IMG/VR virus record: IMGVR_UViG_3300035698_007246
Location: 159,880 to 223,879 of that record
DNA length: 64,000 nucleotides
Strand: one strand, 5' to 3'
Shown: positions 1-64,000 of the stretch, piece after piece
How the letters are laid out: each line of letters opens with the position of its first letter
Numbering within the stretch: position 1 is the first letter of the stretch
Notes under the pieces: generated by a model
Database searches by the model: none
Seen by the model: only the letters and a program-made list of their open reading frames with translations
Told to the model about the DNA's origin: nothing
Program-made: the position numbers and the translations under genes

Positions 1-35
1 AAGCCCCTGTCCCCATCATTATACTTATATTTATA
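1..35 (-). ncRNA. Partial (edge-truncated) copy of the endonuclease-associated structured RNA leader, with late promoter
   Basis: Minus strand reads TATAAATA (28-35), taagtata, ATGATGGG-GACA-GGGGCTT, then the window edge; same promoter-P1-GACA-P2 order as the four complete copies. Confidence 0.55.
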
Positions 36-40
36 TATTC

Positions 41-589
41 TTATTTAGATTTTACTATTAACTCAGGATGTTCAATATTTTCCAATAAAAATTTACAAAA
101 CTCACGAATAATATATAATTTATGATTACTTCGTTGTTTTATAATATTAAAAATATTTTTATAATTAAGTTTCCATATTCTGGTTTGAAGAAATCCTTCA
201 GGTAATTTTCTTTTCAATCTCTCAAATTCACCAGAATTAATAATCGAATTCAATTCTTTTAAATACCCGTCACTGATATCACCATATTCAAAATTATTTT
301 TTGTAAGTGGTCCTTTCATAATAGTATGATTTGTACTTTCGGATTGTTTTGATGTCAATCTATATGTATCAAAATCTTGCCACACATAACGTGGAACATT
401 AACTTCAACCCACACATCAACACTTTCTAAAAATTTATTATGCCCATAATCAAAGAAGGCTAATTTTTTAGCAACTTTTGGCATTTTCTCTTCTGGTTGA
501 TTTTTATTAAGAGATATACCTTTCAATGCTGGTTTGTATCCAGCCTCTTCCAAAATATCAAAATAGACACCATTTTCAAATTTTTTCAT
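41..589 (-). CDS. ThyX-like (flavin-dependent thymidylate synthase fold) phage protein
   Basis: GHNKFLE...PRYVWQDFDTYR...SKQSEST...LPEGF...NYKNIFNIIKQRSNHKL resembles phage ThyX-like proteins; canonical RHR motif replaced by TYR. Confidence 0.6.
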   Translation of the reverse strand: MKKFENGVYFDILEEAGYKPALKGISLNKNQPEEKMPKVAKKLAFFDYGHNKFLESVDVWVEVNVPRYVWQDFDTYRLTSKQSESTNHTIMKGPLTKNNFEYGDISDGYLKELNSIINSGEFERLKRKLPEGFLQTRIWKLNYKNIFNIIKQRSNHKLYIIREFCKFLLENIEHPELIVKSK

Positions 590-605
590 TATAAACTCCG
601 TTTAA

Positions 606-893
606 TTATTTTATTTTTGTTCTTTTATCACTTGCTTCATGTTTTATATACCCGTTTGGGAATTCCGGCTTCTCAAGAACTTCGGCATCAATTCCCAAAT
701 TTTTAGGATTATCTTTATCTGGAAATGGCTTACTCATTGCCACAAATACACCATTCCCATTCTTATCAACAACAGGAGTCATATCAGATGGCTCGAATAA
801 ACAAAACACATCCCCCACTACCAACTCACTAAAAGGAATAGTTCTCCATTGTTTACCCATCAATTTCACTTTAACAATTCTTTTATCATTCAT
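606..893 (-). CDS. Hypothetical protein
   Basis: Tightly packed ORF in the minus-strand operon. Confidence 0.6.
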   Translation of the reverse strand: MNDKRIVKVKLMGKQWRTIPFSELVVGDVFCLFEPSDMTPVVDKNGNGVFVAMSKPFPDKDNPKNLGIDAEVLEKPEFPNGYIKHEASDKRTKIK

Positions 894-895
894 AA

Positions 896-1369
896 TTATT
901 CCATTGGTAAAATGTCAATAGAAGTTAATTGATAATCTGTAATAATATTACCATCTGATATAGTACCAACACCACGACACCCAAATTTAATATCGACACC
1001 AGAATTTATTAATGTGTCAACTAATCTCCCTTTTGGTGTATCTATTAATCTCCCATCACAAACAATTTGTTTTCCATTATTCCTAATGGCAGTAATTTTA
1101 TGCGAAACATTTCCAAGATTAATATTTTGGTCTCTACCATCCAATTCACCAAGACATCCCCCACAACTAATTTTTTTTCGACACATATCAATAATAGTAT
1201 CAATGGCTGATTGTGAATATATCCTTCCATTGGCACTGGGTTTACCAATTTCAATGATAACTTCATTTTTAAAAACTTTAAGTTTGTATTCAGGAGAAAC
1301 CGTCTCAATCCTAAATTCAAACACAGATTTGATTTTATTCCAAATATTCTTCATAATCATAAACTTCAT
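896..1369 (-). CDS. Prohead protease (gp21/U9)-like paralogue, probably catalytically inactive; start may be 1354 or 1360
   Basis: NGRIYS...GELDG...NLGNVSHKIT...LIDTPKG...GCRGVG...DYQLTSID aligns with the gp21 at 47108 (NGRKY...GELDH...NLDRVSHIIT...ILDTPMG...STRGVG...DYSLITID). Confidence 0.75.
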   Translation of the reverse strand: MKFMIMKNIWNKIKSVFEFRIETVSPEYKLKVFKNEVIIEIGKPSANGRIYSQSAIDTIIDMCRKKISCGGCLGELDGRDQNINLGNVSHKITAIRNNGKQIVCDGRLIDTPKGRLVDTLINSGVDIKFGCRGVGTISDGNIITDYQLTSIDILPME

Positions 1370-2015
1370 CTTCCAATTTTTTATTTTTAAACTGTTCCAT
1401 TACATCTTCGGCTTTAACTGGCTTTACATTTGTTTTAGTTGGTTCACGGTCAGCTTTTTCTTTTTCAAGCAATAATTTATTCTCATCATATTCATCTGAA
1501 GTCATACCAAGTGCAAGAGCAAGCGATGAACCTTTATGGTCATCACTCAGTTTATCTAAAAATTCATCAATGACTTCATCCGCATTTTTATCAATAACAC
1601 CATCATCACCAGGAACACAAATTTCGGGTTTTACTTTGCCTTTGGTATCGGTTGATTGTAATTGTTGGAAGAATTTATCAAATATTTTGCCTTCTTTACA
1701 TTCTTGTAGTTTTTCTTTCAATGCTCTATTGACAAGTTCATTAAAAGTTATATCATGTTCATGTGCTATTGTAGCAAGATAACTGAATTCATGGTCACTT
1801 AATCCAAGTTCAATCTTTTCAGTACAATTTTCAGAATCATAATCATTTTCGATTCCAACATGGTCATCAAAATTTACAGGATATCCACATGCTTGAAGAA
1901 ATGATTTAAACATTTCACACAAGTCATCCATTGTTGCGTCATTATTTTCTGTTGATATCTGAACATCACTTTCAAATACAACACCATCATTTGCAGTCTT
2001 TACAAATTTAAACAT
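1335..2015 (-). CDS. Hypothetical acidic protein
   Basis: ORF; GGAGG Shine-Dalgarno precedes ATG at 2015. Confidence 0.65.
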   Translation of the reverse strand: MFKFVKTANDGVVFESDVQISTENNDATMDDLCEMFKSFLQACGYPVNFDDHVGIENDYDSENCTEKIELGLSDHEFSYLATIAHEHDITFNELVNRALKEKLQECKEGKIFDKFFQQLQSTDTKGKVKPEICVPGDDGVIDKNADEVIDEFLDKLSDDHKGSSLALALGMTSDEYDENKLLLEKEKADREPTKTNVKPVKAEDVMEQFKNKKLEDEVYDYEEYLE

Positions 2016-2283
2016 TTTCTTTCCTCCACGCGTCATTATTATAATCATTTATTTCACTCATGGTCTCTTCAACCATAAAAATTTCTATTTTATAAACATG
2101 TCCATCTGTTGCATATGATTTTTTGATTTCGGTCACTTTACATGTATCATATGGCAAAGAAGGATGAGAAATATTCTCACCTTCTTTTGGTATAACTGGA
2201 AATGAAAAATCAATCATCATATTATCTATTTTTGGTTCTGGTGATTCTTGGTTATATTCTTCAATCAGACATACACAATTCAT
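2008..2283 (-). CDS. Hypothetical protein
   Basis: ORF starting immediately after the RNR stop (ATG 2283). Confidence 0.55.
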   Translation of the reverse strand: MNCVCLIEEYNQESPEPKIDNMMIDFSFPVIPKEGENISHPSLPYDTCKVTEIKKSYATDGHVYKIEIFMVEETMSEINDYNNDAWRKENV

Positions 2284-2284
2284 A

Positions 2285-5200
2285 TTAAGCCCCACATCCA
2301 GAATATCCACAATCATTACAAACAAAACATCCACTTTGCATAGCAATACTATCACTTTTACATGTAGGACATATCATTCCGACTATTGTTGTACCATTAT
2401 CAATTGTTTCAGATACAAATTTTCTAATTGCAGTTAATAATGTTGATACATTGTCGCCTTCAATACCTTGTAATGAAACAAGAATATCTTGTCGTGCTAT
2501 GTTATGTCTCAAACAAAGACTAACCATTCTACCCAATCTATTTGCATTAGTATCACCAAGGCATTTGTCCCAGGTGTCTTCTACAATCTTAACACTAATT
2601 CCACAGTCAATAGCAAGCACACATAAACTTTTACAAGCCTTAGTACATGCTCTTGTATCATTTTTAGAATTTGTGTTAATCCACAGTGCCATTGGATACT
2701 TCATATCAACATCATCAGGGAAGTAACTGAAATTAATGTAGAATTTCATCCCTTCACGTTTAATCGTCCTTGTAGGGCCGTTAATGAAGGTCTCAGGGAG
2801 TTTTACGCCCTTCTTTATGATAGTTTTTTCCTCTTCAGCACTTTCAATCTTAGAAAGAACGGATTCCATAGAACCTGTACGGTATGTTGTTACACCAATG
2901 AGTCCTTTTTTCCATGCTTCAAAATATAATTCTTTAAATTTTTCAAATGAATATTTATTTGGTAAATTTATTGTTTTCGAAACAGACTGATTACAGTAAT
3001 ATTGAACTACTTCTTGAATGTTAAGATGGTCTTCAATTTCCAAATCATCTGTTGTGACCAAGAAATCAGCTTTCTTATGTTCTGGATAATTTTCAAGAAT
3101 CCAAGCATAACCATAATCACAAAGCGTATACATTTCACACAAACCTCTATTATGCGGTTCGTAGTAATATTTTGTTCCTTCATAGTATCCCTCCCAGTAA
3201 GTAAAATCCTTTTTCTTTTTTTCTTTAAGGATTGTTTTTACATTATCGGAATTCATGCCTTCAGGAAAAGCACATATCACTTTTCTCTCAGATTTCAAAT
3301 CAAACACAGGTTCAATTCCATTTGATACATTATCACACACCACAGATGAATTACCTAATGGTGGATTGGTTGTGGTTTTAGCATTTCTGAGACCATATTG
3401 TTTAATTAATTCTTTTGTTTCATCTGTTAATCTATCAGATTTGAAATAAGGTGTCTGACTAAATAAATCATAATTGTATAATGGGAATGACCCTTTTTCT
3501 TTAGCCAATAATGCACTTGATTGCATTGTAATGTTTTCCTTAAGTTGTTTAATTTTTTTAGTAAACGTAACAGCTTCTTGTGAGTTATATTTAATACCCA
3601 ACATAACCAATGTAGAACCTAATCCATTAATACCCATACCAAACTGTCTTAGATTTTCTACAGCCCATGCATATGATGGTAATGGCAATTCAGTCAAATC
3701 ACACACATTATCTAACATTCTTGAGTATGTAACGATGTCTTTTTTATACAATTCCAAATTAAAGTATGGAACATCATTACGGATTTCTACATACATTGTC
3801 AAATTAAGTGAACCTAATAGACACACAGTAGACATTATTGGATTACCTGGTATCTCACCACATCCTCGACTCACATACCCTTCGGTATTCCAATCATCAG
3901 CAGTTGGTTCATGCAAATCATAAACATCACCAAATCCAAGAAATTCAATTTCTTTTATTTTAGTTTTCCACTTATTTCCTGTTAATGATGTAGTTTTGAT
4001 AATTTGTTTTAATTTTTCATTTTTTTCATCATGACTAAGTTTATGTACAAATTTATAAAAATTTAAAATTGAATCATTATCAATAACACCTTCAAAGATA
4101 TCATGCCGCCTCACAACATCACGTCCATATATTTTTGCTGTCTCACCTTTTTTACCACACAAATATTTCTTATAATCACACCCTGCGGTAAGCATTATAT
4201 GTTTTACCAATAAATGTAATTTTTCTGATATATTTTTAAATCTAACTTGTGGATATCGAGAAGTTAAATTCACATTCCCATCAGATGAAATTAACCCATC
4301 TATCAATCCAGATAAAAAATCATCATTAAAGTTTAACAATTTCATAACATCAAAATTGGATTTATCATTAGCATCAATACCGAAAACATCAAATAATAGT
4401 TTAATCTTCCCTTCGGTATTTATAGCATAATATCTCTCACAATTTCCATCAGATTTATCGATTCTATAATCAAAACCAAACCTGTTATACAATTCAATTA
4501 TATAATCATTATTTTCATTTGAATCTGTTGATATATTAAAGTTTTTATAATTAGAAAAACATCCATCTCCAAAATATAATCCAAATAACATTCCAACATC
4601 TCTGATGTCGAATAGTTGCTCGCCATTTATAGCATCAACAGATATTACGCCATTATCCACACATGATGGATTATACTTAATCATATCATAAGGTTGTTTT
4701 CTTACGTTATCACCAACATTTAAATATTTTAAACGTGTGTTATTGTCCCACCGTTTTCTATTTTCTGATGTTCCATTTTGAGTATGAAAAATATGACCTT
4801 CAGTTACACCCTGATAAAACCCATCTGTGAAATGAACTCTATAAATTGGCTGATTTTCATGAACTTCTATATTATCAACACTACCATGCCCTAACGTTGT
4901 TTGAATTTCTTCACCGACTTTTACATCTTCAACTCGTTTTAGTCCGTGTTTAGTAGCTACTAATGTTCCTTTTACAACACAAGGATTTGTAGCATTACAT
5001 TCACCCAAATAGAGAATTGGGTTGTTTTTATTCATGTTATCAACGAATACTATACCCGGTTCAGAGCGATTGTATGTAGATTTCATAATAAGGTCGTAAA
5101 GTTTCTTAGCTTTCACACGTTTTACTACTTTACCATTCCATATTAAGTCCCACATAGCATTATCAGCAACAGCATTCATGAAATCATCACTCACTGCAAC

Positions 5201-5956
5201 ACTCATGTTGAATTTAGTTAGCTTACCAGACTCTTGTTTTGCTCTAATGAACTCTTCAATGTCAGGGTGCCATACAGAAAGACATCCCATCATAGCACCT
5301 TTACGTATATCTTTATCACATTCACCAAAATATTCTTTAAGCTCTTCAACAGAAGCATAGTTTTTTAATGAATCAAGGTATCCATCATTGTCACCTTTAA
5401 CAATACAGTCAGAAACCTTGTCCCAAATCTCCATATAAGAGATAACTCCGGGGTGTCTAACACCAGTTCCTTTGATTAAACTACCACGAGGTCGTATAAA
5501 GTCAAAGTTTATTCCATACCCACCCTCGGAAGCAAGAGTTTTTGCTTGTTCCATGATAGATAAGAAGATGTTTACGAGTTCATCTGGTGTATCAGGTGTA
5601 GTGATTATTATTTCATTCTTGAAATGTTCATTCTGTCTTATGTATTTTATAATGGCATTACTAACAGGACCATTAATAAAACAGTTCATTAGTGTAGCAT
5701 TGTAATAATCAGTTCCTATATTGGTTGTAATTCTACCACCCGGTGAACATTTAATACCTAATGGATTCCCCATACTATCAAAACGTATCATTGTTTCAAG
5801 AAAAATGGGATACCAATATTCAGAATCTACTTCATTATTAGCAAGTGCCCTTGCTATTCTTTCAAATGTCCCAAGGGGGGTCTCACCATCATACTGATAT
5901 TTTCCCTTCCAATTATTATATGCAATTTTCGTTTTGAAAAAGTTTTCATCACGCAT
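2285..5956 (-). CDS. nrdJ: Adenosylcobalamin-dependent (class II) ribonucleotide reductase with intein
   Basis: SPGGRI, TLMNCF, GGYGINF, RKGAMM, HPDIEEFI, EPGIVF, TNP[intein]CGE, CLLGSLNL, NGIEPVF, VSKTIN, GVTTYR and C-terminal CxxC..CxxC; no nrdB neighbour. Confidence 0.9.
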   Translation of the reverse strand: MRDENFFKTKIAYNNWKGKYQYDGETPLGTFERIARALANNEVDSEYWYPIFLETMIRFDSMGNPLGIKCSPGGRITTNIGTDYYNATLMNCFINGPVSNAIIKYIRQNEHFKNEIIITTPDTPDELVNIFLSIMEQAKTLASEGGYGINFDFIRPRGSLIKGTGVRHPGVISYMEIWDKVSDCIVKGDNDGYLDSLKNYASVEELKEYFGECDKDIRKGAMMGCLSVWHPDIEEFIRAKQESGKLTKFNMSVAVSDDFMNAVADNAMWDLIWNGKVVKRVKAKKLYDLIMKSTYNRSEPGIVFVDNMNKNNPILYLGECNATNPCVVKGTLVATKHGLKRVEDVKVGEEIQTTLGHGSVDNIEVHENQPIYRVHFTDGFYQGVTEGHIFHTQNGTSENRKRWDNNTRLKYLNVGDNVRKQPYDMIKYNPSCVDNGVISVDAINGEQLFDIRDVGMLFGLYFGDGCFSNYKNFNISTDSNENNDYIIELYNRFGFDYRIDKSDGNCERYYAINTEGKIKLLFDVFGIDANDKSNFDVMKLLNFNDDFLSGLIDGLISSDGNVNLTSRYPQVRFKNISEKLHLLVKHIMLTAGCDYKKYLCGKKGETAKIYGRDVVRRHDIFEGVIDNDSILNFYKFVHKLSHDEKNEKLKQIIKTTSLTGNKWKTKIKEIEFLGFGDVYDLHEPTADDWNTEGYVSRGCGEIPGNPIMSTVCLLGSLNLTMYVEIRNDVPYFNLELYKKDIVTYSRMLDNVCDLTELPLPSYAWAVENLRQFGMGINGLGSTLVMLGIKYNSQEAVTFTKKIKQLKENITMQSSALLAKEKGSFPLYNYDLFSQTPYFKSDRLTDETKELIKQYGLRNAKTTTNPPLGNSSVVCDNVSNGIEPVFDLKSERKVICAFPEGMNSDNVKTILKEKKKKDFTYWEGYYEGTKYYYEPHNRGLCEMYTLCDYGYAWILENYPEHKKADFLVTTDDLEIEDHLNIQEVVQYYCNQSVSKTINLPNKYSFEKFKELYFEAWKKGLIGVTTYRTGSMESVLSKIESAEEEKTIIKKGVKLPETFINGPTRTIKREGMKFYINFSYFPDDVDMKYPMALWINTNSKNDTRACTKACKSLCVLAIDCGISVKIVEDTWDKCLGDTNANRLGRMVSLCLRHNIARQDILVSLQGIEGDNVSTLLTAIRKFVSETIDNGTTIVGMICPTCKSDSIAMQSGCFVCNDCGYSGCGA
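3863..4981 (-). mobile_element. Intein (373 aa) with LAGLIDADG homing endonuclease in the RNR NP|CGE motif; atypical C-terminus ...SRG
   Basis: Starts CVVKGTLV; block B TEGH; LAGLIDADG motifs GLYFGDG and GLISSDG; block F VYDL; removing it restores TNP-CGEIP. Confidence 0.85.
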
Positions 5957-5974
5957 TCATCATTCTCCTTTAAC

Positions 5975-6460
5975 TTATTTAAAAATGTGTTTTTCTGTTA
6001 GAATTTTAAATTCATAACCATGTTTTTTACAATATCGCACGGTGGCAATCCACTTATTATTATTTTTAATCCACCTTACCATTTCATAAGTGTAACGTTC
6101 TTGCCGTTTCTTATTCTTATTCATTGGTTTTTGGGGTGGAAGAGTTTGTTTGTGTGGTTTTATTTCAATTATATATTTTGTCACCTTCCCGGTCTTGTCT
6201 CGTATATCAGCGATTACATCCGGGTAATATCTATGAAATTTATTATCAACTTCAAACAAATAAGGAATTGCTATTGATTCAGAACTCCACCGTAAAATAT
6301 TTTTATTGAAATCCGCCCAAACAAACACTCTTTTTTCATACGAACTTCTATAATATGGGTCACCTTTGCCCATATATTTTGATTTATTCACAGGGATATA
6401 AGTTCCCTGCAAATAATTTGTATTACTTTTCATCCTCATCCCCAATAGGAGACAAAGCAC
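5975..6460 (-). CDS. gp4: Head completion nuclease (T4 gp4-like, TnsA-type PD-(D/E)XK)
   Basis: KYMG..YRSSYE..WSSESIAIPY..HRYYPD..IEIKP..NNNKW..FKILTE. Confidence 0.85.
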   Translation of the reverse strand: MLCLLLGMRMKSNTNYLQGTYIPVNKSKYMGKGDPYYRSSYEKRVFVWADFNKNILRWSSESIAIPYLFEVDNKFHRYYPDVIADIRDKTGKVTKYIIEIKPHKQTLPPQKPMNKNKKRQERYTYEMVRWIKNNNKWIATVRYCKKHGYEFKILTEKHIFK

Positions 6461-6474
6461 TCATCACTTATAAA

Positions 6475-7554
6475 CTAAATCAATTCTTTAAAATACCTTG
6501 ACACCTGATTCCAGTTAGACATATGTTGTGTTAATTGATGTTTCATAAAAAATGACATAATTTCAGAACCATTAGTTGGTTTGAAATTTTCATCTTTATG
6601 TGTTGTATATATATTTATGATTTCATTTTTTATATCATTTGGAATCTTTTTCAAATCAATCAAGTTTATATTTCTTTTATAATTAATATGCACTTGAGCT
6701 TTATCTTTTTTGATAAAATATTCAATTTCATCCTTCGTCACCACAGGTCTATTATCTTCAGGTGGTAGACAATCTTCTCCAATAGGAAGAAGACAATACA
6801 ACAATGTGTCTTCATCAGACATCCATTCACGTCTTTTCATTTTACGTGTAATTTTGTATTTAAGATTATCAACAAAGTCATCAAGCCCAGTTTTTATTAT
6901 TTTTTCAGCAGTCATTTTACCAACACCATATCTAACACCAGTAATAAAATCAGAGTGATCTCCTGTTAAAATCTTCATCTCTAATTCAATTGCAGGATTC
7001 ATACATTCAACAATTTCTCTTGATTTTGGGTCATATTGATGAACATTAGGATTTACCAACAATTGACGCATATCACCATCATTAGAAACAATTGTAATAT
7101 CATCAGTTTTGAAAATTTCATTAGCACACACACCTATAATATCATCACCTTCTGTATGAGGTGCTTTGATAACATATATATTTGTAAATGTTTTTTTAAT
7201 ATCATTAATAAACTCATCAAATATTCTAAAAAAGAGTTCCCAATCTATCGGCAATTTACTTTTTGCCTTTGCAGACTTTCTGTGAGCTTTATAATTGGGA
7301 TATATGTTATATCTCCAACTACCCTTCTCATCAAAAGCGAGAACCACGGTATCAGGATTAAATTTTGCAATCACATTAAATATATCATTTAAAAATGCAT
7401 GTTTCCATAGTGCAAATGTTGTTATATCATCAGGGTTACGGTAGATGTCAGAATATAAACATCTATACGCTATGTTGTGACCATCCACGATTAAAACTTT
7501 TTTCAAACTATTTTCAGAAGTCTTATCACCAAAAAGTTCACTTAATTTACACAT
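6475..7554 (-). CDS. rnh: T4 RNase H / 5'-3' exonuclease
   Basis: VDGHN, SWRYNIYPNYKAHR, EGDDIIG, SNDGD, LTGDHSDFITGV (FEN-type). Confidence 0.88.
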   Translation of the reverse strand: MCKLSELFGDKTSENSLKKVLIVDGHNIAYRCLYSDIYRNPDDITTFALWKHAFLNDIFNVIAKFNPDTVVLAFDEKGSWRYNIYPNYKAHRKSAKAKSKLPIDWELFFRIFDEFINDIKKTFTNIYVIKAPHTEGDDIIGVCANEIFKTDDITIVSNDGDMRQLLVNPNVHQYDPKSREIVECMNPAIELEMKILTGDHSDFITGVRYGVGKMTAEKIIKTGLDDFVDNLKYKITRKMKRREWMSDEDTLLYCLLPIGEDCLPPEDNRPVVTKDEIEYFIKKDKAQVHINYKRNINLIDLKKIPNDIKNEIINIYTTHKDENFKPTNGSEIMSFFMKHQLTQHMSNWNQVSRYFKELI

Positions 7555-7555
7555 A

Positions 7556-8209
7556 CTATTCCTTTTCTAAAAATGGTCTAACTAAAATATTCTCTGGATA
7601 CGCTTTTGTTACACGATTGAAAATTTGAATCACTTCAGGACCTAAATCCCTAAGTATCAATATACCATTACGTAATTTCAACTCCATTTGTAACAATTTC
7701 ATTCCAAAATATGCGTCAACAATATCCTCGCTCGGTGTTTTGTATGGTGGTAAATGAGAGATGTCTGGTCGAAACTTTTCTTCAACATAAGCGTCACCCA
7801 TTTGAGTTTTATCGGCATTGCCTTTACCAGTAGCAAATAATTTAATAACAGTCGGCTCATAAATTCTAAGAGGAATACGTTTGTTATAGACACCTATTTT
7901 AGTACATCCAGTTGATTCAGCAATATCAAATACTTTACCTTTACCAGCCATCGCATATCCTTCAATAGCACAATAATCAACATCACCAATAAACTCAAGG
8001 ATATTATCTCTCATCCATTGAGCTTTGGCTAAATCATCAGCAAATGAATTCTTCTTATGGTACAGTAAAACATTTTCATCAGAATTATTAACTTTTTTCA
8101 CGCTTGTGAATCCACGATATTTTATTTCAATAGCATGAAAATCATTATCCAATGTAGCTTTTATAACACCGGGTGCATTTTTTGAGTAATCTATTGCAGC
8201 AATATTCAT
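7556..8209 (-). CDS. RuvC-like Holliday junction resolvase
   Basis: AIDYS, AIEGYA, IAESTG, KLFATGKGNADK, DIVDAY. Confidence 0.8.
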   Translation of the reverse strand: MNIAAIDYSKNAPGVIKATLDNDFHAIEIKYRGFTSVKKVNNSDENVLLYHKKNSFADDLAKAQWMRDNILEFIGDVDYCAIEGYAMAGKGKVFDIAESTGCTKIGVYNKRIPLRIYEPTVIKLFATGKGNADKTQMGDAYVEEKFRPDISHLPPYKTPSEDIVDAYFGMKLLQMELKLRNGILILRDLGPEVIQIFNRVTKAYPENILVRPFLEKE

Positions 8210-9240
8210 TTCTTTTTATTTCCAGTTACAAAAAATATTCTATGATGTATATTATTAGTAAAAAACGGTTCAATCAATTCCCATGTTAAAAATCTAATAC
8301 CAATTTGATTGAATTTTATAAAATCATTGACATCTTTAACATCTTTAACACATGGATATTTTGTTAAAAACATTTTCCAATTAAAAATATACTGTCCACC
8401 CAATAACAATTGTAGAGATTTCATCTTCCCTGATTTGTCATTATCAAACAAGTACCTTTTGTATTTAAATTTATTTAACAAGTCTGTTTTATCTTTGAGA
8501 CCCGTTATAGCAACACTGTTTTCTGTAAATATAGAATCAATCGGACCTTCAATAATAGGAACAGGTAAATCTATATCAACATTATAATAATTGTAGATAC
8601 AATTTAATTCTTTACCAACACGAGATAAATATTTACATTTGCTTTTAGGCTTAAGGTCACGACCTTGGTAGTAATATATCGAATTCATGTTATTGAAGAA
8701 CGGAATTATAATCCTGTTTCGATAAAATCCTTTTTCACAATAATACCATCTTGAATATTCTTCTTCAGGTATTAAACGACCTGCACAATATTGTAACAAT
8801 TTAGGATAATTTGTCAATGGTCTAAAATGACTAACTTCTTTTTTCTCATCAAAATCAATCTCATCAACAATTTTAAACTTAATTTTAGATGATTTAAATT
8901 TATAGTTGTCAATTATGACTTCTTTCTTTTTAGAATTTGTCATTTTCAATCTTGCATAATCCCTCAGAACATCTTCATATTCCAAAGGGAAGAAATCTTT
9001 TAACCAATATTCAGCAGGATAATTCCCATGACAATCACCATTAAAACAATAATAATGCCATGATTCACCGTTTGTGTATATATGTCCACGTTTGTTGAAT
9101 TTTTTTGAACCATCCCCACACACATTACATCGAAAATTATATTCAACGCCATTGTATGTCACATTTTCAAAATAAGCATTCAGAACGTTTTTGATGGCAA
9201 GCTCTAATAGGAGCTGTTTGTCTAAGTCAATTGACATCAT
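8206..9240 (-). CDS. gp61: DNA primase (T4 gp61-like)
   Basis: Zn finger FRCNVCGD...YYCFNGDC, RIIIPF..YQGR, TOPRIM EGPIDS and FDND, KDVND. Confidence 0.9.
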   Translation of the reverse strand: MMSIDLDKQLLLELAIKNVLNAYFENVTYNGVEYNFRCNVCGDGSKKFNKRGHIYTNGESWHYYCFNGDCHGNYPAEYWLKDFFPLEYEDVLRDYARLKMTNSKKKEVIIDNYKFKSSKIKFKIVDEIDFDEKKEVSHFRPLTNYPKLLQYCAGRLIPEEEYSRWYYCEKGFYRNRIIIPFFNNMNSIYYYQGRDLKPKSKCKYLSRVGKELNCIYNYYNVDIDLPVPIIEGPIDSIFTENSVAITGLKDKTDLLNKFKYKRYLFDNDKSGKMKSLQLLLGGQYIFNWKMFLTKYPCVKDVKDVNDFIKFNQIGIRFLTWELIEPFFTNNIHHRIFFVTGNKKK

Positions 9241-9252
9241 ATACCTACAAAC

Positions 9253-9278
9253 AAGGAAAAGGAGTGCTCCCCTTCCTT
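9253..9278 (-). terminator. Stem-loop between gp32 and primase (possible terminator or processing hairpin)
   Basis: Minus strand AAGGAAGGGGAG-CA-CTCCTTTTCCTT followed by GTTTGT. Confidence 0.5.
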
Positions 9279-9288
9279 TATTAAATAT

Positions 9289-10185
9289 TTATTTTATATC
9301 CATTTTGTCGAAAAAATCTTCATCTTCTTTTGATGTGTAAACTTTTTCTTCGTTAAACTTTTCACCAGATGATTTTGCCTCTTCAACAGGAGCAACTGCT
9401 TGCCCAACGTTAGGAGTTTGAGCTGCTACTTGTTGTTCAACAGTTTGAGTTGACTGAACAGTAGTAACATTCTTTTCACCCATAACTGCTGCAAATCTTT
9501 TTTGAAGTTCTGCATAAGTTTTAATTTTTGTTGGGTCAATAAATGGTGCCAATGGAAACATATCTTCCAAATCTTTCTCAATATCACACAAAGAACTTAA
9601 TTGTGTAACAGCGTCAGAAAAGTATGAACCAGTATAATCAGGCATATAATGTTTTCCCTTTTTCTCACGTTTAACAACGTAATAGAAATTCATTCCTTTT
9701 TCTGGATGAAATGGGAATTTTTGACGATTAATAACTTCCATTATTTTATCATACACTTGTTTTGGATATCTCAACAAAAATACTTTACCATTGTTAGATG
9801 GAGTTACATCATCTTCAATAATAAGAACATTTGAATAATAATATGTTTTCTTCAACGTATTACGGTCTCTAACGAGCTGTTCATCCTCATCCCACAATCT
9901 ACCATTGTCTTCACAAACAGGACAATCATTACCTAATGTTTTTGGGCAATTATTGATAAACTGACCACCAGGTCCTTTGAACCAGTGAGTATGTGTTTTT
10001 ACATAAGGAATATCGACATCACCTTCAACAGCAGGTAAAAATCTCATTGTAGTTCTTGCACTTCCACCATTTTCACATGGTGATACATAAATACGTTCGT
10101 CTTTCTTAAAAGAACCTTTTTCTTGTTCTTTCATTTTCTTTGATTGGGCCGAAAAATTTGTTTTAAATTTAGGCATTTTCAACAT
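9289..10185 (-). CDS. gp32: Single-stranded DNA-binding protein (T4 gp32-like)
   Basis: RFLPA..HWFKGPGG..NCPKTLG.DCPVC..YYSNVLIIED..NNGKVFL..PDY; acidic C-terminal tail. Confidence 0.9.
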   Translation of the reverse strand: MLKMPKFKTNFSAQSKKMKEQEKGSFKKDERIYVSPCENGGSARTTMRFLPAVEGDVDIPYVKTHTHWFKGPGGQFINNCPKTLGNDCPVCEDNGRLWDEDEQLVRDRNTLKKTYYYSNVLIIEDDVTPSNNGKVFLLRYPKQVYDKIMEVINRQKFPFHPEKGMNFYYVVKREKKGKHYMPDYTGSYFSDAVTQLSSLCDIEKDLEDMFPLAPFIDPTKIKTYAELQKRFAAVMGEKNVTTVQSTQTVEQQVAAQTPNVGQAVAPVEEAKSSGEKFNEEKVYTSKEDEDFFDKMDIK

Positions 10186-10192
10186 CCTCCAA

Positions 10193-10924
10193 TTACTTAA
10201 AAATAATATTTTTATGATTTTTTTTAATTATTTCGCATAATCTCCAAAACTGGAGATAATCGACTGTAACTAAGTTAATATTTTCTGGCTTTCGAGTCAA
10301 GAGTTTTTTAGAAAAATATAAATAAAAATTTGGATGTATGTATTTTTTCTTAATTAAATTAAAAACAATGCTTTCACCGTCTGAATTAATCTTAAAAAAA
10401 TCTCTAATTTTCAAATCTAATTTTTGATTAATATTAAGAATAAATTGTTTATCCAATTCTAATTGTTTTTCAGAATATAATTTTAAGATTTTTTTGATTG
10501 ATGTGCGATTTAATTTGGAGATGTCAACGAGGTAATCCTCTTCAAATAATGCTTCGTGTATATAACATAAAATAAGTTGGGAATGGTCATAAAAACCATT
10601 CTCTATTTCATTATATATACGACTGACTGCACTCTTGAAAGCCGAACGACTCCTATTCAAACCAAATACATGAATCTTCTTATAAATCTTTTCAAGGTCA
10701 AAAAATTCTGAACTAATTTTTTCTAATTGTTCGTTTCTTGTTTTTATTTTTCCAGTGAGAGCTTTCCGTTCTTTCCTTATTCGTGGAGTGCTCATCTTCT
10801 CTATATATTTATACAAATTCTTCTCAAAATCAGTCTTTTCTCGACCAATTTTTTTCATACCATATATATTTTTTTCTAAATTTCTAATGATAGAATATAT
10901 TAAAAGAGAAGAGTTTTTTAACAC
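10193..10924 (-). CDS. Hypothetical basic protein; position suggests a gp59-like helicase loader
   Basis: Position matches the T4 order 33-59-32; no diagnostic motif recognised. Confidence 0.4.
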   Translation of the reverse strand: MLKNSSLLIYSIIRNLEKNIYGMKKIGREKTDFEKNLYKYIEKMSTPRIRKERKALTGKIKTRNEQLEKISSEFFDLEKIYKKIHVFGLNRSRSAFKSAVSRIYNEIENGFYDHSQLILCYIHEALFEEDYLVDISKLNRTSIKKILKLYSEKQLELDKQFILNINQKLDLKIRDFFKINSDGESIVFNLIKKKYIHPNFYLYFSKKLLTRKPENINLVTVDYLQFWRLCEIIKKNHKNIIFK

Positions 10925-11325
10925 AATATTTTCTCCAAAATAGTTGTTTCGATTTCAATATTATATTTTTCTGCTAATTCATTTTTGATAATCCATCTGT
11001 TGTCGTTATCAAGAAAATAAAGTACCTTTTTTATGCGGGTAAATTCTTCAAGGAAGAGAACAATATCACTTATCAAAATACCATGTGATTTTTTAATACG
11101 TCTTAATACAATATTCACAGTATTCTGCATTTCTGTTGTGTAAAGTTCCCCTTCAAAAATATTCTTCAACACATCATAGGGTAATTCATATGATTCTAAC
11201 AATTTGAAAAAGTCAGTCTTTTCAATATCATTAATCAAATTATCTTCCGACTTGGAATTATCAACAATTTCTTTTGTAACAGCGTCCATTTTGTCTGACA
11301 TTATTTTATCCTTATTCCCATTCAA
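10918..11325 (-). CDS. Hypothetical protein, possibly a gp33-like late transcription coactivator
   Basis: Size, acidity and position; weak resemblance only. Confidence 0.4.
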   Translation of the reverse strand: MNGNKDKIMSDKMDAVTKEIVDNSKSEDNLINDIEKTDFFKLLESYELPYDVLKNIFEGELYTTEMQNTVNIVLRRIKKSHGILISDIVLFLEEFTRIKKVLYFLDNDNRWIIKNELAEKYNIEIETTILEKILC

Positions 11326-12718
11326 TTACAGTTTGTTCTTGAGCGTCAACATCATTATCAACAATATTGTTCACCATCGAAATGGCGTCAGAAGCAGTTT
11401 GGTTCAATTCTTTTTGTGTTGGAGGTAATTTACCACCAAATTGTAATTGAACAAGTGCGTCTTTATCATCAAAAACTCTCATTTTTTCATAATTAACATT
11501 AACAGTTATACTTTTTTTATTTTGTCCTTGTCTGTTTTTTAATATTGACCAAACAAATTTCCCTGCTGTTCTCATCTCTTCTGATTGAGTAATAGCAACA
11601 ACAACATCAGCGGTCTGAACAAATCCTAATGAGTCACCAGTATTTGTTAAGTCAATCTCTGCTGCTCCAAACCCATCTCTGTTAGTTTGAATAGCCGATA
11701 CAATAGGAACATTGAAATCAGTTGCAACACCACGAACTTCTTGAGTAACTTTACCCATTTCGCTGTATGTGTTATCTGACTTTGTTCTATGAACACTATT
11801 CATATTTCCAATTTGGTCAAGATATATAATATCAGGAACAAATTTCTTTTTCATCTCTAATTCTTTTAACAAACTCCGTACATCATTAGCATTGATACCT
11901 TTTGCCGGGTATTCTTTTATGATTAATTTATTTGGAAGACTTTCTTTCAATTTACTAATCTTCATTTTAAACATATCTTCGGAAATAACTTTTAAATCAT
12001 CCATAGGCATGTCAAAAAGATTTGCTAACATTCTTTCAGCAGTATTATTTTCAGATAACTCACAAGAAATGTATAATACATTCTTATTTGCCAATACATT
12101 ACCAACCGCCAACGATGACATCACTAATGATTTTCCCATATTTGTTTCAGCCATAAACAGCAACAGCGTTTTGGCAAAACACCCACCACCAATTTGTTTA
12201 TTCAATTGTTCGATGTTAGTTGGAACAATATGTTTGTTTTCATGGAAATATTCAAACATTCTGTCACCAGATTCAAACAAATTCAATCCAACATCATTAT
12301 CAAATGAAAACGCAACGGCTTCCCTTAGTTGGTCAGGCGTTTTATTTATTTTGTCTTCATCATCCCCATCAATCATCACCATTGTGTCACAACAAACATT
12401 CGAAATCATTTTTTTCTTGATAAACGATTCAAGATTATCAAATAAAAATTCATCATCATATTTATCAGAGTCTAAATTCATCACGGTATCTTTTAAATGT
12501 TCCCGTGGTTCCATTTCCAATTGTAATAACGATTCATGTGCTTTAGGAAAAGTATCATACTTCTCCATAAACTTCTGCATATGCATTACAATTTTTCTGT
12601 TTTCATCTCTATCAAAAAACCTAACATCAAGGAAAGGTACTATCCTTTCCCTGACATTGGTCTTTGTATAGAGAAACTTTATCATTAAATCTTCATAAAA
12701 AAGATGATTTTCAGACAC
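11312..12718 (-). CDS. gp41: Replicative DnaB-like helicase (T4 gp41)
   Basis: Walker A AETNMGKS, YISCEL, IIKEYP, IYLDQ, SAIQTNR, LKNR. Confidence 0.92.
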   Translation of the reverse strand: MSENHLFYEDLMIKFLYTKTNVRERIVPFLDVRFFDRDENRKIVMHMQKFMEKYDTFPKAHESLLQLEMEPREHLKDTVMNLDSDKYDDEFLFDNLESFIKKKMISNVCCDTMVMIDGDDEDKINKTPDQLREAVAFSFDNDVGLNLFESGDRMFEYFHENKHIVPTNIEQLNKQIGGGCFAKTLLLFMAETNMGKSLVMSSLAVGNVLANKNVLYISCELSENNTAERMLANLFDMPMDDLKVISEDMFKMKISKLKESLPNKLIIKEYPAKGINANDVRSLLKELEMKKKFVPDIIYLDQIGNMNSVHRTKSDNTYSEMGKVTQEVRGVATDFNVPIVSAIQTNRDGFGAAEIDLTNTGDSLGFVQTADVVVAITQSEEMRTAGKFVWSILKNRQGQNKKSITVNVNYEKMRVFDDKDALVQLQFGGKLPPTQKELNQTASDAISMVNNIVDNDVDAQEQTVIEWE

Positions 12719-12727
12719 ACTTTCTCC

Positions 12728-13807
12728 TTACATCATTATTGCGTCAAGGTCTTCTTGTTCCTTTAAGATATCAGTTGATACATCAAAAGTATATTCATTT
12801 TCGAAAAACTTTTTAATGTCTGTCTCAAGGAATACGGGTTTCCAAAACGCTGAGTTATAAATCTCAGATTCTTTAACGAACTTATCACCTTCAATATGTG
12901 CTCGTCTATAACCTTTACTCTTTCCAGCCATACCTTCAACAATATAACCACCAGCGATTGCGTCTGCCAAAATACCATAGTAAGGGTCAAGTCCACCACT
13001 GTGTTTTATTCTAAACTTCAGTTTCTTCATTTCCTTACAATATCTTGACTTATGAGTACGAGCAGTTATAATATGTCCAGCAATCTCATCATTTTCTTTG
13101 TCTTTAGCTCTTGTCATACCAAGCAATACACAATCACAGTTAAACATAATCTTACGTCCACCCGGAATAGATAATGCGTCACCAAATCCACCAATGTTAT
13201 CATAAACATGGTTTACGATGAACCAAGTACCTCGTGTACTAAGAATAATGTTTGCCAATTTATTCTTTTTCTTGGCTTCTGTCATATCCAATACATCTTT
13301 ACCCTTTAATCCATCACCAATAGTTTTTGAGGTAATCAACGTACCCCATGAATCCATAACAACAAAAGTGTTCTTCCTTTCTTCTTTTGTCATAGGTTCA
13401 AAAATATTCAAGATGAAAGTTATTAAGTCTTCAATTCCACTTTCTTGGAAAACATATAACTTATTCGGGCTTGTATCAATTCCTAAAGAATCAGCCATAG
13501 TCTCACTAAAAGCACGTTCAGTGTCAATTATCATTACCTGCATACCTTTCTTTTGAGCATTTTTAATAGCAGACATTGCTATAAAAGTTTTACCCAACAT
13601 ACTCGGTGCAGACATCATTGACATTTTACCAATCGGGATACCACCATCAACTCTACCACTAAGCAGAAGGTTGATAGCCATCACATTTGTTGAAATGAAA
13701 TCTGGAATAGTATCTTCATTTTTAATATCAAGATAACACACCTCCATCATTTCTTTAATCTTTTTGTCCTTCTTAGCCAATTCTAAGATACTTTTTCTTG
13801 TTGCCAT
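12728..13807 (-). CDS. uvsX: RecA-like recombinase UvsX
   Basis: APSMLGKT, IDTERA, MDSWG, NHVY, PGG. Confidence 0.9.
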   Translation of the reverse strand: MATRKSILELAKKDKKIKEMMEVCYLDIKNEDTIPDFISTNVMAINLLLSGRVDGGIPIGKMSMMSAPSMLGKTFIAMSAIKNAQKKGMQVMIIDTERAFSETMADSLGIDTSPNKLYVFQESGIEDLITFILNIFEPMTKEERKNTFVVMDSWGTLITSKTIGDGLKGKDVLDMTEAKKKNKLANIILSTRGTWFIVNHVYDNIGGFGDALSIPGGRKIMFNCDCVLLGMTRAKDKENDEIAGHIITARTHKSRYCKEMKKLKFRIKHSGGLDPYYGILADAIAGGYIVEGMAGKSKGYRRAHIEGDKFVKESEIYNSAFWKPVFLETDIKKFFENEYTFDVSTDILKEQEDLDAIMM

Positions 13808-13819
13808 TGTTTTTTTCTC

Positions 13820-16465
13820 CTACGAAAAATCAATAAAATCACTGGCACATGTAGTATCCACTTCAACCTCTCCCCAATCAATAACATCATAAAAACGTTG
13901 CAGAACTTCTTTGAACTGTTTTTGCCATTGAGCCTCATAATCAATTTGGAAAATATCATTGAATTCTTTGGGATATTTCCCAATATATCCAATAACTAAT
14001 GCACCAATTTCATTATTCGGATTAACATAAACTAATTTAATGTCGGTTCCGTCTCCAACTGTCTCTAATTCCAAATCATACTTTCCAACCAAATAGTTAT
14101 AATTCACCGAAGCCTTCACATGTTGAGGGCAATGTGGTGGAAAAACTATTTGTTCTTCAGCAATAAACTTACCAATGTTGAATTCATATTTCGAGAAACT
14201 CTTCACTGATACATTCTTAGAGATGTCTTCTACCCCAGCTTCATAAAAATCATCATAAATCCCACCTAATTGATTTGTTATTTTAGTACGGTCTTTATTG
14301 ACCATAATATCAACCATTAAGGTTTCGAGATGAATCTTACAAAAAGTTGGTGTTGTGGTTTTAACTGTTTCAATACCCGTGATTGATAGTTTGGGTTTAT
14401 CAGTATACAATGTACCGTCTTTATATGCAATTTGTCCTTCATCATCAATAACTAAATCAGCATACTTTTTCTTAGCTAATGTTAGCTTTTTAATAATTAT
14501 TTTTTCACGTTTAAAATTAATCATCTGCTTAATACCAAAAGTGTCAGCATAATTATTTAGAATCTTACTAAAAAATGGTTTGAAAAATCTCTTATCCAAA
14601 TCATTAGCAAATTGTCTAAATTCTTCATTATTATTAAACGTAATTCCCATGTTCTTTATGACTTCATTCAAACAGATGTAATTTGAATCAGTATCGACAA
14701 GAACAACAACATCTTCCTTCACAGGTTCTATAATCTTACCTTTAAGTTCTGGATAATAATTTTTTGCCACCATATGCCACACACTCTTCATATAATTGTT
14801 AATCATGTCAGATAAGAACTTAATAAGATGCCTACCACCAATAGTGATTGCCATAGCATTGTGTATATTATAAAACGCAAAATGTGGATTACCCAACACA
14901 CCATACATCGAGTTGATAAGAATTTTCATAACCAACTGTTGACTATCATAATAAGCAGAAGAAAACCCCTCTTCTTTTATCTCATTCATCATTGATTGTA
15001 CAAAATCAAGAGGAAGAGAAATGTTTTCAGAAATTTCATCTACAGTATTACTATTCTCCATACCATAAGCAACTTTAGACTTCTGTTTATTATATTTTCT
15101 TTTATTAAATATTTCTTCAACTATTTCAGGTAAGATACCTTTCTTGTCTTGACGGTAGTAAATACCAGAAACTTCGAAATGTCCATTTGGTGTATCACAC
15201 TCGTAAAATATAGACGCTGGTGTTTTAATCAATCCAGTTATATCAGACGGATTAAACACTAAAGTTTCTGGTGAAATATTGTATTGCATTATAATCATTG
15301 GATATTCAGATTCAACATCAAACGACATAAGATATTCAAATAACCCAGGCATTGCATACACATACGCTCCCGGATACAACTCTTTATGAGTTCCAAGAGG
15401 GTCTGGAAACATAATATTCTTTCGATGTAAATACCGAACAAAATATCCTGTAACCAATGCAATTGTTGAATATATTCTATCAAACGGTATTAATGCCTGA
15501 TAACAAAAATTTATAATTAAAGGAATAAATTTCTTTTTATCTTCAATATTTTTTGTTGAATCAACATCTTGAACATTATATTCAACATATCTATTCCAGT
15601 TTGTTTTATAAACGTGATTAATCTGTCCACCAAGGTCTAACTTACCTTCCCCAGTTTCTATTGTCGCAATGGTGCCTAATTTATAATTTACTCGTTTCTT
15701 ATAAGTAAATTTACGATAAGACTCAACACCATCAAGAATAGATATCCCACAAATATCATAAACATTCTTTGAATTACCAAACTTATCTTTTATTGTTCTT
15801 GGTTTATATTCATTAATAGGAGACATTGAAATTTCAATTTCATGTTTATAACATCTATTAATAATATAAGGCATATCAAACAATTTGATATTCCATCCAG
15901 TAACAATATCAACACGTCTTTTTCTGAAATCAAGAATGAATTTTTCCAACATTCTTTTTTCATCCGGTATATAATGATACTCCTTCACATTTTCACTATT
16001 ACCAGTGTACTCTTTTGTACCATATGTAATCATTTCACCAGTTTTCGAATAATAAACCGAAATACAGTTGATTTCATACGGCACAATTTCCGCAATATTT
16101 GAAGGGAATGTTTTCCCCGACTTTAATTCAATATCGAGAGTCGCTATTTGAAAATCATCAATGGTCACAGACAATTTTTTATTTCCATAACGCTTTTGTA
16201 AAAACTTTAAGTCTTCACCGAGTGACGCTTCACATGATTTCGTATTCGACATAGACAAAAAATCTTTCATTGCCTTTCTCGTTTTAGAAACCTGAAGTCT
16301 CACTGGGTTACCCCAAATGTCTTTTTTGTCAGACTCACCTGTGGTATCTGGCACATAGTACTCAATATCGGGTTTTGTTTTGATTGTTTTAGTCTTACCA
16401 TCCACAGTTTCCCAAAGATGAATAGTATTACTATAATTATCATAATATATTCTACGAAACCCCAT
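13820..16465 (-). CDS. gp43: Family B DNA polymerase (T4 gp43-like)
   Basis: Exonuclease DIE, GWNIKLFD, YNVQD; polymerase DVESEYP, KILINSMYG, DTDS, KKKYA, GIETVK. Confidence 0.95.
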   Translation of the reverse strand: MGFRRIYYDNYSNTIHLWETVDGKTKTIKTKPDIEYYVPDTTGESDKKDIWGNPVRLQVSKTRKAMKDFLSMSNTKSCEASLGEDLKFLQKRYGNKKLSVTIDDFQIATLDIELKSGKTFPSNIAEIVPYEINCISVYYSKTGEMITYGTKEYTGNSENVKEYHYIPDEKRMLEKFILDFRKRRVDIVTGWNIKLFDMPYIINRCYKHEIEISMSPINEYKPRTIKDKFGNSKNVYDICGISILDGVESYRKFTYKKRVNYKLGTIATIETGEGKLDLGGQINHVYKTNWNRYVEYNVQDVDSTKNIEDKKKFIPLIINFCYQALIPFDRIYSTIALVTGYFVRYLHRKNIMFPDPLGTHKELYPGAYVYAMPGLFEYLMSFDVESEYPMIIMQYNISPETLVFNPSDITGLIKTPASIFYECDTPNGHFEVSGIYYRQDKKGILPEIVEEIFNKRKYNKQKSKVAYGMENSNTVDEISENISLPLDFVQSMMNEIKEEGFSSAYYDSQQLVMKILINSMYGVLGNPHFAFYNIHNAMAITIGGRHLIKFLSDMINNYMKSVWHMVAKNYYPELKGKIIEPVKEDVVVLVDTDSNYICLNEVIKNMGITFNNNEEFRQFANDLDKRFFKPFFSKILNNYADTFGIKQMINFKREKIIIKKLTLAKKKYADLVIDDEGQIAYKDGTLYTDKPKLSITGIETVKTTTPTFCKIHLETLMVDIMVNKDRTKITNQLGGIYDDFYEAGVEDISKNVSVKSFSKYEFNIGKFIAEEQIVFPPHCPQHVKASVNYNYLVGKYDLELETVGDGTDIKLVYVNPNNEIGALVIGYIGKYPKEFNDIFQIDYEAQWQKQFKEVLQRFYDVIDWGEVEVDTTCASDFIDFS

Positions 16466-16485
16466 TGTTTCTCCTAAAATGTTTC

Positions 16486-17394
16486 TTAATCTTTTCTTAT
16501 TGTTTCATAATTCGAATGCAAATATTCTTCCAGAGTATCCATTTTTCTTGTGAATTCGTCCATAGTTTTTACAAACAAACCAGCACTCTTAGGGTGTCCA
16601 CCACCCCATCCAAAATCTTCAAGTATTTGACCTATGTCAATAGAATCATTAGATGTTCTGAGAGAACATCGACCTTTTGTTGGGCTTTTTATCACCACCA
16701 AATCATATCCAACCTCCTTTATCAAGTTATCAGCAACTTCATTAATAAACTTATCTTCATAAATAACACATGCATTTATCGTGTCTAAATTATAGACATC
16801 CATGTCTTCATATGTTTTTAAAAAGTCTAAATGTAATTCTTCAAGGAATTTTGTCTCTTCAGGTGTGAATTGTGTTCGACCATCAATAAATGCTTCTCTA
16901 AATTCGGTCGGTCGGTAATGATAAAACATCAAATCATTCATCATCTTACTTTCAGGGTGTTCCAATATCCACATATCATAATCATTGATATATGTCACCA
17001 ATTTGTCAAGATGGGGGAGTTTGATATTATATAGTTTTTCAACATAAAATTTTACGAGGGATGTAGCACACACACCTTTATCAGACACAACAAATCTATT
17101 CTTTTTTGGATTATTGAATTCTGATGGATGATGGTCAATCAAAATTATCTTTTCACTTATATCAAGATATCTTTTTTCCGTTGGATGTATATCAGTCATT
17201 ATAACATAATCGTATTCGTCAAAATTAATTTCCTCCATTCTTTTATCCAAATTATAGAAAGAGGCAAATATATAGGTGATATTTTTAAAAACATTACCCA
17301 ATACAATACTACACCCACACCCATCAAGGTCAACATGTGTGACGTTTAAAATCTTCGAATCCAACGGTATTTTTATCATTTCAACATTCTCCAT
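16486..17394 (-). CDS. DHH/DHHA1 phosphoesterase (start may be 17379)
   Basis: THVDLDG, MTD, IDHH, GGGHPKSAG. Confidence 0.88.
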   Translation of the reverse strand: MENVEMIKIPLDSKILNVTHVDLDGCGCSIVLGNVFKNITYIFASFYNLDKRMEEINFDEYDYVIMTDIHPTEKRYLDISEKIILIDHHPSEFNNPKKNRFVVSDKGVCATSLVKFYVEKLYNIKLPHLDKLVTYINDYDMWILEHPESKMMNDLMFYHYRPTEFREAFIDGRTQFTPEETKFLEELHLDFLKTYEDMDVYNLDTINACVIYEDKFINEVADNLIKEVGYDLVVIKSPTKGRCSLRTSNDSIDIGQILEDFGWGGGHPKSAGLFVKTMDEFTRKMDTLEEYLHSNYETIRKD

Positions 17395-17433
17395 TTTTTA
17401 AAGTACTTGAAAATTTTTCAAGTACTTTAAAAA
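17395..17433. promoter_or_regulatory. 39-bp perfect palindrome (19-bp arms) in the leader of the replication operon; candidate operator
   Basis: TTTTTAAAGTACTTGAAAA-T-TTTTCAAGTACTTTAAAAA. Confidence 0.6.
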
Positions 17434-17461
17434 GTTCACATTCTGTAAATTCATTTATCCC

Positions 17462-17490
17462 AATATGATAAATTCTGGTTAGGTTGTCAA
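17462..17490 (-). promoter_or_regulatory. Sigma70-type early promoter for the DHH-polymerase-helicase operon
   Basis: TTGACA-17 nt-CATATT; context AAAACTATTGAC...ATTTAT(C/T)ATATT shared with the promoter at 24774-24801. Confidence 0.65.
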
Positions 17491-17499
17491 TAGTTTTGT

Positions 17500-18708
17500 T
17501 TATAAAATCTTCATCAACATATCAACATAACCCGGAGATTCAGTGTACCAATGTGATTTAACCATTTGATGATACTGAGCTTCACGTATTTTATTAAACT
17601 CATCAGGTTCACACAATTTATCAAATAGTTTATCAATTTCAGGCAATGTGATATTATCTGGAGTTTTAATTTTACACACATCATACGGTGATTGTTCACC
17701 ATTTGTGAAATATGTTCCAATCCCAACTGCACCAACTGCACAATACTCTTGATACTTGATACATGATTTTGAATAATTAAAAAAGTTAGGAACCAACGGT
17801 GAAATTCCAAAATGAGGATTCACATTAATAACAGCCAAATGATATTGATAAGAATTCAACCAAGGAATTACAGTAATTTTATCCTTAATCGGTCGAAAGA
17901 AAAATGGTAATCCGCCCATTTGATAAAAATCAATTTTACCTTTCCTCACATTTTCAATAACCCAACCCTTCCATGCATTGTCCATATCCCCAGCAAGTTC
18001 TTTTTGGTCGTGCCAATGTGTCGGGGACGCTGACCATAGAACTCTCGGTTTCTCAATACGTTCAGTTATAGGTGGTTTTTTGGCACTTCCCCAAAAAGCC
18101 TGAGACACAGTATTATGCACAACACGTATTTTATCCTTATCAATCCCCTTGGAGACTATATAGTCCCCTAAAAACTTCGTAGAGACACAAACGATGTCCA
18201 TCATCTTCATTATCTCTATGGACGCTCTCTGGACTTCTGGTGAGATTGTATTCTTTCCAAAGTTATATTCTGGGATTTCTTCACCCTCAGCTGAACCATC
18301 CCATATAAAATCGTCAACATCGTAGATAAGTTTAAATTTATGTTTTTTTTGAAGCTCTTTATATTGAGCAACCATTGGTATTTGCTGAGGTGCCATAGTT
18401 CTTTGAAACCATATAGAACGTGTTTTTTGTAATATATGTTGGTCATATATAAACATTCCTGGTGGACATATAAATGCATTAAATCTTCCTGATTTTCCAA
18501 ATACTGAATTTAAATAATTCATAGGAAAAGCGGTCCTAATATAGCCACATCCCGTGTCATCCGATTTGTAAGCTAATACGATATTTTTTTGAACCCTCGA
18601 TATTGCTGTATTTTTTTGACTAATGTTATTAAAACCAACATTCGGTTTATTAATCATTTCTTCAAATTTTTCTTTATCCGATGTTGGCAAAGTGCTAATA
18701 TTACTCAT
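17500..18708 (-). CDS. Glycosyltransferase (GT-B-like)
   Basis: DDTGCGYIR..PM, IYDVDD, VCVSTKFL, GISPL..FNYSKSCIKYQEY. Confidence 0.75.
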   Translation of the reverse strand: MSNISTLPTSDKEKFEEMINKPNVGFNNISQKNTAISRVQKNIVLAYKSDDTGCGYIRTAFPMNYLNSVFGKSGRFNAFICPPGMFIYDQHILQKTRSIWFQRTMAPQQIPMVAQYKELQKKHKFKLIYDVDDFIWDGSAEGEEIPEYNFGKNTISPEVQRASIEIMKMMDIVCVSTKFLGDYIVSKGIDKDKIRVVHNTVSQAFWGSAKKPPITERIEKPRVLWSASPTHWHDQKELAGDMDNAWKGWVIENVRKGKIDFYQMGGLPFFFRPIKDKITVIPWLNSYQYHLAVINVNPHFGISPLVPNFFNYSKSCIKYQEYCAVGAVGIGTYFTNGEQSPYDVCKIKTPDNITLPEIDKLFDKLCEPDEFNKIREAQYHQMVKSHWYTESPGYVDMLMKIL

Positions 18709-18718
18709 TCAATTCTCC

Positions 18719-19363
18719 TTATTTCAATTTTCTTGTGATTTTCCAACCTTTATATAACCTATTATATATTATTGACGCATACACACTACTCGGTTTTAAA
18801 TTATATTGTTTACTAAATATTTGATAACTATCAATATTATCAAATATAATACCATCTGGATTTACAAACATATAAATATATTTAGAATTTGGATTGTTTT
18901 TACCTTTTATTTTAAATCCTTTTCCATACTTAGGATTTTTAATACCTTTTGATAATCCATTCTTTTTTCTAACATCACTCAATTTTTTCTTTTGTTTTTC
19001 TGACCAGTTATTGCCATAATTAGGATTCTTTTCACCTTTAATATTTTCTGAACGTGTTTTTCGTCTTTCATCTACCCAAACACCACGCTTCCCTTTAAAT
19101 CCCCCACCAGAACGTATATTATATCCAATAGATTTATCAGTAGCACTTAATTCAGCAATCCAGAATATTTCTTTTTCACAGACATCACCTGAAGTACAAC
19201 ATTCAAGAACTTTCCTAACAAAATTCTCTTTATCATATTTAGCAATCGAACGTTTTAGAATTTTTCCAGAACCCAAATATCCATCATTTGCCGAAGAACA
19301 ATGTTGTCCAACATAAATCTTATTATTAATTAAATTTGTAGTTTTGTAAATTATGTAACACAT
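18719..19363 (-). CDS. Free-standing GIY-YIG homing endonuclease (Seg-like) with NUMOD3 repeats
   Basis: IIYKTTNLINNKIYVGQH..YLGSG..KYDKENF..E..GYNI; GEKNPNYG repeats. Confidence 0.9.
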   Translation of the reverse strand: MCYIIYKTTNLINNKIYVGQHCSSANDGYLGSGKILKRSIAKYDKENFVRKVLECCTSGDVCEKEIFWIAELSATDKSIGYNIRSGGGFKGKRGVWVDERRKTRSENIKGEKNPNYGNNWSEKQKKKLSDVRKKNGLSKGIKNPKYGKGFKIKGKNNPNSKYIYMFVNPDGIIFDNIDSYQIFSKQYNLKPSSVYASIIYNRLYKGWKITRKLK

Positions 19364-19478
19364 ATAGAAGTAACCCCCAATTAAGTTTTAAAAATGAGAG
19401 ATGATGGAATAATCTTTGAATTGGCAAAGAAACAGTTTCGAATTCTGCTGTCTTCCATTCACCCTATATGTATTTATA
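19364..19478 (-). ncRNA. Structured cis-regulatory RNA leader, copy D (with late promoter)
   Basis: TATAAATA...ATGGAA-GACA-GCAG[aattcgaaa]CTGT-T-TCTTTG[CCAATT]CAAAGA-TTA-TTCCAT...AATTGGGGG...ATG. Confidence 0.75.
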
Positions 19479-19491
19479 CAAATTCCAATTT

Positions 19492-19725
19492 TTATTTTCC
19501 ATACTTTTCAAACCAATCAATATCTTCTTTTCGTGGTTCATATAATTTATTAGTAATCTCCAAACCCTCTTCTAAATTTGCATACACAGTCCACGCAGTA
19601 AGAAAAGTTTCCATACACATTCCAACTTCATCACATAATATTTTGGCAAAATCTTGTGCCTTTTTAGGAAGTTCAGATATTTTTATAAACATCATTTCTT
19701 GACCTCTTTCAAATGCAGTTTTCAT
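19492..19725 (-). CDS. Hypothetical protein
   Basis: Small ORF with GGGGG Shine-Dalgarno-like site. Confidence 0.55.
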   Translation of the reverse strand: MKTAFERGQEMMFIKISELPKKAQDFAKILCDEVGMCMETFLTAWTVYANLEEGLEITNKLYEPRKEDIDWFEKYGK

Positions 19726-19726
19726 A

Positions 19727-19924
19727 TCACCCCCCTTTTACATTTTCTTCACTCTCTTCTATTGTTTCTTGATAATCACTGTAAGCATTAGAAATATGTC
19801 TAACCCATCTTTCAGCATCACCATAATTTCTTTTACAATAATCAATATGCAAACATTCGCAACAATAAAGAAGTGCGTTCAATTTCTTTTTTATTTTTTC
19901 ATCACCAGTCATTTTATTCTCCAA
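19727..19924 (-). CDS. Hypothetical protein
   Basis: Small ORF in operon. Confidence 0.5.
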   Translation of the reverse strand: MENKMTGDEKIKKKLNALLYCCECLHIDYCKRNYGDAERWVRHISNAYSDYQETIEESEENVKGG

Positions 19925-20265
19925 ATATTTAGCAATTGTTTATATTTAGGTACTCTATTTTTCAGAGGATTTTTGTTATTTTTTGGATAGGATATTGAAC
20001 TTCCATCTATATATATTGATTCACCAACACCGCAGTTATGGCAAGCGTTTTCAAAATTTCTTAATTTATAAAAACACTCACTACAATTGCGATTCTGTAG
20101 TGTTATTTCACAAGTCTTACATTCTGCATGATTATATAAATTATGCACAATTGCACATTGTTTTAAGTCATATAATGTACAATTGTCACCATCTGCAAGA
20201 TGTGCATTATCTATTAATGTTTTAACTATTGCAAGTTTTAAGTTATTTTCATTTTCTGTATTCAT
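19909..20265 (-). CDS. Hypothetical Cys-rich (putative Zn-binding) protein
   Basis: Three CxxC pairs (CKTC, CSEC, CHNC). Confidence 0.55.
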   Translation of the reverse strand: MNTENENNLKLAIVKTLIDNAHLADGDNCTLYDLKQCAIVHNLYNHAECKTCEITLQNRNCSECFYKLRNFENACHNCGVGESIYIDGSSISYPKNNKNPLKNRVPKYKQLLNIWRIK

Positions 20266-20283
20266 CGTTCAAATCCCCAAAAT

Positions 20284-20592
20284 TTAATTTGTATTATCCA
20301 CAATACAATGTTTTAAAGACATCAAAAAAATGTCACCAATGTCTAACTCCTCATGTATTAATAATTTAATATATTTAAATTGACACTCACTATCCATTAT
20401 TGACACAATACCATTTTCAATTTTTGCAATACATATTATTGATTGTATAAAACATTCAAGTCCGAAATTTTTAAAATCATTTTTAATATTATTAATTTTG
20501 TTATAAATAGAAATTGCACTATCGACTGAATCTGTTTTAATAACTTGACAATTTTTATATTTTAAATCACTAATTAAATATTTATTATCCAT
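20284..20592 (-). CDS. Hypothetical protein
   Basis: ORF directly downstream of fcl. Confidence 0.5.
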   Translation of the reverse strand: MDNKYLISDLKYKNCQVIKTDSVDSAISIYNKINNIKNDFKNFGLECFIQSIICIAKIENGIVSIMDSECQFKYIKLLIHEELDIGDIFLMSLKHCIVDNTN

Positions 20593-20593
20593 T

Positions 20594-21532
20594 TTACATT
20601 TTCCTTACACGACCGGCTTTAAAGTGTTCGTATGTTTTTTTAATTCCATCACACAATTCAGTTCTATATTTCCACCCAACCGATTTCAATTTAGAAACAT
20701 CAAGTAATTTACGTGGTGTACCATCAGGTTTTGATGTATCAAACACCAATTCACCATCATACCCAACAACATCTTTAATCATGAGAGCAACATCTTTTAT
20801 CGAAATATCAATCCCAGTTCCTATATTTATAATTTCAGATTCATCATAATTATTCATCAGATAAACACATGCATCTGCAAGGTCATCAGCATATAAGAAT
20901 TCTCTTTTTGGTGAACCACTACCCCATATTTCAACACGTTTTGCCCCAGATTCCTTAGCCTCATGAAATTTTCTTATCAGTGCAGGTAGGACATGGGAAT
21001 TTTCCAAATCATAATTATCATTTTCCCCATATAAATTTGTTGGCATTACAGAAATAAAATTAGTACCAAATTGTTTGTTATATGATTGACACATTTTAAT
21101 ACCTGCAAGTTTAGACATTGCATATGCGTCATTAGTTGGTTCCAATGGTCCAGTCATAAATTGGTCTTCATTGATTGGTTGTTTTGACAGTTTAGGGTAA
21201 ATGCAAGATGAACCAAGATATAGTAATTTTTTCACACCATATTCATGAGAAGCATTAATAACATTACATCCAATTTGTAAATTCTTAAAAATGAATTCCC
21301 CAGGATGATTTCTATTATCAATTATACCACCAACACGAGCCGCTGCTAAAAATACATACTCTGGTCTATTATCATCAAAAAACCTATACGTGTCATGCTG
21401 TAAAATCAAATTCATCTTTTCACGTACACTCCAAAGTAAATTGTTATACCCTTGTCTTTTCAGTTCTCGAACTATTGCAGACCCAACAAGACCATTATGT
21501 CCAGCAATATAAATCAAACTATCTTTTTTCAT
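20594..21532 (-). CDS. fcl: GDP-L-fucose synthase
   Basis: [76 protein letters not shown]. Confidence 0.95.
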
Positions 21533-21549
21533 TTGTTCAATACCTTGTG

Positions 21550-22605
21550 TTAATTGTTATTATTAGCTTTATCATAAAGCCTAACAAGAATGTTATATAT
21601 TTCTTCTTTATCGTGTTCACTTAAACCCAATGCCTCAACATATCCCTTGATTAAATCAGGAATAGATGATATATTGATTTTTTGATTTTTTATATCAAGT
21701 TCTGACTCAAGTTCAGTTGTGTCAATATAAAATGGTGTAATTTTGATGGGATTATACTTTTCAATATCCTCGATATATTTTGTGTATTCCTCTGGGGAAT
21801 ATGTTTCATGGTCATACATTATATTTACATCAATTTTATTATTCTCAATCATTTCTTGTGAGAAATCATCTGGATAATTCAATGCAACAAATTTTGTTGA
21901 TACATTATTTGAAAAAAACTTATGTTTGTGTGAACGGAGATTATAAATTAAAAACCCACGTTCCTCATCAATATCAGCACGTGTTAGTTGATATGGTGTT
22001 CCAACATAGATAAATTTAGAATCACCTATATCACGAACGCTACGTGTGTGGAAATGACCAGAAAATATAGTTTTGAACTTATTTATGAATAAATCTGGAT
22101 TAATTCCATTTTTACTGGAAATGTATTTATTAAGACCAAACCCCGCAATATCAAAATGACCCATCAACACTTTTGCATTTTTACCATCAAGTATACCTGC
22201 AATTTCAGAATCATCAACAACCCAAGGTATCATTAATATTTTATCACCACAAACTAATTCCGGTTTTTCGATAAGATTGACATTTTCAAATTTCCTTAGA
22301 AATTTTAATGAATGCACTTCTGTTGTTGAGTTATAATATATATCATGATTACCAACCAACACATACACAGTGAAATCTTTTAATATCACATCAAATAAAT
22401 CATACACAGCATTTTGAATACGAGTATTCACACTGGTTCGAGAATCAAAAACATCACCTAACATAAATATCTTATCAATTTCATTTTTCTTTAAAAATGG
22501 AACTAACACTTCATTAAAAAATTTAAAACTACTTTCCAATAATTGTTCGGAATTATTTTCAAACCCAAAATGAGTATCTGTCAATAAACAAATATTATTA
22601 TTCAT
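21550..22605 (-). CDS. gp47: Mre11/SbcD-like recombination endonuclease (T4 gp47)
   Basis: DTHFG, GDVFD, GNHD, GHF, SGHFH, YVGTPY. Confidence 0.92.
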
Positions 22606-22607
22606 TT

Positions 22608-22967
22608 TTACATTACACCTTCATCAAAATTCTCAATAAACGATAAACTAATAAATGTATCATTAATCCTCTTTTGTTTATTGAAATATCGATTAAATGC
22701 GTTGTACGTAGTGCGTGTATAATACCCAAACGGATTTTTTGATTTATTTTCATCAAACAATGTGATGTATCGACACATATCAAGAGTCGCTTCACTCACC
22801 ATTTCATCTTTTCTGTCTTGTGTGTAATTTATAAAACTGGGTTTGTTTAATATATTTTCAGCAATGAGGATAAATATTTTCCCAAGTTTATTGTATACTT
22901 TTCTGTCTTTAGATTTTTTATATTCTATTATTAAATTTAAAAATTCCTTATTGTTAACATAGTTCAT
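22608..22967 (-). CDS. gp55: Late-transcription sigma factor (T4 gp55)
   Basis: NYVNNKEF...FINYT...DEMVSEA...FDENKSKNPFGYYT...AF. Confidence 0.85.
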   Translation of the reverse strand: MNYVNNKEFLNLIIEYKKSKDRKVYNKLGKIFILIAENILNKPSFINYTQDRKDEMVSEATLDMCRYITLFDENKSKNPFGYYTRTTYNAFNRYFNKQKRINDTFISLSFIENFDEGVM

Positions 22968-22977
22968 CCTTGCTCCG

Positions 22978-24753
22978 TTATTCTTTTAAGTGATTAATAG
23001 TCGAAAACCCATTTCCGTTTTTAGAAACTTCTAATAAAGTTTCAAATTGTGAAAAATATTCTTTTTTAAGACGATGTGAAATTATATATATTGCGAGGTG
23101 ATTTGTGTCGGTTATCATCTTTTTCATACTTTCGATAAGTTTTGCTAATCCAATTTCATCTATTGAACTGTCAAGTAATTCATCAATTGCTAATAAATTA
23201 CAATTCCAATTTGCTAATGATTTACGAATAGCAATAAAAGAGAGAAGAATGGACATATCTATCCGTTTCTTCTCCCCTTCAGAGAAACAATAATAGGAAA
23301 CATTTTCGGTTGTACTACCAAGTACTTTTATATTTTCGTTCATGAATTTGTCAAAACTAATAGTCACAGACAATTCAAATAACTTCAGATGTTCATTGAT
23401 GTTATAATTCAATATCGGAATCATCTCTTCAAAAACAAATGATTTTATACCTGTGTCTGAAAGAGCACTAACAACCAATTTACGATATCTCATATCGTCC
23501 TTCAATTGATTATTTTCCTGTACTTCACAACTATGTGTGTTTACTTTTTTTTCCAACTCATCTTTTTCATGAGAAATATCAAAATCAAATTGTCTATTCT
23601 GAATTAATTCTTTTCGATGTTCAAATTCACATATCATGTCTTGTAAATCAACTGCCTTACTACGAAGAGATGACAATTGATTCTTTTTAATCAAAATCTT
23701 ATGAACAGTTTTTTCAATTTCTTCGATATCTTCATGTATACGTTTAACCTTTTCATCCAAGACAACAACAACAACGTCATGATTCATTTTTACAGAAGTT
23801 AAACTATGAATCTGGCTATTTTTATAATCATCAGAAATCTTATGATTACAAGTCGGACATGTGTCGTGAGATGATATGAATTCAATAGTATCATTAGTGT
23901 TTCGAACACCTACTTTATGTTCTGCAATTTCTGCATTTGTTTCATCAAGTTTTTTGTGTAATTCATTTCGATTATCTTCAATTTGTATTTCTGTTTGTTT
24001 TGATAATATTTGTCCATTTTCTTTGATGTCAACTAATTTGTTTTTAATAACATTAATTTGATTATCAACATCAGCAATCTCGATACGTTTATCATATTCA
24101 AAACGATTTTCAGTATGTTCCAATTGTTTTATTCTTGCACCATCCAAATCAATAGACTGTTTGAGCATTAACAAAGATTTATCCGAAATTTCTATTTTCG
24201 GTTTCAATTCTTTAATTTCATCTTTGACAATCTTAGACATACCAGAAAATATATCAATTGAAAAAATCTGTTCAATAATCTCACGTTTTTTTGGTGTACC
24301 TAATTTTAGAAATGGTTCATTGTGATTTATTGACAATGATATAATCTGTTTGAATGTTTTATAATTAATCCCTAAAATTTTATCAATCTCATCTTGAACA
24401 AGACCTTTTGTTGATAATAATTTTATAGCAATACCATTCTTTTTGATTTCTAATAGTTTAGGTTTCAAACCACGTGTAATCGAATATGTGTTTTCGTTGA
24501 TAGTTATTATAAACGTAACTTCAAGATTCTTTTTATTTCTACGGTTAATGAGGTCATCAATTTTTATTTTACGATAAGGTTGTCCAAAAAGACAAAACGA
24601 TAGCGTATCAAGCAATGCTGATGATTTTCCTGCACCGTTATTTCCCGTGATAAGGTTCAATCCCTCGTTAAACGAGATTTTGACTTTTTTATTACCAAAT
24701 GAGAGGATGTTCCTAAACTCTCCACCCTCAAAATTTAAATTCATATATTTCAA
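22978..24753 (-). CDS. gp46: Rad50/SbcC-like ATPase (T4 gp46)
   Basis: NILSFGN, GNNGAGKS, zinc hook CPTC, FSEGEKKRID, DELLDSSID, IISH. Confidence 0.93.
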   Translation of the reverse strand: MKYMNLNFEGGEFRNILSFGNKKVKISFNEGLNLITGNNGAGKSSALLDTLSFCLFGQPYRKIKIDDLINRRNKKNLEVTFIITINENTYSITRGLKPKLLEIKKNGIAIKLLSTKGLVQDEIDKILGINYKTFKQIISLSINHNEPFLKLGTPKKREIIEQIFSIDIFSGMSKIVKDEIKELKPKIEISDKSLLMLKQSIDLDGARIKQLEHTENRFEYDKRIEIADVDNQINVIKNKLVDIKENGQILSKQTEIQIEDNRNELHKKLDETNAEIAEHKVGVRNTNDTIEFISSHDTCPTCNHKISDDYKNSQIHSLTSVKMNHDVVVVVLDEKVKRIHEDIEEIEKTVHKILIKKNQLSSLRSKAVDLQDMICEFEHRKELIQNRQFDFDISHEKDELEKKVNTHSCEVQENNQLKDDMRYRKLVVSALSDTGIKSFVFEEMIPILNYNINEHLKLFELSVTISFDKFMNENIKVLGSTTENVSYYCFSEGEKKRIDMSILLSFIAIRKSLANWNCNLLAIDELLDSSIDEIGLAKLIESMKKMITDTNHLAIYIISHRLKKEYFSQFETLLEVSKNGNGFSTINHLKE

Positions 24754-24773
24754 CTCTCCTATTCGTTAGTAAT

Positions 24774-24801
24774 AATATAATAAATTTTAAACAAAAGTCA
24801 A
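24774..24801 (-). promoter_or_regulatory. Sigma70-type early promoter upstream of gp46
   Basis: TTGACT-16 nt-TATATT in AAAACTATTGAC context. Confidence 0.55.
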
Positions 24802-24825
24802 TAGTTTTTTTATAATAATATTTAC

Positions 24826-25391
24826 AAATAATTATTAAAGTACTTGATAAAGTTTAAATATGTTCTTAAATATATTTGGACCAGGACCAATTTTAATTTA
24901 GGACCTGGTCCTTTTTTTAAAAGGTCCAAGGACCAATATAGTTAATTAATTAAATAATATATAATATATTTCACTTTATTTTTTATCAAGTACTTGAAAA
25001 AGTTTCAAACACCTAAAGTCGTTTCACTCACACGGGATTGCTAAAGCAATCCCATGTCTCGTTCCACGAAGTTGACGCTAACATAGGTTTTTGTAACAAG
25101 TATAAATAATTATTAAAGTACTTGATAAAGTTTAAATATGTTCTTAAATATATTTGGACCAGGACCAATTTTAATTTAGGACCTGGTCCTTTTTTTTAAA
25201 AGGTCCAAGGACCAATATAGTTAATTAATTAAATAATATATAATATATTTCACTTTATTTTTTATCAAGTACTTGAAAAAGTTTCAAACACCTAAAGTCG
25301 TTTCACTCACACGAGATTGCTAAAGCAATCCCATGTATCGTTCCACGAAGCTGACGCTAACATAGGTTTTTGTAACAAGTATAAATAATTA
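24826..25391. repeat. Tandem direct repeat (two 278/279-bp units) at the strand switch; candidate replication origin
   Basis: Units start at 24826 and 25104 and differ at about 4 positions; each has inverted AAGTACTTGA boxes, clustered GGACC/GGTCC, an AT-rich tract, a GATTGC-TAAA-GCAATC hairpin and a terminal TATAAATA. Confidence 0.85.
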
Positions 25392-25423
25392 CACAAAGTA
25401 TTATAAAAACATTTTGAACGGAG

Positions 25424-25840
25424 TTGTTTATGAAAAATGAACTATTTTTAGAAATTAGAAAACAAATTGATGAAGAATTAAAGATTACACCTGAAACTGT
25501 TAGAGAAAAAACTCTCAAATCACCTATGTTGTCATCAAGATATCACAATGTATTGATAAGTGAAAAACGTGTGTTAAATGGATTGGAAAGTAAAAAAAAT
25601 AAAATATTTGGAAAATTATATCAACATTACCGATATAGAAGTGAATTTGCTATATCAACAAAACTTGAAGCTGAAACTTTTATATTTTCGGATGATAAAT
25701 ATCTTGCTATAGAAGCACAATGTAAAGAACAAAAAATTATTGTAAATTATTTTGAAGAGCATATTAAAATTTTTAATAAACTTGGATTTGCATATAACAC
25801 ATATTTGGGATTTTTAAAATTAACTCAAGGTGGAGAGTAA
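25424..25840 (+). CDS. uvsY: Recombination mediator UvsY
   Basis: Helical 138 aa, SPMLSSRY...Y...FIFSDDKY; directly upstream of uvsW. Confidence 0.7.
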   Translation: MFMKNELFLEIRKQIDEELKITPETVREKTLKSPMLSSRYHNVLISEKRVLNGLESKKNKIFGKLYQHYRYRSEFAISTKLEAETFIFSDDKYLAIEAQCKEQKIIVNYFEEHIKIFNKLGFAYNTYLGFLKLTQGGE

Positions 25841-28452
25841 TGGACGATATTATTTCTATTGAAAAATATAATAATACTTATTTTAAAATACATTGTAACG
25901 AAGAGCAGACGTATGAATTGTATTCTTATTTTGAATGTTTGAGTACTGGTTATCAATTTGATGATAAATTCAGAGCAGGTCATTGGAATGGAAAGATTTC
26001 ATTTTTTAATAAAAAAGCTGGTAACTTGTTACCAATTGGATTGTTAAATAAACTTGTTGCATTTGCAAAAGAATTCCATTATCAATTAAAACTTGATTTC
26101 GATATAGAAGATTTTTATAATGATATTGAAGAGTCTCACATGAAAGAGTTTTATAACATCATATTCAACAATGTAGACCTATTCCCAAGGGATTATCAAC
26201 ACGAGTGTATATATACTGCCCTAAAGCGTAAAAGAGGCGTTATAGAGTCTGCTACGGGTTGTCATGAAAAGGGAACTAAAATATTATTAAACAGTGGTGA
26301 ATTTAAAAATGTTGAAGATATTGTTGTTGGTGATATTTTAATGGGTGTTGATGAAAAACGAACGGTTTTAAAAATTATTTCTGGTAATGAAAAAATGTTT
26401 AAAATAATTCCAAAAAAAGGTAATTCTTTTGTTGTTAATGAAAATCATATTTTACATTTAAAATTTACAAATGGACGATATAAAAAAAAATTAAAAAAGG
26501 ATTTTATTAATATTTCTGTTTCTGATTATTTAAAACAAAATAATCAATTTAAACATGAAACGAAACTTGTGTTTAACAATAAAGAACTCGTTTTTGATAA
26601 TGATTATAAAAATTCAACTAAGTTGTCACCATATTTTGTTGGGTTATATTTAGGTGATGGACATGTTCATAGATGTGGTATAACAACTATGGATAATGAA
26701 ATTATTGGAATTATAAATGAGGTTGCTAATTTATTTAATAGTGATATAACAATAAATAAAAAATTTGTATATTCTAAGGCAAAATCTTATTTTTTTACTG
26801 GATTTGGTGGCAAACAACATCCAATTATTGAAGAATTTAGAAAATTGGGTTTAAATTTTGGTGTTTCTAAAAAATTTAAAAAATGTTCATGTGGAACCAA
26901 ATTTATACCAGATGAATTTAAATATGGTTCTATTGATGAACGGTATAATATAATTGCAGGACTTATTGATAGTGACGGATATTTGGGCAAGTCATATTAT
27001 GATTTCTGTGTAAAATCTAAACAATTATGTGACGATTTTGTTTTTATATGTCGAAGTTTAGGATTTTATGTTTCATGTAAACAAAAAATTGTTAATGGTT
27101 GTGTGTATTATAGATGTTGTGTTCAAGGTGATATTGGAAAAATACCATGTAAAATTAAAAGAAAGCAATTTAAAAATGAATTAAATAGAAATAAAAGTGT
27201 GTTTGTTCATGGTTTTGATATTGAATGTGTTGGTGAAGATGATTTTTATGGTTTTTCGTTAGATGGTGACAAATTGTATTTTACTGATGATTTTTGTATT
27301 CATCATAATTCTGGGAAGTCATTGGTTATTTATTCGTTAATCCGGTTTATTATGAGTTGTGTTAAACGAAAAATATTATTGGTTGTTCCAAATGTTAGTT
27401 TAACCATGCAAATGTTTAATGATTTTTCAAAAGATTATGGTTGGGAAGGTGTTTCATCATTTGTTAGTGTGTTGCACCATAAAAGTAAACGATATGACCC
27501 AGAGAAACCAATATTGATTTCAACATGGCAATCTATTTACAAAAATGCACCAGAATTCTTTTCTCAATTTGACGCTGTTATTGTTGATGAAGTGCATTCA
27601 GCAAAATCAATTTCAATACAAACCATATTAAAACATTCAGTTAATGCTGAATATCGTATTGGTTTAACAGGGACATTACCTGAAGATGAAATTGATTTAA
27701 ATAATATTTTTGGATTTATTGGACCCAAATTGATTTCTGTCAAAAGTGAAGACTTGATTGATAAAGGTTTCTTATCAAAAATCATTATTGCTAATTTACT
27801 TTTACAATACCCAAAAGATATTATTGATGAGAATAAAAAACGGATAAAACATAAAATAAGTGGAGATACCGCACCGTACAAAGATGAATATGATTTTATC
27901 ATAAATTACCCAGAACGAAATAAAGTGTTTGATTATATAATAAAAAATATAAATACTTCTGATAATGTTTTGATTTTATGTGAGCGTATTGACCATTTAA
28001 AGTTAATTTCTGAGCATATCAATGGTTTGTGTGGTTCTTTTGGTCGGAAAATGTTTATGATACATGGGAGTGTTGACGCAAATAAGCGAGAAGAGATAAG
28101 GCAGTTTACGGAAAAAAATAATGGTGTTGTTATTGTAGCTACATATGGAACGATGTCTACAGGTGTTAATATTAAAAAATTACATCATATAATTGCAGCA
28201 AGTTCTTATAAATCTAAGATTAAAGTTCTCCAATCCATCGGTAGAGGAATGAGATTACATGATTCTAAAAATAAAATGGTTTGGTGGGATATAGTTGACG
28301 ATATGCGTTGGGAAAAACGAAAACGTAAAGACCAAAAAGATAAATACGAATATAACTATATGTTCAAACAGTTTCTCACAAGGTTAAGATATTATAATGA
28401 GCAGAATTTTAATTATTTGAATAAAACGATAAACTTAACAGAAATACAATAA
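25840..28452 (+). CDS. uvsW: UvsW SF2 helicase with intein
   Basis: PRDYQ, SATG[intein]SGKS, STWQS, VDEVH, GLTGT, STGVNIK, LQSIGRGMR. Confidence 0.93.
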   Translation: MDDIISIEKYNNTYFKIHCNEEQTYELYSYFECLSTGYQFDDKFRAGHWNGKISFFNKKAGNLLPIGLLNKLVAFAKEFHYQLKLDFDIEDFYNDIEESHMKEFYNIIFNNVDLFPRDYQHECIYTALKRKRGVIESATGCHEKGTKILLNSGEFKNVEDIVVGDILMGVDEKRTVLKIISGNEKMFKIIPKKGNSFVVNENHILHLKFTNGRYKKKLKKDFINISVSDYLKQNNQFKHETKLVFNNKELVFDNDYKNSTKLSPYFVGLYLGDGHVHRCGITTMDNEIIGIINEVANLFNSDITINKKFVYSKAKSYFFTGFGGKQHPIIEEFRKLGLNFGVSKKFKKCSCGTKFIPDEFKYGSIDERYNIIAGLIDSDGYLGKSYYDFCVKSKQLCDDFVFICRSLGFYVSCKQKIVNGCVYYRCCVQGDIGKIPCKIKRKQFKNELNRNKSVFVHGFDIECVGEDDFYGFSLDGDKLYFTDDFCIHHNSGKSLVIYSLIRFIMSCVKRKILLVVPNVSLTMQMFNDFSKDYGWEGVSSFVSVLHHKSKRYDPEKPILISTWQSIYKNAPEFFSQFDAVIVDEVHSAKSISIQTILKHSVNAEYRIGLTGTLPEDEIDLNNIFGFIGPKLISVKSEDLIDKGFLSKIIIANLLLQYPKDIIDENKKRIKHKISGDTAPYKDEYDFIINYPERNKVFDYIIKNINTSDNVLILCERIDHLKLISEHINGLCGSFGRKMFMIHGSVDANKREEIRQFTEKNNGVVIVATYGTMSTGVNIKKLHHIIAASSYKSKIKVLQSIGRGMRLHDSKNKMVWWDIVDDMRWEKRKRKDQKDKYEYNYMFKQFLTRLRYYNEQNFNYLNKTINLTEIQ
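26260..27309 (+). mobile_element. Intein (350 aa) with LAGLIDADG endonuclease in the UvsW Walker A loop
   Basis: CHEKGTKIL...NENHIL...GLYLGDG...AGLIDSDG...FYGFSLDG...IHHN|S. Confidence 0.92.
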
Positions 28453-28462
28453 GGGGTTTCTT

Positions 28463-28894
28463 ATGAGTAAACATAAAAATTATTTGGCTGAATATTCTTC
28501 AATTTGGGGTAAATCAGAGGAAGATGAAAAGACAGAAAAAATAGACGGATATGAATCTGAAGTTTATGACGATATGGAAAAAGTGGAAGATGAAATTACA
28601 GAAAATAATGATTTGTATGAGGTGTTTAGTGCAATTAATAAAGTGTTAGAAAATCCACTATACACATCAATCCAAACAATAACACCATCTATGGATGTAA
28701 ATAATGAATCACTTCATATTTATGCGGTCACTAAAGACAGTTGTCCTGAAAATGAAGGTATATTGCAACAATATGTTAAAGATTTACAGGCTGCGACTGA
28801 AAGCAAATTGAAGTTTAAAGCTCAAATTGATGAAGAGGAGTTGGATGGACTTAAAAAATTTCAAATGAGATTGATAGTAACACGTAAAAAATAA
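28463..28894 (+). CDS. Hypothetical acidic protein (possible head core protein)
   Basis: GGGG Shine-Dalgarno; N-terminus MSKHKNYLAE. Confidence 0.6.
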   Translation: MSKHKNYLAEYSSIWGKSEEDEKTEKIDGYESEVYDDMEKVEDEITENNDLYEVFSAINKVLENPLYTSIQTITPSMDVNNESLHIYAVTKDSCPENEGILQQYVKDLQAATESKLKFKAQIDEEELDGLKKFQMRLIVTRKK

Positions 28895-28904
28895 GGGGAA
28901 TATA

Positions 28905-29228
28905 ATGGAAACAAGTGATAAGATTAAAGAAATCTTAAAAACTATGGCTACATTTAATGTGGAAGAGGATTTATTTGATGATGAAGCAAGACAGGAGCTT
29001 ATTAATTATTTCTCTGAAATTGTGAATACTGAAGATGATATTGGTAAGGCTTTCTTAGGGGAAGTGATAAAACGTATGAATGACATTTTAGTTGATATGA
29101 GTATCGTAGAGGCTGAACCAACTGGTGACGACGAGTTACCCGCTGTTGAAGAACCTGTTGACGATACTAATGAAGGATATTTGTTTAAATTGGACGTTGC
29201 GGAACGTGCGAATGACTTTTTAATGTAA
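28905..29228 (+). CDS. Hypothetical acidic protein
   Basis: GGGGA Shine-Dalgarno, tight packing. Confidence 0.6.
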   Translation: METSDKIKEILKTMATFNVEEDLFDDEARQELINYFSEIVNTEDDIGKAFLGEVIKRMNDILVDMSIVEAEPTGDDELPAVEEPVDDTNEGYLFKLDVAERANDFLM

Positions 29229-29238
29229 GGAGGATATC

Positions 29239-30249
29239 GTGGGTGGATTCTTAAATTACCTTAATAAAATGGAAACTGATTTTAATTCTGATTCTGTTGA
29301 AAAAAAAGAAAAATATATAGAGCAAATTGATGTGGATGAATATTATGTTGAAGAGGAAGAACAACAAGGTATTGCTGAATCTGAATCATATGAAGATGTT
29401 TCTATATACAAAAAAAGAATGGTAAATGAATTATTTAATATGGGATTAAATAAAAATAAAATAAATGATGTAATACAAAATGTTTTTAATGAAGGATACA
29501 ATGAACGTGATGTTATGGTTGAATATACAGAGCCGCAAAGACATGTGCAACAACCACAACGCCAGTTAACGTTCAAAGAACGTATGCAGCGGATGAAACA
29601 CACTCAAAGACAACAACCCCACCAAGCACCTCCTATGAGGATGTCTGATAAGGCAAGTGATATTTTGGCAGGTGTTCCAACTGATGACCCATATTTTGCA
29701 CCAAGTGAAATGGGTGGATATAGTGGTGGTGGACAACAATACCCACCGCAACAACAAATGCATCCACCACAACAACAGCAACAATATTATGGTCAACAAC
29801 AACCTATGCCGAATTATAATAGACCGATGAGACCTCAGCAACAAATGCCACAAGGTCCACCTCCGGCACCTGCAATGCCTATGTCAACTATTAATGATTC
29901 TAATGTTGGTTCTGTTGCGGTTGCTCCTCAACAACCTATGTTAGCAATGCCTGAAGGATTTGAAAATTATAAGAGTGGGAGTTCTGAAGTGCCTATTGAA
30001 GCTCAAGTTAAAATAGCTACTGGGATAATAGTAGAACCAGTTGGTGGTTCTATTGTAACAAAACAAGCAAGACAAGGTGAAATTAAACAAGGTGAAGTAC
30101 ATACTGTGAATTTCCAACTTCCGACACAACAAGGAGTAGCAGAAAATAATTTAAATGCTATATTGGAAAAACCAACTGGACCGCCTCCGGTGGCACCAAT
30201 GATGGGTGCACTGGGTGGTGCAGCAGACCATGCTTCACAATTATTATAA
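29239..30249 (+). CDS. Hypothetical Gln/Pro-rich low-complexity protein
   Basis: GGAGG Shine-Dalgarno with GTG start; QQYPPQQQMHPPQQQQQYY tract. Confidence 0.7.
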   Translation: MGGFLNYLNKMETDFNSDSVEKKEKYIEQIDVDEYYVEEEEQQGIAESESYEDVSIYKKRMVNELFNMGLNKNKINDVIQNVFNEGYNERDVMVEYTEPQRHVQQPQRQLTFKERMQRMKHTQRQQPHQAPPMRMSDKASDILAGVPTDDPYFAPSEMGGYSGGGQQYPPQQQMHPPQQQQQYYGQQQPMPNYNRPMRPQQQMPQGPPPAPAMPMSTINDSNVGSVAVAPQQPMLAMPEGFENYKSGSSEVPIEAQVKIATGIIVEPVGGSIVTKQARQGEIKQGEVHTVNFQLPTQQGVAENNLNAILEKPTGPPPVAPMMGALGGAADHASQLL

Positions 30250-30258
30250 GGAGAAAAA

Positions 30259-30726
30259 ATGGCTACAAGTTATGTTTTTGACCATGTTAAAATGATGGTC
30301 GCAAAGGGACAAATTATATTTTATAATATACCGGATGGTGGATTTAAATTGGCATTAGTCACATCTGCTGCATTTGATAATTTCAGTGCAGGAGCATTCA
30401 GTGATTATGAATACTGGAATGATGTATCTGCTGCTGAAATCAATGTCACTGGTAGTGGATATTCGAGTAAAGGGTATACTGGCCCAGAATCATTAGTAAA
30501 TAATGGTACATCTGAGGAAGAGGTTAATGGCTTTACACAAGTAAAAGTGTCGGCAACTGATATGTCATATCCAATATCCACGATTGATGCTGATGGTGCG
30601 GTTGTTTTTAAAAATGACTCTACATGTACGTTAATAACTGCTATACATTTTGGTGAAAAGAAATCATCAAATAATGGCTCTTTTATTATTGATTTGTCAA
30701 CAGAAGGTTGGATTCGAATCCACTAA
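30259..30726 (+). CDS. Putative virion structural protein (paralogue of the next gene)
   Basis: FKLALVTS...DVSAAEI..GSGY...FGEKKSSNNGSF matches FKAILC...DVSANEITSGNGY...DFGEDKTVCDGAT of 30738. Confidence 0.6.
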   Translation: MATSYVFDHVKMMVAKGQIIFYNIPDGGFKLALVTSAAFDNFSAGAFSDYEYWNDVSAAEINVTGSGYSSKGYTGPESLVNNGTSEEEVNGFTQVKVSATDMSYPISTIDADGAVVFKNDSTCTLITAIHFGEKKSSNNGSFIIDLSTEGWIRIH

Positions 30727-30737
30727 GGGGGGAATAA

Positions 30738-31181
30738 ATGGCTGATATAATACCTCACTATTTTTTAACACAACTATCTACTAAAAAGATAGATTTTAAT
30801 ACAGATGGGTTTAAAGCTATTTTGTGTAATGGTTCATATGTTGAAGCTACATTACGTGATATACAAACTTATGCTGATGTGAGTGCTAATGAAATAACAT
30901 CTGGTAATGGATATGTTACAGGTGGGATTGATGTTTCTGGAACAAGTGCCACAACTGACGACGCTAATAACAGAACATTATTTAAATGTGATGATTTGGT
31001 ATTCACTGCAACTGGTGGTGAAATTGGACCAACTCGATATTGTGTGATGTATGACTCTGATGGTGAAGATACTACTGTGTATGTTTTTGATTTTGGGGAA
31101 GATAAAACTGTATGTGATGGGGCTACTCTAAGAATAGTAGTCGATGCAACTGCTTTCATGAAGGCATATCAAAAGGTGTAA
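30738..31181 (+). CDS. Putative virion structural (tail/fibre-associated) protein
   Basis: IDFNTDGFKAIL..DVSANEITSGNGYVTGG pattern seen in phage tail-region proteins. Confidence 0.6.
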   Translation: MADIIPHYFLTQLSTKKIDFNTDGFKAILCNGSYVEATLRDIQTYADVSANEITSGNGYVTGGIDVSGTSATTDDANNRTLFKCDDLVFTATGGEIGPTRYCVMYDSDGEDTTVYVFDFGEDKTVCDGATLRIVVDATAFMKAYQKV

Positions 31182-31186
31182 ATTAA

Positions 31187-31759
31187 ATGGCATTAGTAAA
31201 TCTATCACCAACCACCAGAGTTTGGCTGGATATTGAAAATAATACAGTTAATCAAAAAAGTGATAATACTGGACAAATTGGTCAGTATCTTAGAGGTGCG
31301 TCCAATTTCTATACAGATGAGACAATTTTACAATTTGATTTAACGAGTTTGGTTGGTGCTACGGTTACTGATGTTGATTTGGATTTCACAATATCAAGCG
31401 AAAACTGGCCTGGGTCGATAAATGGATATTTGTACGACCAAAACAAAACCGTTCCCGGTTCATGGAGTACTGTACCACGATTTGATGATTTTGCACAGAT
31501 AGCATGGTCAACAGAATTAGATAATGTTAGTATGGGTGGAACTGGAACATATACGTTTAATAGTGCGAGTTTAGACAGTTTAGTGCAGGATTGGATTGAT
31601 GATAGTGACGATAACTGGGGTGTTATTATTGGTGCTAATCCTTCATATTTTGGATATTATGGTACATTAAGTACAGCAACATTAAAAGTTACATATACTG
31701 CTGCTGTTACAGCAAAACCAGTAAACGCTTTACATCATTATAAAATGAGAAGACGATAA
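31187..31759 (+). CDS. Putative carbohydrate-binding (DNRLRE-like) virion protein
   Basis: ILQFDLTSL..ATVTDVDL...LVQDWI...NWGVII...LKVTY. Confidence 0.5.
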   Translation: MALVNLSPTTRVWLDIENNTVNQKSDNTGQIGQYLRGASNFYTDETILQFDLTSLVGATVTDVDLDFTISSENWPGSINGYLYDQNKTVPGSWSTVPRFDDFAQIAWSTELDNVSMGGTGTYTFNSASLDSLVQDWIDDSDDNWGVIIGANPSYFGYYGTLSTATLKVTYTAAVTAKPVNALHHYKMRRR

Positions 31760-31773
31760 AATGGAGAACATAA

Positions 31774-34700
31774 ATGAATATATTAAAATATAATACATCG
31801 GCTACTGTAAAAATGGGGCCATTTGTTAGTTCGGCTGATGGGTATACAGAACAAACAAGTTTAACATTGAGTCAAGCCGATTTTCGTTTGTCTAAAAATG
31901 GTGGAAATATGGCTCAAAAGAATGATACCGGTTCTGGAACTCATGATGAGGTTGGTTGGTATGATGTTGATTTAAATACAACAGATACTAATGGACTCGG
32001 TAGATTAGATATTGCTGTATCAGAAGCTGGTTCATTACCTGTGTGGGCAACATTCATGGTGATGTCAGAACAGGAATATGATTCGTTTTTTGGTAGTGGT
32101 GTATTAGCAACATCCGCAACAAATTTAAGTGAAGTGGATGTAGGAATTGTTGAAGCAAATTTGACTGAAATAGATAGTATAAGTCTTTCAGGGCATGACG
32201 CTGTGTTGAGATTAAATCAATTGAGTTTAAAATCATCGACAGTTATACCATTTAGAGCCGAATCATTGGGACCCAATGACGCTATGTATGCAAAAGGATA
32301 TGGTAAAGGTAGTGGTTTTAATATACATGGTGGTGTTACTGCTCCTGCACTGAATTTATATGGTGGTACAAATGGACTTAAAATAGAATCATTGGGGGTT
32401 AACACTGGTTTGTTAATAAACAGTCCAGATGTAGGTGTAGAAGTAATTGGTGATAAAGGTGGAATATATGTGAAAGCAGTATCCAACGGTCATGCATTAG
32501 GATTATCAGGACATCCGGGAACTGGACATGGGATTGACGCTTATGGTAACGCAGGTATTTATGCAAGAGGTGTTGCTGGTCTTGGTTATGGTATGGTGTT
32601 ATCTGGTATAGGTGCTGGACAAGCTGGATTATTAACAAATGGTGCTGTTGGTATGGTTGCTTCTGCAACTAATTTAGATGAAGTTAGTGTGAGTGTTGAT
32701 ATTTCAACTCTTGCCACATCAGCGGTATTAGATACAGTAGGAAGTAATGTCCAAGGAATTCATGATGTGTTGCCTGGTGGCGGTCAAGATATGGTAGGAA
32801 ACTTAGAATTGAATGCGGTATGGCAACATGTTGATGATGTTTATATAGATATGGCTACATCAGCGGTATTAGATACAGTAGGAAGTAATGTTTTATTGAT
32901 TCCAATAGATAATAATGGAATTACAGTGAGTGCAAACAATTTAAGTGAAGTTGATATCAATGGACAAACAACATCAGCAAACAATCTAAGTGAAGTTGAT
33001 GTTTCAGGTCAAGTAACATCAGCAAACAATTTAAGTGAAGTTGATGTTTCAGGTCAATCGGTATCAGCAAACAATCTAAGTGAAGTTGATGTTTCAGGAC
33101 AAACAGTATTTGCTTCTGCTACAAATTTAAGTGAAGTTGATATCAATGGACAAACAACATCAGCAAACAATCTAAGTGAAGTTGATGTTTCAGGACAAAC
33201 AGTATTTGCTTCTGCTACAAATTTAAGTGAAGTTGATGTTTCAGGTCAATCGGTATCAGCTACGAATTTAAGTGAAGTTGACATAAATGGTCAAGTAACA
33301 TCAGCAAGTAATTTAAGTGAAATAGATTTAAGTATATTGGCAACATCTGCTGCTATACAAGTTGTTGATAATAATATAGATACAATAGTTGGAGTATTAC
33401 CTGCTGGTGGAGATATTATAGCAGGACAAAATGACATTGACGCTATTCTTGTTAATACAAGATTTAAAGCAACTGTGCCATCTCAAGCTATCGTTCCAGA
33501 AACTGGATATTATCCATATGAACTTATTGCTCATTTATACAATAGTTCTGGTTCAATGGAAGACCCTGACCTTGATAAAATGTATATTCAAATCAAAGCT
33601 GTGTCTGGTGCAGAATATAAAAATGAATTATATGATGATGTTGGAACAACGACACATGCAACTTCGGGTATAAATTCTAATTTCCAACCAGAATATTATG
33701 AGATGACGAAAGTCAATACTGGATATTATCACATATTTTATAAATTATCAGCCAATGAAGATAGCAATCAATGGGTTGCAACATTTGGATATGAAGAGAA
33801 TGGTGAAATTTTATATCATTCAAGAACTACAATTATTCTTACACAAACAGCGGGTGTAACAACATTGGCTGATAATATAACAAATAAAGATATTATTAGA
33901 GAATCGATGGGTCGTGTTGATGGGGCTGAGGCTTCTATTGATACTAAATTGAATAATATATATGGTGATATGGGCACATCTGCAAGACAAGTCACAATCA
34001 ATACAAATGTTGTGGCAAACGGACTTAATATCGGTTTAATACCAACTGATAATAATGGTATTAGTGTTAGTGCGAATAACTTAGATGAAATTGATTTTAC
34101 AGGACTATCTGTATCGGCAAATAACTTAGATGAGGTTGACATAAATGGTCAAACAGTTTTTGCTTCAGCTACAAATTTAAGTGAAGTTGATGTTTCAGGT
34201 CAATCTGTATCAGCAAATAACTTAGATGAAATTGATTTTACAGGACTATCTGTATCAGCAAGTAATTTAAGTGAAGTTGATGTTTCAGGTCAATCTGTAT
34301 CGGCAAATAACTTAGATGAAATTGGTTTAACAGGATTAACTGTTTCAGCAAGTAATTTGAGTGAAGTTGATATTAACGGGCAAACAACATCAGCAAGTAA
34401 TTTAAGTGAAGTTGATGTTTCAGGTCAAACAGTATTTGCTTCTGCTACGAATTTATCAGAAGTTGATATTAACGGACAAACAACATCAGCAAATAACTTA
34501 GATGAAATTGGTTTAACAGGATTAACTGTTTCAGCAAGTAATTTAAGTGAAGTTGATGTTTCAGGACAATCTGTTTCAGCAAGTAACCTTAGTGAACTTA
34601 ATGTTTCTGCTGATTGTTATACAGCATTAACTGGATATGGGGTTCATACGTCTGCATATGCCGATGTGATTAGAGACCAATTATTGGTTGAAATTAATGA

Positions 34701-34899
34701 TGTTGCTAATGAAGTAATGTTATCTGCTACTATTGATGGAAGTAAAAATTTGACTCAAGTGATGTCTGACTTATTAGCAGAGGCAATTGGTAAGATTGTA
34801 TTCACAAGTGCGAGTGATTTGTTTACATATTATAGACAAGACAATATCACATCTGCTTTTGCGTTGAGTGGAACTAATGACTTAAGAACAAGAATATAG
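31774..34899 (+). CDS. Large repeat-rich virion fibre/decoration protein
   Basis: Gly-rich solenoid-like region plus about 21 tandem SAxNL(S/D)E(V/I)D repeats. Confidence 0.65.
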   Translation: MNILKYNTSATVKMGPFVSSADGYTEQTSLTLSQADFRLSKNGGNMAQKNDTGSGTHDEVGWYDVDLNTTDTNGLGRLDIAVSEAGSLPVWATFMVMSEQEYDSFFGSGVLATSATNLSEVDVGIVEANLTEIDSISLSGHDAVLRLNQLSLKSSTVIPFRAESLGPNDAMYAKGYGKGSGFNIHGGVTAPALNLYGGTNGLKIESLGVNTGLLINSPDVGVEVIGDKGGIYVKAVSNGHALGLSGHPGTGHGIDAYGNAGIYARGVAGLGYGMVLSGIGAGQAGLLTNGAVGMVASATNLDEVSVSVDISTLATSAVLDTVGSNVQGIHDVLPGGGQDMVGNLELNAVWQHVDDVYIDMATSAVLDTVGSNVLLIPIDNNGITVSANNLSEVDINGQTTSANNLSEVDVSGQVTSANNLSEVDVSGQSVSANNLSEVDVSGQTVFASATNLSEVDINGQTTSANNLSEVDVSGQTVFASATNLSEVDVSGQSVSATNLSEVDINGQVTSASNLSEIDLSILATSAAIQVVDNNIDTIVGVLPAGGDIIAGQNDIDAILVNTRFKATVPSQAIVPETGYYPYELIAHLYNSSGSMEDPDLDKMYIQIKAVSGAEYKNELYDDVGTTTHATSGINSNFQPEYYEMTKVNTGYYHIFYKLSANEDSNQWVATFGYEENGEILYHSRTTIILTQTAGVTTLADNITNKDIIRESMGRVDGAEASIDTKLNNIYGDMGTSARQVTINTNVVANGLNIGLIPTDNNGISVSANNLDEIDFTGLSVSANNLDEVDINGQTVFASATNLSEVDVSGQSVSANNLDEIDFTGLSVSASNLSEVDVSGQSVSANNLDEIGLTGLTVSASNLSEVDINGQTTSASNLSEVDVSGQTVFASATNLSEVDINGQTTSANNLDEIGLTGLTVSASNLSEVDVSGQSVSASNLSELNVSADCYTALTGYGVHTSAYADVIRDQLLVEINDVANEVMLSATIDGSKNLTQVMSDLLAEAIGKIVFTSASDLFTYYRQDNITSAFALSGTNDLRTRI
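32929..33333 (+). repeat. Coding tandem repeat block 1 (9 units of 45/51 bp)
   Basis: SANNLSEVDINGQTT / SANNLSEVDVSGQTVFA units. Confidence 0.9.
34069..34608 (+). repeat. Coding tandem repeat block 2 (12 units of 45/51 bp)
   Basis: SANNLDEIDFTGLSV / SASNLSEVDVSGQSV units. Confidence 0.9.
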
Positions 34900-34913
34900 A
34901 ATAGGGTGGTCTA

Positions 34914-35834
34914 ATGGGAATAATGAAGGGTGATTCACTCGGTGTATTTACTGGTGGTTGGTTTGATAAAATCACAGGGAAATTCAGAAGTGCATTAGAC
35001 GTATTTACTGATGGGTGGTTCGAACAATGTCCAAGTGACATTAGTATTAGTGCCATCCCTCAAGATTTTATATTTGAACCAAGTTTAACTGAAATACGAG
35101 TTGAATTTGAAGTTTTTAGTTTACAATCTGAGTGGGTTATTGAAAAATCTTTTATTAATATCGAGATTGAAACATCTTTTGATTATGAAGATTATTCAGC
35201 TTTGCCTAATCAGTGGTTTACAAAATGTAGTACCAATTATGATAAAGAAAGAGAACTTATGCAAGTACTACAAATGGAAGTTTATAATACTTATGGAGTC
35301 CCATGTTATTATTACAAAATGAAATACGATATTAGTGCAAGTGATAAAATCTGGGGTGAAAATAATTCTCGAACATTTTCTGAATATTGGAGTGATGTTC
35401 AAGTCTATTATAAATTACCTCGTGAAAATAAACAATGGAATAAATTTGGAATAGAGGGTCTTAATAATTTCAGTATGTATTTGTCAAAGGCACATTTTGA
35501 TTATATTACATCTGGAGAATGGATTCCAAAACAAGGTGATTTAATTCAAGCAGAATTTAATTCAAATTTATATGAAATTGTTGAGGTTAAAGAAGAATCT
35601 GGGATGTACTTCCTTGATAAACGATACACATGGGAATTAATCGTGAAACCATTTAAAGATGAATTTGTTGCTATGACTGGGGATGTTAGTGCTTCCCCAT
35701 TATCAGCTTTTGCTAATAAACCAACAGACATTTTTGATATCACAAATCCTATTGATGTTGAAAAAGAAAAATATATTTATAAGCCACCAGCTTCCGAGAA
35801 AGGTAGTAATGACCCTTTTGGGCAGTGGGGTTAA
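34914..35834 (+). CDS. Neck/head-closure protein (T4 gp14-like), copy 1 with N-terminal extension
   Basis: YGVPCYY..IWGENNSR..KFGIEGL..PKQGDLI..LYEIVEV..DPFG. Confidence 0.75.
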   Translation: MGIMKGDSLGVFTGGWFDKITGKFRSALDVFTDGWFEQCPSDISISAIPQDFIFEPSLTEIRVEFEVFSLQSEWVIEKSFINIEIETSFDYEDYSALPNQWFTKCSTNYDKERELMQVLQMEVYNTYGVPCYYYKMKYDISASDKIWGENNSRTFSEYWSDVQVYYKLPRENKQWNKFGIEGLNNFSMYLSKAHFDYITSGEWIPKQGDLIQAEFNSNLYEIVEVKEESGMYFLDKRYTWELIVKPFKDEFVAMTGDVSASPLSAFANKPTDIFDITNPIDVEKEKYIYKPPASEKGSNDPFGQWG

Positions 35835-35847
35835 AAAGGAGTTTGAT

Positions 35848-36171
35848 ATGAAATTTAACAAGATGATAAAAAGAGTAATTCGTTTTTGTAAAAGAAATGA
35901 GGAAGAAACACATCCACATGATTCTTTTATAACTATCCGATTCCATTATGAATGGAACCATGATAAGAAATGTCATAAGTTTAGTGGTGTGTATTTTTTT
36001 ATGATGTCACCATTTGAACGAGTGGGGGAATATGTAATAGGTAATTTTGAAACAAGAAAAGGTGAAGGTGCATATCGTAGGTCTTGGCATTTTAGATATA
36101 GTCAAGGAAGAAAATATTTTATTAGATGGTCTAATAAAGGATTTTTGGCATATGATAATGAACAATTATAA
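35848..36171 (+). CDS. Hypothetical basic, aromatic-rich protein
   Basis: AAGGAG Shine-Dalgarno before ATG 35848. Confidence 0.55.
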   Translation: MKFNKMIKRVIRFCKRNEEETHPHDSFITIRFHYEWNHDKKCHKFSGVYFFMMSPFERVGEYVIGNFETRKGEGAYRRSWHFRYSQGRKYFIRWSNKGFLAYDNEQL

Positions 36172-36274
36172 TATAAATAAATATGAGAAGGACATCGGAG
36201 TCATGACCGTTTCCTGAAACTTATACAAGTAAGGATTACTTCTCATTCATTTTAACTCGTATAAGGAGAAAATT
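36172..36274 (+). ncRNA. Structured cis-regulatory RNA leader, copy A (with late promoter)
   Basis: TATAAATA..ATGAGAAG-GACA-tCGG[agtcatga]CCG-TT-TCCT[gaaaCTTATACaagta]AGGA-TTA-CTTCTCAT...GTATAAGGAG..ATG. Confidence 0.8.
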
Positions 36275-37198
36275 ATGGGTAAAAGATTAACAAAAGAAGA
36301 ATTTGTTGAAAAAGCAAGAAAAGTTCACGGTGATTTATACGATTATAGTTTAGTTGAGTATAAAAGTGCTCATGGAAAAGTGAAAATTATATGTCAAGAA
36401 CATGGTGAATTTGAACAAAATTTTAATAATCATGTTTATAATGGTAAAGGATGTCCTAAATGTAATGGTGGGGTTCGATTAACAACAGAAGAATTCATTG
36501 AAAGAGCAATAAAAGTTCATGGTGAATTGTATGATTATAATTTGGTTGAATATGTGTCGAATAATAAAAAAGTTATAATAATTTGTAAAGTTCATGGTGA
36601 ATTTGAACAAACTCCTAATAGTCATTTAAATGGAAGTGGGTGTTCTAAATGTGCAAATATGTATAATAGAATTAATAAATCAGACACAATTGATATGTTT
36701 ATAAAAAAAGCAGAAAAAATACATGGATTGATATATGGATATTCAAAATGTGTATATGTTAATGCATATATAAAAGTCAAAATTTTATGTAAAAAATGTG
36801 ATATTTTCTTTCATCAAACTCCAAATGACCATCTAATGGGAAGTGGATGTTCTAAATGCAAATCATCAAAAGGTGAATTGAAAATTGAAAAATATTTAAA
36901 AGAAAATAATATAAAATTCATAAATCAAAAGACATTCAGGGAATGTAAGGCCGTAAAACGTTATTTGCCTTTTGATTTTTATTTGCCGGAGTATAATATT
37001 CTTGTTGAATATGATGGTATGCAACATTTTAAACCAATAAAATATTTTGGTGGTGTTGAAGCATTTCAAAAAAGACAAAAATATGACAAATTCAAAACTG
37101 ATTATTGTTTAAAGAATAATATTAAATTAATCAGAATCCCATATACGGAATTTAAAAATGTGGAAATTGTTTTACACGAGGAGTTAAAAAATGTCTAA
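36275..37198 (+). CDS. Free-standing homing endonuclease (DUF723-like Cys/His repeats plus Vsr/PD-(D/E)XK domain)
   Basis: Three repeats EFxEKAxKxHG..YDY..IICxxHGEFEQ..H..GCxKC; LPFDFYL..VEYDGMQH..LIRIPY. Confidence 0.85.
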   Translation: MGKRLTKEEFVEKARKVHGDLYDYSLVEYKSAHGKVKIICQEHGEFEQNFNNHVYNGKGCPKCNGGVRLTTEEFIERAIKVHGELYDYNLVEYVSNNKKVIIICKVHGEFEQTPNSHLNGSGCSKCANMYNRINKSDTIDMFIKKAEKIHGLIYGYSKCVYVNAYIKVKILCKKCDIFFHQTPNDHLMGSGCSKCKSSKGELKIEKYLKENNIKFINQKTFRECKAVKRYLPFDFYLPEYNILVEYDGMQHFKPIKYFGGVEAFQKRQKYDKFKTDYCLKNNIKLIRIPYTEFKNVEIVLHEELKNV

Positions 37199-37841
37199 TT
37201 TTGAACATTTTAATAGAGGAAAAAATCCATATTTTGATTTTAGAAATGGTTATGAGAGTGATAAAAATATGTTGTCTAAATTGTTGACAAATGCGATAAA
37301 CATGCACGGAGTTTGTATGCAGTATTTCCAAACTTCCTATGATGTCATATATGACCCCATTTTTGGGGAGGATGGAAATCGTAGGTTCATACGGAAATTT
37401 GATTTGATGTGCCAATTTCAATTACCCCGTGAAGATAAAATGTGGACCAGTTTTGGCATAAGTAATCTTGACAATTTCTCGATGTTCTGTTCAAAGCGAC
37501 ATTTCGCTGCAGCGTCTGGCCCAACTAAGATTATACCAAAGATTGGAGATATCATTATGTCAAGGTATGCACCAAATATATATGAAATAACTGAAGTTGT
37601 TGAAGATGTTTCTATGTTTTTACAATCAAAGCAACACATGTGGGAATTTGTAGTCAAAGTTTACAAAGATGAAGGAATTGAATTGCCTGATAGTATGTCA
37701 GGGACATCACTTTCAGCATATACAAACAAAGCTGAGGACATTTTTGACATCACCAATGACATAGATGTTGAGAAAGAAGATATTATTTATAAGCCACCAG
37801 CGTCTGAGCAAGGTTCAGATGATCCGTTTTCAAATTGGTAA
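37191..37841 (+). CDS. Neck/head-closure protein (T4 gp14-like), copy 2
   Basis: AINMHGV..IFGEDGNR..SFGISNLD..PKIGDII..IYEITEV..DPF. Confidence 0.75.
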   Translation: MSNFEHFNRGKNPYFDFRNGYESDKNMLSKLLTNAINMHGVCMQYFQTSYDVIYDPIFGEDGNRRFIRKFDLMCQFQLPREDKMWTSFGISNLDNFSMFCSKRHFAAASGPTKIIPKIGDIIMSRYAPNIYEITEVVEDVSMFLQSKQHMWEFVVKVYKDEGIELPDSMSGTSLSAYTNKAEDIFDITNDIDVEKEDIIYKPPASEQGSDDPFSNW

Positions 37842-37909
37842 AAACATAAATAATATAAATACTTTATAATTACGTTTTTTTGCACATTCATTTTGGTAGG
37901 AATTTTAAA

Positions 37910-40900
37910 ATGAAAGATAACAAATATGATAAGTTTATAGAACAAAAAAGATTTGAAAATGATTTAAAAGACATTTTTGAAAATGTTTCTAAAAATATAA
38001 AAGAAGAAAAGTTGTTGACTGAAGCAACAAAGAAAAAAGCTATAAAAAATGTAGTTGTTAAGAAACCTGTGCTTAAAAAGGAACCTAAACAATATGTTCC
38101 TCCTAAACCACAGAACAATGCGATGTTTATTGCTGCGGAAAAGTTTATTCCTAACAATTTCCAGAAAAAAGATATTGGTGTTGATATTAATGCATTGGCT
38201 GCTACTTTAAAAGCAGACCCTAATTTTATGGCACGTATTCAACCACGACCATCTTTTGGGAATATGGGTAGCGGGTTAGGTCATAAAGAAGCTCAACAAT
38301 TGATTGACGCTTCAATTGCTTTAATACCGTCATCATCATCAGTAAGTGCTGTTAATGTTCCTTTTGATAATACATCAACAACATTATCAGGAACAGATTT
38401 ACAAAATACAACAGAAGAATTGGACGATAAAATAGTTTATTTATCTGCTAATCCTTCTAACACATTCGATGAAATTCAATTGGATATAAATTACACATCG
38501 GCTGGAAATCCTGCTTGGCAAGAAGGATTGGTGTTTTATGATGTTGGAAATAAATGTCCAGCTTATTATGGAGACAAAAGTGATGTAACTACTCAGATTG
38601 GTCAAGAAGGTCAGGTTCGGGTAATAAACAAAACGGGTGTTGCTATACCAAATGGTTCTCCTGTGGAAATAACAAGTGCAAGTGATGGTTTACCAATGGT
38701 AGAAAATGCTGTATCTAAAATAGGTACAACACATATCATTGGGATTGCAACACATGATATAGCCGATGATGATACGGGATTGGCTACTATGTTTGGTACT
38801 GTCAGTGATGTTGATTTATCATCGTTTACTGTAGAAGATTCATTATATTTATCAACAAGTGCTGGTGTTTATGTTAATACACCACTAGCAAGTCCATATT
38901 CAACAGTTGAAATAGGGCATGTTGTGGATAATAGTGTTAGTGGTAAGTTGTTAGTTAGTATTCAACATAAATCATTAACAGTTGATAATATTAATCAAGT
39001 ATATGTTAGCATCAGTGGAACAGATAGTGTTGACGTTGATGGAACAGAAATTAAACCATATAAATCAATAAAATTTGCATTGAATCAAATTACAGATAAT
39101 GATAATACACATAGATATATTGTTTTGTTGAGTCCTGGTACATACAATGAAGATAATCCGATACAATTAAAAAGTTTCGTTGATATTAAAGCCATCGGGC
39201 ACAAACAGGTGACTACTGTAGTTGCTAACAATGACGATACTTTATTTCTTGGAGCACACAAAACCAATGTGGAAAGTGTTGGTATGAAGGGATATGTAGA
39301 TAAATTTGTTGTGGATATGTCAGTTTCTGGAAATATGAAAATTGAGGGAATTGGTGTACAAGATTCCAATGGTATATATATTAATGATGATAATGCTATA
39401 GTTAAAATAAATAATATCACATTCTCAACAAACACAGGAACGGTTGATAAAGGATTTGATATACATAGTGGTAATATTATAATTAGACAAACCGATGTAT
39501 TTGATGAGTCTGATGTAAATACTTTATTTAACATTAATGGCATAAATTCTATTGTGACAATAAAGGATGTTGTGTCTTTTTCACCAAATTTACACACAGG
39601 GTTTGATATCAGTACATCTGCACGATGTGTTATAAATGATATTAATATAATAGCACCCACACATGGTGTTGTAGTTAATGATGGTGCTAATATTCGTCTG
39701 AACAGTTCGTCGTTTTTTAATTGTGTTGATTCTGGGTTAATAAACACATCTGGAGCACCAGTGAAAGTTGGTTTACAAGGTATAACATTTGATGACAATA
39801 CTAACTATGACGTATATTCTGATGTATCAGGTTCACTCTTTTTTGGTAATGGATTTATTGAATTATCAAAAGTGTATGCTGGTACTGGTGTGAAGATGTA
39901 TGGTATGAGTATTGACCTATTCGCTGGTGATGAAGGCGTAAATATATTGGGTGAATTACATGTTGGTACTCCAGAAGGGCCAGCAGAATCAGTGTTTGGT
40001 GAAGGTGATTCGTACACAAGGGGAATGTTAGTGTATACTTATAATGCTGCAACATCTGCGTATACTGATGTGTCGTCTGAAGCAGGTACAAGTACAGGTT
40101 CAACGTTTGCTTTCCCTGGGAATGCTGTTGATAATGCTATTTATATTGGTTCAACATTAAAAAATCAAGGTAATTATGTTCCCCATTATGGATATAAAAA
40201 TACTATTGTTAGTGCTCATGACGGAACTGGATATATAATTGCGGAAATTTGGGATGGTTCTAATTGGATAGAAATTAATAATATGACAACTGAAGGGAAC
40301 GCTCCATATTATCCTGAATCTGATAAAATGCTTGCACATCATGGTAGTCATCATGTAAGATATAATGCATATATAACAACTGCAACATGGATTCCAAATG
40401 ATGATGTTGGGTATGGTGAAAATATATACTGGTCAAGACTTAGAATTTCATCTTCAACAGATATTGCACCTATTTTAGAACAAATAAAAATTCATTCAAA
40501 CAGAATGGAAATTAATGCTGATGGGTGGCCAGAATATTTTGGTAAAGCTCGTCCTGTAGGAACATTACCATGGGATTCTGGTTTGTTAGAAGCTGCTGCT
40601 GCCTCTCCAGGTAATCAGGACATTTATTTATCTGATACATTAGATATAGGTAGAGTCGAAAATAAATTTGCTAATGGTGCTACTGATAGAATGGGATTTT
40701 TAAGTCCATTACCACTGGATTGTGATACGTCAACACCAATTAAGATATCATGGTCTGTTAGGTCAGATGATAATACTGGTGGTAATATAGATTGGGTAGT
40801 TAGGTCTGGATTTTCTTCACCAGGAGGACCAATATATGGTGATGATGCAACAGCACCAACATCAGCAACAACTCAAATAGATAATGTGTTTACTTCTGCT

Positions 40901-41101
40901 GCACCAACGGCACAAAATACAGAAAAATGGTATGACGCTGAAATTGATGTTAGTAACATGGTTTCAAGAAGAGAAGATGGACATCCAGATACATTATTTG
41001 TGACGATTCAAAGAACTGCTGGTGATTCGCATGGTGGTGATGTTGCATTAATTGCTATTGACGCAAAATATCTTAAATGGTGTGACGGTGGGCATATTTA
41101 A
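37910..41101 (+). CDS. Large virion fibre/spike protein with a pectin-lyase-like beta-helix region
   Basis: VYVSISGTD..GTEIKPYKSIKFAL..LSPGTYNE followed by Asn/Ile/Gly-rich coils; late promoter at 37854. Confidence 0.6.
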   Translation: MKDNKYDKFIEQKRFENDLKDIFENVSKNIKEEKLLTEATKKKAIKNVVVKKPVLKKEPKQYVPPKPQNNAMFIAAEKFIPNNFQKKDIGVDINALAATLKADPNFMARIQPRPSFGNMGSGLGHKEAQQLIDASIALIPSSSSVSAVNVPFDNTSTTLSGTDLQNTTEELDDKIVYLSANPSNTFDEIQLDINYTSAGNPAWQEGLVFYDVGNKCPAYYGDKSDVTTQIGQEGQVRVINKTGVAIPNGSPVEITSASDGLPMVENAVSKIGTTHIIGIATHDIADDDTGLATMFGTVSDVDLSSFTVEDSLYLSTSAGVYVNTPLASPYSTVEIGHVVDNSVSGKLLVSIQHKSLTVDNINQVYVSISGTDSVDVDGTEIKPYKSIKFALNQITDNDNTHRYIVLLSPGTYNEDNPIQLKSFVDIKAIGHKQVTTVVANNDDTLFLGAHKTNVESVGMKGYVDKFVVDMSVSGNMKIEGIGVQDSNGIYINDDNAIVKINNITFSTNTGTVDKGFDIHSGNIIIRQTDVFDESDVNTLFNINGINSIVTIKDVVSFSPNLHTGFDISTSARCVINDINIIAPTHGVVVNDGANIRLNSSSFFNCVDSGLINTSGAPVKVGLQGITFDDNTNYDVYSDVSGSLFFGNGFIELSKVYAGTGVKMYGMSIDLFAGDEGVNILGELHVGTPEGPAESVFGEGDSYTRGMLVYTYNAATSAYTDVSSEAGTSTGSTFAFPGNAVDNAIYIGSTLKNQGNYVPHYGYKNTIVSAHDGTGYIIAEIWDGSNWIEINNMTTEGNAPYYPESDKMLAHHGSHHVRYNAYITTATWIPNDDVGYGENIYWSRLRISSSTDIAPILEQIKIHSNRMEINADGWPEYFGKARPVGTLPWDSGLLEAAAASPGNQDIYLSDTLDIGRVENKFANGATDRMGFLSPLPLDCDTSTPIKISWSVRSDDNTGGNIDWVVRSGFSSPGGPIYGDDATAPTSATTQIDNVFTSAAPTAQNTEKWYDAEIDVSNMVSRREDGHPDTLFVTIQRTAGDSHGGDVALIAIDAKYLKWCDGGHI

Positions 41102-41404
41102 ATGAAATGTATACAATGTGGTAATTGCTGTACTAATAAACAAACAGACCATATTCCTCTTGATAAATCAGATATAAAGAGGTGGTGAGAAGACGCACCC
41201 CATTTATTAACAATTGATATGTTGCATGAATGGAGTATGTTTGGAGTCACTGGTAAATATAATGAAAAGGGAATGTGTCCATTTCTTTTATATTATGATG
41301 GTAATTTTTTTTGTAAAATACACGATTTAAAACCAAAAGTCTGCCGGGAATTTGTTCCAGGGGCAGAACATTCTATTGCATATTGTGGATGTAATGCTAA
41401 ATAG
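41102..41404 (+). pseudogene. YkgJ-family (CxxCxxCC) cysteine-cluster protein interrupted by an in-frame TGA at 41186-41188
   Basis: MKCIQCGNCC...DIKRW*EDAPH...CPFL...CKIHDLKPKVCREF in a single frame. Confidence 0.75.
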
Positions 41405-41428
41405 TATAAATACATATAAGGAGACAAA

Positions 41429-41854
41429 ATGAAACATATTGAATATATAAATAAACTTATATCAGAAAATGATGAGACAGCAGACTTAGCTATTGATGGT
41501 GGTGGTCTTGCTGACGAAAAAGGGTTTACTGAAAAAGACGCTGATGAGAAAGAACTCGACATGGGAATAGATGTTGAATTGGAACATACTTCAGATGAAG
41601 ATATGGCGAAAAAAATCACCCTTGACCATTTATCAGAGATTCCTGATTATTACACTCGCCTTGCTAAAATGGAAGAGGAAGCATTTGCTGAATTGGAAGA
41701 ACCTGAAGCATTGGAAGAGCGTAAAAAGAAACGTAAGAAAAAGCGTAAGTCAAGAAAAAGAAATCTATACAGAGGATTCATTGGTGGTTATGGTTGGGGT
41801 GGAACATCTGATGGTGACGGAGGAGATTCCGGTGGTGATGGTGGAGGTGAATAA
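41429..41854 (+). CDS. DUF5661-like protein
   Basis: ELDMGIDVELEHT..AKKITLDHLSEIPDYYTRL; TATAAATA at 41405. Confidence 0.7.
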   Translation: MKHIEYINKLISENDETADLAIDGGGLADEKGFTEKDADEKELDMGIDVELEHTSDEDMAKKITLDHLSEIPDYYTRLAKMEEEAFAELEEPEALEERKKKRKKKRKSRKRNLYRGFIGGYGWGGTSDGDGGDSGGDGGGE

Positions 41855-42534
41855 TGTCAGTATTTGAAGAATTAAATAAATTATTTCAAAAAACAAATGA
41901 TGAAATTGTCAAAGAAAAGAAAAAGAAAATGAAAATGTTACCGGGATGGCATGGATTAGATACTCCTCATGCTGGTAGTGCAGGTATTAGTGAAAGTGAA
42001 AATATGAATGAATTAAAAGATTTTTATGAAAAAAGAACTGAAAGACATATTGGATTAGTTAATAAATATTCTGATTTGATAAAAGAAAAGTTTAATGAAT
42101 TTTCTAATATTGAATTTGATGACCATGACGCAAGTAAATATAAAGAGCCAGAATATACTCCTTATTTACATATAACATGGAAATACAAATGTCAAAATGA
42201 TGGTAGCCCAGAATATCAACCACCAGAAGGCATGGAAGATAAAATGAAAAATGCAAGCAATTATCATATAACACATAATCGACATCACCCAGAATATTGG
42301 GTTGATGGTGATATCAATAATATTGAAGACCCATTTGATGTAACAGAAATGAGTAACGTTGCAATAGCTGAAATGGTTGCTGATTGGTGTGCAATGAGTG
42401 AAGAAATTGGAAAAAATACACCGAGAGAATGGGCGGATGATAATATTGGAAAAAAATGGAAATTTGATGAAATTCAAAAGGAATTGATTTATAAATTGAT
42501 AAATAATATTTGGGATGTGAAAAAGGAGAAATAA
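41854..42534 (+). CDS. DUF5662-like HD-fold protein
   Basis: RHIGLV..HDASK..HITHNRHHPEYW..EMVADW. Confidence 0.7.
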   Translation: MSVFEELNKLFQKTNDEIVKEKKKKMKMLPGWHGLDTPHAGSAGISESENMNELKDFYEKRTERHIGLVNKYSDLIKEKFNEFSNIEFDDHDASKYKEPEYTPYLHITWKYKCQNDGSPEYQPPEGMEDKMKNASNYHITHNRHHPEYWVDGDINNIEDPFDVTEMSNVAIAEMVADWCAMSEEIGKNTPREWADDNIGKKWKFDEIQKELIYKLINNIWDVKKEK

Positions 42535-42657
42535 TGAAATTTTATTTTAAGACTATTGATAGTGCAGATAGTGTGAAGGTTGATATTAAATTTGAATTAA
42601 CACATGGTGATATTAAATTTAAAGGAAAATAAATTTAGATAAATAATAGAGAGATTA

Positions 42658-42960
42658 TTGATGTATAAATGTGAATCACCAATATGTAATGGATATGAAA
42701 CAAAATATAGAAATCAAATTAATTTTCATCATATAGTACCACGGGAATTGAAAGGTCCTAATAAGAATAATAATTTAATTTGTGTTTGTCCAAATTGTCA
42801 TTCTCGGATTTTTATTAATGAATCAACAAATGGTATTCATGCTATAAAGACAAAAAATAGTATAATTATAAATGGTTGGTTACAATCCACGGCTGGTAAA
42901 GTATTAGAATATATAGATAAAAATGGTGATACACAATATCATGGAGTAAAAAATGGATAA
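42658..42960 (+). CDS. Small HNH endonuclease
   Basis: C..C..FHHIVPRELKG.N..NLICVCPNCH. Confidence 0.8.
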   Translation: MMYKCESPICNGYETKYRNQINFHHIVPRELKGPNKNNNLICVCPNCHSRIFINESTNGIHAIKTKNSIIINGWLQSTAGKVLEYIDKNGDTQYHGVKNG

Positions 42961-43360
42961 AATATATGAAACATTTTTAGATGAACTCGATTCTATTCTT
43001 AGTAGAGGATTAGAGAAGTCTAAGGATACAATAAATGTAAAAGATGTTGAAAAACGTCAAGATAAAAATCGTGATGGTATTGATGTAAAAGATACAAAAT
43101 CTAATTACAATGATGGTAAGGCTGTACTTGACCAAAATTTCGTTAGTAAATTGATGACATATATTGATAGTCTTTTTCCGAATGATACGAAATTGGATAG
43201 CAGTATATCATATGAATTACGTAAAGTGATTAATGTTGGTGATGGAAAAGAATTGAAAAAGGTTAGAACTAAAGTCCGTGATTTAGTAAATAAAGAAAAA
43301 ATGAAAATGATTGATAAATTAATTACACGATTATCTAAAGTATTGGTGGAGCCTAAGTAA
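42953..43360 (+). CDS. Hypothetical protein
   Basis: GGAG Shine-Dalgarno, overlapping neighbours. Confidence 0.6.
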   Translation: MDKIYETFLDELDSILSRGLEKSKDTINVKDVEKRQDKNRDGIDVKDTKSNYNDGKAVLDQNFVSKLMTYIDSLFPNDTKLDSSISYELRKVINVGDGKELKKVRTKVRDLVNKEKMKMIDKLITRLSKVLVEPK

Positions 43361-43785
43361 TGCAACGTGAAAATATTGATAATATCATTTCATATATTTT
43401 AATAAAAAAATTAGTAACACCGATTGTTCGGTCAAAATCATACAAGATGGGGTTAGTGAATAGTGCTGGGCGTGTTGTTCGAAACCCCGAATCAGAAGAA
43501 GAGAGACATTCATTGACAGTGTTGGACAGATTGATATTTAAATTGAAACGTTTGCTTGGAAGTAAATTAATTAATTTAAATAGTTTTTTATATTTGTCAA
43601 CATTGAGAAATGATTTTTATAATAAAATTGTTGTTAAAGGTAGTATCGACCAAAGAGCTGAAATAGTTAGGATTAAAAGAGACATCCAACGTCTTTCTGA
43701 AAAGTATGATATGGATGACAAACAACTTATGGATACTCTTATTGTCGAGACAATACAAAATAAGGGAGATGGCGATGTCTTATAA
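43360..43785 (+). CDS. Conserved T4-like hypothetical protein upstream of the portal
   Basis: LVTP..AYK-like SYKMGLV..G..T.LDRLIFKLKRLL pattern. Confidence 0.6.
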   Translation: MQRENIDNIISYILIKKLVTPIVRSKSYKMGLVNSAGRVVRNPESEEERHSLTVLDRLIFKLKRLLGSKLINLNSFLYLSTLRNDFYNKIVVKGSIDQRAEIVRIKRDIQRLSEKYDMDDKQLMDTLIVETIQNKGDGDVL

Positions 43786-43987
43786 GAAATATCTTGATGA
43801 ATTTAAGTTTAATACAAAAGAACAACTTGATACATTTAAAGAAACAGTTGTTAATTCAAAAGAATTTGTGGGTGTGTTTTTGGACTTAACAGAAGGTAAA
43901 GAATATGAACGAAAGAATAGTCTTTTTGATTCTTTAATGACATCAATTGAACATGCATATGAAAATACTTTAAAGCTGGGGGAATAA
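43775..43987 (+). CDS. Hypothetical small protein (possible internal head protein)
   Basis: AGGGAG Shine-Dalgarno; N-terminus MSYKKYLDE. Confidence 0.55.
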   Translation: MSYKKYLDEFKFNTKEQLDTFKETVVNSKEFVGVFLDLTEGKEYERKNSLFDSLMTSIEHAYENTLKLGE

Positions 43988-43988
43988 T

Positions 43989-44318
43989 ATGGCTGATATG
44001 GGACAAATGAAAATGAAGGTTGATAAATATAGAACAGATATTGAAAAAATAGATGAACAAATTGATAAACATCACATGGCTATCAATAAACTGAGAGAAG
44101 ATAAAGAAAAACTTCAAAAGCAAGTTGATGATATAACTGGAGTCCAAAATGAAGAATCGGACGCGGGAATAACAACAACAACCGCCGGGAATGTTTCTAA
44201 GTTGGGTGGTAAAGGTAATTATGCACCTAAGATTGGAATGATTATGAAAAGAAAGAAAAAGAAAAAGAAAAATGAAAATGCAGCAATTGATTATCTGGAT
44301 ACATTACTTGAAGAGTAG
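43989..44318 (+). CDS. Hypothetical coiled-coil protein
   Basis: GGGGA Shine-Dalgarno, tight packing. Confidence 0.55.
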   Translation: MADMGQMKMKVDKYRTDIEKIDEQIDKHHMAINKLREDKEKLQKQVDDITGVQNEESDAGITTTTAGNVSKLGGKGNYAPKIGMIMKRKKKKKKNENAAIDYLDTLLEE

Positions 44319-44327
44319 GAGTTTATA

Positions 44328-46148
44328 ATGGGTGTTGGGGATTATTTTAATTTTAATAAATATGCTAAGTTCTTTAAAGTCGGTAGAATGTCTGAAGACC
44401 TTAAGCAAAGAGAGACATTGATTAATAGTCAGGGATATTCTCAAGAACAACTTGATATGGGTATGACGGGTGATTCCGCTCATGCTGATAACATTTATAA
44501 TGGGATGACTACAATCAACGTTCAGTTTGACCAATATTTTAATAATAAAGCTCAACGTATTGCAACATATCGAGAGATGTCAAGATTTCCTGAAATCTCA
44601 GATGCTATTGATATTATATGTGATGACGCAATGAGTGAATCATCAAAAGGTAATATGGTTGAACTTGATATTAAAGAAGAGTTACCGACACATATTGAAG
44701 ATGAAATTAGAAAGCAGTGGGATTATTTACTGGGGGATGTGTTTAATTTCAATAATTTGGCGTGGGATTTTTTCAGACGTTGGCTTGTAGAAGGTGAATT
44801 ATACACTGAGTTGATTTTGAACAATGAAGGTGATGATATTTATGGGTTTAAAATTTTACCTGCACACACGATGGTTCCTGTTTATGCAGATACTCATGTT
44901 GATGGGTATGTTCAATCATTGAAACCAATTATGTTGGATGGTTCTCAAAATTATGGGGTTCCTGCTACAGATGATGAAAATGTATATTTCGATAAAGACC
45001 AAATCGTATATATCAACTATGGCGAGTTTGGTAGAAATAAGTATGATGTTATAGGGTTCTTAGAAGCCTCTGTAAGAACGTATAATCAATTAAAGAATTT
45101 AGAGGACGCTGTGGTAATATATCGTATCGTTCGTGCTCCTGAGAGACGTATATGGAATATTGGTACAGGTAGAATGCCTAAAGTTAAAGCTGATGAATTT
45201 GTGCAAGGTGTTATGCAACGTTATCGTAAGAGAATTAAATATGATTCTTCGACAGGTGCGATGGATTCATCTCAAAATGTATTTGCTATGGTTGAGGATT
45301 TTTGGTTTTCAAAAAGTGATGATAATGATGGCACAACAGTAACACAATTAGAATCAGGTCAAAATCTTGGTGAAATGCAAGATGTTGAATATTTCCTTAA
45401 GAAACTTTACAAAACTCTTAAACTTCCTTCTTCTCGTTGGGGAGATGTTGAAGGCACTCATATGTATTCTACTGGTAAATCTGGTGAAATTACTCGTGAA
45501 GAAATTAAGTTTAGTCGTTTCGTGGAAAGACTTCAAAAGAAATTTAAACCATTGTTAATGGAATCGTTTATCACGTTGTTAAGAATTCGTAACGTTGTTG
45601 ATGATGTTTATATTGATGAAAATCTATATAATGTAATTTTCACTGAAAGTAATATCTTTAAAGAATATAAAGAATTAGAATTATTGGAAACACGATTTGG
45701 ATTACTTGGTGCTATTGAAGCATATATTTACAAACCAGAAGAGAATGAAAATGGGTATTTTTCAAAAGAATTTGTTCTCCGTAATTGGTTTATGATGTCT
45801 GATGAAGAGTATGATAAAAATAAAGAATTATTAGAAAGTGAAAAAGCTGCTGCTACACAAGCACAAGCTGCTGTGGGTGCTGCTGAAGGAGACGAATCCC
45901 CTGAAGGATTTGGTACTGGGGGTGGAGATACTGGTGGTGGGTTTGGTGGAGAAGATACTGGTGAAGAGGAAGGTTTTGGTGATGAAGAGGGTAAGGAATT
46001 CCAAGCTGACCCAGAATCACCAGGTGAAGAGCTTGAACCAGAAGCACCTGCTGAAAGTATAAAGAATATGAATAATTCAATACTTAGCGAATTTGTTAAG
46101 ATTGATAGAGAAATGAAAAATAAAAAACGTAAATTGTTAGGAGAATAA
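44328..46148 (+). CDS. gp20: Portal protein (T4 gp20)
   Basis: YREMSRFPEISDAI, FRRWLVEG, NQLKNLEDAVVIYRIVRAPERR, EDFW, ITREEIKF. Confidence 0.95.
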   Translation: MGVGDYFNFNKYAKFFKVGRMSEDLKQRETLINSQGYSQEQLDMGMTGDSAHADNIYNGMTTINVQFDQYFNNKAQRIATYREMSRFPEISDAIDIICDDAMSESSKGNMVELDIKEELPTHIEDEIRKQWDYLLGDVFNFNNLAWDFFRRWLVEGELYTELILNNEGDDIYGFKILPAHTMVPVYADTHVDGYVQSLKPIMLDGSQNYGVPATDDENVYFDKDQIVYINYGEFGRNKYDVIGFLEASVRTYNQLKNLEDAVVIYRIVRAPERRIWNIGTGRMPKVKADEFVQGVMQRYRKRIKYDSSTGAMDSSQNVFAMVEDFWFSKSDDNDGTTVTQLESGQNLGEMQDVEYFLKKLYKTLKLPSSRWGDVEGTHMYSTGKSGEITREEIKFSRFVERLQKKFKPLLMESFITLLRIRNVVDDVYIDENLYNVIFTESNIFKEYKELELLETRFGLLGAIEAYIYKPEENENGYFSKEFVLRNWFMMSDEEYDKNKELLESEKAAATQAQAAVGAAEGDESPEGFGTGGGDTGGGFGGEDTGEEEGFGDEEGKEFQADPESPGEELEPEAPAESIKNMNNSILSEFVKIDREMKNKKRKLLGE

Positions 46149-46150
46149 TA

Positions 46151-46336
46151 ATGAATGTATCAGCAACACTAAATGGTGAAAGTGTCAATATAGTAAGTGT
46201 TGACGCTCAAGGAAATATCGCAAATGTGACATATGTTGATAGTGCTAATGAATTGAGAGTAACAAAAATTGTATGGAGTATGGGTGGTGGTGGTGAATCT
46301 ACACTATACATAGCGTCTGGTGCAACGATAGTTTAA
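46151..46336 (+). CDS. Hypothetical small protein
   Basis: ORF with GGAG Shine-Dalgarno after the portal gene. Confidence 0.5.
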   Translation: MNVSATLNGESVNIVSVDAQGNIANVTYVDSANELRVTKIVWSMGGGGESTLYIASGATIV

Positions 46337-46429
46337 GTGTTTGATTTAACGATAATTATAATTATTCTTTTTATAACTAAAAAGAAATTGTATAAATAAT
46401 AATATAGGGAAATTTATTAAGGAGAAAAA

Positions 46430-46618
46430 ATGCCAAAATCAATTATGAAAACGGTTTTAGATAGTGATTGGGCAGGTCTTAAAAAGAATATTGAAACTAA
46501 GACTGCAATAAAGATTAAATCACGTATCGAAGAGAAGAAGGCACAAGTTCTTGCTAATTTGAATGGTGTTACACCAGAACAAATGGCTGAAGTTCTTGCT
46601 ATTGCAAAAGACAAATAA
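46430..46618 (+). CDS. Putative prohead core protein (gp67/gp68 position)
   Basis: TATAAATA at 46391, AAGGAG Shine-Dalgarno, position between gp20 and gp21. Confidence 0.55.
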   Translation: MPKSIMKTVLDSDWAGLKKNIETKTAIKIKSRIEEKKAQVLANLNGVTPEQMAEVLAIAKDK

Positions 46619-46622
46619 TATA

Positions 46623-46710
46623 TGAGAGGGACAGAGATTAATTACCTTTTCCTGAAACCTTTATGAGTAAGGATTACCTCTTAATTAAAAATCTATAAAG
46701 GAGATTGATA
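46623..46710 (+). ncRNA. Structured cis-regulatory RNA leader, copy B
   Basis: TGAGAGG-GACA-GAG[attaattac]CTT-T-TCCT[gaaaCCTTTATgagta]AGGA-TTA-CCTCTTA...ATAAAGGAG..ATG. Confidence 0.8.
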
Positions 46711-47103
46711 ATGGAAAGTAAATTTTATACATATGTGTATCTTGACATGAGAAAATCAAGAAAATATAAATATGGACAAATTGCTAATAGAAGTGGTGAG
46801 AATAATTCAAATTTTGGAAATAATTGGTCAGAAAAACAAAAAGAAAAAGCGTCTAAACTTCATAAAGGTAAGTGGATAGGTGATAAAAATCCAAGTAAAA
46901 TAAATCCTAAATGTGGTATGATAAATGGTATATCACAATATAAATATTATTTGTATGATAATGATGTTCTTATTGACGAAGGTTATAGTTTAACATTAAT
47001 GAGTAGAGAGAATAATTTGAATTATAATATGTTAAGAAAAATTTCAAAAAATGGAAATAAATATTTAAAACGATATATAATTAAAAGAGAAAAATGGAGA
47101 TAA
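46711..47103 (+). CDS. Internally deleted GIY-YIG-type endonuclease retaining NUMOD3 DNA-binding repeats
   Basis: N-terminal FYTYVYLDMRKSRKYKYG matches 60478 (FYVYVYLDPRKPGKYKYG) but jumps straight to GENNSNFG/GDKNP repeats; YVGKG, catalytic Arg and Glu absent. Confidence 0.7.
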   Translation: MESKFYTYVYLDMRKSRKYKYGQIANRSGENNSNFGNNWSEKQKEKASKLHKGKWIGDKNPSKINPKCGMINGISQYKYYLYDNDVLIDEGYSLTLMSRENNLNYNMLRKISKNGNKYLKRYIIKREKWR

Positions 47104-47107
47104 TATA

Positions 47108-47782
47108 ATGGCGAAATTATTAACAGAATATATTGTTGATATTGATATCTTAAAAGAAGATGTTGAGATTGATGGTGAAAAGAAAAAAGAGTATTATTTA
47201 AAAGGCCCTTTTCTTGAGGCTGATGTGTTGAATCTAAATGGTAGAAAATATATGATTGATACTATTACTCGTGAAGTTAAAAAATTTAATGAAACAAAGA
47301 TTAGTAAAAATCGTTCAGTGGGTGAATTAGACCACCCACCAGACCCAACTGTAAATTTGGATAGAGTTTCACATATTATAACTGAGTTAAAGATGGTTGA
47401 TAATGTTGGGTATGGGATTGCAAAAATTCTTGATACACCAATGGGAAAAATTATAAAAAAACTTATTGATGGTGGAGTTTCTCTTGGGATGTCAACACGG
47501 GGAGTTGGGTCACTTGATGGTGAATTTGTAAAAGACGATTATTCATTAATTACCATCGATGCTGTTTGTCAACCATCAGCACCATCAGCTTATGTCGAAG
47601 GTGTTCTTGAAAACAAAGAATATATTATAGGTGAAAATGGTGAAATTGTCGAAAAGGCTATAGAAATTTTACAAAAAAGAGTGGATACAAAATCTAATAA
47701 ATATGACCGTAAAGATGTGTCAAAACTCACTTTACAATATATGTTGGAATTTATTGATACAATAAAAGCTAAGACAATTTAA
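47108..47782 (+). CDS. gp21: Prohead core protease (T4 gp21)
   Basis: GPFLEA..NLNGRKY..GELDHP..VSH..DTPMG..GMSTRGVGS..DAVCQPSAPSAYV. Confidence 0.93.
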   Translation: MAKLLTEYIVDIDILKEDVEIDGEKKKEYYLKGPFLEADVLNLNGRKYMIDTITREVKKFNETKISKNRSVGELDHPPDPTVNLDRVSHIITELKMVDNVGYGIAKILDTPMGKIIKKLIDGGVSLGMSTRGVGSLDGEFVKDDYSLITIDAVCQPSAPSAYVEGVLENKEYIIGENGEIVEKAIEILQKRVDTKSNKYDRKDVSKLTLQYMLEFIDTIKAKTI

Positions 47783-47850
47783 AAAAAATTATGAATTTTA
47801 TGTGTACCAATTATAAATACTTATGTGGATAATTATTAGGAGGAAAAATA

Positions 47851-48705
47851 ATGTCAAAGAAAATAACTCAAAAAATCAAGGAAATGCTTACACCTGAAGA
47901 CCTTAAGGTTTTTGAAAGTGTAATTGAAAATATGATTAAGGGTCGTGTAACAAAGAAAGTTACTGAGCAAGTGGCATTGCGTGAAACTGCAATGAAAAAA
48001 GAATTTGCTAAACTTTCTGAAGAGTTCTGCGTTAAAGAAGTAGCAGACCGCTTAGAAAACGAAAAAGCAAAATTGATTGAAGGATACGACAAAAAACTTG
48101 TTAATCTGGAAACTAAAATTGTATCACGTCTTGATTCATTTCTTGAAAGTACTATTAATGAACAAATTTCAGATGAAATGCTTGAAAAAGTAGCAATCAA
48201 TGAAACTTTGCTTCCACTTGTTAATACTTTAAGAGAAGCATTTGCTAAACATTATGTTGAAATAGATTCAACAGGCGAAAAAACAATTAAAGACTTAAAA
48301 GAAAAAACTGACAAGAAAGAAAAAGAATTATCAGAATCAATTGCTCAGAATATGGACTATGAAGAAAAATTGGAAAAAGCTGGTATACTCTTGATGATTT
48401 CTGAAAAAACAAATGGGTTGACAGAATCTGAAAAGAAACATGTCGTTTCAACATTTGTAGGCAGAAAATTCGAAGAAGTAGATGAAAAGATTGATGACTT
48501 CATTACAGTGCTTAAAGAAGGTGCAAAAAAGACTACTAAGAAAAAAAAGAAACTTACTGAATCAGTTAAAAAGAAAACTGGACGTGTAATTTCTGAAAAT
48601 GATGGTGTCCAACCTATTAAGAAAACTGTTGTAAAACAAAGTGTTATCAATGAAGAAAAGAAAGAACAGTCAATGGCTGATATAGCCAATGAATACATTT
48701 TTTAA
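47851..48705 (+). CDS. gp22: Prohead core scaffold protein (T4 gp22-like)
   Basis: Glu/Lys-rich coiled coil between gp21 and gp23; TATAAATA at 47812. Confidence 0.8.
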   Translation: MSKKITQKIKEMLTPEDLKVFESVIENMIKGRVTKKVTEQVALRETAMKKEFAKLSEEFCVKEVADRLENEKAKLIEGYDKKLVNLETKIVSRLDSFLESTINEQISDEMLEKVAINETLLPLVNTLREAFAKHYVEIDSTGEKTIKDLKEKTDKKEKELSESIAQNMDYEEKLEKAGILLMISEKTNGLTESEKKHVVSTFVGRKFEEVDEKIDDFITVLKEGAKKTTKKKKKLTESVKKKTGRVISENDGVQPIKKTVVKQSVINEEKKEQSMADIANEYIF

Positions 48706-48775
48706 GAAAATACATAAATACTAATAAGAATATAAAAAAAGAAATCGAATCTTTTAATTATATGGAGGATATTAA

Positions 48776-50092
48776 ATGAAAACACGTAGGGAACTAATAA
48801 AAAGATGGTCTGAATGCTCAGGACCAATGAGCATTAGCAACGTAAGTGACCCTTATGTGAGAGAGAACTTAGCGGTTCTTTTGAACAATCAAGAATCTAA
48901 AGATATGAACGGAAATCAAATCTTTATGGAAGCCAATGATGGTACTATTAATACTACTAATCTTGACGCTTCAAATATTAACTGGAGATTCCGTCCTGTT
49001 GCATTGGCATTGATGAGAAGAACTTTCCCTGACTTGTTTGCTAACAAGACTGTGGGAGTACAAGCTATGAATACACCTGTTGGTCTTTCATACGCTCTTC
49101 GTTTCACATATGATAAAACAGGAACTGGACAAGAAGCAGCTTGGGATGCCCCTGACTACCACGGTGGTTATACAGGTTCTCCTGGTACTTCAGCAGCATT
49201 AGCACAAATCTTCGGAAGTGGTGCTCTTTCTGCACAAAATGCAGGTATCTATGATACATCTGGAACAGGTCTCGCAACAAGTGCTGGTGAAGCTCTTCAA
49301 ATTTTTGAAGGATGTATGCCGGGTGCGTGTTCAGGTCAACCAGAATGGAAACAATTAGGTCTTCGTATTGATAGAACAGCAATCGAAGCAGAATCAAGAA
49401 AAATTGCAACAAGTTTTTCACTTGAAGCAGCTCAAGACATCAAAGCGATGCATGGAGTTGAAATTGAGAGGGAAATGGTTAATGTATTGCAGTACGAAAT
49501 TACTGCTGAACTTGACAGACAACTTCTATACAGAATGAAACTTGCTTCTGTAAACGTGGCTAATGGTGGTGCTTCAATCACATCTATTAACTGTGCTACA
49601 GGTGGAGACATTGATGGTAGATGGTCTGGTGAAAAATACATGAATATCGTTGCTTCTATTATTCATCAAGCAAATGTAATCGCAACTTCAACAAGACGTG
49701 GACCTGGAAATTTCGTAATTGTGTCTCCTGCAATCGCTTCTTGCTTACAAGCTGCTGGTCACCAATTTGTTCAGTATGATAGTAAAGTAAATCCAACAAC
49801 AGTTCTTGCTTCAATCGGTAGACTTAACGGTTCTATTGAAGTATACAGAGACCAATATGCTCGTGCAGATTATGCACTTGTAGGTTACAAAGGTCCTGGA
49901 GTTTCTGACGCTGGTATAATCTTTAGTCCATATATTATGGGTCTTCAGAATAGAGCCATCTCACCGGACGACTTTAGTCCAAGAATTGGAGTTATGTCAA
50001 GATATGCTATTACAGATAGTTTACTTGGTAGTGGAAGATATTATAGACTTTTGAGTTTCTACAATGTTAATCAAATTATTGCTGGTGCGTAA
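48776..50092 (+). CDS. gp23: Major capsid protein (T4 gp23-like)
   Basis: LAVLLNNQE, GVQAMNTPVGL, IEAESRK, EAAQDIKAMHG, EITAELDR, GYKG, PRIGVMSRY. Confidence 0.95.
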   Translation: MKTRRELIKRWSECSGPMSISNVSDPYVRENLAVLLNNQESKDMNGNQIFMEANDGTINTTNLDASNINWRFRPVALALMRRTFPDLFANKTVGVQAMNTPVGLSYALRFTYDKTGTGQEAAWDAPDYHGGYTGSPGTSAALAQIFGSGALSAQNAGIYDTSGTGLATSAGEALQIFEGCMPGACSGQPEWKQLGLRIDRTAIEAESRKIATSFSLEAAQDIKAMHGVEIEREMVNVLQYEITAELDRQLLYRMKLASVNVANGGASITSINCATGGDIDGRWSGEKYMNIVASIIHQANVIATSTRRGPGNFVIVSPAIASCLQAAGHQFVQYDSKVNPTTVLASIGRLNGSIEVYRDQYARADYALVGYKGPGVSDAGIIFSPYIMGLQNRAISPDDFSPRIGVMSRYAITDSLLGSGRYYRLLSFYNVNQIIAGA

Positions 50093-50137
50093 TTAGTTTA
50101 CAAAGTAGTTAGCAAGATATAAACGCTATGGAAATAT

Positions 50138-50172
50138 AAGGGTGGGTGAATTTATTCACCTGCCCTTTTTTT
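50138..50172 (+). terminator. Rho-independent terminator after the major capsid gene
   Basis: AAGGGTGGGTGAAT-TT-ATTCACCTGCCCTT stem followed by a T run. Confidence 0.85.
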
Positions 50173-50229
50173 GTTTAAGGTATAAATATAAATGAAAGTA
50201 AGTTTAATTTTTAGTTTGGAGGTTTGAAT

Positions 50230-50532
50230 ATGTTAGTTGCTAACATAATTGGTTATGATTTTTCTTTTAAATACAATGGCGAAAAAGGCAAAGGGGTTAT
50301 AAAAATTCCATTTGACCAAAAACCATATATTATACCAGATGATATTGATTTAACACAGTTTAAAGAATTGAAAGAAGTTGTTGTCGTTGATACTTCTGGA
50401 AAAATAAAAAAAGAACCAACACCTGTTGATGAACAGAATGTTGAAAAAAAGGAAACCGAAAAACCGTTGAAAGGTGTGAAGATAAAGAAAAGAAAACGTA
50501 AAGTTTCTACAAAAAAGAAAAAGGTGAAATAA
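50230..50532 (+). CDS. Hypothetical protein with Lys-rich tail
   Basis: TATAAATA at 50181, GGAGG Shine-Dalgarno. Confidence 0.6.
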   Translation: MLVANIIGYDFSFKYNGEKGKGVIKIPFDQKPYIIPDDIDLTQFKELKEVVVVDTSGKIKKEPTPVDEQNVEKKETEKPLKGVKIKKRKRKVSTKKKKVK

Positions 50533-51297
50533 ATGGCACGTATTACAACGAAACAAGGACTTAAAGAATATATCTTATTACGATTAGGTCATCCTGTAAT
50601 TCAGGTCGAAATTGATTCAACTGAAGGTGGACAATTAGATAAAATAATTGAGGAGACTGTTCAAGATTATCAAGAACTACATGGAATGGAAGGTAGTTTT
50701 TTGTATCACACAAGTTTTCTTGTCTCGGCAGGTGTTGCTGAATATAATTTATCTGGACATGATATTGAAGCTGTATTTGATATGGATTTGGGTCTTGGAC
50801 TTTATGGTATAAATGTTCTGTTTAGCCCAGAACACATTTTGTTGTATGATGAATGGGTACGTAAAGGTAATTATCCGGGAGGTCCTGGGTCGAGAGGCAC
50901 AAGCAATACTGGATTGGTGTTATCTGAATACCAAACTTCCATGCAATATTTGAAACAGATTGATGTTATGTTTGGAAAAGGCTATACTGGTCAGTGGCTT
51001 AACGGACCAGAAATATTAAGGATTCTCCCCCCACCAAAACAATGTGGTATTGGTATGTTGGCTGTATATAAACGTACCGCTGCTGAATATCTGTATAACA
51101 ATAGATTGGTGAAAAAGCTGTGCATTGCACGGGCAAAGATACAATGGGGAATCCATTTAACCAAATATGGTGTTACTTTACCAGATGGAATCACCATTAA
51201 TGGTCAGGATATGATGACTCAGGGTCTTGACGCTGAAGAAAAATGGTATGACGAGATTCGGAAAGAATCGCCTCCTAATGCGTTTTTTGTGGGGTAA
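50533..51297 (+). CDS. gp13: Neck protein (T4 gp13-like)
   Basis: LKEYILLRLGHPVIQVEI..QWGIHLTKY.VTLPDGITING..FFVG. Confidence 0.88.
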   Translation: MARITTKQGLKEYILLRLGHPVIQVEIDSTEGGQLDKIIEETVQDYQELHGMEGSFLYHTSFLVSAGVAEYNLSGHDIEAVFDMDLGLGLYGINVLFSPEHILLYDEWVRKGNYPGGPGSRGTSNTGLVLSEYQTSMQYLKQIDVMFGKGYTGQWLNGPEILRILPPPKQCGIGMLAVYKRTAAEYLYNNRLVKKLCIARAKIQWGIHLTKYGVTLPDGITINGQDMMTQGLDAEEKWYDEIRKESPPNAFFVG

Positions 51298-51301
51298 TGG
51301 A

Positions 51302-51673
51302 ATGATTTTAAATGAATTGCAAGATATGCTCTTGCGTGAAAATGATGATTACAATTATTTTGATTTTGGATTTGAAGTTGACTTAGATAATATTGATGTT
51401 GACAATTCCGAGTATCTTCAATTTTCAGAAATGTTGTCTGGAAATATAGATGGGGAACTTGGTGAGTTAGTAAATTTAGAAAGTGTTGTGTATGATACTA
51501 TACTTTCTGTCACAGGTCAACTTAAATTACCGAATGAGATAACGTTTGAATCATATAAGAAAACTGTTGGGGAAATTGCATTATATATCTATAATCACGC
51601 AATGATTGATATTTTAAATGCGTCAATTTCTGACATACATGTGAATTTTTTAGACGACACAGATAAATTTTAA
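51302..51673 (+). CDS. Hypothetical acidic protein
   Basis: ORF, ATG 51302. Confidence 0.55.
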   Translation: MILNELQDMLLRENDDYNYFDFGFEVDLDNIDVDNSEYLQFSEMLSGNIDGELGELVNLESVVYDTILSVTGQLKLPNEITFESYKKTVGEIALYIYNHAMIDILNASISDIHVNFLDDTDKF

Positions 51674-51689
51674 CAAGGGAGATTTTTAA

Positions 51690-51974
51690 ATGGAATTCGA
51701 ACAATTTCTTAAAGAGAAAGAAGAAGAAGTTCTTGGACAAGAACAAGAGGACATGAATGCTAAAGTTGTGGCTATCTTCATGGAAGGTGAGCCTGTTACT
51801 GTTGATACAATAACAGCAAAGGCTGAAGAATTTGAAATGGAAAAAGAAGAGCTTGAAAATGAAGTATATAAAGTTCTTTATGATACATTAAATGTTGCAG
51901 ATGAAGAAGAAGTTGAAGGTGAAGGTGGGGAAGAGGTCCAACCTGTAATGGATTATAAAGAAGAACCTGTATAA
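51690..51974 (+). CDS. Hypothetical acidic protein (possible internal head protein)
   Basis: N-terminus MEFEQFLKE; GGGAG Shine-Dalgarno. Confidence 0.6.
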   Translation: MEFEQFLKEKEEEVLGQEQEDMNAKVVAIFMEGEPVTVDTITAKAEEFEMEKEELENEVYKVLYDTLNVADEEEVEGEGGEEVQPVMDYKEEPV

Positions 51975-51989
51975 ATCGGGAGGACACTA

Positions 51990-52478
51990 ATGAAAATTTT
52001 TGAAAGAAGTATTATTGATGAAATTGATGGAATGATTAATGAAAGTTATCTTTTTGAAAGATATACATTCCAACCAGTGAGCGAATATAATGCAGATACA
52101 AATGTTTCATTTGATGTTTTTAATGGTGATGAGAGAATTGCTTCTGTCAGAATTGTAAAGACTGATGGTGAACCATTAGACGCTGTAAATGACACATATG
52201 ATTATGATGATGTCTATGCTGACGTTTCATTAGAACTTGCTGGAAAAGAAGATGAATATGACGTTGAATCCGTAAAGAAATGGGTTCTCGGAAAATTGTC
52301 AACAATGGGGTTTGATAAAAACCCAGCGAAAATTGATGACGAAGAATATGACGTTTCTAAGTATAAAGAAGAAATCGAAGATGAATCACCTGATAGAGAA
52401 TTTGATGACGTTAGAAGTGATGTCGAAGATACCGATGATGGAGAAGGATTTTCTTTAAGTGACTTAGAAGAAGAATAA
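51990..52478 (+). CDS. Hypothetical acidic protein
   Basis: GGAGG Shine-Dalgarno. Confidence 0.6.
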   Translation: MKIFERSIIDEIDGMINESYLFERYTFQPVSEYNADTNVSFDVFNGDERIASVRIVKTDGEPLDAVNDTYDYDDVYADVSLELAGKEDEYDVESVKKWVLGKLSTMGFDKNPAKIDDEEYDVSKYKEEIEDESPDREFDDVRSDVEDTDDGEGFSLSDLEEE

Positions 52479-52491
52479 AGGATAATTTTTA

Positions 52492-53400
52492 ATGATTACG
52501 TATTACTATCCACGTACATTAAGAAGTATAAGTGTTGCCATACTAAATATGTTTAATGATATGAAAGTCATTAGGTATGATAAGTATGGCAACCCGTTAT
52601 ACGAGAGACATGTACCTATAACATGGGGACCGGTTGAGAAATATCATCTTGACAGAATAGAAAACCATTACGTTGATAGTGATGGTGTTCAACATAACGA
52701 GAAGTATTATTTACAAATACCAAGAATGGCTCTTGTATTAAATGGTATTGCATATGATAGCAGTCGAGCTATTGGTGTGAATCAATGGCGTGGTTGGTTT
52801 AAAGAGTCGTTGAATGTCTCGGATTCAGAAATTGATGATATGGTATCCGATGGGGCTATGTCTATAACAGATTATCAACCAACACCATATAATTATAATT
52901 TCACATTACATATAAAAACTGATTCTACAGATTACCTTGCTCAAATACTTGAGAATATTCTCCCATATTTTAATCCAAAATTACATTTACGGGTTAAAGA
53001 GTTTTCATTTTTAAATATCGAAAGGGATTTGCCTGTTTCTATTGATGGTGTGAATCCAGAATTTGTTGATGATATGGATGAAAATGAGACAAAATTTGTC
53101 AATGCAACAATCAATTTGACGATTGAGGGTTGGTCTTATAGAAAATTTTTATATTCAAAAGTAATTAAATATATCAACAGAAAATATTATTTACAAGATA
53201 CAGGTAAATTTTTAGAGGGATTTAGTGTTAGTGGTGTCAAGACATCAGGTGCAACATCTGAGACCCCAGGAACACCTATCATATTGAGTGCTGTGCCACC
53301 TTTAGATAGTTATTATGTTAGTGGGTATTTTTATGACCCTAACAAAGAGTTTAATTGGTTCCAAACATATCATGATACAAGTGGGTTTGGGATATTTTAA
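52492..53400 (+). CDS. gp15: Tail sheath stabiliser/terminator (T4 gp15-like)
   Basis: YYYPRTLR..FNDM..VPITWGP..PRMA..YDSSR..PTPYN..QILENILPYFNP. Confidence 0.88.
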   Translation: MITYYYPRTLRSISVAILNMFNDMKVIRYDKYGNPLYERHVPITWGPVEKYHLDRIENHYVDSDGVQHNEKYYLQIPRMALVLNGIAYDSSRAIGVNQWRGWFKESLNVSDSEIDDMVSDGAMSITDYQPTPYNYNFTLHIKTDSTDYLAQILENILPYFNPKLHLRVKEFSFLNIERDLPVSIDGVNPEFVDDMDENETKFVNATINLTIEGWSYRKFLYSKVIKYINRKYYLQDTGKFLEGFSVSGVKTSGATSETPGTPIILSAVPPLDSYYVSGYFYDPNKEFNWFQTYHDTSGFGIF

Positions 53401-53409
53401 GGAGATATT

Positions 53410-53976
53410 ATGGCTTTGAGTGGAGCACCTATGGATGGTGTATTTGATGGATTGGATGAAGAGTTCAACACCGAATATGATGAAAATATAATTGTTCCTG
53501 AAGATGATGATATGGAAGAAAAGAATCTTCCTGTTGTTGCTAAAAGTAAAGCAGTACAAGTATCTGACGATGTTGTTATTGTTGGAACAGAATATGTATC
53601 TGATGAGATTAAAAGTCTAATTGATTCAAGTAAAAGTGTATTGGGTAGATTGGATTCTACTATTAAAATTGGAGGAGCACCACGATTGTTTGAGGTGTAT
53701 TCCCAATTAACAAATTCGATAACTGCCCAGATAAAAGAATTTAGACACATGCATGAAGCAGTTGCGAAAATTAAATTGGAAGAAAAAAAGAAGAATATTA
53801 ATAAAATAGAAACTGGTGATAATATAACATTTACGTCTGAACAAGTGCTTGATTTGATTATAAAAGAAAAAAATAGAAGTGAAATTGAGACAATTGACGC
53901 TGATTTTGTTGTAGATGATACTGAAATCTTAGATAAACATGATGATGAGGATGACGATAATGTCTGTGTTGTGTAA
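53410..53976 (+). CDS. gp16: Terminase small subunit (T4 gp16-like)
   Basis: APRLFEVYSQL motif; position between gp15 and gp17. Confidence 0.7.
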   Translation: MALSGAPMDGVFDGLDEEFNTEYDENIIVPEDDDMEEKNLPVVAKSKAVQVSDDVVIVGTEYVSDEIKSLIDSSKSVLGRLDSTIKIGGAPRLFEVYSQLTNSITAQIKEFRHMHEAVAKIKLEEKKKNINKIETGDNITFTSEQVLDLIIKEKNRSEIETIDADFVVDDTEILDKHDDEDDDNVCVV

Positions 53977-54403
53977 ACTTAAATATTTAATAGAGACTGA
54001 TGTCCCTGAAGAACATATTTTTATTAATGTGAGAAATATTGATGATGAAAATGAATCTTTTGTTACTGGTATTGAAAAATTAGAAAATGAAATTGATGAA
54101 TTAGAAATAGATGTCGAAAAACAAGACAACAGATTTGATTATGAGAAGGTCGTAGCTGGCTCAGAAGACATTGAAGTTGATGAAGACTACCATAGGATAC
54201 CTTTTGATGTTAAAGTGGCTAATTTGGGAGATATGGACATCTCTGAATTTGTTAAAGAATACATTGGTGGTAATTTATCAAATAAACAACTATCGTATGG
54301 TGAAGAGGGTGAAATTCAGTTTGAATTGATACCTGTCATGACAATGGTTAAAAAAATTAATGACAACCATGCACGATTTGAAATTGAATGGAATGTTGTA
54401 TAA
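53960..54403 (+). CDS. Hypothetical acidic protein
   Basis: GAGG Shine-Dalgarno before ATG 53960. Confidence 0.55.
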   Translation: MSVLCKLKYLIETDVPEEHIFINVRNIDDENESFVTGIEKLENEIDELEIDVEKQDNRFDYEKVVAGSEDIEVDEDYHRIPFDVKVANLGDMDISEFVKEYIGGNLSNKQLSYGEEGEIQFELIPVMTMVKKINDNHARFEIEWNVV

Positions 54404-54420
54404 AATTAAGTAGGTAATTT

Positions 54421-54807
54421 ATGTTTCAAGGTAATGTAGGATTGCGAGCTGAAGGTGAGCTGGTAACATATACAAAAGAAATAATTAATGAATATATTAG
54501 ATGTAAAGAAGATATAATCTATTTTGCAGAAAAATATTTTTACATAACAACAATCGATGATGGTAAAATAAAAATACCATTGTGGGATTTTCAGAAAAAA
54601 GTTTTAAAGGCGTTTATAACACCGCCTAAAAACAGAAGGCATATAATAATGATGATGCCACGCCAGCAGGGTAAGTGTTTTTTAGATACAACTATAGTGA
54701 AATTGAGAAACAAAAAGACTAAAGAAATCAAAGAGTTACCAATAAAAGAATTTTTTGATATGATTATAGAAAATTATAAAAAGACACATAATGATAAAAA
54801 TGCCTAA
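54421..54807 (+). CDS. gp17: Large terminase N-terminal fragment (85 aa) fused to the split-intein N half (43 aa)
   Basis: EYIRCKEDIIYFAEKY..LWDFQ..PRQQGK|CFLDTTIVKLRNKKTKEIKELPIKEFFD. Confidence 0.9.
   Translation: MFQGNVGLRAEGELVTYTKEIINEYIRCKEDIIYFAEKYFYITTIDDGKIKIPLWDFQKKVLKAFITPPKNRRHIIMMMPRQQGKCFLDTTIVKLRNKKTKEIKELPIKEFFDMIIENYKKTHNDKNA
54676..54807 (+). mobile_element. Split intein N-fragment (short, atypical)
   Basis: Block A CFLDTTIV begins inside Walker A GK|T. Confidence 0.85.
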
Positions 54808-54884
54808 ATAACTAAGGATGTGTTTTGGAAAATGTATAAATACTTCTAACTATAAATATAATTTAAAAATTTGGAGTATTAAAA

Positions 54885-56084
54885 ATGATAGAAGTTTATG
54901 TTTGTGAAATGTGTAAGATGGAATTTACAGTTAAAAGAGGTTTGAAAAATCACAACAAAAGATTCCACCCTGAATTGTTTGCATACAAATGTGAAATGTG
55001 TGGAGAATTAGCTGAAGATTTAAAAGGTTTATTGATTCATGTGACTAAGAAACACAAAAATGCTGAAGAATATTTTAATAAATATTTATCAGGTAAAGAA
55101 AAATGTAGATATGAACATTGTAATGAGGCTTTAGAATACAATAATAGGTTTAGTGGGTATTATTGTTGTCAGTCACATTATGAAGCACAAAAGAAAATTA
55201 ATAATGGTATTAAATTGAATTTTATATGTCAAATTTGTGGTTCTGGGTTCGAAGATGTTGGTGGATTACAGCAACATTTAACAAAGATACATAAATTTGA
55301 TGTTATTAAAAATAAAGAATATTATGATAAATATTTAAAAATAGAAAATGAAGGATGTTGTTTATATTGTGGTAAAGAATTAAATTTAGTTAAAAATAGA
55401 TTTACTGAAGGTTATATGAAGTTCTGTTATAATACAGAATGTAATGTCCGTTGGTATAATGAAAATGATAATAGAATTGATAAAATGTCAAATTCATTAA
55501 AACAGACACATCATGATAACCCAGAAATTTCTCCATTAAAAAAAGAATATTGGATGAGTAAAGGTTATTCTGAAACACAAGCAATTGAAAAAGTTTCAGA
55601 AAGACAAACAACATTCAGTAAAGAAATTTGTATTGAAAAATATGGTGAAGATGATGGTATTAAAAAATGGCAAGATAGACAAGAAAAATGGCTTGATTCT
55701 ATGCCAAGAATGAATTTTTCTAAAATAAGTCAAGAATTATTTTGGGGGATTTATAAACATATTAAAGATAGATATAAGAATGTGTATTTTGCGAGTTTTG
55801 TTGGTGGTGATAGAGATGATAGTAAAAATAGAGAATATCGCATAAAAACAAATAGGTCATATAGATTATTAGATTTTTATATTGAGGATGTCAATAAATG
55901 TATAGAGTTTGATGGAACATATTGGCACGGTGAAATAGGTAGAGGCAACAGAACTCGTGATGAAGATAGGACAATTGAAATTTTGGAGGTTAATCCAGAT
56001 ATGAAAATATTTAGAGTAAAAGAAGATGATTACAATAAAGATAAAGAAAAAGTAGTACAAGAATGTATTGAATTTTTAAATTAA
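54885..56084 (+). CDS. Free-standing endonuclease (C2H2-like zinc fingers plus Vsr/PD-(D/E)XK-like domain) between the terminase halves
   Basis: CEMC..H..H repeats; LDFYIEDVNKCIEFDGTYWHG; TATAAATA at 54835 and 54851. Confidence 0.8.
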   Translation: MIEVYVCEMCKMEFTVKRGLKNHNKRFHPELFAYKCEMCGELAEDLKGLLIHVTKKHKNAEEYFNKYLSGKEKCRYEHCNEALEYNNRFSGYYCCQSHYEAQKKINNGIKLNFICQICGSGFEDVGGLQQHLTKIHKFDVIKNKEYYDKYLKIENEGCCLYCGKELNLVKNRFTEGYMKFCYNTECNVRWYNENDNRIDKMSNSLKQTHHDNPEISPLKKEYWMSKGYSETQAIEKVSERQTTFSKEICIEKYGEDDGIKKWQDRQEKWLDSMPRMNFSKISQELFWGIYKHIKDRYKNVYFASFVGGDRDDSKNREYRIKTNRSYRLLDFYIEDVNKCIEFDGTYWHGEIGRGNRTRDEDRTIEILEVNPDMKIFRVKEDDYNKDKEKVVQECIEFLN

Positions 56085-56096
56085 TGGGAGTTAGAT

Positions 56097-56780
56097 ATGA
56101 ATAATATTGAAGAAATCTTGAATTGCGTCGATGATGTTGGATATTTTGCTAATAATTATATTCAGCATATAAATATTGATGTTGGTTGGAAACAATTTTC
56201 ATCGTATAAATTTCAAGACATACTGTTGAATTATATGCATAGTATTCCATATAAGAAAGATGTTTTAGTTGGGTTGTTACCAAGACAAATGGGAAAAACA
56301 CTTTTAGAAATTATTTATCTTATTTATTATGTAACTTTTAATAATCATAAAAATATAATATTTTGTGGATATAAAGGTATAGTATTAGACCGGATAATTA
56401 CTAATTTTTTAAAATCATATGAAAAATTGCCAGAATTTTTAAAAAAAGATATTGTGAAAGATGACAAACATAATATTAATATTGGTAATAATAAAATATC
56501 GTTTGTTGTTGCTAATTATGTGTTTGATGACGATTGTGAAGATGAAAAAATAGATTTAGGAATTTTTGATGAATGTTTTTTAAATAATGGTATTAGTAAA
56601 TTTGAAAAGATTATTATACTATCAACAAAAAATATAAAAAAAGAAAGTTTTGGTGACAATTGTTATATGGTTAAAATAAATTGGTGGGAACACCCATATC
56701 ATGATATTGAATGGAAAAATTCATCTGTACAAAATTTAACTGAAACAGTATTTGGTAGTGAATATGATAATCGTGGATAA
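56097..56780 (+). CDS. Terminase-ATPase-like paralogue with no intein and no nuclease domain
   Basis: YFANNYI..YKFQ..PRQMGKT..YEKLPEFL..IFDE..ILST..WWEHP..EW..FGSEY. Confidence 0.75.
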   Translation: MNNIEEILNCVDDVGYFANNYIQHINIDVGWKQFSSYKFQDILLNYMHSIPYKKDVLVGLLPRQMGKTLLEIIYLIYYVTFNNHKNIIFCGYKGIVLDRIITNFLKSYEKLPEFLKKDIVKDDKHNINIGNNKISFVVANYVFDDDCEDEKIDLGIFDECFLNNGISKFEKIIILSTKNIKKESFGDNCYMVKINWWEHPYHDIEWKNSSVQNLTETVFGSEYDNRG

Positions 56781-56786
56781 ATAACT

Positions 56787-57131
56787 ATGGGAAAGATAAT
56801 AGAGTCATATGGTGTAGATGATTGGGAAGTATTGACTGATGATGGTTGGGTAGACATCCAACAAATACATAAAACAATTAAATATGATGTGTGGAAAGTA
56901 AAAACAAAAAATCATTTTTTAAAATGTGCTGATGAACATATTGTAATTGATAAAGATTATAATGAGGTTTATGTTAAAGATTTAAAACGTGGTGATAGAA
57001 TAATAACTGAATCTGGTGCAGAAAAGGTTATATCTGTTAAAAAATTAAAATGCAATTCCGAGAATATGTATGATATGTCGATTGATTCTGATACTCACAC
57101 ATATTTTACAAATGGTATATTATCACACAAC
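56787..57131 (+). mobile_element. Split intein C-fragment (long)
   Basis: Block B CADEH, block F MYD, block G SHN followed by Thr(+1). Confidence 0.88.
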
Positions 57132-58403
57132 ACAACCATTTCAACGGTATATCTCTTGCATTACATGTTGTTTAATAAAGATAAAAATGTTGCTATACTT
57201 GCTAATAAAAAAGACACTGCTTTAGAAATTATGCAACGTGTGAAAATGGCATTTGGATTGTTGCCATTGTGGTTACAACAAGGAATCAAAGAAGGTGGAT
57301 GGAACAAATCATCTATCAGATTTGAAAACGGAATGGTGATGAAGGCTTCGACAACATCATCTGATTCTATTTCCGGGGATGTTGTCTCACTTCTATATAT
57401 GGATGAGTTTGCTAAAGTAAAACCTCATATTGCTGAAGAGTTTATTACTGCGACTTACCCTGTTATTACATCGGGTAAGACATCTAAAATTATCATGGTG
57501 TCAACACCCCTTGGAATGAATCATTTTTATGAATTTTGGACTAATGCAGTAAGAGGTCCAGAACGTGATGGGAATAACTTTTATCCAATCAAAGTTAGTT
57601 GGAAAGAACATCCCAAACGTGACCAAGAATGGAAAGATGAAATACTTAGAGATATCGGACCTACCAGATTTAACCAAGAATTTGGGTGTAAATTCTTAGG
57701 TTCAAGTGATACATTGATTGATGGGGATGTTCTTGAAAATATTGCATATAAACCATCTGTTGCCACAAAATGGGGTGGATTATTTACAATATTTGAAAAA
57801 CCTGTTGAAAAAGCGTTGTATGTTCTTGGGGTTGACTCAGCTAAAGGGACTGGAAGAGATAGTTCTGTTATTCAAGTACTTAGAATTATTGATGAATTTT
57901 CTATTGAACAGGTTGCGATATACCGATATAACAATATTGATACTCATAAATTTTCTCAGGTTTGTATTGGCATAAGTAAATATTATAACAATGCGTATAT
58001 GATGATTGAAAACAATGGTGAAGGTGGAGAAGTAGCTAACATCATTTGGTATGAGTATGAAGAGGAATGTGTTTTAAATTGTGATAAAAAAGGACTTGGA
58101 ATTAGGTCAACTAAGAAAAGTAAGTTATCAGCTAATTTACATTTAAAAAGATATCTTGAAAATGGTTGGTTACGATTAAATGACAAAGAGACAGTTGTTG
58201 AGCTGTCAAAATATATAGAAGTGACACCTAATGTGTTTAGAGGTGAAACTCGTACAACACATGATGACTGTGTAACCTCTTTATTATGGGGCTTATATTT
58301 TTTATTGACACCATTTTTTGATGGTAAAGATGTGGGTGTTAAGAACATAGACAGTAAGTATGATTTAGGGGATGATGACGCTCCTTTGGTATTTTTTTCA
58401 TAA
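56787..58403 (+). CDS. gp17: Split-intein C half (115 aa) fused to the large terminase C-terminal part
   Basis: ..CADEH..MYDMSI..TNGILSHN|TTISTVYLL..ILANK..LPLWLQQG..MDEFA..VSTPLGMNHFY..GVDSAKG..HDDCV. Confidence 0.92.
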   Translation: MGKIIESYGVDDWEVLTDDGWVDIQQIHKTIKYDVWKVKTKNHFLKCADEHIVIDKDYNEVYVKDLKRGDRIITESGAEKVISVKKLKCNSENMYDMSIDSDTHTYFTNGILSHNTTISTVYLLHYMLFNKDKNVAILANKKDTALEIMQRVKMAFGLLPLWLQQGIKEGGWNKSSIRFENGMVMKASTTSSDSISGDVVSLLYMDEFAKVKPHIAEEFITATYPVITSGKTSKIIMVSTPLGMNHFYEFWTNAVRGPERDGNNFYPIKVSWKEHPKRDQEWKDEILRDIGPTRFNQEFGCKFLGSSDTLIDGDVLENIAYKPSVATKWGGLFTIFEKPVEKALYVLGVDSAKGTGRDSSVIQVLRIIDEFSIEQVAIYRYNNIDTHKFSQVCIGISKYYNNAYMMIENNGEGGEVANIIWYEYEEECVLNCDKKGLGIRSTKKSKLSANLHLKRYLENGWLRLNDKETVVELSKYIEVTPNVFRGETRTTHDDCVTSLLWGLYFLLTPFFDGKDVGVKNIDSKYDLGDDDAPLVFFS

Positions 58404-58428
58404 ATATGTTTAGGTCAATGAAAAAATG

Positions 58429-58448
58429 TATAAATAATTATATAAATA
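58429..58448 (+). promoter_or_regulatory. Tandem T4-type late promoters (TATAAATA twice) upstream of the sheath gene
   Basis: TATAAATA at 58429 and 58441; the motif also occurs at 25101, 25380, 36172, 37854, 41405, 46391, 47812, 50181, 54835, 54851, 60377 and 62487; gp55 is encoded in the window. Confidence 0.85.
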
Positions 58449-58481
58449 GAAAATAGATATTAAATTTGGGAGGTAATTAAT

Positions 58482-60374
58482 ATGCCAAGAGTATTTAACA
58501 CTCCGGGTGTGTATAGACGAGAAATAGACTTAAGTGAAATACTTATAGCTACCGGCATTTCAAATGGTGCCATCGTTGTACGTTCATCGCAAGGACAAAT
58601 AAGAAGACCTGTATTGGTTTCAAATGATAAGGAATATGTAGAACAATTCGGTCAACCTGTGTTCACATCAGGAAGCGGATTATCTGGTATTGATAAACTC
58701 ATTCCTGAATATGGATACGGTTCTTATGGAGCATTAGAATTTTTAAAAGAATCAACGAATCTTTACGTTGTGAGAGCGTTTGATAGTGGTGATGTGTATG
58801 CAGCAATGGGAGTTGGTGTTACTTTATCTGCTGATGATACTGATATTAGTGGAGGTATTGACCCATTAACGGCCACACCAGATGTTTTTGATACACGGGA
58901 TAACATCTCAAGTATTAATGAAATCGGTGATAGTATGACTGGGGCATTATTTGCGTCATTCATAAGTCCGGGTGAAGCAGGTAATGAATTTGCTTATAAT
59001 ATTGAAACATTACATCCAGACGCTGATTGGATATATCGTTATGATGAATATCCAACAGATAGTTCTGCAACAACAAATGGTCCGGGTTCAATTTGGACAT
59101 CAGGAACAAGTGCTGATATTGCAACACATTTTCCAATTGCAAGTAAAGTTTTTAAAATTAAACTTTATAAACGACCAGTTGATAAAATTTGGAATGATTT
59201 GTATTCAAATTCAGCAGACGCTGAAAATAAAAGATTAAGATTACAAGAAGTCGAATCATATTATTGCACATTGGGTCCTCAATTGGACGCTGATGGAAAA
59301 TCATTATATGTTGAAGATGTTGTAAATGGCAATTCACAATCCATTTACATGCAATCAAATATAAGTTCAATATTGGCTTATTCATATACGTTCTCAGGAA
59401 CAAGTGGTTTTTCTAATCTTCCGGGTGGTGAAGATGACGCAGGTGCTTATTTTTATAACACAACAAGATTATGTCAACTATCAGGTGGTACTGTAACCCA
59501 ATCTAATGGTTTGGGTAGTGGTGATGATGAATTCTGGGCTTATTTTAATGACAGAGAAGAAATTCCTGTTCAAATATTGGTTGGAACAAGTTATAACACA
59601 ACTACAAAACAAGCTATGGGTAACCTTGCAGTTAAGAGACTTGACTGTATTGGAACTGTACAAGCAGGAGAACTTGATGATATAACATATCAAAGAATTA
59701 TTGAATCAGAAAGATATGGGTATGTGTCTCCGTCATATATTGCTATTTATGGTGGTTATTCAAAAATTTATGATAATAATAATGACAAGTTTGTATATTT
59801 ACCGAATAGTATTTATGGTGCGTCATTGTACCCACGTATAGATAATATTTCAGACCCTTGGTATGCTCCGGCAGGTATTGACAGAGCAACACTATCTGTG
59901 TTTGACCAACGTAAGATATACAGTGCAGAACATATAGGAAAACTATATGATAAGAACATCAATATGGTGAGATTCATTAGAGGTTCAGGATTCGTAATGT
60001 GGGGTCAAAAAACTGCACAATTAAAGAAATCTGCCCTTGATAGAATACAAGTAAGAAGATCTTTATTGTTTATTGAAAATAATATTGAGATAGCATTGCT
60101 TCCATTTGTTTTTGAAAATAATACAGTACAAACTCGTTTACGTGTTTGGTCATTGATTGATGAATTTCTTGCAGGTGTATTTGCAGCAGGTGGTCTTACT
60201 AAGTATGAAGTTGTTTGTGATGAAACAAACAATCCATTATCTGTAATTGACGCAAATCAATTAAACGTGGATATATATACACAGCCGGTACGCACATCCG
60301 AATTTATACAGTTTACTACGGTCGTAACTCGTACAGGTATCAGCTTCAGTGACTTGAGACTTAAATACGCGTAA
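58482..60374 (+). CDS. gp18: Tail sheath protein (T4 gp18)
   Basis: TPGVYRREIDLS..LYVVRA..PWYAPAGIDRA..WGQKT..SALDRIQVRR..FVFENN..VVCDETNN. Confidence 0.95.
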   Translation: MPRVFNTPGVYRREIDLSEILIATGISNGAIVVRSSQGQIRRPVLVSNDKEYVEQFGQPVFTSGSGLSGIDKLIPEYGYGSYGALEFLKESTNLYVVRAFDSGDVYAAMGVGVTLSADDTDISGGIDPLTATPDVFDTRDNISSINEIGDSMTGALFASFISPGEAGNEFAYNIETLHPDADWIYRYDEYPTDSSATTNGPGSIWTSGTSADIATHFPIASKVFKIKLYKRPVDKIWNDLYSNSADAENKRLRLQEVESYYCTLGPQLDADGKSLYVEDVVNGNSQSIYMQSNISSILAYSYTFSGTSGFSNLPGGEDDAGAYFYNTTRLCQLSGGTVTQSNGLGSGDDEFWAYFNDREEIPVQILVGTSYNTTTKQAMGNLAVKRLDCIGTVQAGELDDITYQRIIESERYGYVSPSYIAIYGGYSKIYDNNNDKFVYLPNSIYGASLYPRIDNISDPWYAPAGIDRATLSVFDQRKIYSAEHIGKLYDKNINMVRFIRGSGFVMWGQKTAQLKKSALDRIQVRRSLLFIENNIEIALLPFVFENNTVQTRLRVWSLIDEFLAGVFAAGGLTKYEVVCDETNNPLSVIDANQLNVDIYTQPVRTSEFIQFTTVVTRTGISFSDLRLKYA

Positions 60375-60376
60375 TA

Positions 60377-60477
60377 TATAAATAATAAAGAGAGGGACAG
60401 TGGGTAGCTCCTATTTCCTGAAACCTTTACGAGTAAGGATTACCTCTCAATTTTAAAAATCAGTAAAGGAGATTATA
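60377..60477 (+). ncRNA. Structured cis-regulatory RNA leader, copy C (with late promoter)
   Basis: TATAAATA..GAGAGG-GACA-GTGGG[tagct]CCTAT-T-TCCT[gaaaCCTTTACgagta]AGGA-TTA-CCTCTC...GTAAAGGAG..ATG. Confidence 0.8.
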
Positions 60478-61269
60478 ATGAAAGATGAAAAAAGATTTTA
60501 TGTTTATGTGTATCTTGACCCAAGAAAACCGGGAAAATATAAATATGGTGAATATGAATTTGAATATGAACCATTTTATGTTGGTAAGGGATGTGGGAAA
60601 AGATGGAGATATCATTTAAATGAAGCTAAAAATAGAAATGAAAATAATTATAAGTTAAATAAAATTAGAAAAATTATTAATGATTGTGGGATTGAACCAA
60701 TAATTATTAAATATAAAGAAAATTTAGATGAAAATGTATCATTAAATCTTGAAGTTGATATGGTTGATAAAATTGGAAGAATTATAAATAATAATGAAGG
60801 ACCTCTTGTGAATATAACCGATGGTGGTGAAAAATTTTCAGGATTGAAAAATGATTTGAATGGACGGTGGAAGGATGTTGATAAAAATTTGATATTTGGT
60901 TTGTATGAAAATGGAAAAAGTATTGAAGAGATTGCATTGATAACTAAAACAACTATACCATTAATTCGTAGACGAATTATATATTGGGAATTGCCAATAC
61001 GTAAAGATATTAATATTGGAAGAAAAAAATCTATTAAATGCAAAGAAAAAATATCAAAATCTAAAATTGGGTTATATGGTGAGTTAAATGCGAATCATAA
61101 ATATGTTTATACATTTGTTTCGCCAGATAATCATAAATATAAATTTAAAGATATAAATAAATTTTGTAAAGAATATAATCTTAATTATGGAAGTATAAGA
61201 AAATCTTTTAAAAGAAATTCTGAATATTATAAAGATTGGAAAATAGAAAGAAGATTAATTTTAAAATAG
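60478..61269 (+). CDS. Free-standing GIY-YIG-type homing endonuclease between the sheath and tube genes
   Basis: FYVYVYLDPRK..PFYVGKGCGKR..H..LE..IGR..GPLVNITDGGE. Confidence 0.85.
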   Translation: MKDEKRFYVYVYLDPRKPGKYKYGEYEFEYEPFYVGKGCGKRWRYHLNEAKNRNENNYKLNKIRKIINDCGIEPIIIKYKENLDENVSLNLEVDMVDKIGRIINNNEGPLVNITDGGEKFSGLKNDLNGRWKDVDKNLIFGLYENGKSIEEIALITKTTIPLIRRRIIYWELPIRKDINIGRKKSIKCKEKISKSKIGLYGELNANHKYVYTFVSPDNHKYKFKDINKFCKEYNLNYGSIRKSFKRNSEYYKDWKIERRLILK

Positions 61270-61278
61270 GAGGAAATT

Positions 61279-61863
61279 ATGCCGGGTAATTCAGATAACT
61301 TCACTATAGAAGGTCGTATGAAAAGTCAAGCTGACATTCAGAGAAATTGGATGTGGCAACTACTTATACCAGGAATTATTACTGTTGCTCCAACTACTGC
61401 ATTATTGGACATGGAAGATTTACTTGTCCGTTGTAGAAGTATGAGTATACCACCACGTTCAAACCAAGTAACGCAATCTGACTTTATGGGGATGAAGCAA
61501 TTCTTTCCGGGTAAGCCTGATGTTGGTGGTACTGTGAATGCAACGTTTGAGGAAACTGAAGATATGGCTGTAAGGCGTATTTTCTGGGAATGGGAACAAA
61601 ACATATTTAATGTTAATCCGTTGAGTCCATTGACTGCTGGTAAGTCAAGAAGACCATTTAAACGTGCATTAACAAAAGATATTTATTTGATGTTTTTTGG
61701 ATATAATGGCGAACCTCTTGCTAAATCAATAAGATTTCATAACGCATTTGTGCAAAGTGTTGCAGATGTTGCGGTTGATTATGGTGCAGGTGCTGCGGTT
61801 CAATATACAGTAACATTTCAATATGATTTCTGGACATTGTTCCCTGATACAACACAACCTTAA
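61279..61863 (+). CDS. gp19: Tail tube protein (T4 gp19-like)
   Basis: DIQRNWMW..CRSMSIP..FMG..FPGK..TFEETED..WE..NAF..VTFQYDFW. Confidence 0.85.
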   Translation: MPGNSDNFTIEGRMKSQADIQRNWMWQLLIPGIITVAPTTALLDMEDLLVRCRSMSIPPRSNQVTQSDFMGMKQFFPGKPDVGGTVNATFEETEDMAVRRIFWEWEQNIFNVNPLSPLTAGKSRRPFKRALTKDIYLMFFGYNGEPLAKSIRFHNAFVQSVADVAVDYGAGAAVQYTVTFQYDFWTLFPDTTQP

Positions 61864-61878
61864 TCAAGAGAGATAGTT

Positions 61879-62463
61879 ATGGCACAAGTTCCAATCGGTA
61901 AAGGCGGGATGGGTTTTTTCAGCTTACCAATGCTGGATTTTTATTTTCGTAAATCCGTTTTACCTAAGTGGAAATTTTTGGTTGAATTTGTACCAAACGT
62001 CAAACAGAAAGATTTAAATGTGTTACATTATTTAAATAAAATGAGATATCATCATATTGTTGACGTCTCATTACCTTTCTACAAGTGGACTACTGAAGAG
62101 ACGATGTATGGTCCAATAGCTAAAAAATTCCCAAAAGTGGACCATCATGGGTTCACAGTTAAGTTAACTATGGAAGATGACAAGTCTGCTCAAGTATTAG
62201 CATTAATACATGCATTACAGAGAACAATTGTAAGGGAAAACGGATATTATAAACGTTTACCTGAAGTCATAGTTGGTGATATAATCATTCATTTATATAA
62301 TCATTTTGGTACTGAGGTGTGTTATTGGATTGCAAATAATACATATTTTCTTGGTGCAGATGACATCACATTAAGTTACAAAGATACTGACGCTATGTCA
62401 TATGGCGTTACGTTTGGATGTGACACAATACGTTTTAGAAAAAATACAATTACAGTTATATAA
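61879..62463 (+). CDS. Tail-tube-like protein (gp19/gp54 family paralogue)
   Basis: KFLVEF..VDVSLP..LTMEDD..LSY..VTFGCD. Confidence 0.6.
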   Translation: MAQVPIGKGGMGFFSLPMLDFYFRKSVLPKWKFLVEFVPNVKQKDLNVLHYLNKMRYHHIVDVSLPFYKWTTEETMYGPIAKKFPKVDHHGFTVKLTMEDDKSAQVLALIHALQRTIVRENGYYKRLPEVIVGDIIIHLYNHFGTEVCYWIANNTYFLGADDITLSYKDTDAMSYGVTFGCDTIRFRKNTITVI

Positions 62464-62531
62464 TCAAATATATATATTCGACATTGTATAAATAATAATG
62501 ATGTTGAATTTATTTTATAAGGAGTTAATAT

Positions 62532-63470
62532 ATGGATATGAAACCTGTAGGCTCAGAACAGAGTCTTGGTAGTATTATTGACGCACAACAAACTATGGGT
62601 GCAGACGAAAAAAAAGTTTTGGATATGATGACCAAAATGCAAAAGCAAGCCGAAACTGAAGCGAATAACCCAGAATATAATTCTGGAGTGAATTCACCAA
62701 AAACTGTTTACAAAGATTCAAAACCAGATAATGCAAATTATTGGGATTTGACAAATGAACTTCCATCAAAAGGTATATTGTATCCTGATGGTGTTCTTAT
62801 TGAAGCAAGATCATTAAAGGTTATTGAAGTCAAGAAATTAGCTTCAATCACTGGGGAAAATGCTGATTATGTTATAAATGACATAGTTAGACGTTGTGTT
62901 CGTGTTCAAGGTCTCGCAGGAACGGAAGAATTATTTCTTGCGGATAAGATTTATTTGGTTCTTTGGATGAGAGCCGTGACATATAGAGATAGCAGTTATA
63001 CTGTTGGCTTTACATGTCCTAAATGTGAAGCGAAATCAAATTATCATTTTGCAGTTAAGAATTTGGAAATTAATTATTTAAAAGATGATTATGACCCAAA
63101 TACAAAAATGGTGTTAGAAAATGGTGGATATATTCGTTTACGTCATCTTAAAATTAAAGATGAAAGTGCTATTGAAAGATTTTTAAATGTAAACAAAAAA
63201 GTTTTAGGAGAAATTGATATTGAATTGTTAGCATTGGCGTGTATGATAATTGATATTGATGGTGATACAGGAAAACAACTTATTGAAAAATATAACTTTG
63301 TTTTAGATTTGACACCAAGAGATTTATCTCAAATAACAACATATGTTGAAAATCATACCATTGGTATTGAAGAAAACATGACTGTTGATTGTGATAAGTG
63401 TGGAGGTAATGTCCCGCTGGGGATTACGTTTCGTAGCAACTTCTTTCTTCCCAAGTATACCGCTCGATAG
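62532..63470 (+). CDS. Baseplate hub assembly / tail chaperone protein (T4 gp26-like)
   Basis: LPSKGILYP..DKIYLVLWMRAVTY..CPKC..CDKC..FF. Confidence 0.7.
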   Translation: MDMKPVGSEQSLGSIIDAQQTMGADEKKVLDMMTKMQKQAETEANNPEYNSGVNSPKTVYKDSKPDNANYWDLTNELPSKGILYPDGVLIEARSLKVIEVKKLASITGENADYVINDIVRRCVRVQGLAGTEELFLADKIYLVLWMRAVTYRDSSYTVGFTCPKCEAKSNYHFAVKNLEINYLKDDYDPNTKMVLENGGYIRLRHLKIKDESAIERFLNVNKKVLGEIDIELLALACMIIDIDGDTGKQLIEKYNFVLDLTPRDLSQITTYVENHTIGIEENMTVDCDKCGGNVPLGITFRSNFFLPKYTAR

Positions 63471-63687
63471 TATATGGGAAATAGAATTCCAAATGAATCT
63501 TAATTTTCAATCATTTGCGATTTATAATCATTTGGAATATTTCGAACTAATCTGGCACTATGAAAGATTAGTCGAATATCGAAAACAGGAGAATAATAGC
63601 GAGGGTAATAATGGTGGGAGGATGTCTCTAAACAATCTTGGTTCAAATATGTTTCAAAATATGCAAGGAGATATGAATGCCGGATAA
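63385..63687 (+). CDS. Small tail/baseplate assembly ORF overlapping the gp26-like gene in the +1 frame; start uncertain
   Basis: IWEIEFQM..NHLEYFELIWHYERL helical segment; no obvious Shine-Dalgarno plus ATG at its 5' end. Confidence 0.5.
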   Translation: MIVISVEVMSRWGLRFVATSFFPSIPLDSIWEIEFQMNLNFQSFAIYNHLEYFELIWHYERLVEYRKQENNSEGNNGGRMSLNNLGSNMFQNMQGDMNAG

Positions 63688-64000
63688 TAAACCAAGAGAG
63701 AATAAATTTTTACAACAAAATCAGGCTGCTCAATTCGTAAAGAGCAGTTCTGATATGTTGTCTCAAAATATTGGTAAGTTTTTTGCCAATACTGCAAAAG
63801 CATACGTATACAATACGGATGTTCAAATTGATAGTGGTCAGACATTAAAACGAATTGATAGGTCGTTGACGACTATAAGCGATACATTACTCATACAAAA
63901 CAAAATGTTGGAAAAAAGTAATGCTGAAGCTCTGCGTCTACAAATGCAAACACAAAAGTTTATATCTAATAAAAGCGTCACAACAACACAAAAAAGAAAA
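63677..64000 (+). CDS. N-terminus of a long ORF running off the window (tape-measure/baseplate hub position)
   Basis: AAGGAG Shine-Dalgarno, ATG 63677, open for 108 codons to the edge (MPDNKPRENKFLQQ...). Confidence 0.6.
   Translation, partial: MPDNKPRENKFLQQNQAAQFVKSSSDMLSQNIGKFFANTAKAYVYNTDVQIDSGQTLKRIDRSLTTISDTLLIQNKMLEKSNAEALRLQMQTQKFISNKSVTTTQKRK

Follow-up and report, generated by a model that had tools for sequence, protein, structure and literature searches.

Inteins that end in glycine at the radical cysteine of class II ribonucleotide reductase

Introduction

Protein splicing by every accepted mechanism (classes 1 to 3) ends with cyclisation of the last residue of the intein, and reviews up to 2023 list only Asn, Gln, Asp and Glu at that position (for example PMC4031507). 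Glycine cannot cyclise. An apparent intein that ends in glycine therefore raises the question of whether it is misread, dead, or removed in some other way. Such an intein lies in a phage ribonucleotide reductase (RNR) gene within a 64,000-nucleotide stretch (hereafter the window) of IMG/VR virus record IMGVR_UViG_3300035698_007246, positions 159,880 to 223,879. An initial annotation made from the sequence alone reported an RNR intein at NP|CGE ending in Arg-Gly before the essential +1 Cys, with an intact open reading frame, block A Cys, block B TxxH and both LAGLIDADG motifs, and argued that a single sequencing error was unlikely. It offered three possibilities: a non-canonical splicing chemistry, a recently inactivated nrdJ, or an RNR that tolerates a retained insert.

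Anatomy of the intein and its host gene

The gene occupies window positions 2285..5956 on the minus strand and encodes 1223 aa including the intein. It is a class II (adenosylcobalamin-dependent) RNR gene, nrdJ: the Pfam RNR barrel domain (PF02867) is split by the insert, and the NCBIfam model TIGR02504 (NrdJ_Z) scores 395 bits with the intein present, against a cut-off of 399.95, while an intein-less homologue of 849 aa (P0082) scores 421 bits. The intein is protein residues 326-698 (3863..4981, minus strand; 373 aa), and its context is NATNP | CVVKGTLVATKHG ... DDWNTEGYVSRG | CGEIPG. The N-extein (4982..5956, minus strand; aa 1-325) ends in NATNP and is 90% identical to P0082 over 322 aa. 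The C-extein (2285..3862, minus strand; aa 699-1223 plus the stop codon) is 85% identical over 525 aa. The junction is colinear, so that precise excision restores the NATNPCGEIPG of intein-less homologues. The only alternative boundary that keeps NPCGE shifts the insert by one residue, and it was rejected because the insert would then start with Val and end with Cys, which has no chemistry behind it.

The N-terminal splicing machinery is canonical. Block A Cys1, the N-terminal nucleophile (4979..4981, minus strand), is invariant in a 66-member family alignment. Block B is T60-E-G-H63 (4793..4804, minus strand), with Thr in 62 and Ser in 4 members and His in 66/66, and the same residues occur in canonical relatives. 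Block F includes VYD (intein 353-355), whose Asp355 at F:4 (3917..3919, minus strand) is invariant in 66/66 members and is the commonest residue at this position in class 1 inteins (PMC4031507). The C-terminal end is different. Canonical inteins have His at F:13, and here the residue is Asp362 (3896..3898, minus strand). Block G ends Ser371-Arg372-Gly373 (AGT CGA GGA; 3863..3871, minus strand) in place of x-His-Asn. It is followed by Cys+1 (TGT; 3860..3862, minus strand), which is both the splice nucleophile and the thiyl-radical Cys of the NPCGE motif. The His residues at G:6 and F:13 are common in class 1 inteins but not obligatory, and both are absent.

A predicted LAGLIDADG homing endonuclease domain (3962..4654, minus strand; about intein 110-340) is nested in the insert. 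Pfam detects LAGLIDADG_3 (PF14528) and gives a weak Hint_2 match at residues 325-355. The two motifs lie at intein 132-142 and 223-237 (window 4556-4588 and 4271-4315), and their Gly and Asp residues are 92-97% conserved in the family. An AlphaFold2 model of the intein (pLDDT 92.4, pTM 0.92) has a predicted HINT fold: the best Foldseek matches are PI-SceI (1ef0, E 3e-18), the TliVMA intein, PI-PfuI and gp41-1, with I-DmoI and I-AniI matching the endonuclease, and a profile search of the PDB also finds PI-PfuI and gp41-1.

The terminal glycine is real and conserved

The observation in the initial annotation holds in every detail. A contig from another metagenome, 3300031227_006016, is 100% identical over 4452 bp including the junction, and at least at the level of assembled sequence an error is all but excluded. 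A second intein in the same window, in UvsW, is canonical (His-Asn|Ser, encoded CAT AAT), so decoding and assembly are normal in this phage and an odd genetic code was rejected. RNA-level removal was also rejected, since an Rfam search of window positions 1500-7000 found no RNA element or intron and the insert is an in-frame HINT plus LAGLIDADG protein.

The initial annotation had named a search for other inteins with this ending at the same site as a check, and 268 distinct homologous inteins ending in Gly were found, all at this site, so the ending is far from chance. They come from phages, Chloroflexota, Patescibacteria, Rokubacteria, DPANN and halophilic archaea, including an entry named for the cultured Thermoflexus hugenholtzii. 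The family occurs in genomes of 80 species, including closed chromosomes. The last residue is Gly in 268/268. Position G:6 is Arg in 225, Gln in 30 and another residue in 13, while G:5 is Ser in 126, Gln in 108, Asn in 28 and His in 6. Position F:13 is Asp in 266/268 (the other two are one-residue alignment offsets) and in 80/80 genome loci. Across 96 DNA loci all four Gly codons are used, the preceding Arg is encoded by six codons, and Ser is encoded by both of its codon families, which shows selection at the amino-acid level. A profile of the last 40 residues was searched against 1.84 billion proteins to look for Gly-ending inteins at other sites or in other host proteins, and none was found: every Gly-ending hit with a following Cys is at C(G/A/S)E of RNR. 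Searches of 50,697 deposited phage genomes with tblastn and megablast gave no hits, and searches of the searchable literature found no description of a Gly-ending intein.

Is the interrupted gene functional?

One rival reading is that the intein does not splice, with nrdJ dead or working as two cleaved fragments and the element persisting only as a selfish homing endonuclease. Splicing of any family member is so far inferred from conservation and selection rather than directly observed, and the chemistry of Gly would be consistent with this reading, but the comparative evidence makes it very unlikely. Cys1, His63, Asp355, Asp362 and Gly373 are invariant over sequences as little as 30% identical. 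About 34 mini-inteins (125-150 aa; for example P0056:350-496) have lost the endonuclease but keep the x-x-Gly end. The exteins have no frameshifts or stops, and the intein is present or absent among close RNR alleles. Relative to the comparison sequence L003, dN/dS is about 0.07 for the N-extein and about 0.13 for the first 170 codons of the C-extein, and it is 0.21 for the intein; these values are rough because dS is saturated, but they indicate purifying selection. The family also occurs in many cellular genomes, in an enzyme that is normally essential. These data contradict a recently inactivated nrdJ. An RNR that tolerates a retained insert is very unlikely, because Cys1, TxxH and the block F Asp remain invariant and the insert sits at the radical Cys. 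The interpretation in the initial annotation is thus partly supported: of its three alternatives, the comparative evidence favours non-canonical splicing chemistry, but it missed the proposed partner residue, Asp362, and the role it suggested for the upstream Asn in WNTEG is not supported. That position (residue 365) is Ile in 182 of 268 members and Asn in only 44, and cleavage there would leave eight extra residues in the NPCGE loop. Cyclisation of Arg372 to a delta-lactam was likewise rejected, as it would leave a Gly inserted in NPCGE and Arg is replaced by Gln, Val, Lys, Leu or Met in about 16% of members.

A proposed mechanism: relocation of the catalytic carboxylate

Other inteins at the same site suggest how the terminal Asn may have been replaced. 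At this one site the pair (F:13, G:7) is (Asp, Gly) 171 times, (Leu/Phe, Asp) 10 times, and mostly (His, Asn/Gln) otherwise. Asp362, Arg372 and Gly373 are the only family-specific differences from canonical relatives, while Cys1, Thr60, His63 and Asp355 are shared. The Asp-ending inteins (P0114, P0191, P0192, P0209, P0210, P0212, P0220 and P0225) have Leu or Phe at both F:13 and G:6, share the block F/G sequence TW(I/V)TNG..S.. with the Gly family, and are its nearest relatives in that sequence and in trees. The trees are weakly resolved, however, and disagree on where the Asp-enders sit: the tree that includes the endonuclease nests five of them inside the Gly family, while the HINT N-terminal tree places them outside. 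A codon path Asn AAY to Asp GAY to Gly GGY would consist of single-base steps. In the AlphaFold2 model the last two strands are at intein 363-366 and 369-372 with a two-residue turn, which puts residue 362 across the hairpin from residue 373, although this geometry rests on secondary-structure pairing and not on measured distances. It is consistent with reports that the block F C-terminal strand forms a hairpin with the last strand (PMC2807308) and that the F:13 His acts on Asn G:7 and the scissile bond (PMC4031507).

The best explanation, held about as likely as not, is that this is a functional, mobile intein from a large, previously unremarked family that occupies only the NP|CGE site of class II RNR. 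In this view it must excise itself to give an active enzyme but cannot use cyclisation of a terminal Asn, Gln or Asp. Steps 1 and 2 (an N-S acyl shift at Cys1, then transfer of the N-extein to Cys+1) are probably canonical, as inferred from the invariant Cys1, TxxH and F:4 Asp. For step 3, the three residues that normally serve Asn cyclisation have been replaced together, and the proposal is that the carboxylate that resolves the branched intermediate has moved from the terminal residue, where the related Asp-ending inteins carry it, to F:13 on the neighbouring strand of the last beta-hairpin. The terminal Gly would leave the space its side chain would fill, so that the Asp362 carboxylate could reach the Gly373-Cys+1 carbonyl and act either as a nucleophile, forming a transient mixed anhydride, or as a general base for water. 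The polar G:5 residue (Ser/Gln/Asn/His) and Arg372 would orient the Asp and stabilise the oxyanion, and a final S-N shift would give NATNP-CGEIPG. The analysis itself establishes the anatomy, the conservation, the covariation, the predicted HINT fold and the selection on exteins and intein, whereas the occurrence of splicing, the role of Asp362 and the activity of the endonuclease are inferences. There are also points against the proposal. An intermolecular-style attack by a carboxylate on a backbone amide has no precedent in inteins, and Asp at F:13 also occurs in at least one canonical His-Asn intein (the second intein of P0114), so Asp there does not by itself imply new chemistry.

The main rival is double acyl-shift splicing, in which the Gly373-Cys+1 bond itself undergoes an N-S acyl shift. 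This would free the alpha-amine of Cys+1 to attack the N-extein thioester on Cys1 directly, leaving the intein as a Gly thioester on Cys+1 that is then released by hydrolysis or by attack of its own Cys1, which could give a circular intein. A Gly immediately before the nucleophile is the classic context for autoproteolytic N-S and N-O shifts, as at the Gly|Cys site of Hedgehog and the Gly|Ser/Thr/Cys sites of Ntn hydrolases and pyruvoyl enzymes (PMC4031507 draws the same parallel for step 1). Gly is the least hindered residue for thioester formation, the family is restricted to a site with Cys at +1, and an invariant Asp362 could serve as the acid/base. Hedgehog also has a HINT fold, but its Gly|Cys is at the N-terminus of the HINT domain, whereas here it is at the C-terminal junction and the downstream fold is RNR. 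The HINT fold activates the bond at its own N-terminus, and no intein is known to do the same at its C-terminal junction. Direct aminolysis of a thioester by an alpha-amine is also slower than transthioesterification, the invariance of Cys+1 is uninformative because RNR function fixes it anyway, and the model does not explain the apparent swap of the carboxylate's position relative to Asp-enders with a hydrophobic F:13. It is considered possible but unlikely.

A further, improbable alternative is that the intein carries out steps 1 and 2 itself but the Gly-Cys+1 bond is cut with outside help from the C-extein's own catalytic Glu at +3 in CGE, the folding RNR barrel, or a host or phage protease. 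At least three different non-Asn endings occur at this one site (Gly, Asp, and Arg with a block F:4 Cys), which hints that the site or its exteins may tolerate or assist unusual resolution, and Glu+3 is invariant. However, canonical His-Asn inteins also occupy the site, the spread across phages, bacteria and archaea makes a shared trans-acting protease unlikely, and the invariant Asp362 argues for an intein-borne catalyst.

Relationship to known inteins

Class 1 inteins with a LAGLIDADG endonuclease, such as PI-SceI (Sce VMA), PI-PfuI (Pfu RNR) and the canonical His-Asn inteins at the same NP|CGE site (P0069, P0070 and P0224), share the in-frame insertion at a conserved catalytic site, the HINT fold with a nested LAGLIDADG domain (predicted here), Cys1, TxxH, F:4 Asp and Cys+1, but the Gly family lacks their defining step-3 nucleophile. 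Inteins with an atypical C-terminal Asp or Gln have been described (Amitai, Dassa and Pietrokovski, 2004, as cited in PMC4031507), with Pab PolII and CIV RNR as the Gln examples; the Asp example is reportedly the Carboxydothermus hydrogenoformans RNR intein. Asp and Gln can still cyclise onto their own carbonyl, whereas Gly cannot. Class 2 inteins (KlbA type) have Ala1 and direct attack by the +1 Cys, which the invariant Cys1 excludes here. Class 3 inteins lack Cys1 or Ser1 and carry a WCT motif with Cys at F:4 (PMC2807308), whereas Cys1 and F:4 Asp are present here. They are nevertheless a precedent for moving a catalytic nucleophile from a terminal position into block F and thereby defining a new mechanistic class, although class 3 relocates the step-1 nucleophile and keeps the terminal Asn, and here it is the step-3 function that appears to have moved. 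Bacterial intein-like (BIL) domains occur in variable, non-conserved host proteins, usually without a homing endonuclease. This element does not fit that description, as its host is a conserved essential enzyme, the insertion is at the catalytic loop and an endonuclease domain is present; a BIL structure (2lwy) is only a weak match (E 1.6e-4).

Implications

A large, ancient and evidently selected family ending in Gly would mean either that step 3 can be done by a residue that is not the terminal one, or that splicing can follow a different order of acyl shifts. More tentatively, and somewhat less likely than not, the Gly-ending RNR inteins could be a fourth mechanistic class, widespread in phages, bacteria and archaea and evolved from Asp-terminal inteins through the single-base steps Asn to Asp to Gly, in which the branched intermediate is resolved without any cyclising terminal residue, by the F:13 Asp acting across the last beta-hairpin on a Gly-Cys bond or alternatively through a Gly thioester. 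Such a family could supply protein-engineering tools, such as an intein that leaves or uses a C-terminal Gly, or whose C-terminal cleavage is controlled by one internal Asp. It would also widen the definition used by intein-finding software, which often requires a terminal Asn, and would explain why these RNR genes are annotated as “hypothetical” or “LAGLIDADG endonuclease”.

The intein and its host gene

The minus-strand ORF at 2285..5956 of the window encodes a 1223-aa protein in which Pfam recognizes a ribonucleotide-reductase (RNR) barrel domain interrupted by a LAGLIDADG domain, with a weak Hint match at residues 325-355. NCBIfam places the host protein in the adenosylcobalamin-dependent class II family (TIGR02504). 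The insert comprises protein residues 326-698 (3863-4981 of the window, 373 aa) and sits between NATNP and CGEIPG: it begins CVVKGTL and ends DDWNTEGYVSRG, with the final codons AGT CGA GGA preceding TGT. The initial annotation had described an RNR intein ending in Arg-Gly instead of His-Asn, and that observation holds exactly. The surrounding DNA is that of a T4-like phage with 31% G+C, encoding a gp20-type portal, UvsW, a family B polymerase, a DnaB-like helicase, RNase H and ThyX. It is identical to part of a 223,879-bp IMG/VR contig (IMGVR_UViG_3300035698_007246), and among 50,697 deposited phage genomes there was no megablast match to the first 20 kb of the window and no tblastn match to the intein.

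Multiple lines of evidence indicate that the insert is an intein within an intact gene. An AlphaFold2 model of the insert with 10 flanking residues, built on a 133-sequence alignment, is confident (pLDDT 92.4, pTM 0.92), and its best structural matches are PI-SceI, the TliVMA intein, PI-PfuI and gp41-1, while the middle domain matches I-DmoI-type LAGLIDADG enzymes; a sequence-profile search agrees with these assignments. The closest homologue of the exteins is an intein-less 849-aa protein (P0082) that is 90% identical over the N-extein and 85% identical over the C-extein, has no indel, and reads NATNPCGEIPG across the junction. Precise excision would therefore restore a normal NrdJ. Rfam finds no intron or other RNA element in 1500-7000.

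Nor does the unusual ending appear to be a sequencing or assembly artefact. A contig from a different metagenome is 100% identical over 4452 bp, including the junction. The window also contains a second intein that serves as an internal control: a 350-aa insert (26260-27309, plus strand) within the UvsW helicase gene (25840-28452) that splits the Walker A motif between ESATG and SGKS, begins with Cys, carries a Hom_end-type endonuclease, and ends canonically (FCIHHN, with His-Asn encoded by CAT AAT) before Ser.

A family of Gly-ending inteins

The Gly ending defines a large family. First, a region-restricted search with the window protein returned 98 proteins, of which about 69 have an intein 30-70% identical to this one at the same site (NP↓CGE, the arrow marking the insertion point), and every one of these ends (S/H/N/Q)(R/M/Q)G before C(G/A/S)E. 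Second, a profile of the last 40 residues searched against 1.84 billion representative proteins gave 146 hits, about 110 of them Gly-enders, all at the NP↓CGE site of RNR and none in another host protein. Third, a search seeded from an archaeal member added 98 more, all ending in Gly. In total, 268 distinct proteins end in Gly. The hosts are diverse: 16 IMG/VR viral contigs; genomes of 80 species, including Patescibacteria, many Chloroflexota (with closed chromosomes among them), Rokubacteria/Methylomirabilota, Methylococcales, Nitrospinota, Gemmatimonadales, Poribacteria, Halobacteriales and Thermoplasmata; DPANN archaea; and an NCBI entry named for the cultured species Thermoflexus hugenholtzii. 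The scan of genome contigs that yielded the 80 species used a pattern containing VSRGCGEQP, so its 80/80 count of terminal Gly is by construction, and only its codon diversity, its Asp at block F:13 and its taxonomic range are informative. Many of the NrdJ genes that carry the Gly-ending intein are 1600-2500 aa long and hold two to four inteins at different sites (P0319, the 2488-aa T. hugenholtzii protein, as well as P0304, P0312, P0260, P0013 and P0020). The other inteins end canonically where inspected, for example the second inteins of P0114 and P0141. Two short proteins of about 110 aa (P0205 and P0232) resemble the family's block F/G but have Gly instead of Asp at F:13, end in QA or GG, and lack the following Cys; they look like decayed remnants.

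Several characteristics imply that selection acts on the ending. In the 16 viral and 80 genomic loci the terminal Gly is encoded by GGA, GGG, GGC and GGT in comparable numbers, Arg uses all six of its codons, and Ser uses both the AGY and TCN families. About 34 family members are mini-inteins of 125-234 aa that have lost the endonuclease but keep the ending. Between the window and a 70%-identical intein-bearing relative (L003), dN/dS is about 0.07 for the N-extein, 0.13 for the C-extein and 0.21 for the intein, although dS is at or beyond saturation and these figures are rough. In the same comparison synonymous divergence is about 1.0 in the intein (3863-4981) but about 3.0 in the N-extein (4982-5956), so the intein may be younger than the host-gene split, acquired by homing or transfer; saturation makes this uncertain as well. 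Residues of the endonuclease motifs are 92-97% conserved, and close RNR alleles with and without the intein coexist, as expected for an element that still homes. The initial annotation had offered three readings (a non-canonical splicing chemistry, a recently inactivated nrdJ, or an RNR that tolerates a retained insert), and this interpretation is partly supported: a dead gene or a tolerated insert would not keep Cys1, His63, Asp355, Asp362 and Gly373 invariant over this much divergence.

Residues that distinguish the family

To identify what differs, the HINT parts of 155 Gly-enders were aligned with 24 Asn-, Gln- and Asp-enders from the same site. The N-terminal apparatus is shared (Cys1, Thr60, His63 and block F:4 Asp355), while the family-specific invariants are Asp362 and Gly373, plus the strongly preferred Arg372. 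In the standard block nomenclature these are F:13, G:7 and G:6, and the review literature assigns exactly these three positions to step 3 of splicing: His F:13 activates Asn G:7, His F:13 and His G:6 stabilize the tetrahedral intermediate, and Asn G:7 cyclizes (PMC4031507; PMC10663303). The initial annotation had instead singled out an upstream Asn, Asn365 in WNTEG, but this position is Ile in 182 of 268 members and cannot be essential.

The most informative relatives are a small group recovered at the same site by the same profile search (P0114, P0191, P0192, P0209, P0210, P0212, P0220 and P0225), which end S(L/F)D before CGE, that is, with a terminal Asp, and have Leu/Phe at F:13. Their block F reads E-T-L-T-W where the Gly-enders read x-x-D-T-W. 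One cluster member is from a Bacillota MAG, and the group is probably the lineage of the reported Asp-ending RNR intein. Across 193 inteins at the site, the pair (F:13, G:7) is (Asp, Gly) in 171 and (Leu or Phe, Asp) in 10; the rest are canonical pairs, mostly (His, Asn/Gln), and two apparent exceptions are one-residue alignment offsets. Terminal Asp is an accepted variant that can still cyclize (PMC4031507). The carboxylate therefore appears either at the terminal residue or at F:13 with Gly at the terminus, and never at both or at neither. A different lineage at the same site of related NrdJ proteins (P0071:325-714 and P0086:324-714, plus cluster members P0240-P0243) ends in Arg (SVAR or VARR before CGE) and has Cys at block F:4 (DVYCL) while keeping Cys1, giving another terminus that cannot cyclize and that remains unexplained.

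The trees are short and only partly consistent. A tree of the N-terminal 100 residues of the HINT domain puts 49 of 50 sampled Gly-enders in one clade (SH-aLRT 89), and its sister clade holds all eight Asp-enders together with Asn- and Gln-enders. A tree that includes the endonuclease domain instead nests five Asp-enders inside the Gly family, which probably reflects exchange of the endonuclease domain. While the order of events is therefore unresolved, a single origin of the Gly type from an Asp- or Asn-type ancestor is the simplest reading, and the path AAY (Asn) to GAY (Asp) to GGY (Gly) needs only single-base steps.

A possible mechanism for branch resolution

In the predicted structure the last two strands are intein residues 363-366 and 369-372, joined by a two-residue turn at Glu367-Gly368 (Gly368 is about 98% conserved). 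Extending the antiparallel register pairs 364 with 371, 363 with 372, and 362 with 373, so that Asp362, Trp364 and Ser371 would lie on the same face as the missing side chain of Gly373. This placement is a topological inference from the register of the strands, but it agrees with the published description that the block F C-terminal strand forms a twisted hairpin with the last strand that carries the C-terminal junction (PMC2807308).

Given these features, we propose that steps 1 and 2 are canonical and that the branch is then resolved by the Asp362 carboxylate acting on the Gly373 carbonyl, either as a nucleophile (forming a mixed anhydride analogous to the cyclic anhydride proposed for terminal Asp) or as a general base for water. 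In this view Gly provides the room, and the polar G:5 residue and Arg372 help orient the Asp and stabilize charge. The anatomy of the insert, its conservation, the selection on exteins and intein and the covariation of F:13 with the terminal residue come directly from the sequence comparisons, and the HINT fold from a confident model; that any member of the family splices, that the endonuclease is active, and that Asp362 takes part in catalysis are inferred from these data alone. The main rival is an N-S acyl shift at the Gly-Cys+1 bond itself, a dipeptide context typical of Hedgehog, Ntn hydrolases and pyruvoyl enzymes, after which the freed Cys+1 amine would attack the Cys1 thioester and the intein would later be released from a Gly thioester. 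That scheme explains the invariant Gly and is compatible with an acid/base role for Asp362, but it does not explain the reciprocal pattern of Asp/Gly versus Leu/Asp. Help from the extein or from a trans-acting factor, no splicing at all, and artefact are progressively less likely.

Relationship to described inteins

By its predicted fold, its position, the residues of its N-terminal chemistry and its inferred mobility, the insert is an intein, but it fails the defining requirement of classes 1 to 3 for a cyclizable terminal residue. It is not class 2, because Cys1 is present, and it is not class 3, because F:4 is Asp and not Cys. Reviews from 2014 and 2023 list only Asn, Gln, Asp and Glu at the terminus (PMC4031507; PMC10663303), and full-text literature searches found no report of a Gly-ending intein, although most subscription journals and InBase lay outside their reach and an earlier mention cannot be excluded. 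The family is of high interest because it is conserved, widespread and, through its natural mini-inteins, directly testable, and it may represent a new mechanistic class.

What the first reader, a model, noticed from the sequence alone, without database searches (positions are those of the whole stretch)
19364..60477. Conserved three-way-junction RNA leader with anti-Shine-Dalgarno loop in front of unrelated homing endonuclease genes
Seen in sequence: four leaders (19364-19478 minus; 36172-36274, 46623-46710 and 60377-60477 plus) share the layout P1-GACA-P2 hairpin-UU-P3(UC...GA)-UUA-P1'. Three of the four follow a TATAAATA late promoter. The stems covary: P1 is ATGAGAAG/CTTCTCAT, TGAGAGG/CCTCTTA, GAGAGG/CCTCTC or ATGGAA/TTCCAT; P3 is TCCT/AGGA or TCTTTG/CAAAGA. 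In every copy the P3 loop is complementary to a segment overlapping the downstream Shine-Dalgarno, again with compensatory changes: CTTATAC/GTATAAG, CCTTTAT/ATAAAGG, CCTTTAC/GTAAAGG, CCAATT/AATTGG. The junction nucleotides (GACA, TTTC, GATTA) are invariant. The downstream genes are GIY-YIG-type (three) and DUF723/Vsr-type (one), so the RNA is not tied to one nuclease family. Established: T4 endonuclease genes such as I-TevI are silenced by simple RBS-sequestering hairpins. Inference: this is a more elaborate pseudoknot or conformational switch, possibly ligand- or protein-responsive, that jointly controls translation of toxic nucleases, or an RNA that travels with the mobile cassette. I do not recognise it as a named RNA family.
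Basis: partly seen in the sequence, partly recalled or inferred. Interest (0 to 1): 0.9.

Follow-up and report, generated by a model that had tools for sequence, protein, structure and literature searches.

The report
Pseudoknotted leader RNA of phage nuclease genes
Mobile nuclease genes in an uncultured T4-like phage each carry the same small three-armed RNA leader, one loop of which pairs with the gene's own ribosome-binding site; this is a well-supported RNA family absent from Rfam that probably keeps translation of these selfish nucleases low.

Summary
The core pattern occurs 3 times in the window against 0 expected.

Searches of viral and metagenome contigs gave more than 40 distinct relatives. 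On a 44-sequence alignment, P1, P2 and the loop-to-Shine-Dalgarno pseudoknot all covary: 90.6% of cells pair against 72.9% when shuffled (0 of 500 shuffles reach this). There are 33 different loop sequences, and nearly all match their own downstream partner.

G·U pairs and the pairing to the ribosome-binding site show that the structure forms in the sense RNA. Alleles without a nuclease gene at two insertion sites lack the element, so it belongs to the mobile cassette. It survives when the nuclease gene decays.

It precedes GIY-YIG, treble-clef/Vsr-like and HNH nuclease genes, and a few HTH genes. It has no match in Rfam 15, in GenBank phages or in 185,579 species genomes.

Best reading: a cis-acting brake on translation that sits at the 5' end of abundant late transcripts. 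A ligand or protein switch is neither shown nor excluded.

A 2009 paper on "fractured genes" described conserved 5'-UTR "hairpins" before the same two nuclease families. That is probably an earlier sighting of this element, without the junction or the pseudoknot.

The parts
19471..19478 (-). T4-type late promoter box TATAAATA of copy 1
   Evidence: Read directly. The box ends 18 nt before GACA.
19377..19458 (-). Leader copy 1, the short-P3 variant. P1 19453-19458 with 19404-19409; GACA 19449-19452; P2 19432-19448; P3 CTTTG/CAAAG 19425-19429 with 19414-19418; loop CCAATT 19419-19424 paired to AATTGG 19377-19382, which overlaps the GGGGG Shine-Dalgarno sequence.
   Evidence: fourth-best model hit in the window. 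The relative L038 carries the compensatory CCAACT/AGTTGG. Further short-P3 variants appear.
18719..19363 (-). SegE-like GIY-YIG/NUMOD3 homing endonuclease gene served by copy 1
   Evidence: Pfam NUMOD3, weak. 32% identity (BLASTP), 44% over the N-terminal part by tblastn, to L152, a protein with Pfam GIY-YIG and NUMOD3 hits.
36172..36179 (+). Late promoter box TATAAATA of copy 2
   Evidence: The box ends 11 nt before GACA, so the late transcription start should fall near the first bases of P1.
36183..36268 (+). Leader copy 2 (canonical). P1 36183-36190 with 36239-36246; GACA 36191-36194; P2 36195-36210; P3 TCCT/AGGA 36212-36215 with 36232-36235; pseudoknot 36220-36226 with 36259-36265; Shine-Dalgarno AAGGAG 36263-36268.
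   Evidence: (97 bits).
36275..37198 (+). Treble-clef (DUF4379/DUF723), Vsr-like-family endonuclease gene. Its 3' end overlaps the next ORF (start 37191) by 8 nt.
   Evidence: Pfam. More than 7,700 homologues, several named very-short-patch-repair endonuclease by JGI. ORF list.
46623..46703 (+). Leader copy 3 (canonical, no TATAAATA). It starts 5 nt after the stop codon of the gp68-like gene. P1 46623-46629 with 46677-46683; GACA 46630-46633; P2 46634-46648; P3 46650-46653 with 46670-46673; pseudoknot 46658-46664 with 46695-46701; Shine-Dalgarno 46698-46703.
   Evidence: 98 bits. Alleles without the nuclease gene (L195, L197, L198) have neither the leader nor the ORF between gp68 and the gp21 protease gene.
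46711..47103 (+). Degenerate GIY-YIG gene. It keeps the N-terminal 23 residues and the C-terminal part, but the catalytic core is deleted.
   Evidence: alignment to the 60.5 kb nuclease. No Pfam hit.
60377..60384 (+). Late promoter box TATAAATA of copy 4. It is the native promoter of the tail-tube gene, present at the same place in alleles without the nuclease gene.
   Evidence: L206 and L209 keep the box directly after the sheath stop codon.
60390..60471 (+). Leader copy 4 (canonical). P1 60390-60395 with 60443-60448; GACA 60396-60399; P2 60400-60414; P3 60416-60419 with 60436-60439; pseudoknot 60424-60430 with 60463-60469; Shine-Dalgarno 60466-60471.
   Evidence: 108 bits. Orthologous cassettes L207, L210, L203 and L204 differ in P2 and in the loop, with compensating changes.
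60478..61269 (+). GIY-YIG (LEM-3-like) homing endonuclease gene inserted between the tail sheath gene (58482-60374) and the tail tube gene (61279-61863)
   Evidence: Pfam. Comparison of the locus across relatives.

Best explanation
The element is a cis-acting 5' leader RNA that belongs to free-standing homing-endonuclease cassettes of distant T4-like phages.

Structure. It folds into a three-way junction: P1, then G-GACA, the P2 hairpin, UU(U), the P3 hairpin, (G)AUUA, and the second strand of P1. The P3 loop then forms a 6-8 bp pseudoknot with the bases just upstream of, and including, the first AGG of the gene's AAGGAG Shine-Dalgarno sequence. The start codon lies 7-9 nt beyond the pseudoknot in most copies.

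Shown here:
- the fold and the pseudoknot, by covariation;
- that it is an RNA of the sense strand;
- that it is part of the mobile insertion;
- that it sits at or next to the late transcription start.

Inferred function. The pseudoknot competes with the 30S subunit for the ribosome-binding site. This keeps translation of a potentially harmful nuclease low, even though the cassette lies on very abundant late structural-gene transcripts. The base-paired 5' end also replaces the simple 5' hairpin found in empty alleles, which may preserve mRNA stability for the essential gene downstream.

Energetics. The pseudoknot duplex averages -7.5 kcal/mol (sd 1.3). That is in the same range as Shine-Dalgarno to anti-Shine-Dalgarno pairing (-6 to -9 kcal/mol). 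This fits a tuned brake better than an absolute block.
For: - Family size: 43 distinct pattern matches from IMG/VR and JGI metagenomes, about 42 of them real (L183 is a chance match); the model alignment adds further copies, and seven more divergent short-P3 variants were seen.
- Covariation on 44 sequences, with the pseudoknot not part of the model: 90.6% of cells paired against 72.9% shuffled (0 of 500); 222 double-change cells against 74; covariation score 0.52 against 0.08-0.14 for slid partners. P1 covaries at 8 of 8 pairs, P2 at 4 of 5, the pseudoknot at 6 of 8, and P3 shows UA/UG/CG at one pair.
- The best loop-to-partner helix scores 7.2 on average for cognate pairs against 5.1 for non-cognate pairs. 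There are 33 distinct loop sequences.
- Strand-specific G·U pairs: the P2 closing G·U in 38 of 44 sequences, a pseudoknot G·U in 19, a P3 U·G in 9.
- Cassette membership: empty gp68|gp21 alleles (L195, L197, L198) and empty sheath|tube alleles (L206, L209) lack the element.
- The leader is retained beside a 9-codon remnant (L203), a 78-aa truncation (L210) and the deleted copy at 46.7 kb.
- Promoter: 17 of 42 have a perfect TATAAATA ending 7-20 nt (mode 11) before GACA. Others have a TATAAT box, including one full TTGACA-17-TATAAT.
- Energies.
- The known paradigm of RBS sequestration for T4 endonuclease genes is reviewed in PMC2988022, section 12.
Against: - There is no experimental or transcript evidence. 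Repression is inferred only from the fact that the pairing overlaps the Shine-Dalgarno sequence.
- A simple hairpin would be enough to sequester a ribosome-binding site. The near-invariant junction and loop nucleotides, and the self-complementary tips of P2 (30 of 36), are not explained by this model.
- Only about 10 of the 80 best GIY-YIG homologues carry any form of the leader. One nuclease-like gene in the same window has none. It is therefore not a general requirement of these nucleases.
- Conservation of the canonical core is inflated, because most relatives were found with exact patterns taken from that core.
Confidence: 0.6

Rival explanations
1. It is a regulated switch. The junction, or the canonical GAAA/AGUA loop, binds a small molecule, a host protein or a phage protein. 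Binding stabilises or melts the pseudoknot, so that all nuclease cassettes in the genome are timed together.
For: The pattern is typical of riboswitches: variable, covarying helices around nearly invariant unpaired nucleotides, with the pairing that controls expression overlapping the Shine-Dalgarno sequence. Junction nucleotides GACA/UU/AUUA also persist in variants that were retrieved through the protein and not through the RNA pattern. At least five copies occur in one genome.
Against: I found no conserved alternative pairing. Short-P3 variants keep only about 10 unpaired junction nucleotides, which is little for a pocket. The downstream genes share no metabolic theme. AGUA is AUUA in three members. 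No ligand or protein can be tested with these tools.
Confidence: 0.2
2. It follows I-TevI-type promoter logic. Read-through transcripts from upstream genes carry a long P1 and a tight fold (OFF). Transcripts from the late promoter start inside or at the edge of P1, which weakens the junction and frees the ribosome-binding site late in infection (ON).
For: TATAAATA ends 7-13 nt before GACA in 13 of 17 cases. With a start about 6 nt after the box (my own knowledge of T4 late promoters), late RNAs would keep only about 1-8 nt of the 5' strand of P1, while P1 can be 8-12 bp in read-through RNA, for example in L170, L191 and L009. The mechanism is established for I-TevI/II/III, segB and mobE (PMC2988022).
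Against: The strand that pairs with the Shine-Dalgarno region (the P3 loop) lies downstream of the promoter, so late RNAs still contain it. At the most common spacing the full 6-bp core of P1 is retained. 15 of 42 members have no recognisable promoter, and some have one 16-27 nt upstream.
Confidence: 0.12
3. It is mainly a 5'-terminal stabiliser or processing module. The paired 5' end protects the late polycistronic mRNA, or directs a nuclease cut, and the pairing to the ribosome-binding site is secondary.
For: P1 begins at about the predicted late start. Empty alleles carry a simple hairpin at the same place, directly after the same promoter (L206, L209). The leader is kept after the nuclease gene is lost and then directly precedes the tube gene (L203).
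Against: This does not explain the strict covariation of the P3 loop with the Shine-Dalgarno flank in 33 sequence variants.
Confidence: 0.06
4. It is a DNA-level element, such as a recombination, cruciform or homing signal that helps cassettes move or swap nuclease genes in the manner of PeSL cassettes. The RNA fold would then be incidental.
For: The tips of P2 are perfect DNA palindromes far more often than chance (30 of 36 against about 15%). Identical P2 modules recur with different P1 and loop sequences and before different nuclease families. The same DNA scaffold also occurs in inverted orientation relative to the gene. Different nuclease families sit behind the same leader at the sheath|tube site.
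Against: G·U pairs would be A·C mismatches on the other strand. Pairing with a Shine-Dalgarno sequence only makes sense in mRNA. The identical core stretches are only 11-13 nt long, which is short for homologous recombination.
Confidence: 0.05
5. It is a small self-cleaving ribozyme of an undescribed class.
For: It is a three-way junction with conserved junction nucleotides in a phage and mobile-element setting. This rests on anatomy only.
Against: No ribozyme family in Rfam matches, even at E up to 10. The RAGATH-1 hammerhead hit scores 14 bits against a threshold of 56 and lies outside the junction. The junction strands of 4, 2 and 4 nt do not fit the hammerhead core. No conserved cleavage dinucleotide is evident.
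Confidence: 0.02

Closest known systems
RBS-sequestering hairpins of T-even endonuclease genes (I-TevI, I-TevII, I-TevIII, segB, mobE of Aeh1), reviewed in PMC2988022
   Same: It is a cis RNA structure in front of a homing endonuclease gene that pairs with the Shine-Dalgarno sequence. A T4-type late promoter lies directly next to it. The presumed purpose is to limit nuclease translation.
   Different: Those are single hairpins specific to each gene, and the late promoter sits inside the hairpin so that late RNA lacks the inhibitory strand. Here there is one conserved three-way junction plus pseudoknot, shared by unrelated nuclease families. The inhibitory loop lies downstream of the promoter.
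Conserved 5'-UTR 'hairpins' of free-standing GIY-YIG and Vsr-like endonuclease genes in 'fractured gene' loci (Dassa et al. 2009, PMC2677866)
   Same: The same two nuclease families are involved. TATAAATA is often included. Two conserved sequence motifs pair with each other. The structure is kept after the endonuclease gene is lost. The 3' end of the endonuclease gene overlaps the next gene. All of these features are also seen here.
   Different: That paper described simple RNAfold hairpins, with no junction, no pseudoknot and no covariation analysis. Its loci are split-intein genes, whereas mine are intergenic sites between structural genes. I could not obtain its sequences, so identity with this motif is probable but not verified.
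PeSL mobile regulatory cassettes of T4-type phages (PMC2839356, PMC4122927)
   Same: It is a short, repeated, portable unit of promoter plus stem-loop that flanks variable genes and shows a mosaic make-up.
   Different: PeSLs combine an early promoter with a terminator stem-loop and act as recombination points in hyperplastic regions. This element is a late or 5'-terminal leader with a pseudoknot to the ribosome-binding site, and it lies in structural gene clusters. I made no sequence comparison with PeSLs.
Pseudoknot translational riboswitches (SAM-II, preQ1-II/III, fluoride classes) and the T4 gene 32 leader pseudoknot
   Same: A conserved fold in which a pseudoknot strand overlaps or adjoins the Shine-Dalgarno sequence, so that folding controls initiation. 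This comparison rests on my own knowledge.
   Different: No ligand or protein partner is known. There is no Rfam match. The genes served are selfish nucleases, not a metabolic or autoregulated gene.

Membership tests
Any Rfam 15 family | Score at or above the family's gathering threshold | tested here: not met
   0 hits over the whole window. Nothing relevant at E<=1 in five motif-bearing loci. At E<=10 on two leaders the best scores are 11-22 bits against thresholds of 39-140.
T-even endonuclease RBS-sequestering hairpin (I-TevI type) | The Shine-Dalgarno sequence is base-paired within the leader | tested here: met
   The pseudoknot covers NNNNN-AGG of the AAGGAG sequence. 6 of 8 pairs covary. 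Cognate pairing scores 7.2 against 5.1 for non-cognate.
T-even endonuclease RBS-sequestering hairpin (I-TevI type) | The late promoter lies inside the structure, so late transcripts lack the inhibitory strand | tested here: not met
   TATAAATA lies upstream of the whole element. The inhibitory P3 loop is 35-45 nt downstream of the predicted start.
T-even endonuclease RBS-sequestering hairpin (I-TevI type) | A single, gene-specific stem-loop | tested here: not met
   It is a three-way junction plus pseudoknot shared by more than 40 cassettes and at least 4 protein families.
Riboswitch | A conserved aptamer-like fold with covarying helices and invariant unpaired positions | tested here: inconclusive
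   The pattern is present in the canonical class. The short-P3 variants, however, keep only the junction nucleotides.
Riboswitch | Specific ligand binding that changes the fold | not testable with these tools
   This needs in-line probing, ITC or similar.
Riboswitch | Association with genes of one pathway related to the ligand | tested here: not met
   The downstream genes are GIY-YIG, treble-clef/Vsr-like and HNH nuclease genes and HTH genes.
Dassa et al. 2009 endonuclease 5'-UTR hairpin | Sequence identity with their two MEME motifs (their Supplementary Figure S4) | not tested
   The supplement and the figures are not held. The text gives no sequence.
Dassa et al. 2009 endonuclease 5'-UTR hairpin | Lies upstream of free-standing GIY-YIG and Vsr-like endonuclease genes, often with TATAAATA, and is retained after gene loss | tested here: met
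   compared with the paper's text.
Hammerhead or other small self-cleaving ribozymes | A conserved catalytic core (CUGANGA ... GAAA ... for hammerhead) or a match to the Rfam model | tested here: not met
   The junction strands are GACA, UU and AUUA. No model matches.
tRNA-like element | Recognised by a tRNA/tmRNA finder, with a conserved T-loop | tested here: not met
   ARAGORN finds nothing in the window. A T-loop-like UUCGAA is present in only some P2 hairpins; others carry AGCU, GGCC or GAUC.

The most novel reading that the evidence does not exclude
The three-way junction may be a dedicated scaffold that presents an anti-Shine-Dalgarno sequence and is used in two ways by selfish nuclease cassettes. 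In cis it is this leader. In trans it may be a divergently transcribed small RNA whose P2 loop is complementary to the ribosome-binding site of the neighbouring nuclease gene. Its invariant junction and the self-complementary P2 tips would then serve a specific partner or RNA-RNA dimerisation, making it a regulated sensor and not a passive brake.
Probability: 0.18. Interest if true: 0.85.

Novelty: new variant of a known kind. Interest (0 to 1): 0.65.

Why it matters
Homing endonuclease genes must be expressed enough to spread without harming the phage that carries them. Until now the control elements known in T4-type phages were individual hairpins.

Here one portable, structurally defined RNA module serves several unrelated nuclease families. 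It rides with the cassette and outlives the nuclease gene. It therefore gives:
- a marker for finding such cassettes and their remnants in metagenomes;
- a clean natural set of more than 30 compensatory loop and Shine-Dalgarno pairs for studying pseudoknot control of translation initiation;
- a compact, tunable part for damping translation.

If the junction proves to bind a factor, that would show coordinated control of selfish genes inside a virus.

Tried and rejected
- Rfam at gathering and at permissive thresholds: nothing.
- GenBank phages: megablast of the locus and blastn of the leader gave no relative.
- 185,579 species genomes: one hit, a chance match inside a coding region of a Cyclobacteriaceae MAG.
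- tRNA-like idea: rejected.
- Sarcin-ricin (AGUA/GAA) module in P3: I considered this from memory. It is weakened by AUUA variants and by its absence from short-P3 members.
- Leader peptide: the short ORFs that start in P1 are not conserved; copy 4 has no ATG.
- Intrinsic terminator: the U-run after P1 is short and inconsistent, and termination there would silence the essential downstream gene.
- Coupling to the stop codon of the upstream gene: the distance from that stop codon to P1 differs widely among the four copies, about 5 to 34 nt.
- One viral scan was wasted on a mistyped IUPAC pattern.
- Link to the 2009 GOS loci: I tried through protein homologues. The three NCBI-derived homologues I looked up come from other assemblies. 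One returned no DNA; the other two (three places) have no leader.
- The csRNA catalogue of Fremin et al. 2023 (PMC10690425) may list this motif without a name. Its tables are not held, so I could not check.

Full report
**What is in the window**

Three of them (36.2, 46.6 and 60.4 kb, plus strand) share a nearly identical core. The order is P1, G-GACA, the P2 hairpin, UUUCCUGAAAC, a 6-8 nt variable loop segment, AGUAAGGAUUA, and the second strand of P1. The fourth (19.4 kb, minus strand) keeps P1, GACA, P2, UU, AUUA and P1', but has a plain 5-bp P3 with a 6-nt loop. TATAAATA precedes three of the four.

The pattern GACA-N(8-30)-TTTCCTGAAAC occurs 3 times in the window against 0.00 expected. 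Folding each copy alone is not significant (z from -0.7 to +0.2), so the case rests on comparison with relatives.

The window comes from a distant T4-like phage. Its gp23 is about 34% identical to that of cyanomyoviruses. It also encodes a T4-type portal, a prohead protease, a sheath and a terminase. The window is part of a 223,879-bp IMG/VR contig that carries at least one more canonical copy outside the window.

**Relatives and covariation**

Exact-pattern scans returned 35 viral loci and 46 metagenome loci. A further scan anchored on the 5' half added members with changes in the 3' core. After removing duplicates there are 43 distinct pattern matches, of which one (L183) is a chance match.

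I built a covariance model from 19 sequences outside the window. It finds the three canonical window copies at 97-108 bits, and the 19.4 kb copy as the fourth-best hit in the window.

I scored a 44-sequence model-based alignment against the full structure. The pseudoknot was not part of the model. Results:
- 90.6% of cells form standard pairs, against 72.9% after shuffling (0 of 500 shuffles reach this).
- 222 cells change on both sides, against 74 in shuffles.
- The covariation score is 0.52, against 0.08-0.14 when partners are slid by 1-3 columns.
- All 8 P1 pairs, 4 of 5 P2 pairs and 6 of 8 pseudoknot pairs show double changes.
- P3 is almost invariant but shows U-A, U·G and C-G at one pair.

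An independent parse found 33 different loop sequences. The best helix between a loop and its own downstream region scores 7.2 on average, against 5.1 for non-cognate combinations. The 3' strand of the pseudoknot is always NNNN(N)AGG, followed directly by AG of an AAGGAG Shine-Dalgarno sequence. The start codon lies 7-9 nt beyond the 3' strand in most copies (range 4-14).

Frequent G·U pairs would be A·C mismatches on the other strand: the P2 closing pair in 38 of 44 sequences, a pseudoknot pair in 19, a P3 pair in 9. The structure therefore forms in the sense-strand RNA.

**Breadth of the family**

The short-P3 form of the 19.4 kb copy is not a one-off.
- L038 has the same P3 with a compensated loop change (CCAACT/AGTTGG in place of CCAATT/AATTGG). 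Its P2 is identical to that of the 46.6 kb copy.
- L077 has UGUG/CACG with CCGAUA/UAUCGG.
- I retrieved loci through the GIY-YIG protein and not through the RNA. Among these, L251, L253, L255 and L268 have further P3 and loop variants. All keep GACA, UU and AUUA or CUUA, and all keep a loop complementary to the Shine-Dalgarno flank.

The junction and the pseudoknot are therefore the common denominator. The GAAAC and AGUA segments define only a subclass.

Conservation of the canonical core is overstated, because most sequences were found with patterns drawn from it. Variants such as AUUA for AGUA, GGAUAA for GGAUUA and UCCC/GGGA for UCCU/AGGA do exist.

**Genes served**

Downstream ORFs fall into these groups:
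- about 19 GIY-YIG proteins, SegE-like or LEM-3-like, often with NUMOD3;
- about 15 treble-clef DUF4379/DUF723 proteins, with DUF7487 and a Vsr-like C-terminal part;
- one HNH protein and one NUMOD3 plus DUF559 protein;
- three RepA_N/HTH_36 proteins and a few unknowns.

The association is not obligatory. Of the 80 best GIY-YIG homologues in IMG/VR, only about 10 carry any version of the leader. Two homologues of the treble-clef gene from other assemblies whose DNA could be read have none (a third look-up returned no DNA). The fifth nuclease-like gene in the window (54885-56084) has only two TATAAATA boxes.

**The leader is part of the mobile cassette**

Between the gp68-like gene and the gp21 protease gene, relatives L195, L197 and L198 have a 10-20 nt spacer with no leader and no ORF. 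The window has leader plus ORF, starting 5 nt after the stop codon.

Between the sheath and tube genes, empty alleles L206 and L209 keep TATAAATA directly after the sheath stop codon. A simple hairpin and the tube gene's Shine-Dalgarno sequence follow. Filled alleles (the window, L207, L204, L210) have the leader directly after that same native promoter.

Orthologous cassettes at this site differ in P2 and in the loop, with compensating changes. L203 retains an intact leader next to a 9-codon remnant. L210 retains it before a 78-aa truncation. The 46.7 kb ORF of the window has lost the GIY-YIG catalytic core. Several nuclease families occupy the sheath|tube site behind the same leader.

**Promoters**

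17 of 42 members have a perfect TATAAATA ending 7-20 nt (mode 11) before GACA. Seven have a TATAAT box, including one complete TTGACA-17-TATAAT. Fifteen have no recognisable promoter.

T4 late transcription starts about 6 nt after the box (my own knowledge). On that basis the RNA would begin at about the first base of the 6-bp core of P1. The whole fold, including the inhibitory loop, is therefore present in late RNA. This differs from the I-TevI paradigm, in which the late promoter lies inside the hairpin (PMC2988022).

**Mechanism**

The most economical reading is a cis-acting brake on initiation. The junction holds the P3 loop so that it captures the first half of the Shine-Dalgarno sequence. 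The pseudoknot duplex averages -7.5 kcal/mol (sd 1.3), close to the -6 to -9 kcal/mol of Shine-Dalgarno to anti-Shine-Dalgarno pairing. An A/U-rich linker, 9-15 nt in most copies, lies between P1 and the 3' strand of the pseudoknot.

The cassettes sit directly behind strong late promoters and in front of abundant structural genes. Such a brake would separate nuclease dosage from mRNA abundance. The paired 5' end would also replace the hairpin that the empty allele has at that position.

The structure, the strand and the cassette membership are shown here. Repression is inferred.

**What this does not explain**

Three things remain unexplained:
- why a conserved junction is needed at all;
- why the junction nucleotides are so constant;
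- why 30 of 36 distinct P2 hairpins have a self-complementary tetramer at their tip (AGCT, GGCC, TGCA, GATC, TCGA, CATG or AATT, often extended to 6-8 nt). The composition-matched null is about 15%, and the empirical rate in the window is 14.8%.

Different copies in one genome carry different palindromes. Identical P2 modules recur in otherwise different leaders and before different nuclease families. Kissing-loop or extended-duplex dimerisation, a DNA-level palindrome, or templated repair between the two arms of the hairpin are all possible. None has been tested.

**Rivals**

I rank the rivals below the best explanation in this order: a ligand- or protein-responsive switch; I-TevI-like promoter logic acting through P1 length; a primary role as 5' stabiliser; a DNA-level recombination signal; a ribozyme. 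The evidence and the refuting experiments are given in the structured fields.

**Comparison with the known, and novelty**

No Rfam 15 family matches. No GenBank phage carries the motif, and no species-representative genome does.

In function it belongs with the RBS-sequestering structures of T-even endonuclease genes, but it fails two of the three features that define those hairpins.

The closest prior report is Dassa et al. 2009 (PMC2677866). In 15 of 16 free-standing GIY-YIG and Vsr-like endonuclease genes of ocean-metagenome 'fractured gene' loci, they saw RNAfold hairpins in the 5' UTR. The hairpins carried two conserved motifs that pair with each other. Ten included TATAAATA, and the hairpin was retained after the endonuclease gene was lost. 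This matches what I see so closely that it is probably the same element or a sister element. I could not obtain their sequences to test this.

They did not describe the three-way junction, the pseudoknot or the covariation. I therefore rate this as a new variant of a known kind: well supported, and ready for submission to Rfam and for bench tests.

Noticed in passing
L325/L030:8066-8140, L327, L328, L025:5232-5322, L331 (related loci): The same DNA scaffold (TATAAATA, P1, GACA, P2, UU, P3, UUA, P1') occurs in inverted orientation relative to a Zn-finger/DUF7487 nuclease-like gene. No ORF or Shine-Dalgarno sequence follows it on its own strand. The P2 loop on that strand is complementary over 8-9 nt to the Shine-Dalgarno sequence and spacer of the divergent gene, and it covaries with them (GAGTCCAA, GAGTCAAA, GAGTGTAT, GGAGTGT). 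It may be a trans-acting antisense version of the leader. Alternatively it may be a copy of the Shine-Dalgarno region inside a cis leader.
   Followed up: partly
all canonical leaders; window 19432-19448, 36195-36210, 46634-46648, 60400-60414: The tip of the P2 hairpin is self-complementary in 30 of 36 distinct P2 sequences, against about 15% expected. Identical P2 modules are shared by leaders with different P1 and loop sequences and different downstream nuclease families. This is unexplained.
   Followed up: partly
window 56097-56780 and 56787-58403: The large terminase gene is split into two adjacent ORFs. The first holds the N-terminal part of Terminase_6N. The second begins with a HINT (intein-like) domain, followed by Terminase_6N and Terminase_6C. 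This looks like a split-intein 'fractured gene' of the kind Dassa et al. described, here without an endonuclease gene between the halves.
   Followed up: partly
window 54885-56084: A 399-aa protein with C2H2 zinc fingers is related to the treble-clef/Vsr-like nucleases. It lies just upstream of the split terminase and is preceded by two TATAAATA boxes, with no structured leader.
   Followed up: partly
window 24873-24955 and 25151-25234: Two identical copies of a terminator-like hairpin with a U-run, about 278 bp apart, lie in the region where transcription direction switches.
   Followed up: no
L196:1447-1614: A relative carries a small HNH ORF at the same gp68|gp21 site, without this leader. 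The site is therefore used by different mobile nucleases.
   Followed up: no
L291:457-600: An aberrant leader lies upstream of a GIY-YIG homologue. Its P2 segment GUUGACGC has a perfect 8-nt complement (GCGUCAAC) downstream, near the ribosome-binding site. This suggests that P2, and not P3, makes the long-range contact there.
   Followed up: no
window 20594-21532: An NAD-dependent epimerase/dehydratase gene lies among the tail genes of the phage.
   Followed up: no

Follow-up and report, generated by a model that had tools for sequence, protein, structure and literature searches.

The terL gene of this T4-like phage from a salt lake is spread over two ORFs on the same strand of the 64-kb window (the whole stretch of DNA analyzed here), with 1,979 nt between them and two further ORFs in that gap. 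The features are as follows:

53410..53976, plus strand: small terminase subunit, upstream partner of TerL (phrog_445, E 5e-6)
54421-54807, plus strand: terL N-half ORF, 128 aa (85-aa N-extein plus 43-aa IntN)
54421..54675, plus strand: terL N-extein, 85 aa (phrog_5989 TerL, E 4e-14)
54676..54807, plus strand: IntN, 43 aa plus stop, starting CFLD, with Cys1/block A, two strands, and the first helix
54835-54842 and 54851-54858, plus strand: two T4-type late-promoter-like TATAAATA boxes, consensus matches only
54885-56084 and 56097-56780, plus strand: the two intervening ORFs inside the terL gap, 399 and 227 aa
54885..56084, plus strand: predicted free-standing homing endonuclease, 399 aa, with zinc fingers, a helical middle, and a C-terminal nuclease domain
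54897-54968, 54987-55055, and 55221-55292, plus strand: three C2H2 zinc fingers (Pfam zf-C2H2_4)
55713-56081, plus strand: Vsr-like/EDxHD nuclease domain, residues 277-399 (profile and fold match)
56097..56780, plus strand: ORF227 (Pfam Terminase_6N, E 8e-5; phrog_5989, E 6e-22)
56787-58403, plus strand: terL C-half ORF, 538 aa (115-aa IntC plus 423-aa C-extein)
56787..57131, plus strand: IntC, 115 aa, with block B CADEH (His51), block F MYD (Asp96), and block G SHN (His114-Asn115)
57132..58403, plus strand: terL C-extein, 423 aa (Pfam Terminase_6N, E 7e-20; Terminase_6C, E 6e-9)

A preliminary description had placed gp17 in two ORFs about 2 kb apart (85 plus 43 aa, and 115 aa plus the remainder) with two genes in the gap; both genes are there, and the dimensions of the halves proved exact to the base. 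The N-extein ends in ...MMMPRQQGK, the first half of the Walker A motif (PRQQGK), and the C-extein opens with TTISTVYLL..., its Thr+1 being the Walker A Thr. Joining the exteins restores PRQQGK|TT, as proposed, and gives a 508-aa product that is colinear with uninterrupted TerL: it aligns without gaps over the junction, at 52% identity, with the TerL of contig L091 (...RQQGKTTISTVYLL for the joined exteins, ...RQIGKTTLATIYIL for L091). The C-extein, which is 36 to 38% identical to the TerL of cultured T4-like phages, supplies the remaining ATPase domain (to ~57686) followed by the nuclease domain, and the C-half as a whole matches Terminase_6N, Terminase_6C, and a HINT domain in Pfam. Purifying selection acts strongly on both exteins (dN/dS 0.04 to 0.11; 0.05 to 0.06 for the N-extein against relatives).

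The halves sit within the conserved gene order gp15-terS-terL-gp18. In the 224 kb of phage genome (estimated to be 91% complete), we found no other intact terL, and Terminase_6N and Terminase_6C matches were confined to the fractured terL and ORF227; intein and nuclease are each single copy. The arrangement is not an assembly artifact, since other samples yielded independent IMG/VR contigs that span 54724-59699 at 99.98% identity and 52400-54987 at 100% identity, and the fractured terL recurs in several salt-lake metagenome runs.

Sequence evidence supports the assignment of the insert as a naturally split class-1 mini-intein with an atypical, S2-type split after the first helix. The split falls between the stop codon at 54805-54807 and a new ATG at 56787, leaving block A and the first helix in IntN and blocks B, F, and G in IntC. 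The conserved core of IntN spans about 31 to 33 aa, and its final ~10 aa form a variable tail; among relatives, Cys comes first in 46/46 distinct sequences, which share the pattern C....t.i.iRNKKTGEI...i..F and range in length from 30 to 76 aa (median, 35). IntC ends in GILSHN, scores 29.9 bits against Pfam PT-HINT (cutoff, 27.7), exceeds the cutoff of TIGR01443 (intein_Cterm), and finds exclusively inteins among its PDB sequence matches (DnaX mini-intein, E 0.0036; VidaL, E 0.004). An alignment of 35 homologues shows no variation at His51, Asp96, His114, or Asn115. In block B, the whole family has Ala (CADEH) at the position of the canonical Thr but keeps His51 unchanged; this substitution is compatible with activity, since VidaL, with a reported splicing half-time of ~1 min (PMC13014065), has the same CAxxH. 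Both intein halves are under purifying selection, with dN/dS values of 0.25 to 0.32 for IntN and 0.11 to 0.21 for IntC.

The predicted complex supports docking of IntN onto IntC. Its ipSAE of 0.73, against 0.03 for the best of 3 controls, is a level attained by 51 of 78 solved complexes and by 2 of 108 mismatched pairs, with the caveat that a high score from the predictor may reflect memory of solved inteins. Contact agreement over three runs was 90%, and the partner pLDDT was 68. The N-half residues that touch IntC in the model are 83-99 and 108-119, the former (the last three N-extein residues, Cys1, and the first IntN strands) contacting block B and the terminal His-Asn region.

The first gap gene is a predicted EDxHD/Vsr-like homing endonuclease with C2H2 zinc fingers. 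It gives a weak Pfam match to REase_MTES_1575, and its family profile matches the catalytic domain of I-Bth0305I (3r3p) at E 0.0017. In the AF2 model (pLDDT 83.6), residues 277-399 align structurally (VIA-align) with 3r3p (Z 9.3, over 94/98 residues), Vsr (1cw0; Z 8.3), and DUF559-like 3hrl (Z 9.8). The motif IEFDGxYWH is invariant across 22 homologues; judged from the homologue alignment alone, Glu341 and His348 are invariant, Asp330 is nearly so, and position 343 is mostly Asp with some Asn. I-Bth0305I, the EDxHD prototype, differs in being intron encoded and in binding DNA through NUMOD-like motifs; a NUMOD-type N-terminal region is absent from the 399-aa protein, which carries the three zinc fingers there. 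Many homologues at other loci differ at the N terminus. The gene is under purifying selection (dN/dS 0.15 against the closest relative, L005).

Phage genes fractured around an endonuclease were already known, as the preliminary description had noted, and the layout described by Dassa et al. 2009 (PMC2677866), in which EDxHD/Vsr-like homing endonucleases were first found, matches this one: N-part with IntN, endonuclease, and IntC with C-part, all on one strand and of phage origin. The loci in that account have a short spacer followed by a free-standing GIY-YIG or Vsr-like endonuclease. The spacer here is 77 nt, whereas theirs are 27 to 51 nt; a second gene is present in the gap; and DNA binding would be through C2H2 fingers instead of NUMODs. 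The sole exception to the usual break position described there is the Lake Gatun gp17 terminase intein, whose 122-aa C-part lacks only motif N1 (PMC2677866). The two late-promoter-like boxes fall in our 77-nt spacer, ahead of the endonuclease gene; the window has 33 copies of TATAAATA where 14.4 would be expected, most of them on the plus strand.

The preliminary description had left the second gap gene unidentified; ORF227 is an uninterrupted, very divergent TerL ATPase domain. It retains the Q motif, Walker A (PRQMGKT), Walker B with the catalytic Glu (GIFDE), and the C-motif (ST), so that all catalytic and invariant ATPase positions are present, and it has a good ribosome-binding site (GGGAG 7 nt ahead of the ATG). 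The AF2 model (pLDDT 90.7, pTM 0.90) shares its fold with the T4 gp17 ATPase domain (PDB 2o0h; TMq 0.81, E 2e-14). ORF227 is 31% and 24% identical to the N- and C-exteins of its own phage; among 1.8 billion representatives, nothing exceeds 37% identity to it except a fragment of ORF227 itself. It ends at the ATPase-nuclease boundary, with no Terminase_6C match and no C-terminal RNase H-like nuclease/translocation domain; unlike T4 gp17, it sits inside the gap of the real terL and has two internal deletions.

Similar ATPase-domain paralogues adjoin terL in four other aquatic T4-like phage contigs (L025, L010, L091, and the P0172 contig). It is possible, and we put this forward tentatively, that ORF227 and these paralogues form a recurrent class, not described before, of TerL ATPase-domain proteins that stand alone, evolve fast, and act on packaging or terminase recognition, and for which the split-intein gap is a cargo landing site. 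Such a protein might, for example, poison the motor of a co-infecting rival that is also attacked by the neighboring homing endonuclease, or act as a decoy for TerL-binding host sensors (Avs type). Our best guess for ORF227 is a packaging-related accessory or interference protein.

It seems somewhat unlikely to us that ORF227 is instead a functionless remnant, now decaying, of an earlier terL allele that illegitimate repair or recombination left at the terL locus. Decay would fit its branch length of 3.73, the longest in the TerL tree (median, 0.45), its aberrant composition, the loss of ~25 aa after Walker B and again after the C-motif, and its absence from L005, which has the same terL fracture. 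It would also fit the loss of Walker A or B residues from comparable paralogues (P0185, with GKD/FSE; P0254; and P0172) and the end point that all the paralogues share, at the terL site targeted by a second intein and nuclease. Against this stands the frame itself. ORF227 has 0 stops where 24 are expected in DNA of 23% GC, and 227 stop-free codons (P ~1e-11) cannot be due to chance; each of the five other frames over it has 11 to 41 stops. Its low identity to any TerL implies long divergence during which the frame stayed open, and its catalytic positions are complete within a confidently predicted fold.

For the locus as a whole, the fractured terL with an atypically split intein and a free-standing nuclease in the gap, as originally proposed, agrees with every computational test, and from this we infer splicing. 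On sequence and model evidence, what we very probably have is the phage's only terL, broken within Walker A (GK|T) by a split class-1 mini-intein whose trans-splicing would yield a 508-aa TerL, with the break made or kept by a nuclease and ORF227 a later extra. The halves would be translated separately, and the short IntN would dock onto the nearly complete IntC, completing the HINT fold. Protein trans-splicing would follow, using Cys1, the His of block B, the Asp of block F, the His-Asn at the end of IntC, and Thr+1, and would release TerL with an intact P-loop. The break would have been made or kept by the EDxHD/Vsr-like homing endonuclease at the split point. The presumed targets of this nuclease are terL alleles without the intein in co-infecting relatives, and cutting them would let the intein-plus-nuclease cassette spread. 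The gap would later have gained ORF227, fast evolving and kept open by selection; the splicing model does not need it.

We consider it quite improbable that the halves assemble noncovalently, with the intein pieces as a dimerization module and the terminase as a two-chain enzyme like the mobE-split NrdA of phage Aeh1, which has no intein. Fragmented phage enzymes that assemble without splicing have been described (PMC3045599), and the predicted IntN-IntC docking would serve such an enzyme too. However, it is the P-loop that is broken, between Lys and Thr of GKT, and ~160 aa of intein at this point would disrupt nucleotide binding; moreover, residues needed only for the chemistry (Cys1, His51, Asp96, His114, Asn115, and Thr/Ser+1) are invariant in a family whose members are 45 to 70% identical.

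It is highly improbable that the fractured terL is dead and that packaging relies on another terminase, be it ORF227 acting with a partner or a terL located in the stretch of the genome that was not sequenced. ORF227 does retain every ATPase motif and the genome is estimated to be incomplete, but the selection on the exteins and the conserved gene order around them argue for a working gene, as does the lack of any second source of the nuclease/translocation domain in the 224 kb, and L005 has the same fracture with no ORF227. Joining at the RNA level (by a group I/II intron, trans-splicing, or translational bypass) is extremely improbable: phage genes with group I/II introns and endonuclease ORFs are on record (PMC12350094), and the nuclease of one cultured homologue is annotated "intron-associated," but 53800-58800 contains no Rfam intron (no match at E<1 save a chance miRNA hit), the insert shares the reading frame of both exteins and codes for an entire HINT domain whose catalytic residues are conserved, and contiguous in-frame versions exist.

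The split intein has several informative relatives. Atypically split TerL inteins such as AceL-TerL had been cited as precedent, and the precedent holds in part: AceL-TerL, GOS-TerL, and Cat-TerL share the aquatic-phage TerL host protein, the class-1 mechanism, and the S2 split after the first helix, with a short IntN (25 to 37 aa) and a long IntC (104 to 115 aa). They use Cys+1 (with Ser1 in GOS-TerL), whereas the copy here has Thr+1. The Cat consensus (CatC, 6dsl_B) matches the Walker-A intein weakly, at E 0.2, and a second, Cys+1 intein of a related terL (site b, L006) at E 5e-11; that second site is the ATPase-nuclease linker, FNQEYG|CKFLGS. The two most likely differ in insertion site and intein lineage, the native site of AceL and GOS being presumed, and we rejected membership of the present intein in the AceL/GOS/Cat-TerL lineage on the Cat match, Thr+1, and the Walker A site.

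VidaL (PDB 6vgv), among the best PDB matches of IntC, shares the CAxxH block B, the SH ending, and a split near the N terminus; it is ~25 to 30% identical and differs in its 16-aa IntN and S1 split after strand 2. The cultured, viable Vibrio phage vB_VchM_Kuja (Ackermannviridae) has the same site (...RQSGK|C...SHN|TT...), Cys1/Thr+1, and a 50% identical IntC, but in a single uninterrupted ORF with a ~25-aa linker at the split point and no nuclease. Fractured terL genes also occur in Campylobacter phages (F379, CP220 group); F379, which is cultured and viable, carries terL as 167 aa, a 381-aa endonuclease, and 573 aa, the last headed by a homologous, 43% identical IntC. Its junction differs (PRQ|SSKS, ~3 residues earlier, with Ser+1), and its nuclease has only the helical middle region in common with the 399-aa nuclease (E 4e-7).

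A fractured, intein-split terL is a known and very common arrangement, no rarity. The Walker A-site intein occurs at at least 570 IMG/VR loci, of which ~80 were surveyed and include contiguous forms and split forms with and without nuclease; split loci with nuclease remnants are also seen among IMG/VR loci and cultured-phage records, 310 of which match IntC. Thr+1, highlighted in the preliminary description, is present in this copy but is not distinctive, being the norm (96/120 homologues, with Ser in the other 24/120), including contiguous cultured Ackermannviridae copies.

In three comparisons, intein dS (0.13 to 1.05) was below that of the flanking exteins (1.2 to 2.4), the pattern that transfer of the intein between alleles would produce, although this homing signal is only suggestive because dS above 1 is saturated and the intein segments are short. 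In contigs of relatives from the same lake, 54617 is followed immediately by 57132, where the C-extein begins; these are short contigs of 80% likeness, with 58 nt beside the junction unaligned, and they fit the apparent presence of intein-less terL alleles in that lake.

The locus is a real addition to the known fractured-terL arrangement, with one unexplained extra, ORF227. For protein engineering, the sequences suggest that the family supplies hundreds of natural Cys1/Thr+1 (or Ser+1) inteins with IntN cores of ~30 to 35 aa. To our knowledge, the GK/TT junction is unrepresented among characterized atypical split inteins, which are Cys+1 except for the cysteine-less PolB16. The copy here is not singled out within its family, its 43-aa IntN being among the longer ones. 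The unexpected element is the extra TerL ATPase-domain gene in the gap; if functional, it would imply that terminases are regulated, or contested, at a level not yet recognized. The locus samples a very large natural population whose members stand at different stages of the homing cycle. With these stages represented, and with apparent intein-less relatives in the same lake, comparison can put the gene-breaking model of Dassa et al. to a direct test.

The region lies in the final 64 kb of an IMG/VR virus record of 223,879 bases with an estimated completeness of 91%, and the sequencing runs that contain its terL locus are salt-lake metagenomes; the phage probably comes from a cold, saline lake. 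Gene order at the locus is T4-like (gp15, small terminase, a 154-aa ORF, terL, tail sheath). The 154-aa ORF (53939-54403, + strand) is acidic, starts within terS (sharing its last 38 nt), and had no family match. The large terminase gene is divided between two open frames, with two other genes in the gap:

54421-54807, + strand: terL N-half, 85 aa of TerL to ...MMMPRQQGK, then 43 aa starting with Cys (IntN)
54885-56084, + strand: homing endonuclease (399 aa), with three C2H2 zinc fingers, a helical middle region, and a C-terminal nuclease
56097-56780, + strand: ORF227, a TerL ATPase domain with an uninterrupted Walker A motif (PRQMGKT)
56787-58403, + strand: terL C-half, 115 aa (IntC) to ...GILSHN, then TTISTVYLL... 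and the remaining TerL

The preliminary description, made from the sequence alone, had divided gp17 into 85 aa plus a 43-aa IntN and a 115-aa IntC plus the remainder, and these numbers proved exact. Its proposal that joining rebuilds Walker A was borne out as well: the 508-aa joined exteins align without a gap across the junction to the uninterrupted TerL of a related phage (locus L091; 52% identity), with RQxGKTT restored. The region recurs at 99.98 to 100% identity in two further IMG/VR contigs, which come from different samples, so the split is not an assembly artefact. No other terL was found in the genome (91% complete by estimate), in which intein and nuclease each occur once, and megablast of the locus against cultured phages gave no match.

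The intein itself is well marked. Above threshold, the C-half matches a HINT domain (Pfam PT-HINT) and the intein C-terminal signature (TIGR01443), and its sequence relatives in the PDB are exclusively inteins (DnaX mini-intein, VidaL, NrdJ-1, gp41-1, and CatC). An alignment of 35 homologues shows no variation at block B His51, block F Asp96, or the terminal His114-Asn115. The canonical Thr position of block B is Ala family-wide; the resulting CAxxH is also found in VidaL, another atypically split intein, for which fast splicing has been reported (PMC13014065). All 46 distinct IntN sequences from related loci start with Cys and share one common pattern, at lengths of 30 to 76 aa (median, 35). 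Against four relatives, dN/dS is 0.11 to 0.21 for IntC, 0.25 to 0.32 for the IntN core, and 0.04 to 0.11 for the exteins. When IntC (plus 20 aa) was modeled with the last 16 N-extein residues and IntN, the predicted complex reached an ipSAE of 0.73, versus 0.03 for the best of three controls; 51 of 78 solved complexes attain that mark, as do 2 of 108 mismatched pairs, and the score is to be read as likeness rather than binding because the predictor may partly recall solved inteins. Contacts agreed at 90% between runs (partner pLDDT, 68), and in the model block B and the C-terminal His-Asn lie in contact with the N-terminal splice junction. A split intein in terL, as first proposed, thus accords with the domain matches, the invariant splicing residues, and the predicted docking. 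As for joining of the halves at the RNA level instead, Rfam found no introns at the locus. Protein trans-splicing is by far the best explanation of the terL halves.

The first gap gene had been claimed as an endonuclease, a view that the family profile and the AlphaFold2 fold uphold through their match to I-Bth0305I. Pfam detects the zinc fingers, and PDB and Foldseek matches are confined to finger arrays of eukaryotic type; Foldseek with the whole nuclease model (AlphaFold2 pLDDT, 83.6) returned zinc-finger proteins only and no nuclease. The nuclease domain was recovered solely by VIA-align, in which residues 277 to 399 match a DUF559-like endonuclease (Z 9.8), I-Bth0305I (Z 9.3), and Vsr (Z 8.3), and by a profile of 22 homologues, whose one nuclease match is the I-Bth0305I catalytic domain (3r3p; E 0.0017). 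The motif IEFDGxYWH is invariant in the homologues, which have different N-termini in other loci, and dN/dS is 0.15 against L005, the closest relative. The gene encodes a homing endonuclease of the EDxHD/Vsr-like type whose DNA-binding module is unusual and whose target we infer. The three eukaryote-like C2H2 fingers (54897-55292, + strand) are putatively responsible for DNA recognition, so that the protein would amount to a naturally occurring zinc-finger nuclease whose cleavage domain is Vsr-like.

The 77-nt spacer ahead of the nuclease gene contains two TATAAATA boxes that resemble late promoters. Across the whole window, this T4 late-promoter motif occurs 33 times versus 14.4 expected, mostly on the + strand and often directly upstream of genes, as at 58429 and 58441 ahead of the sheath gene. 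Another copy, at 60377, precedes a free-standing GIY-YIG (LEM-3-like) endonuclease gene with an HTH (60478-61269, + strand). Located right after the tail-sheath gene, it adds a second mobile nuclease no more than 3 kb from the terL cassette.

Relatives of the intein are numerous. A word-indexed search with the IntC part alone matched 184 proteins, an alignment-based scan of IMG/VR confirmed at least 570 loci, and 310 records from cultured phages match IntC. About 80 of the IMG/VR loci were surveyed, and both intein sides were visible in 67, comprising 9 contiguous open frames and 58 split loci. A nuclease homologue of the type described here occupies a gap of 1.0 to 1.5 kb in 32 of the 58; in 20 the gap is merely 4 to 420 nt, and 6 have other content, such as two unrelated small ORFs in L006. 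The 1,979-nt gap of the present locus is the longest among those surveyed. Some short gaps hold short remnants of the nuclease gene (L013, 3-353; L026, 5135-5344; L032, 2712-2858), as would be expected if the nuclease decays after fixation. In L060 (5756-7966), and likewise in L063, a single open frame of 736 aa spans N-extein, IntN, IntC, and C-extein, and a 304-aa nuclease homologue (6081-6995) is nested in it as a separate ORF. Its location in the +1 frame rules out an in-frame intein domain, and the frame-0 translation across this stretch is of low complexity and rich in R, Q, and E; these loci may represent a contiguous intein on which a free-standing nuclease gene has been overprinted.

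Among cultured phages, Vibrio phage Kuja (Ackermannviridae) carries the intein as a contiguous copy at the same site (...GK/C...SHN/TT). Campylobacter phage F379 resembles the present phage in that an endonuclease gene separates its two terL pieces but differs in a junction about three residues earlier and in Ser+1. Thr+1, which the preliminary description had singled out, is indeed present, yet it is found in 96 of 120 homologues (Ser in the other 24); from the survey and the cultured copies, Thr+1 and the atypical split are family traits rather than peculiarities of this copy. Similarly, the copy stands as a candidate protein-ligation tool but is one of hundreds, with a relatively long IntN. 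IntC homologues (47 to 60% identical), each followed by Thr+1, also head five proteins (P0034, P0045, P0075, P0100, and P0106) with DnaB-helicase, SMC-like, and ClpB-like Pfam domains, and the same intein lineage seems to occupy the P-loops of other ATPases.

AceL-TerL had been cited as a known like case. It is an atypically split TerL intein but most likely not the same one. Published inteins of this kind have an IntN of 25 to 37 aa, an IntC of 104 to 115 aa, and Cys+1 (PMC11766414). L006, L010, and other loci carry a second atypically split intein, with Cys+1, in the ATPase-nuclease linker (FNQEYG/CKFLGS). Since the Cat consensus of AceL/GOS-TerL matches this linker-site intein at E 5e-11 and the IntC described here at E 0.2, the published AceL/GOS-type inteins would, by sequence likeness, most likely be the linker-site intein; the present one, at Walker A, forms a lineage of its own. 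In several loci (L006, 2062-6440; also L010, L023, L025, L037, and L086), terL is in three pieces or has up to three inteins, the three-piece genes having atypically split inteins at both Walker A and the linker.

Signs of mobility were also seen. In all three informative comparisons, dS of the intein halves is below that of the flanking exteins (1.2 to 2.4), at 0.13 for IntN and 0.82 for IntC against L014, 0.62 and 0.63 against L012, and 0.87 and 1.05 against L006. Although noise and partial saturation affect these values, their direction fits what homing between diverged alleles predicts. In contigs of relatives from two runs of the same lake system, 54617 is joined directly to 57132, the first C-extein base; these joints fit intein-less alleles, with the 58 nt before the junction unaligned.

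Two intervening genes had been claimed, and both are present; the second, left unidentified at first, is a TerL ATPase-domain gene. ORF227 matches Terminase_6N, phrog_5989 (E 6e-22), and T4-like TerLs (27 to 28% identity), and is 31% and 24% identical to the N- and C-exteins of its own phage. It keeps the Q motif, Walker A, Walker B with the catalytic Glu, and the C-motif, lacks about 25 residues at two places, and ends at the ATPase-nuclease boundary. Its AlphaFold2 model (pLDDT, 90.7; pTM, 0.90) has a TM score of 0.81 to the T4 gp17 ATPase domain. GC3 is 0.14, matching the nuclease gene (0.15) and not the exteins (0.24 to 0.26). At the nucleotide level, the Walker A stretch of ORF227 agrees with the joined terL site at only about 16 of 30 nt.

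Comparable stand-alone paralogues exist elsewhere, every one ending at the same domain boundary:

L025, 2095-2793: directly upstream of a fractured terL
L010, 2637-3374: directly upstream of a fractured terL
L091, 5001-5762: upstream of an intein-less terL
P0172 contig: upstream of terS

Such paralogues next to terL or terS evolve fast; Walker A and/or B residues are lost in P0185, P0254, and P0172 and kept in the L025 copy. The ESM Atlas holds many viral clusters of Terminase_6N-only proteins of ~230 to 270 aa, many of which may be fragments or N-pieces. Its own fragment aside, no protein among 1.8 billion representatives is more than 37% identical to ORF227. A word-index search returned only ORF227 itself, and an exhaustive search gave no close relative besides a 113-aa fragment from the 532-nt contig L011. 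That contig is identical to 55987-56369 (383 nt), through the nuclease end and the first 91 ORF227 codons, and then unrelated; it probably reflects either a chimera or a variant junction within ORF227, and the fragment is useless for dN/dS.

The ORF227 branch is the longest in the TerL tree (3.73, versus a median of 0.45), and its grouping with the L010 paralogue and P0142, which may reflect long-branch attraction, was not relied on. A pure relic without function is a rather unlikely reading: the frame has no stop in 227 codons where 24 were expected (P about 1e-11), and long divergence with frame, fold, and motifs preserved argues for selection. A read-through fusion of ORF227 to IntC, which lies six nucleotides away in the same frame, was dropped: a shared frame has a 1-in-3 chance, IntC starts as it does in relatives without ORF227, and the fused product would have no IntN. 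L005 shares the fracture and the nuclease but has just 154 nt at the ORF227 position, so that ORF227 is not needed in the splicing model.

In sum, the observation is confirmed and its first reading is supported: the locus is a fractured phage gene that combines an atypically split intein with a nuclease, here of the EDxHD type. The kind is already known from the terminase case of Dassa et al., who described a gp17 gene with an unusually placed break, an endonuclease, and a C-part of 122 aa (PMC2677866). The intein belongs to a large, apparently uncharacterised Walker-A/Thr+1 family, and the sole truly unexpected feature is ORF227, an embedded TerL ATPase paralogue.
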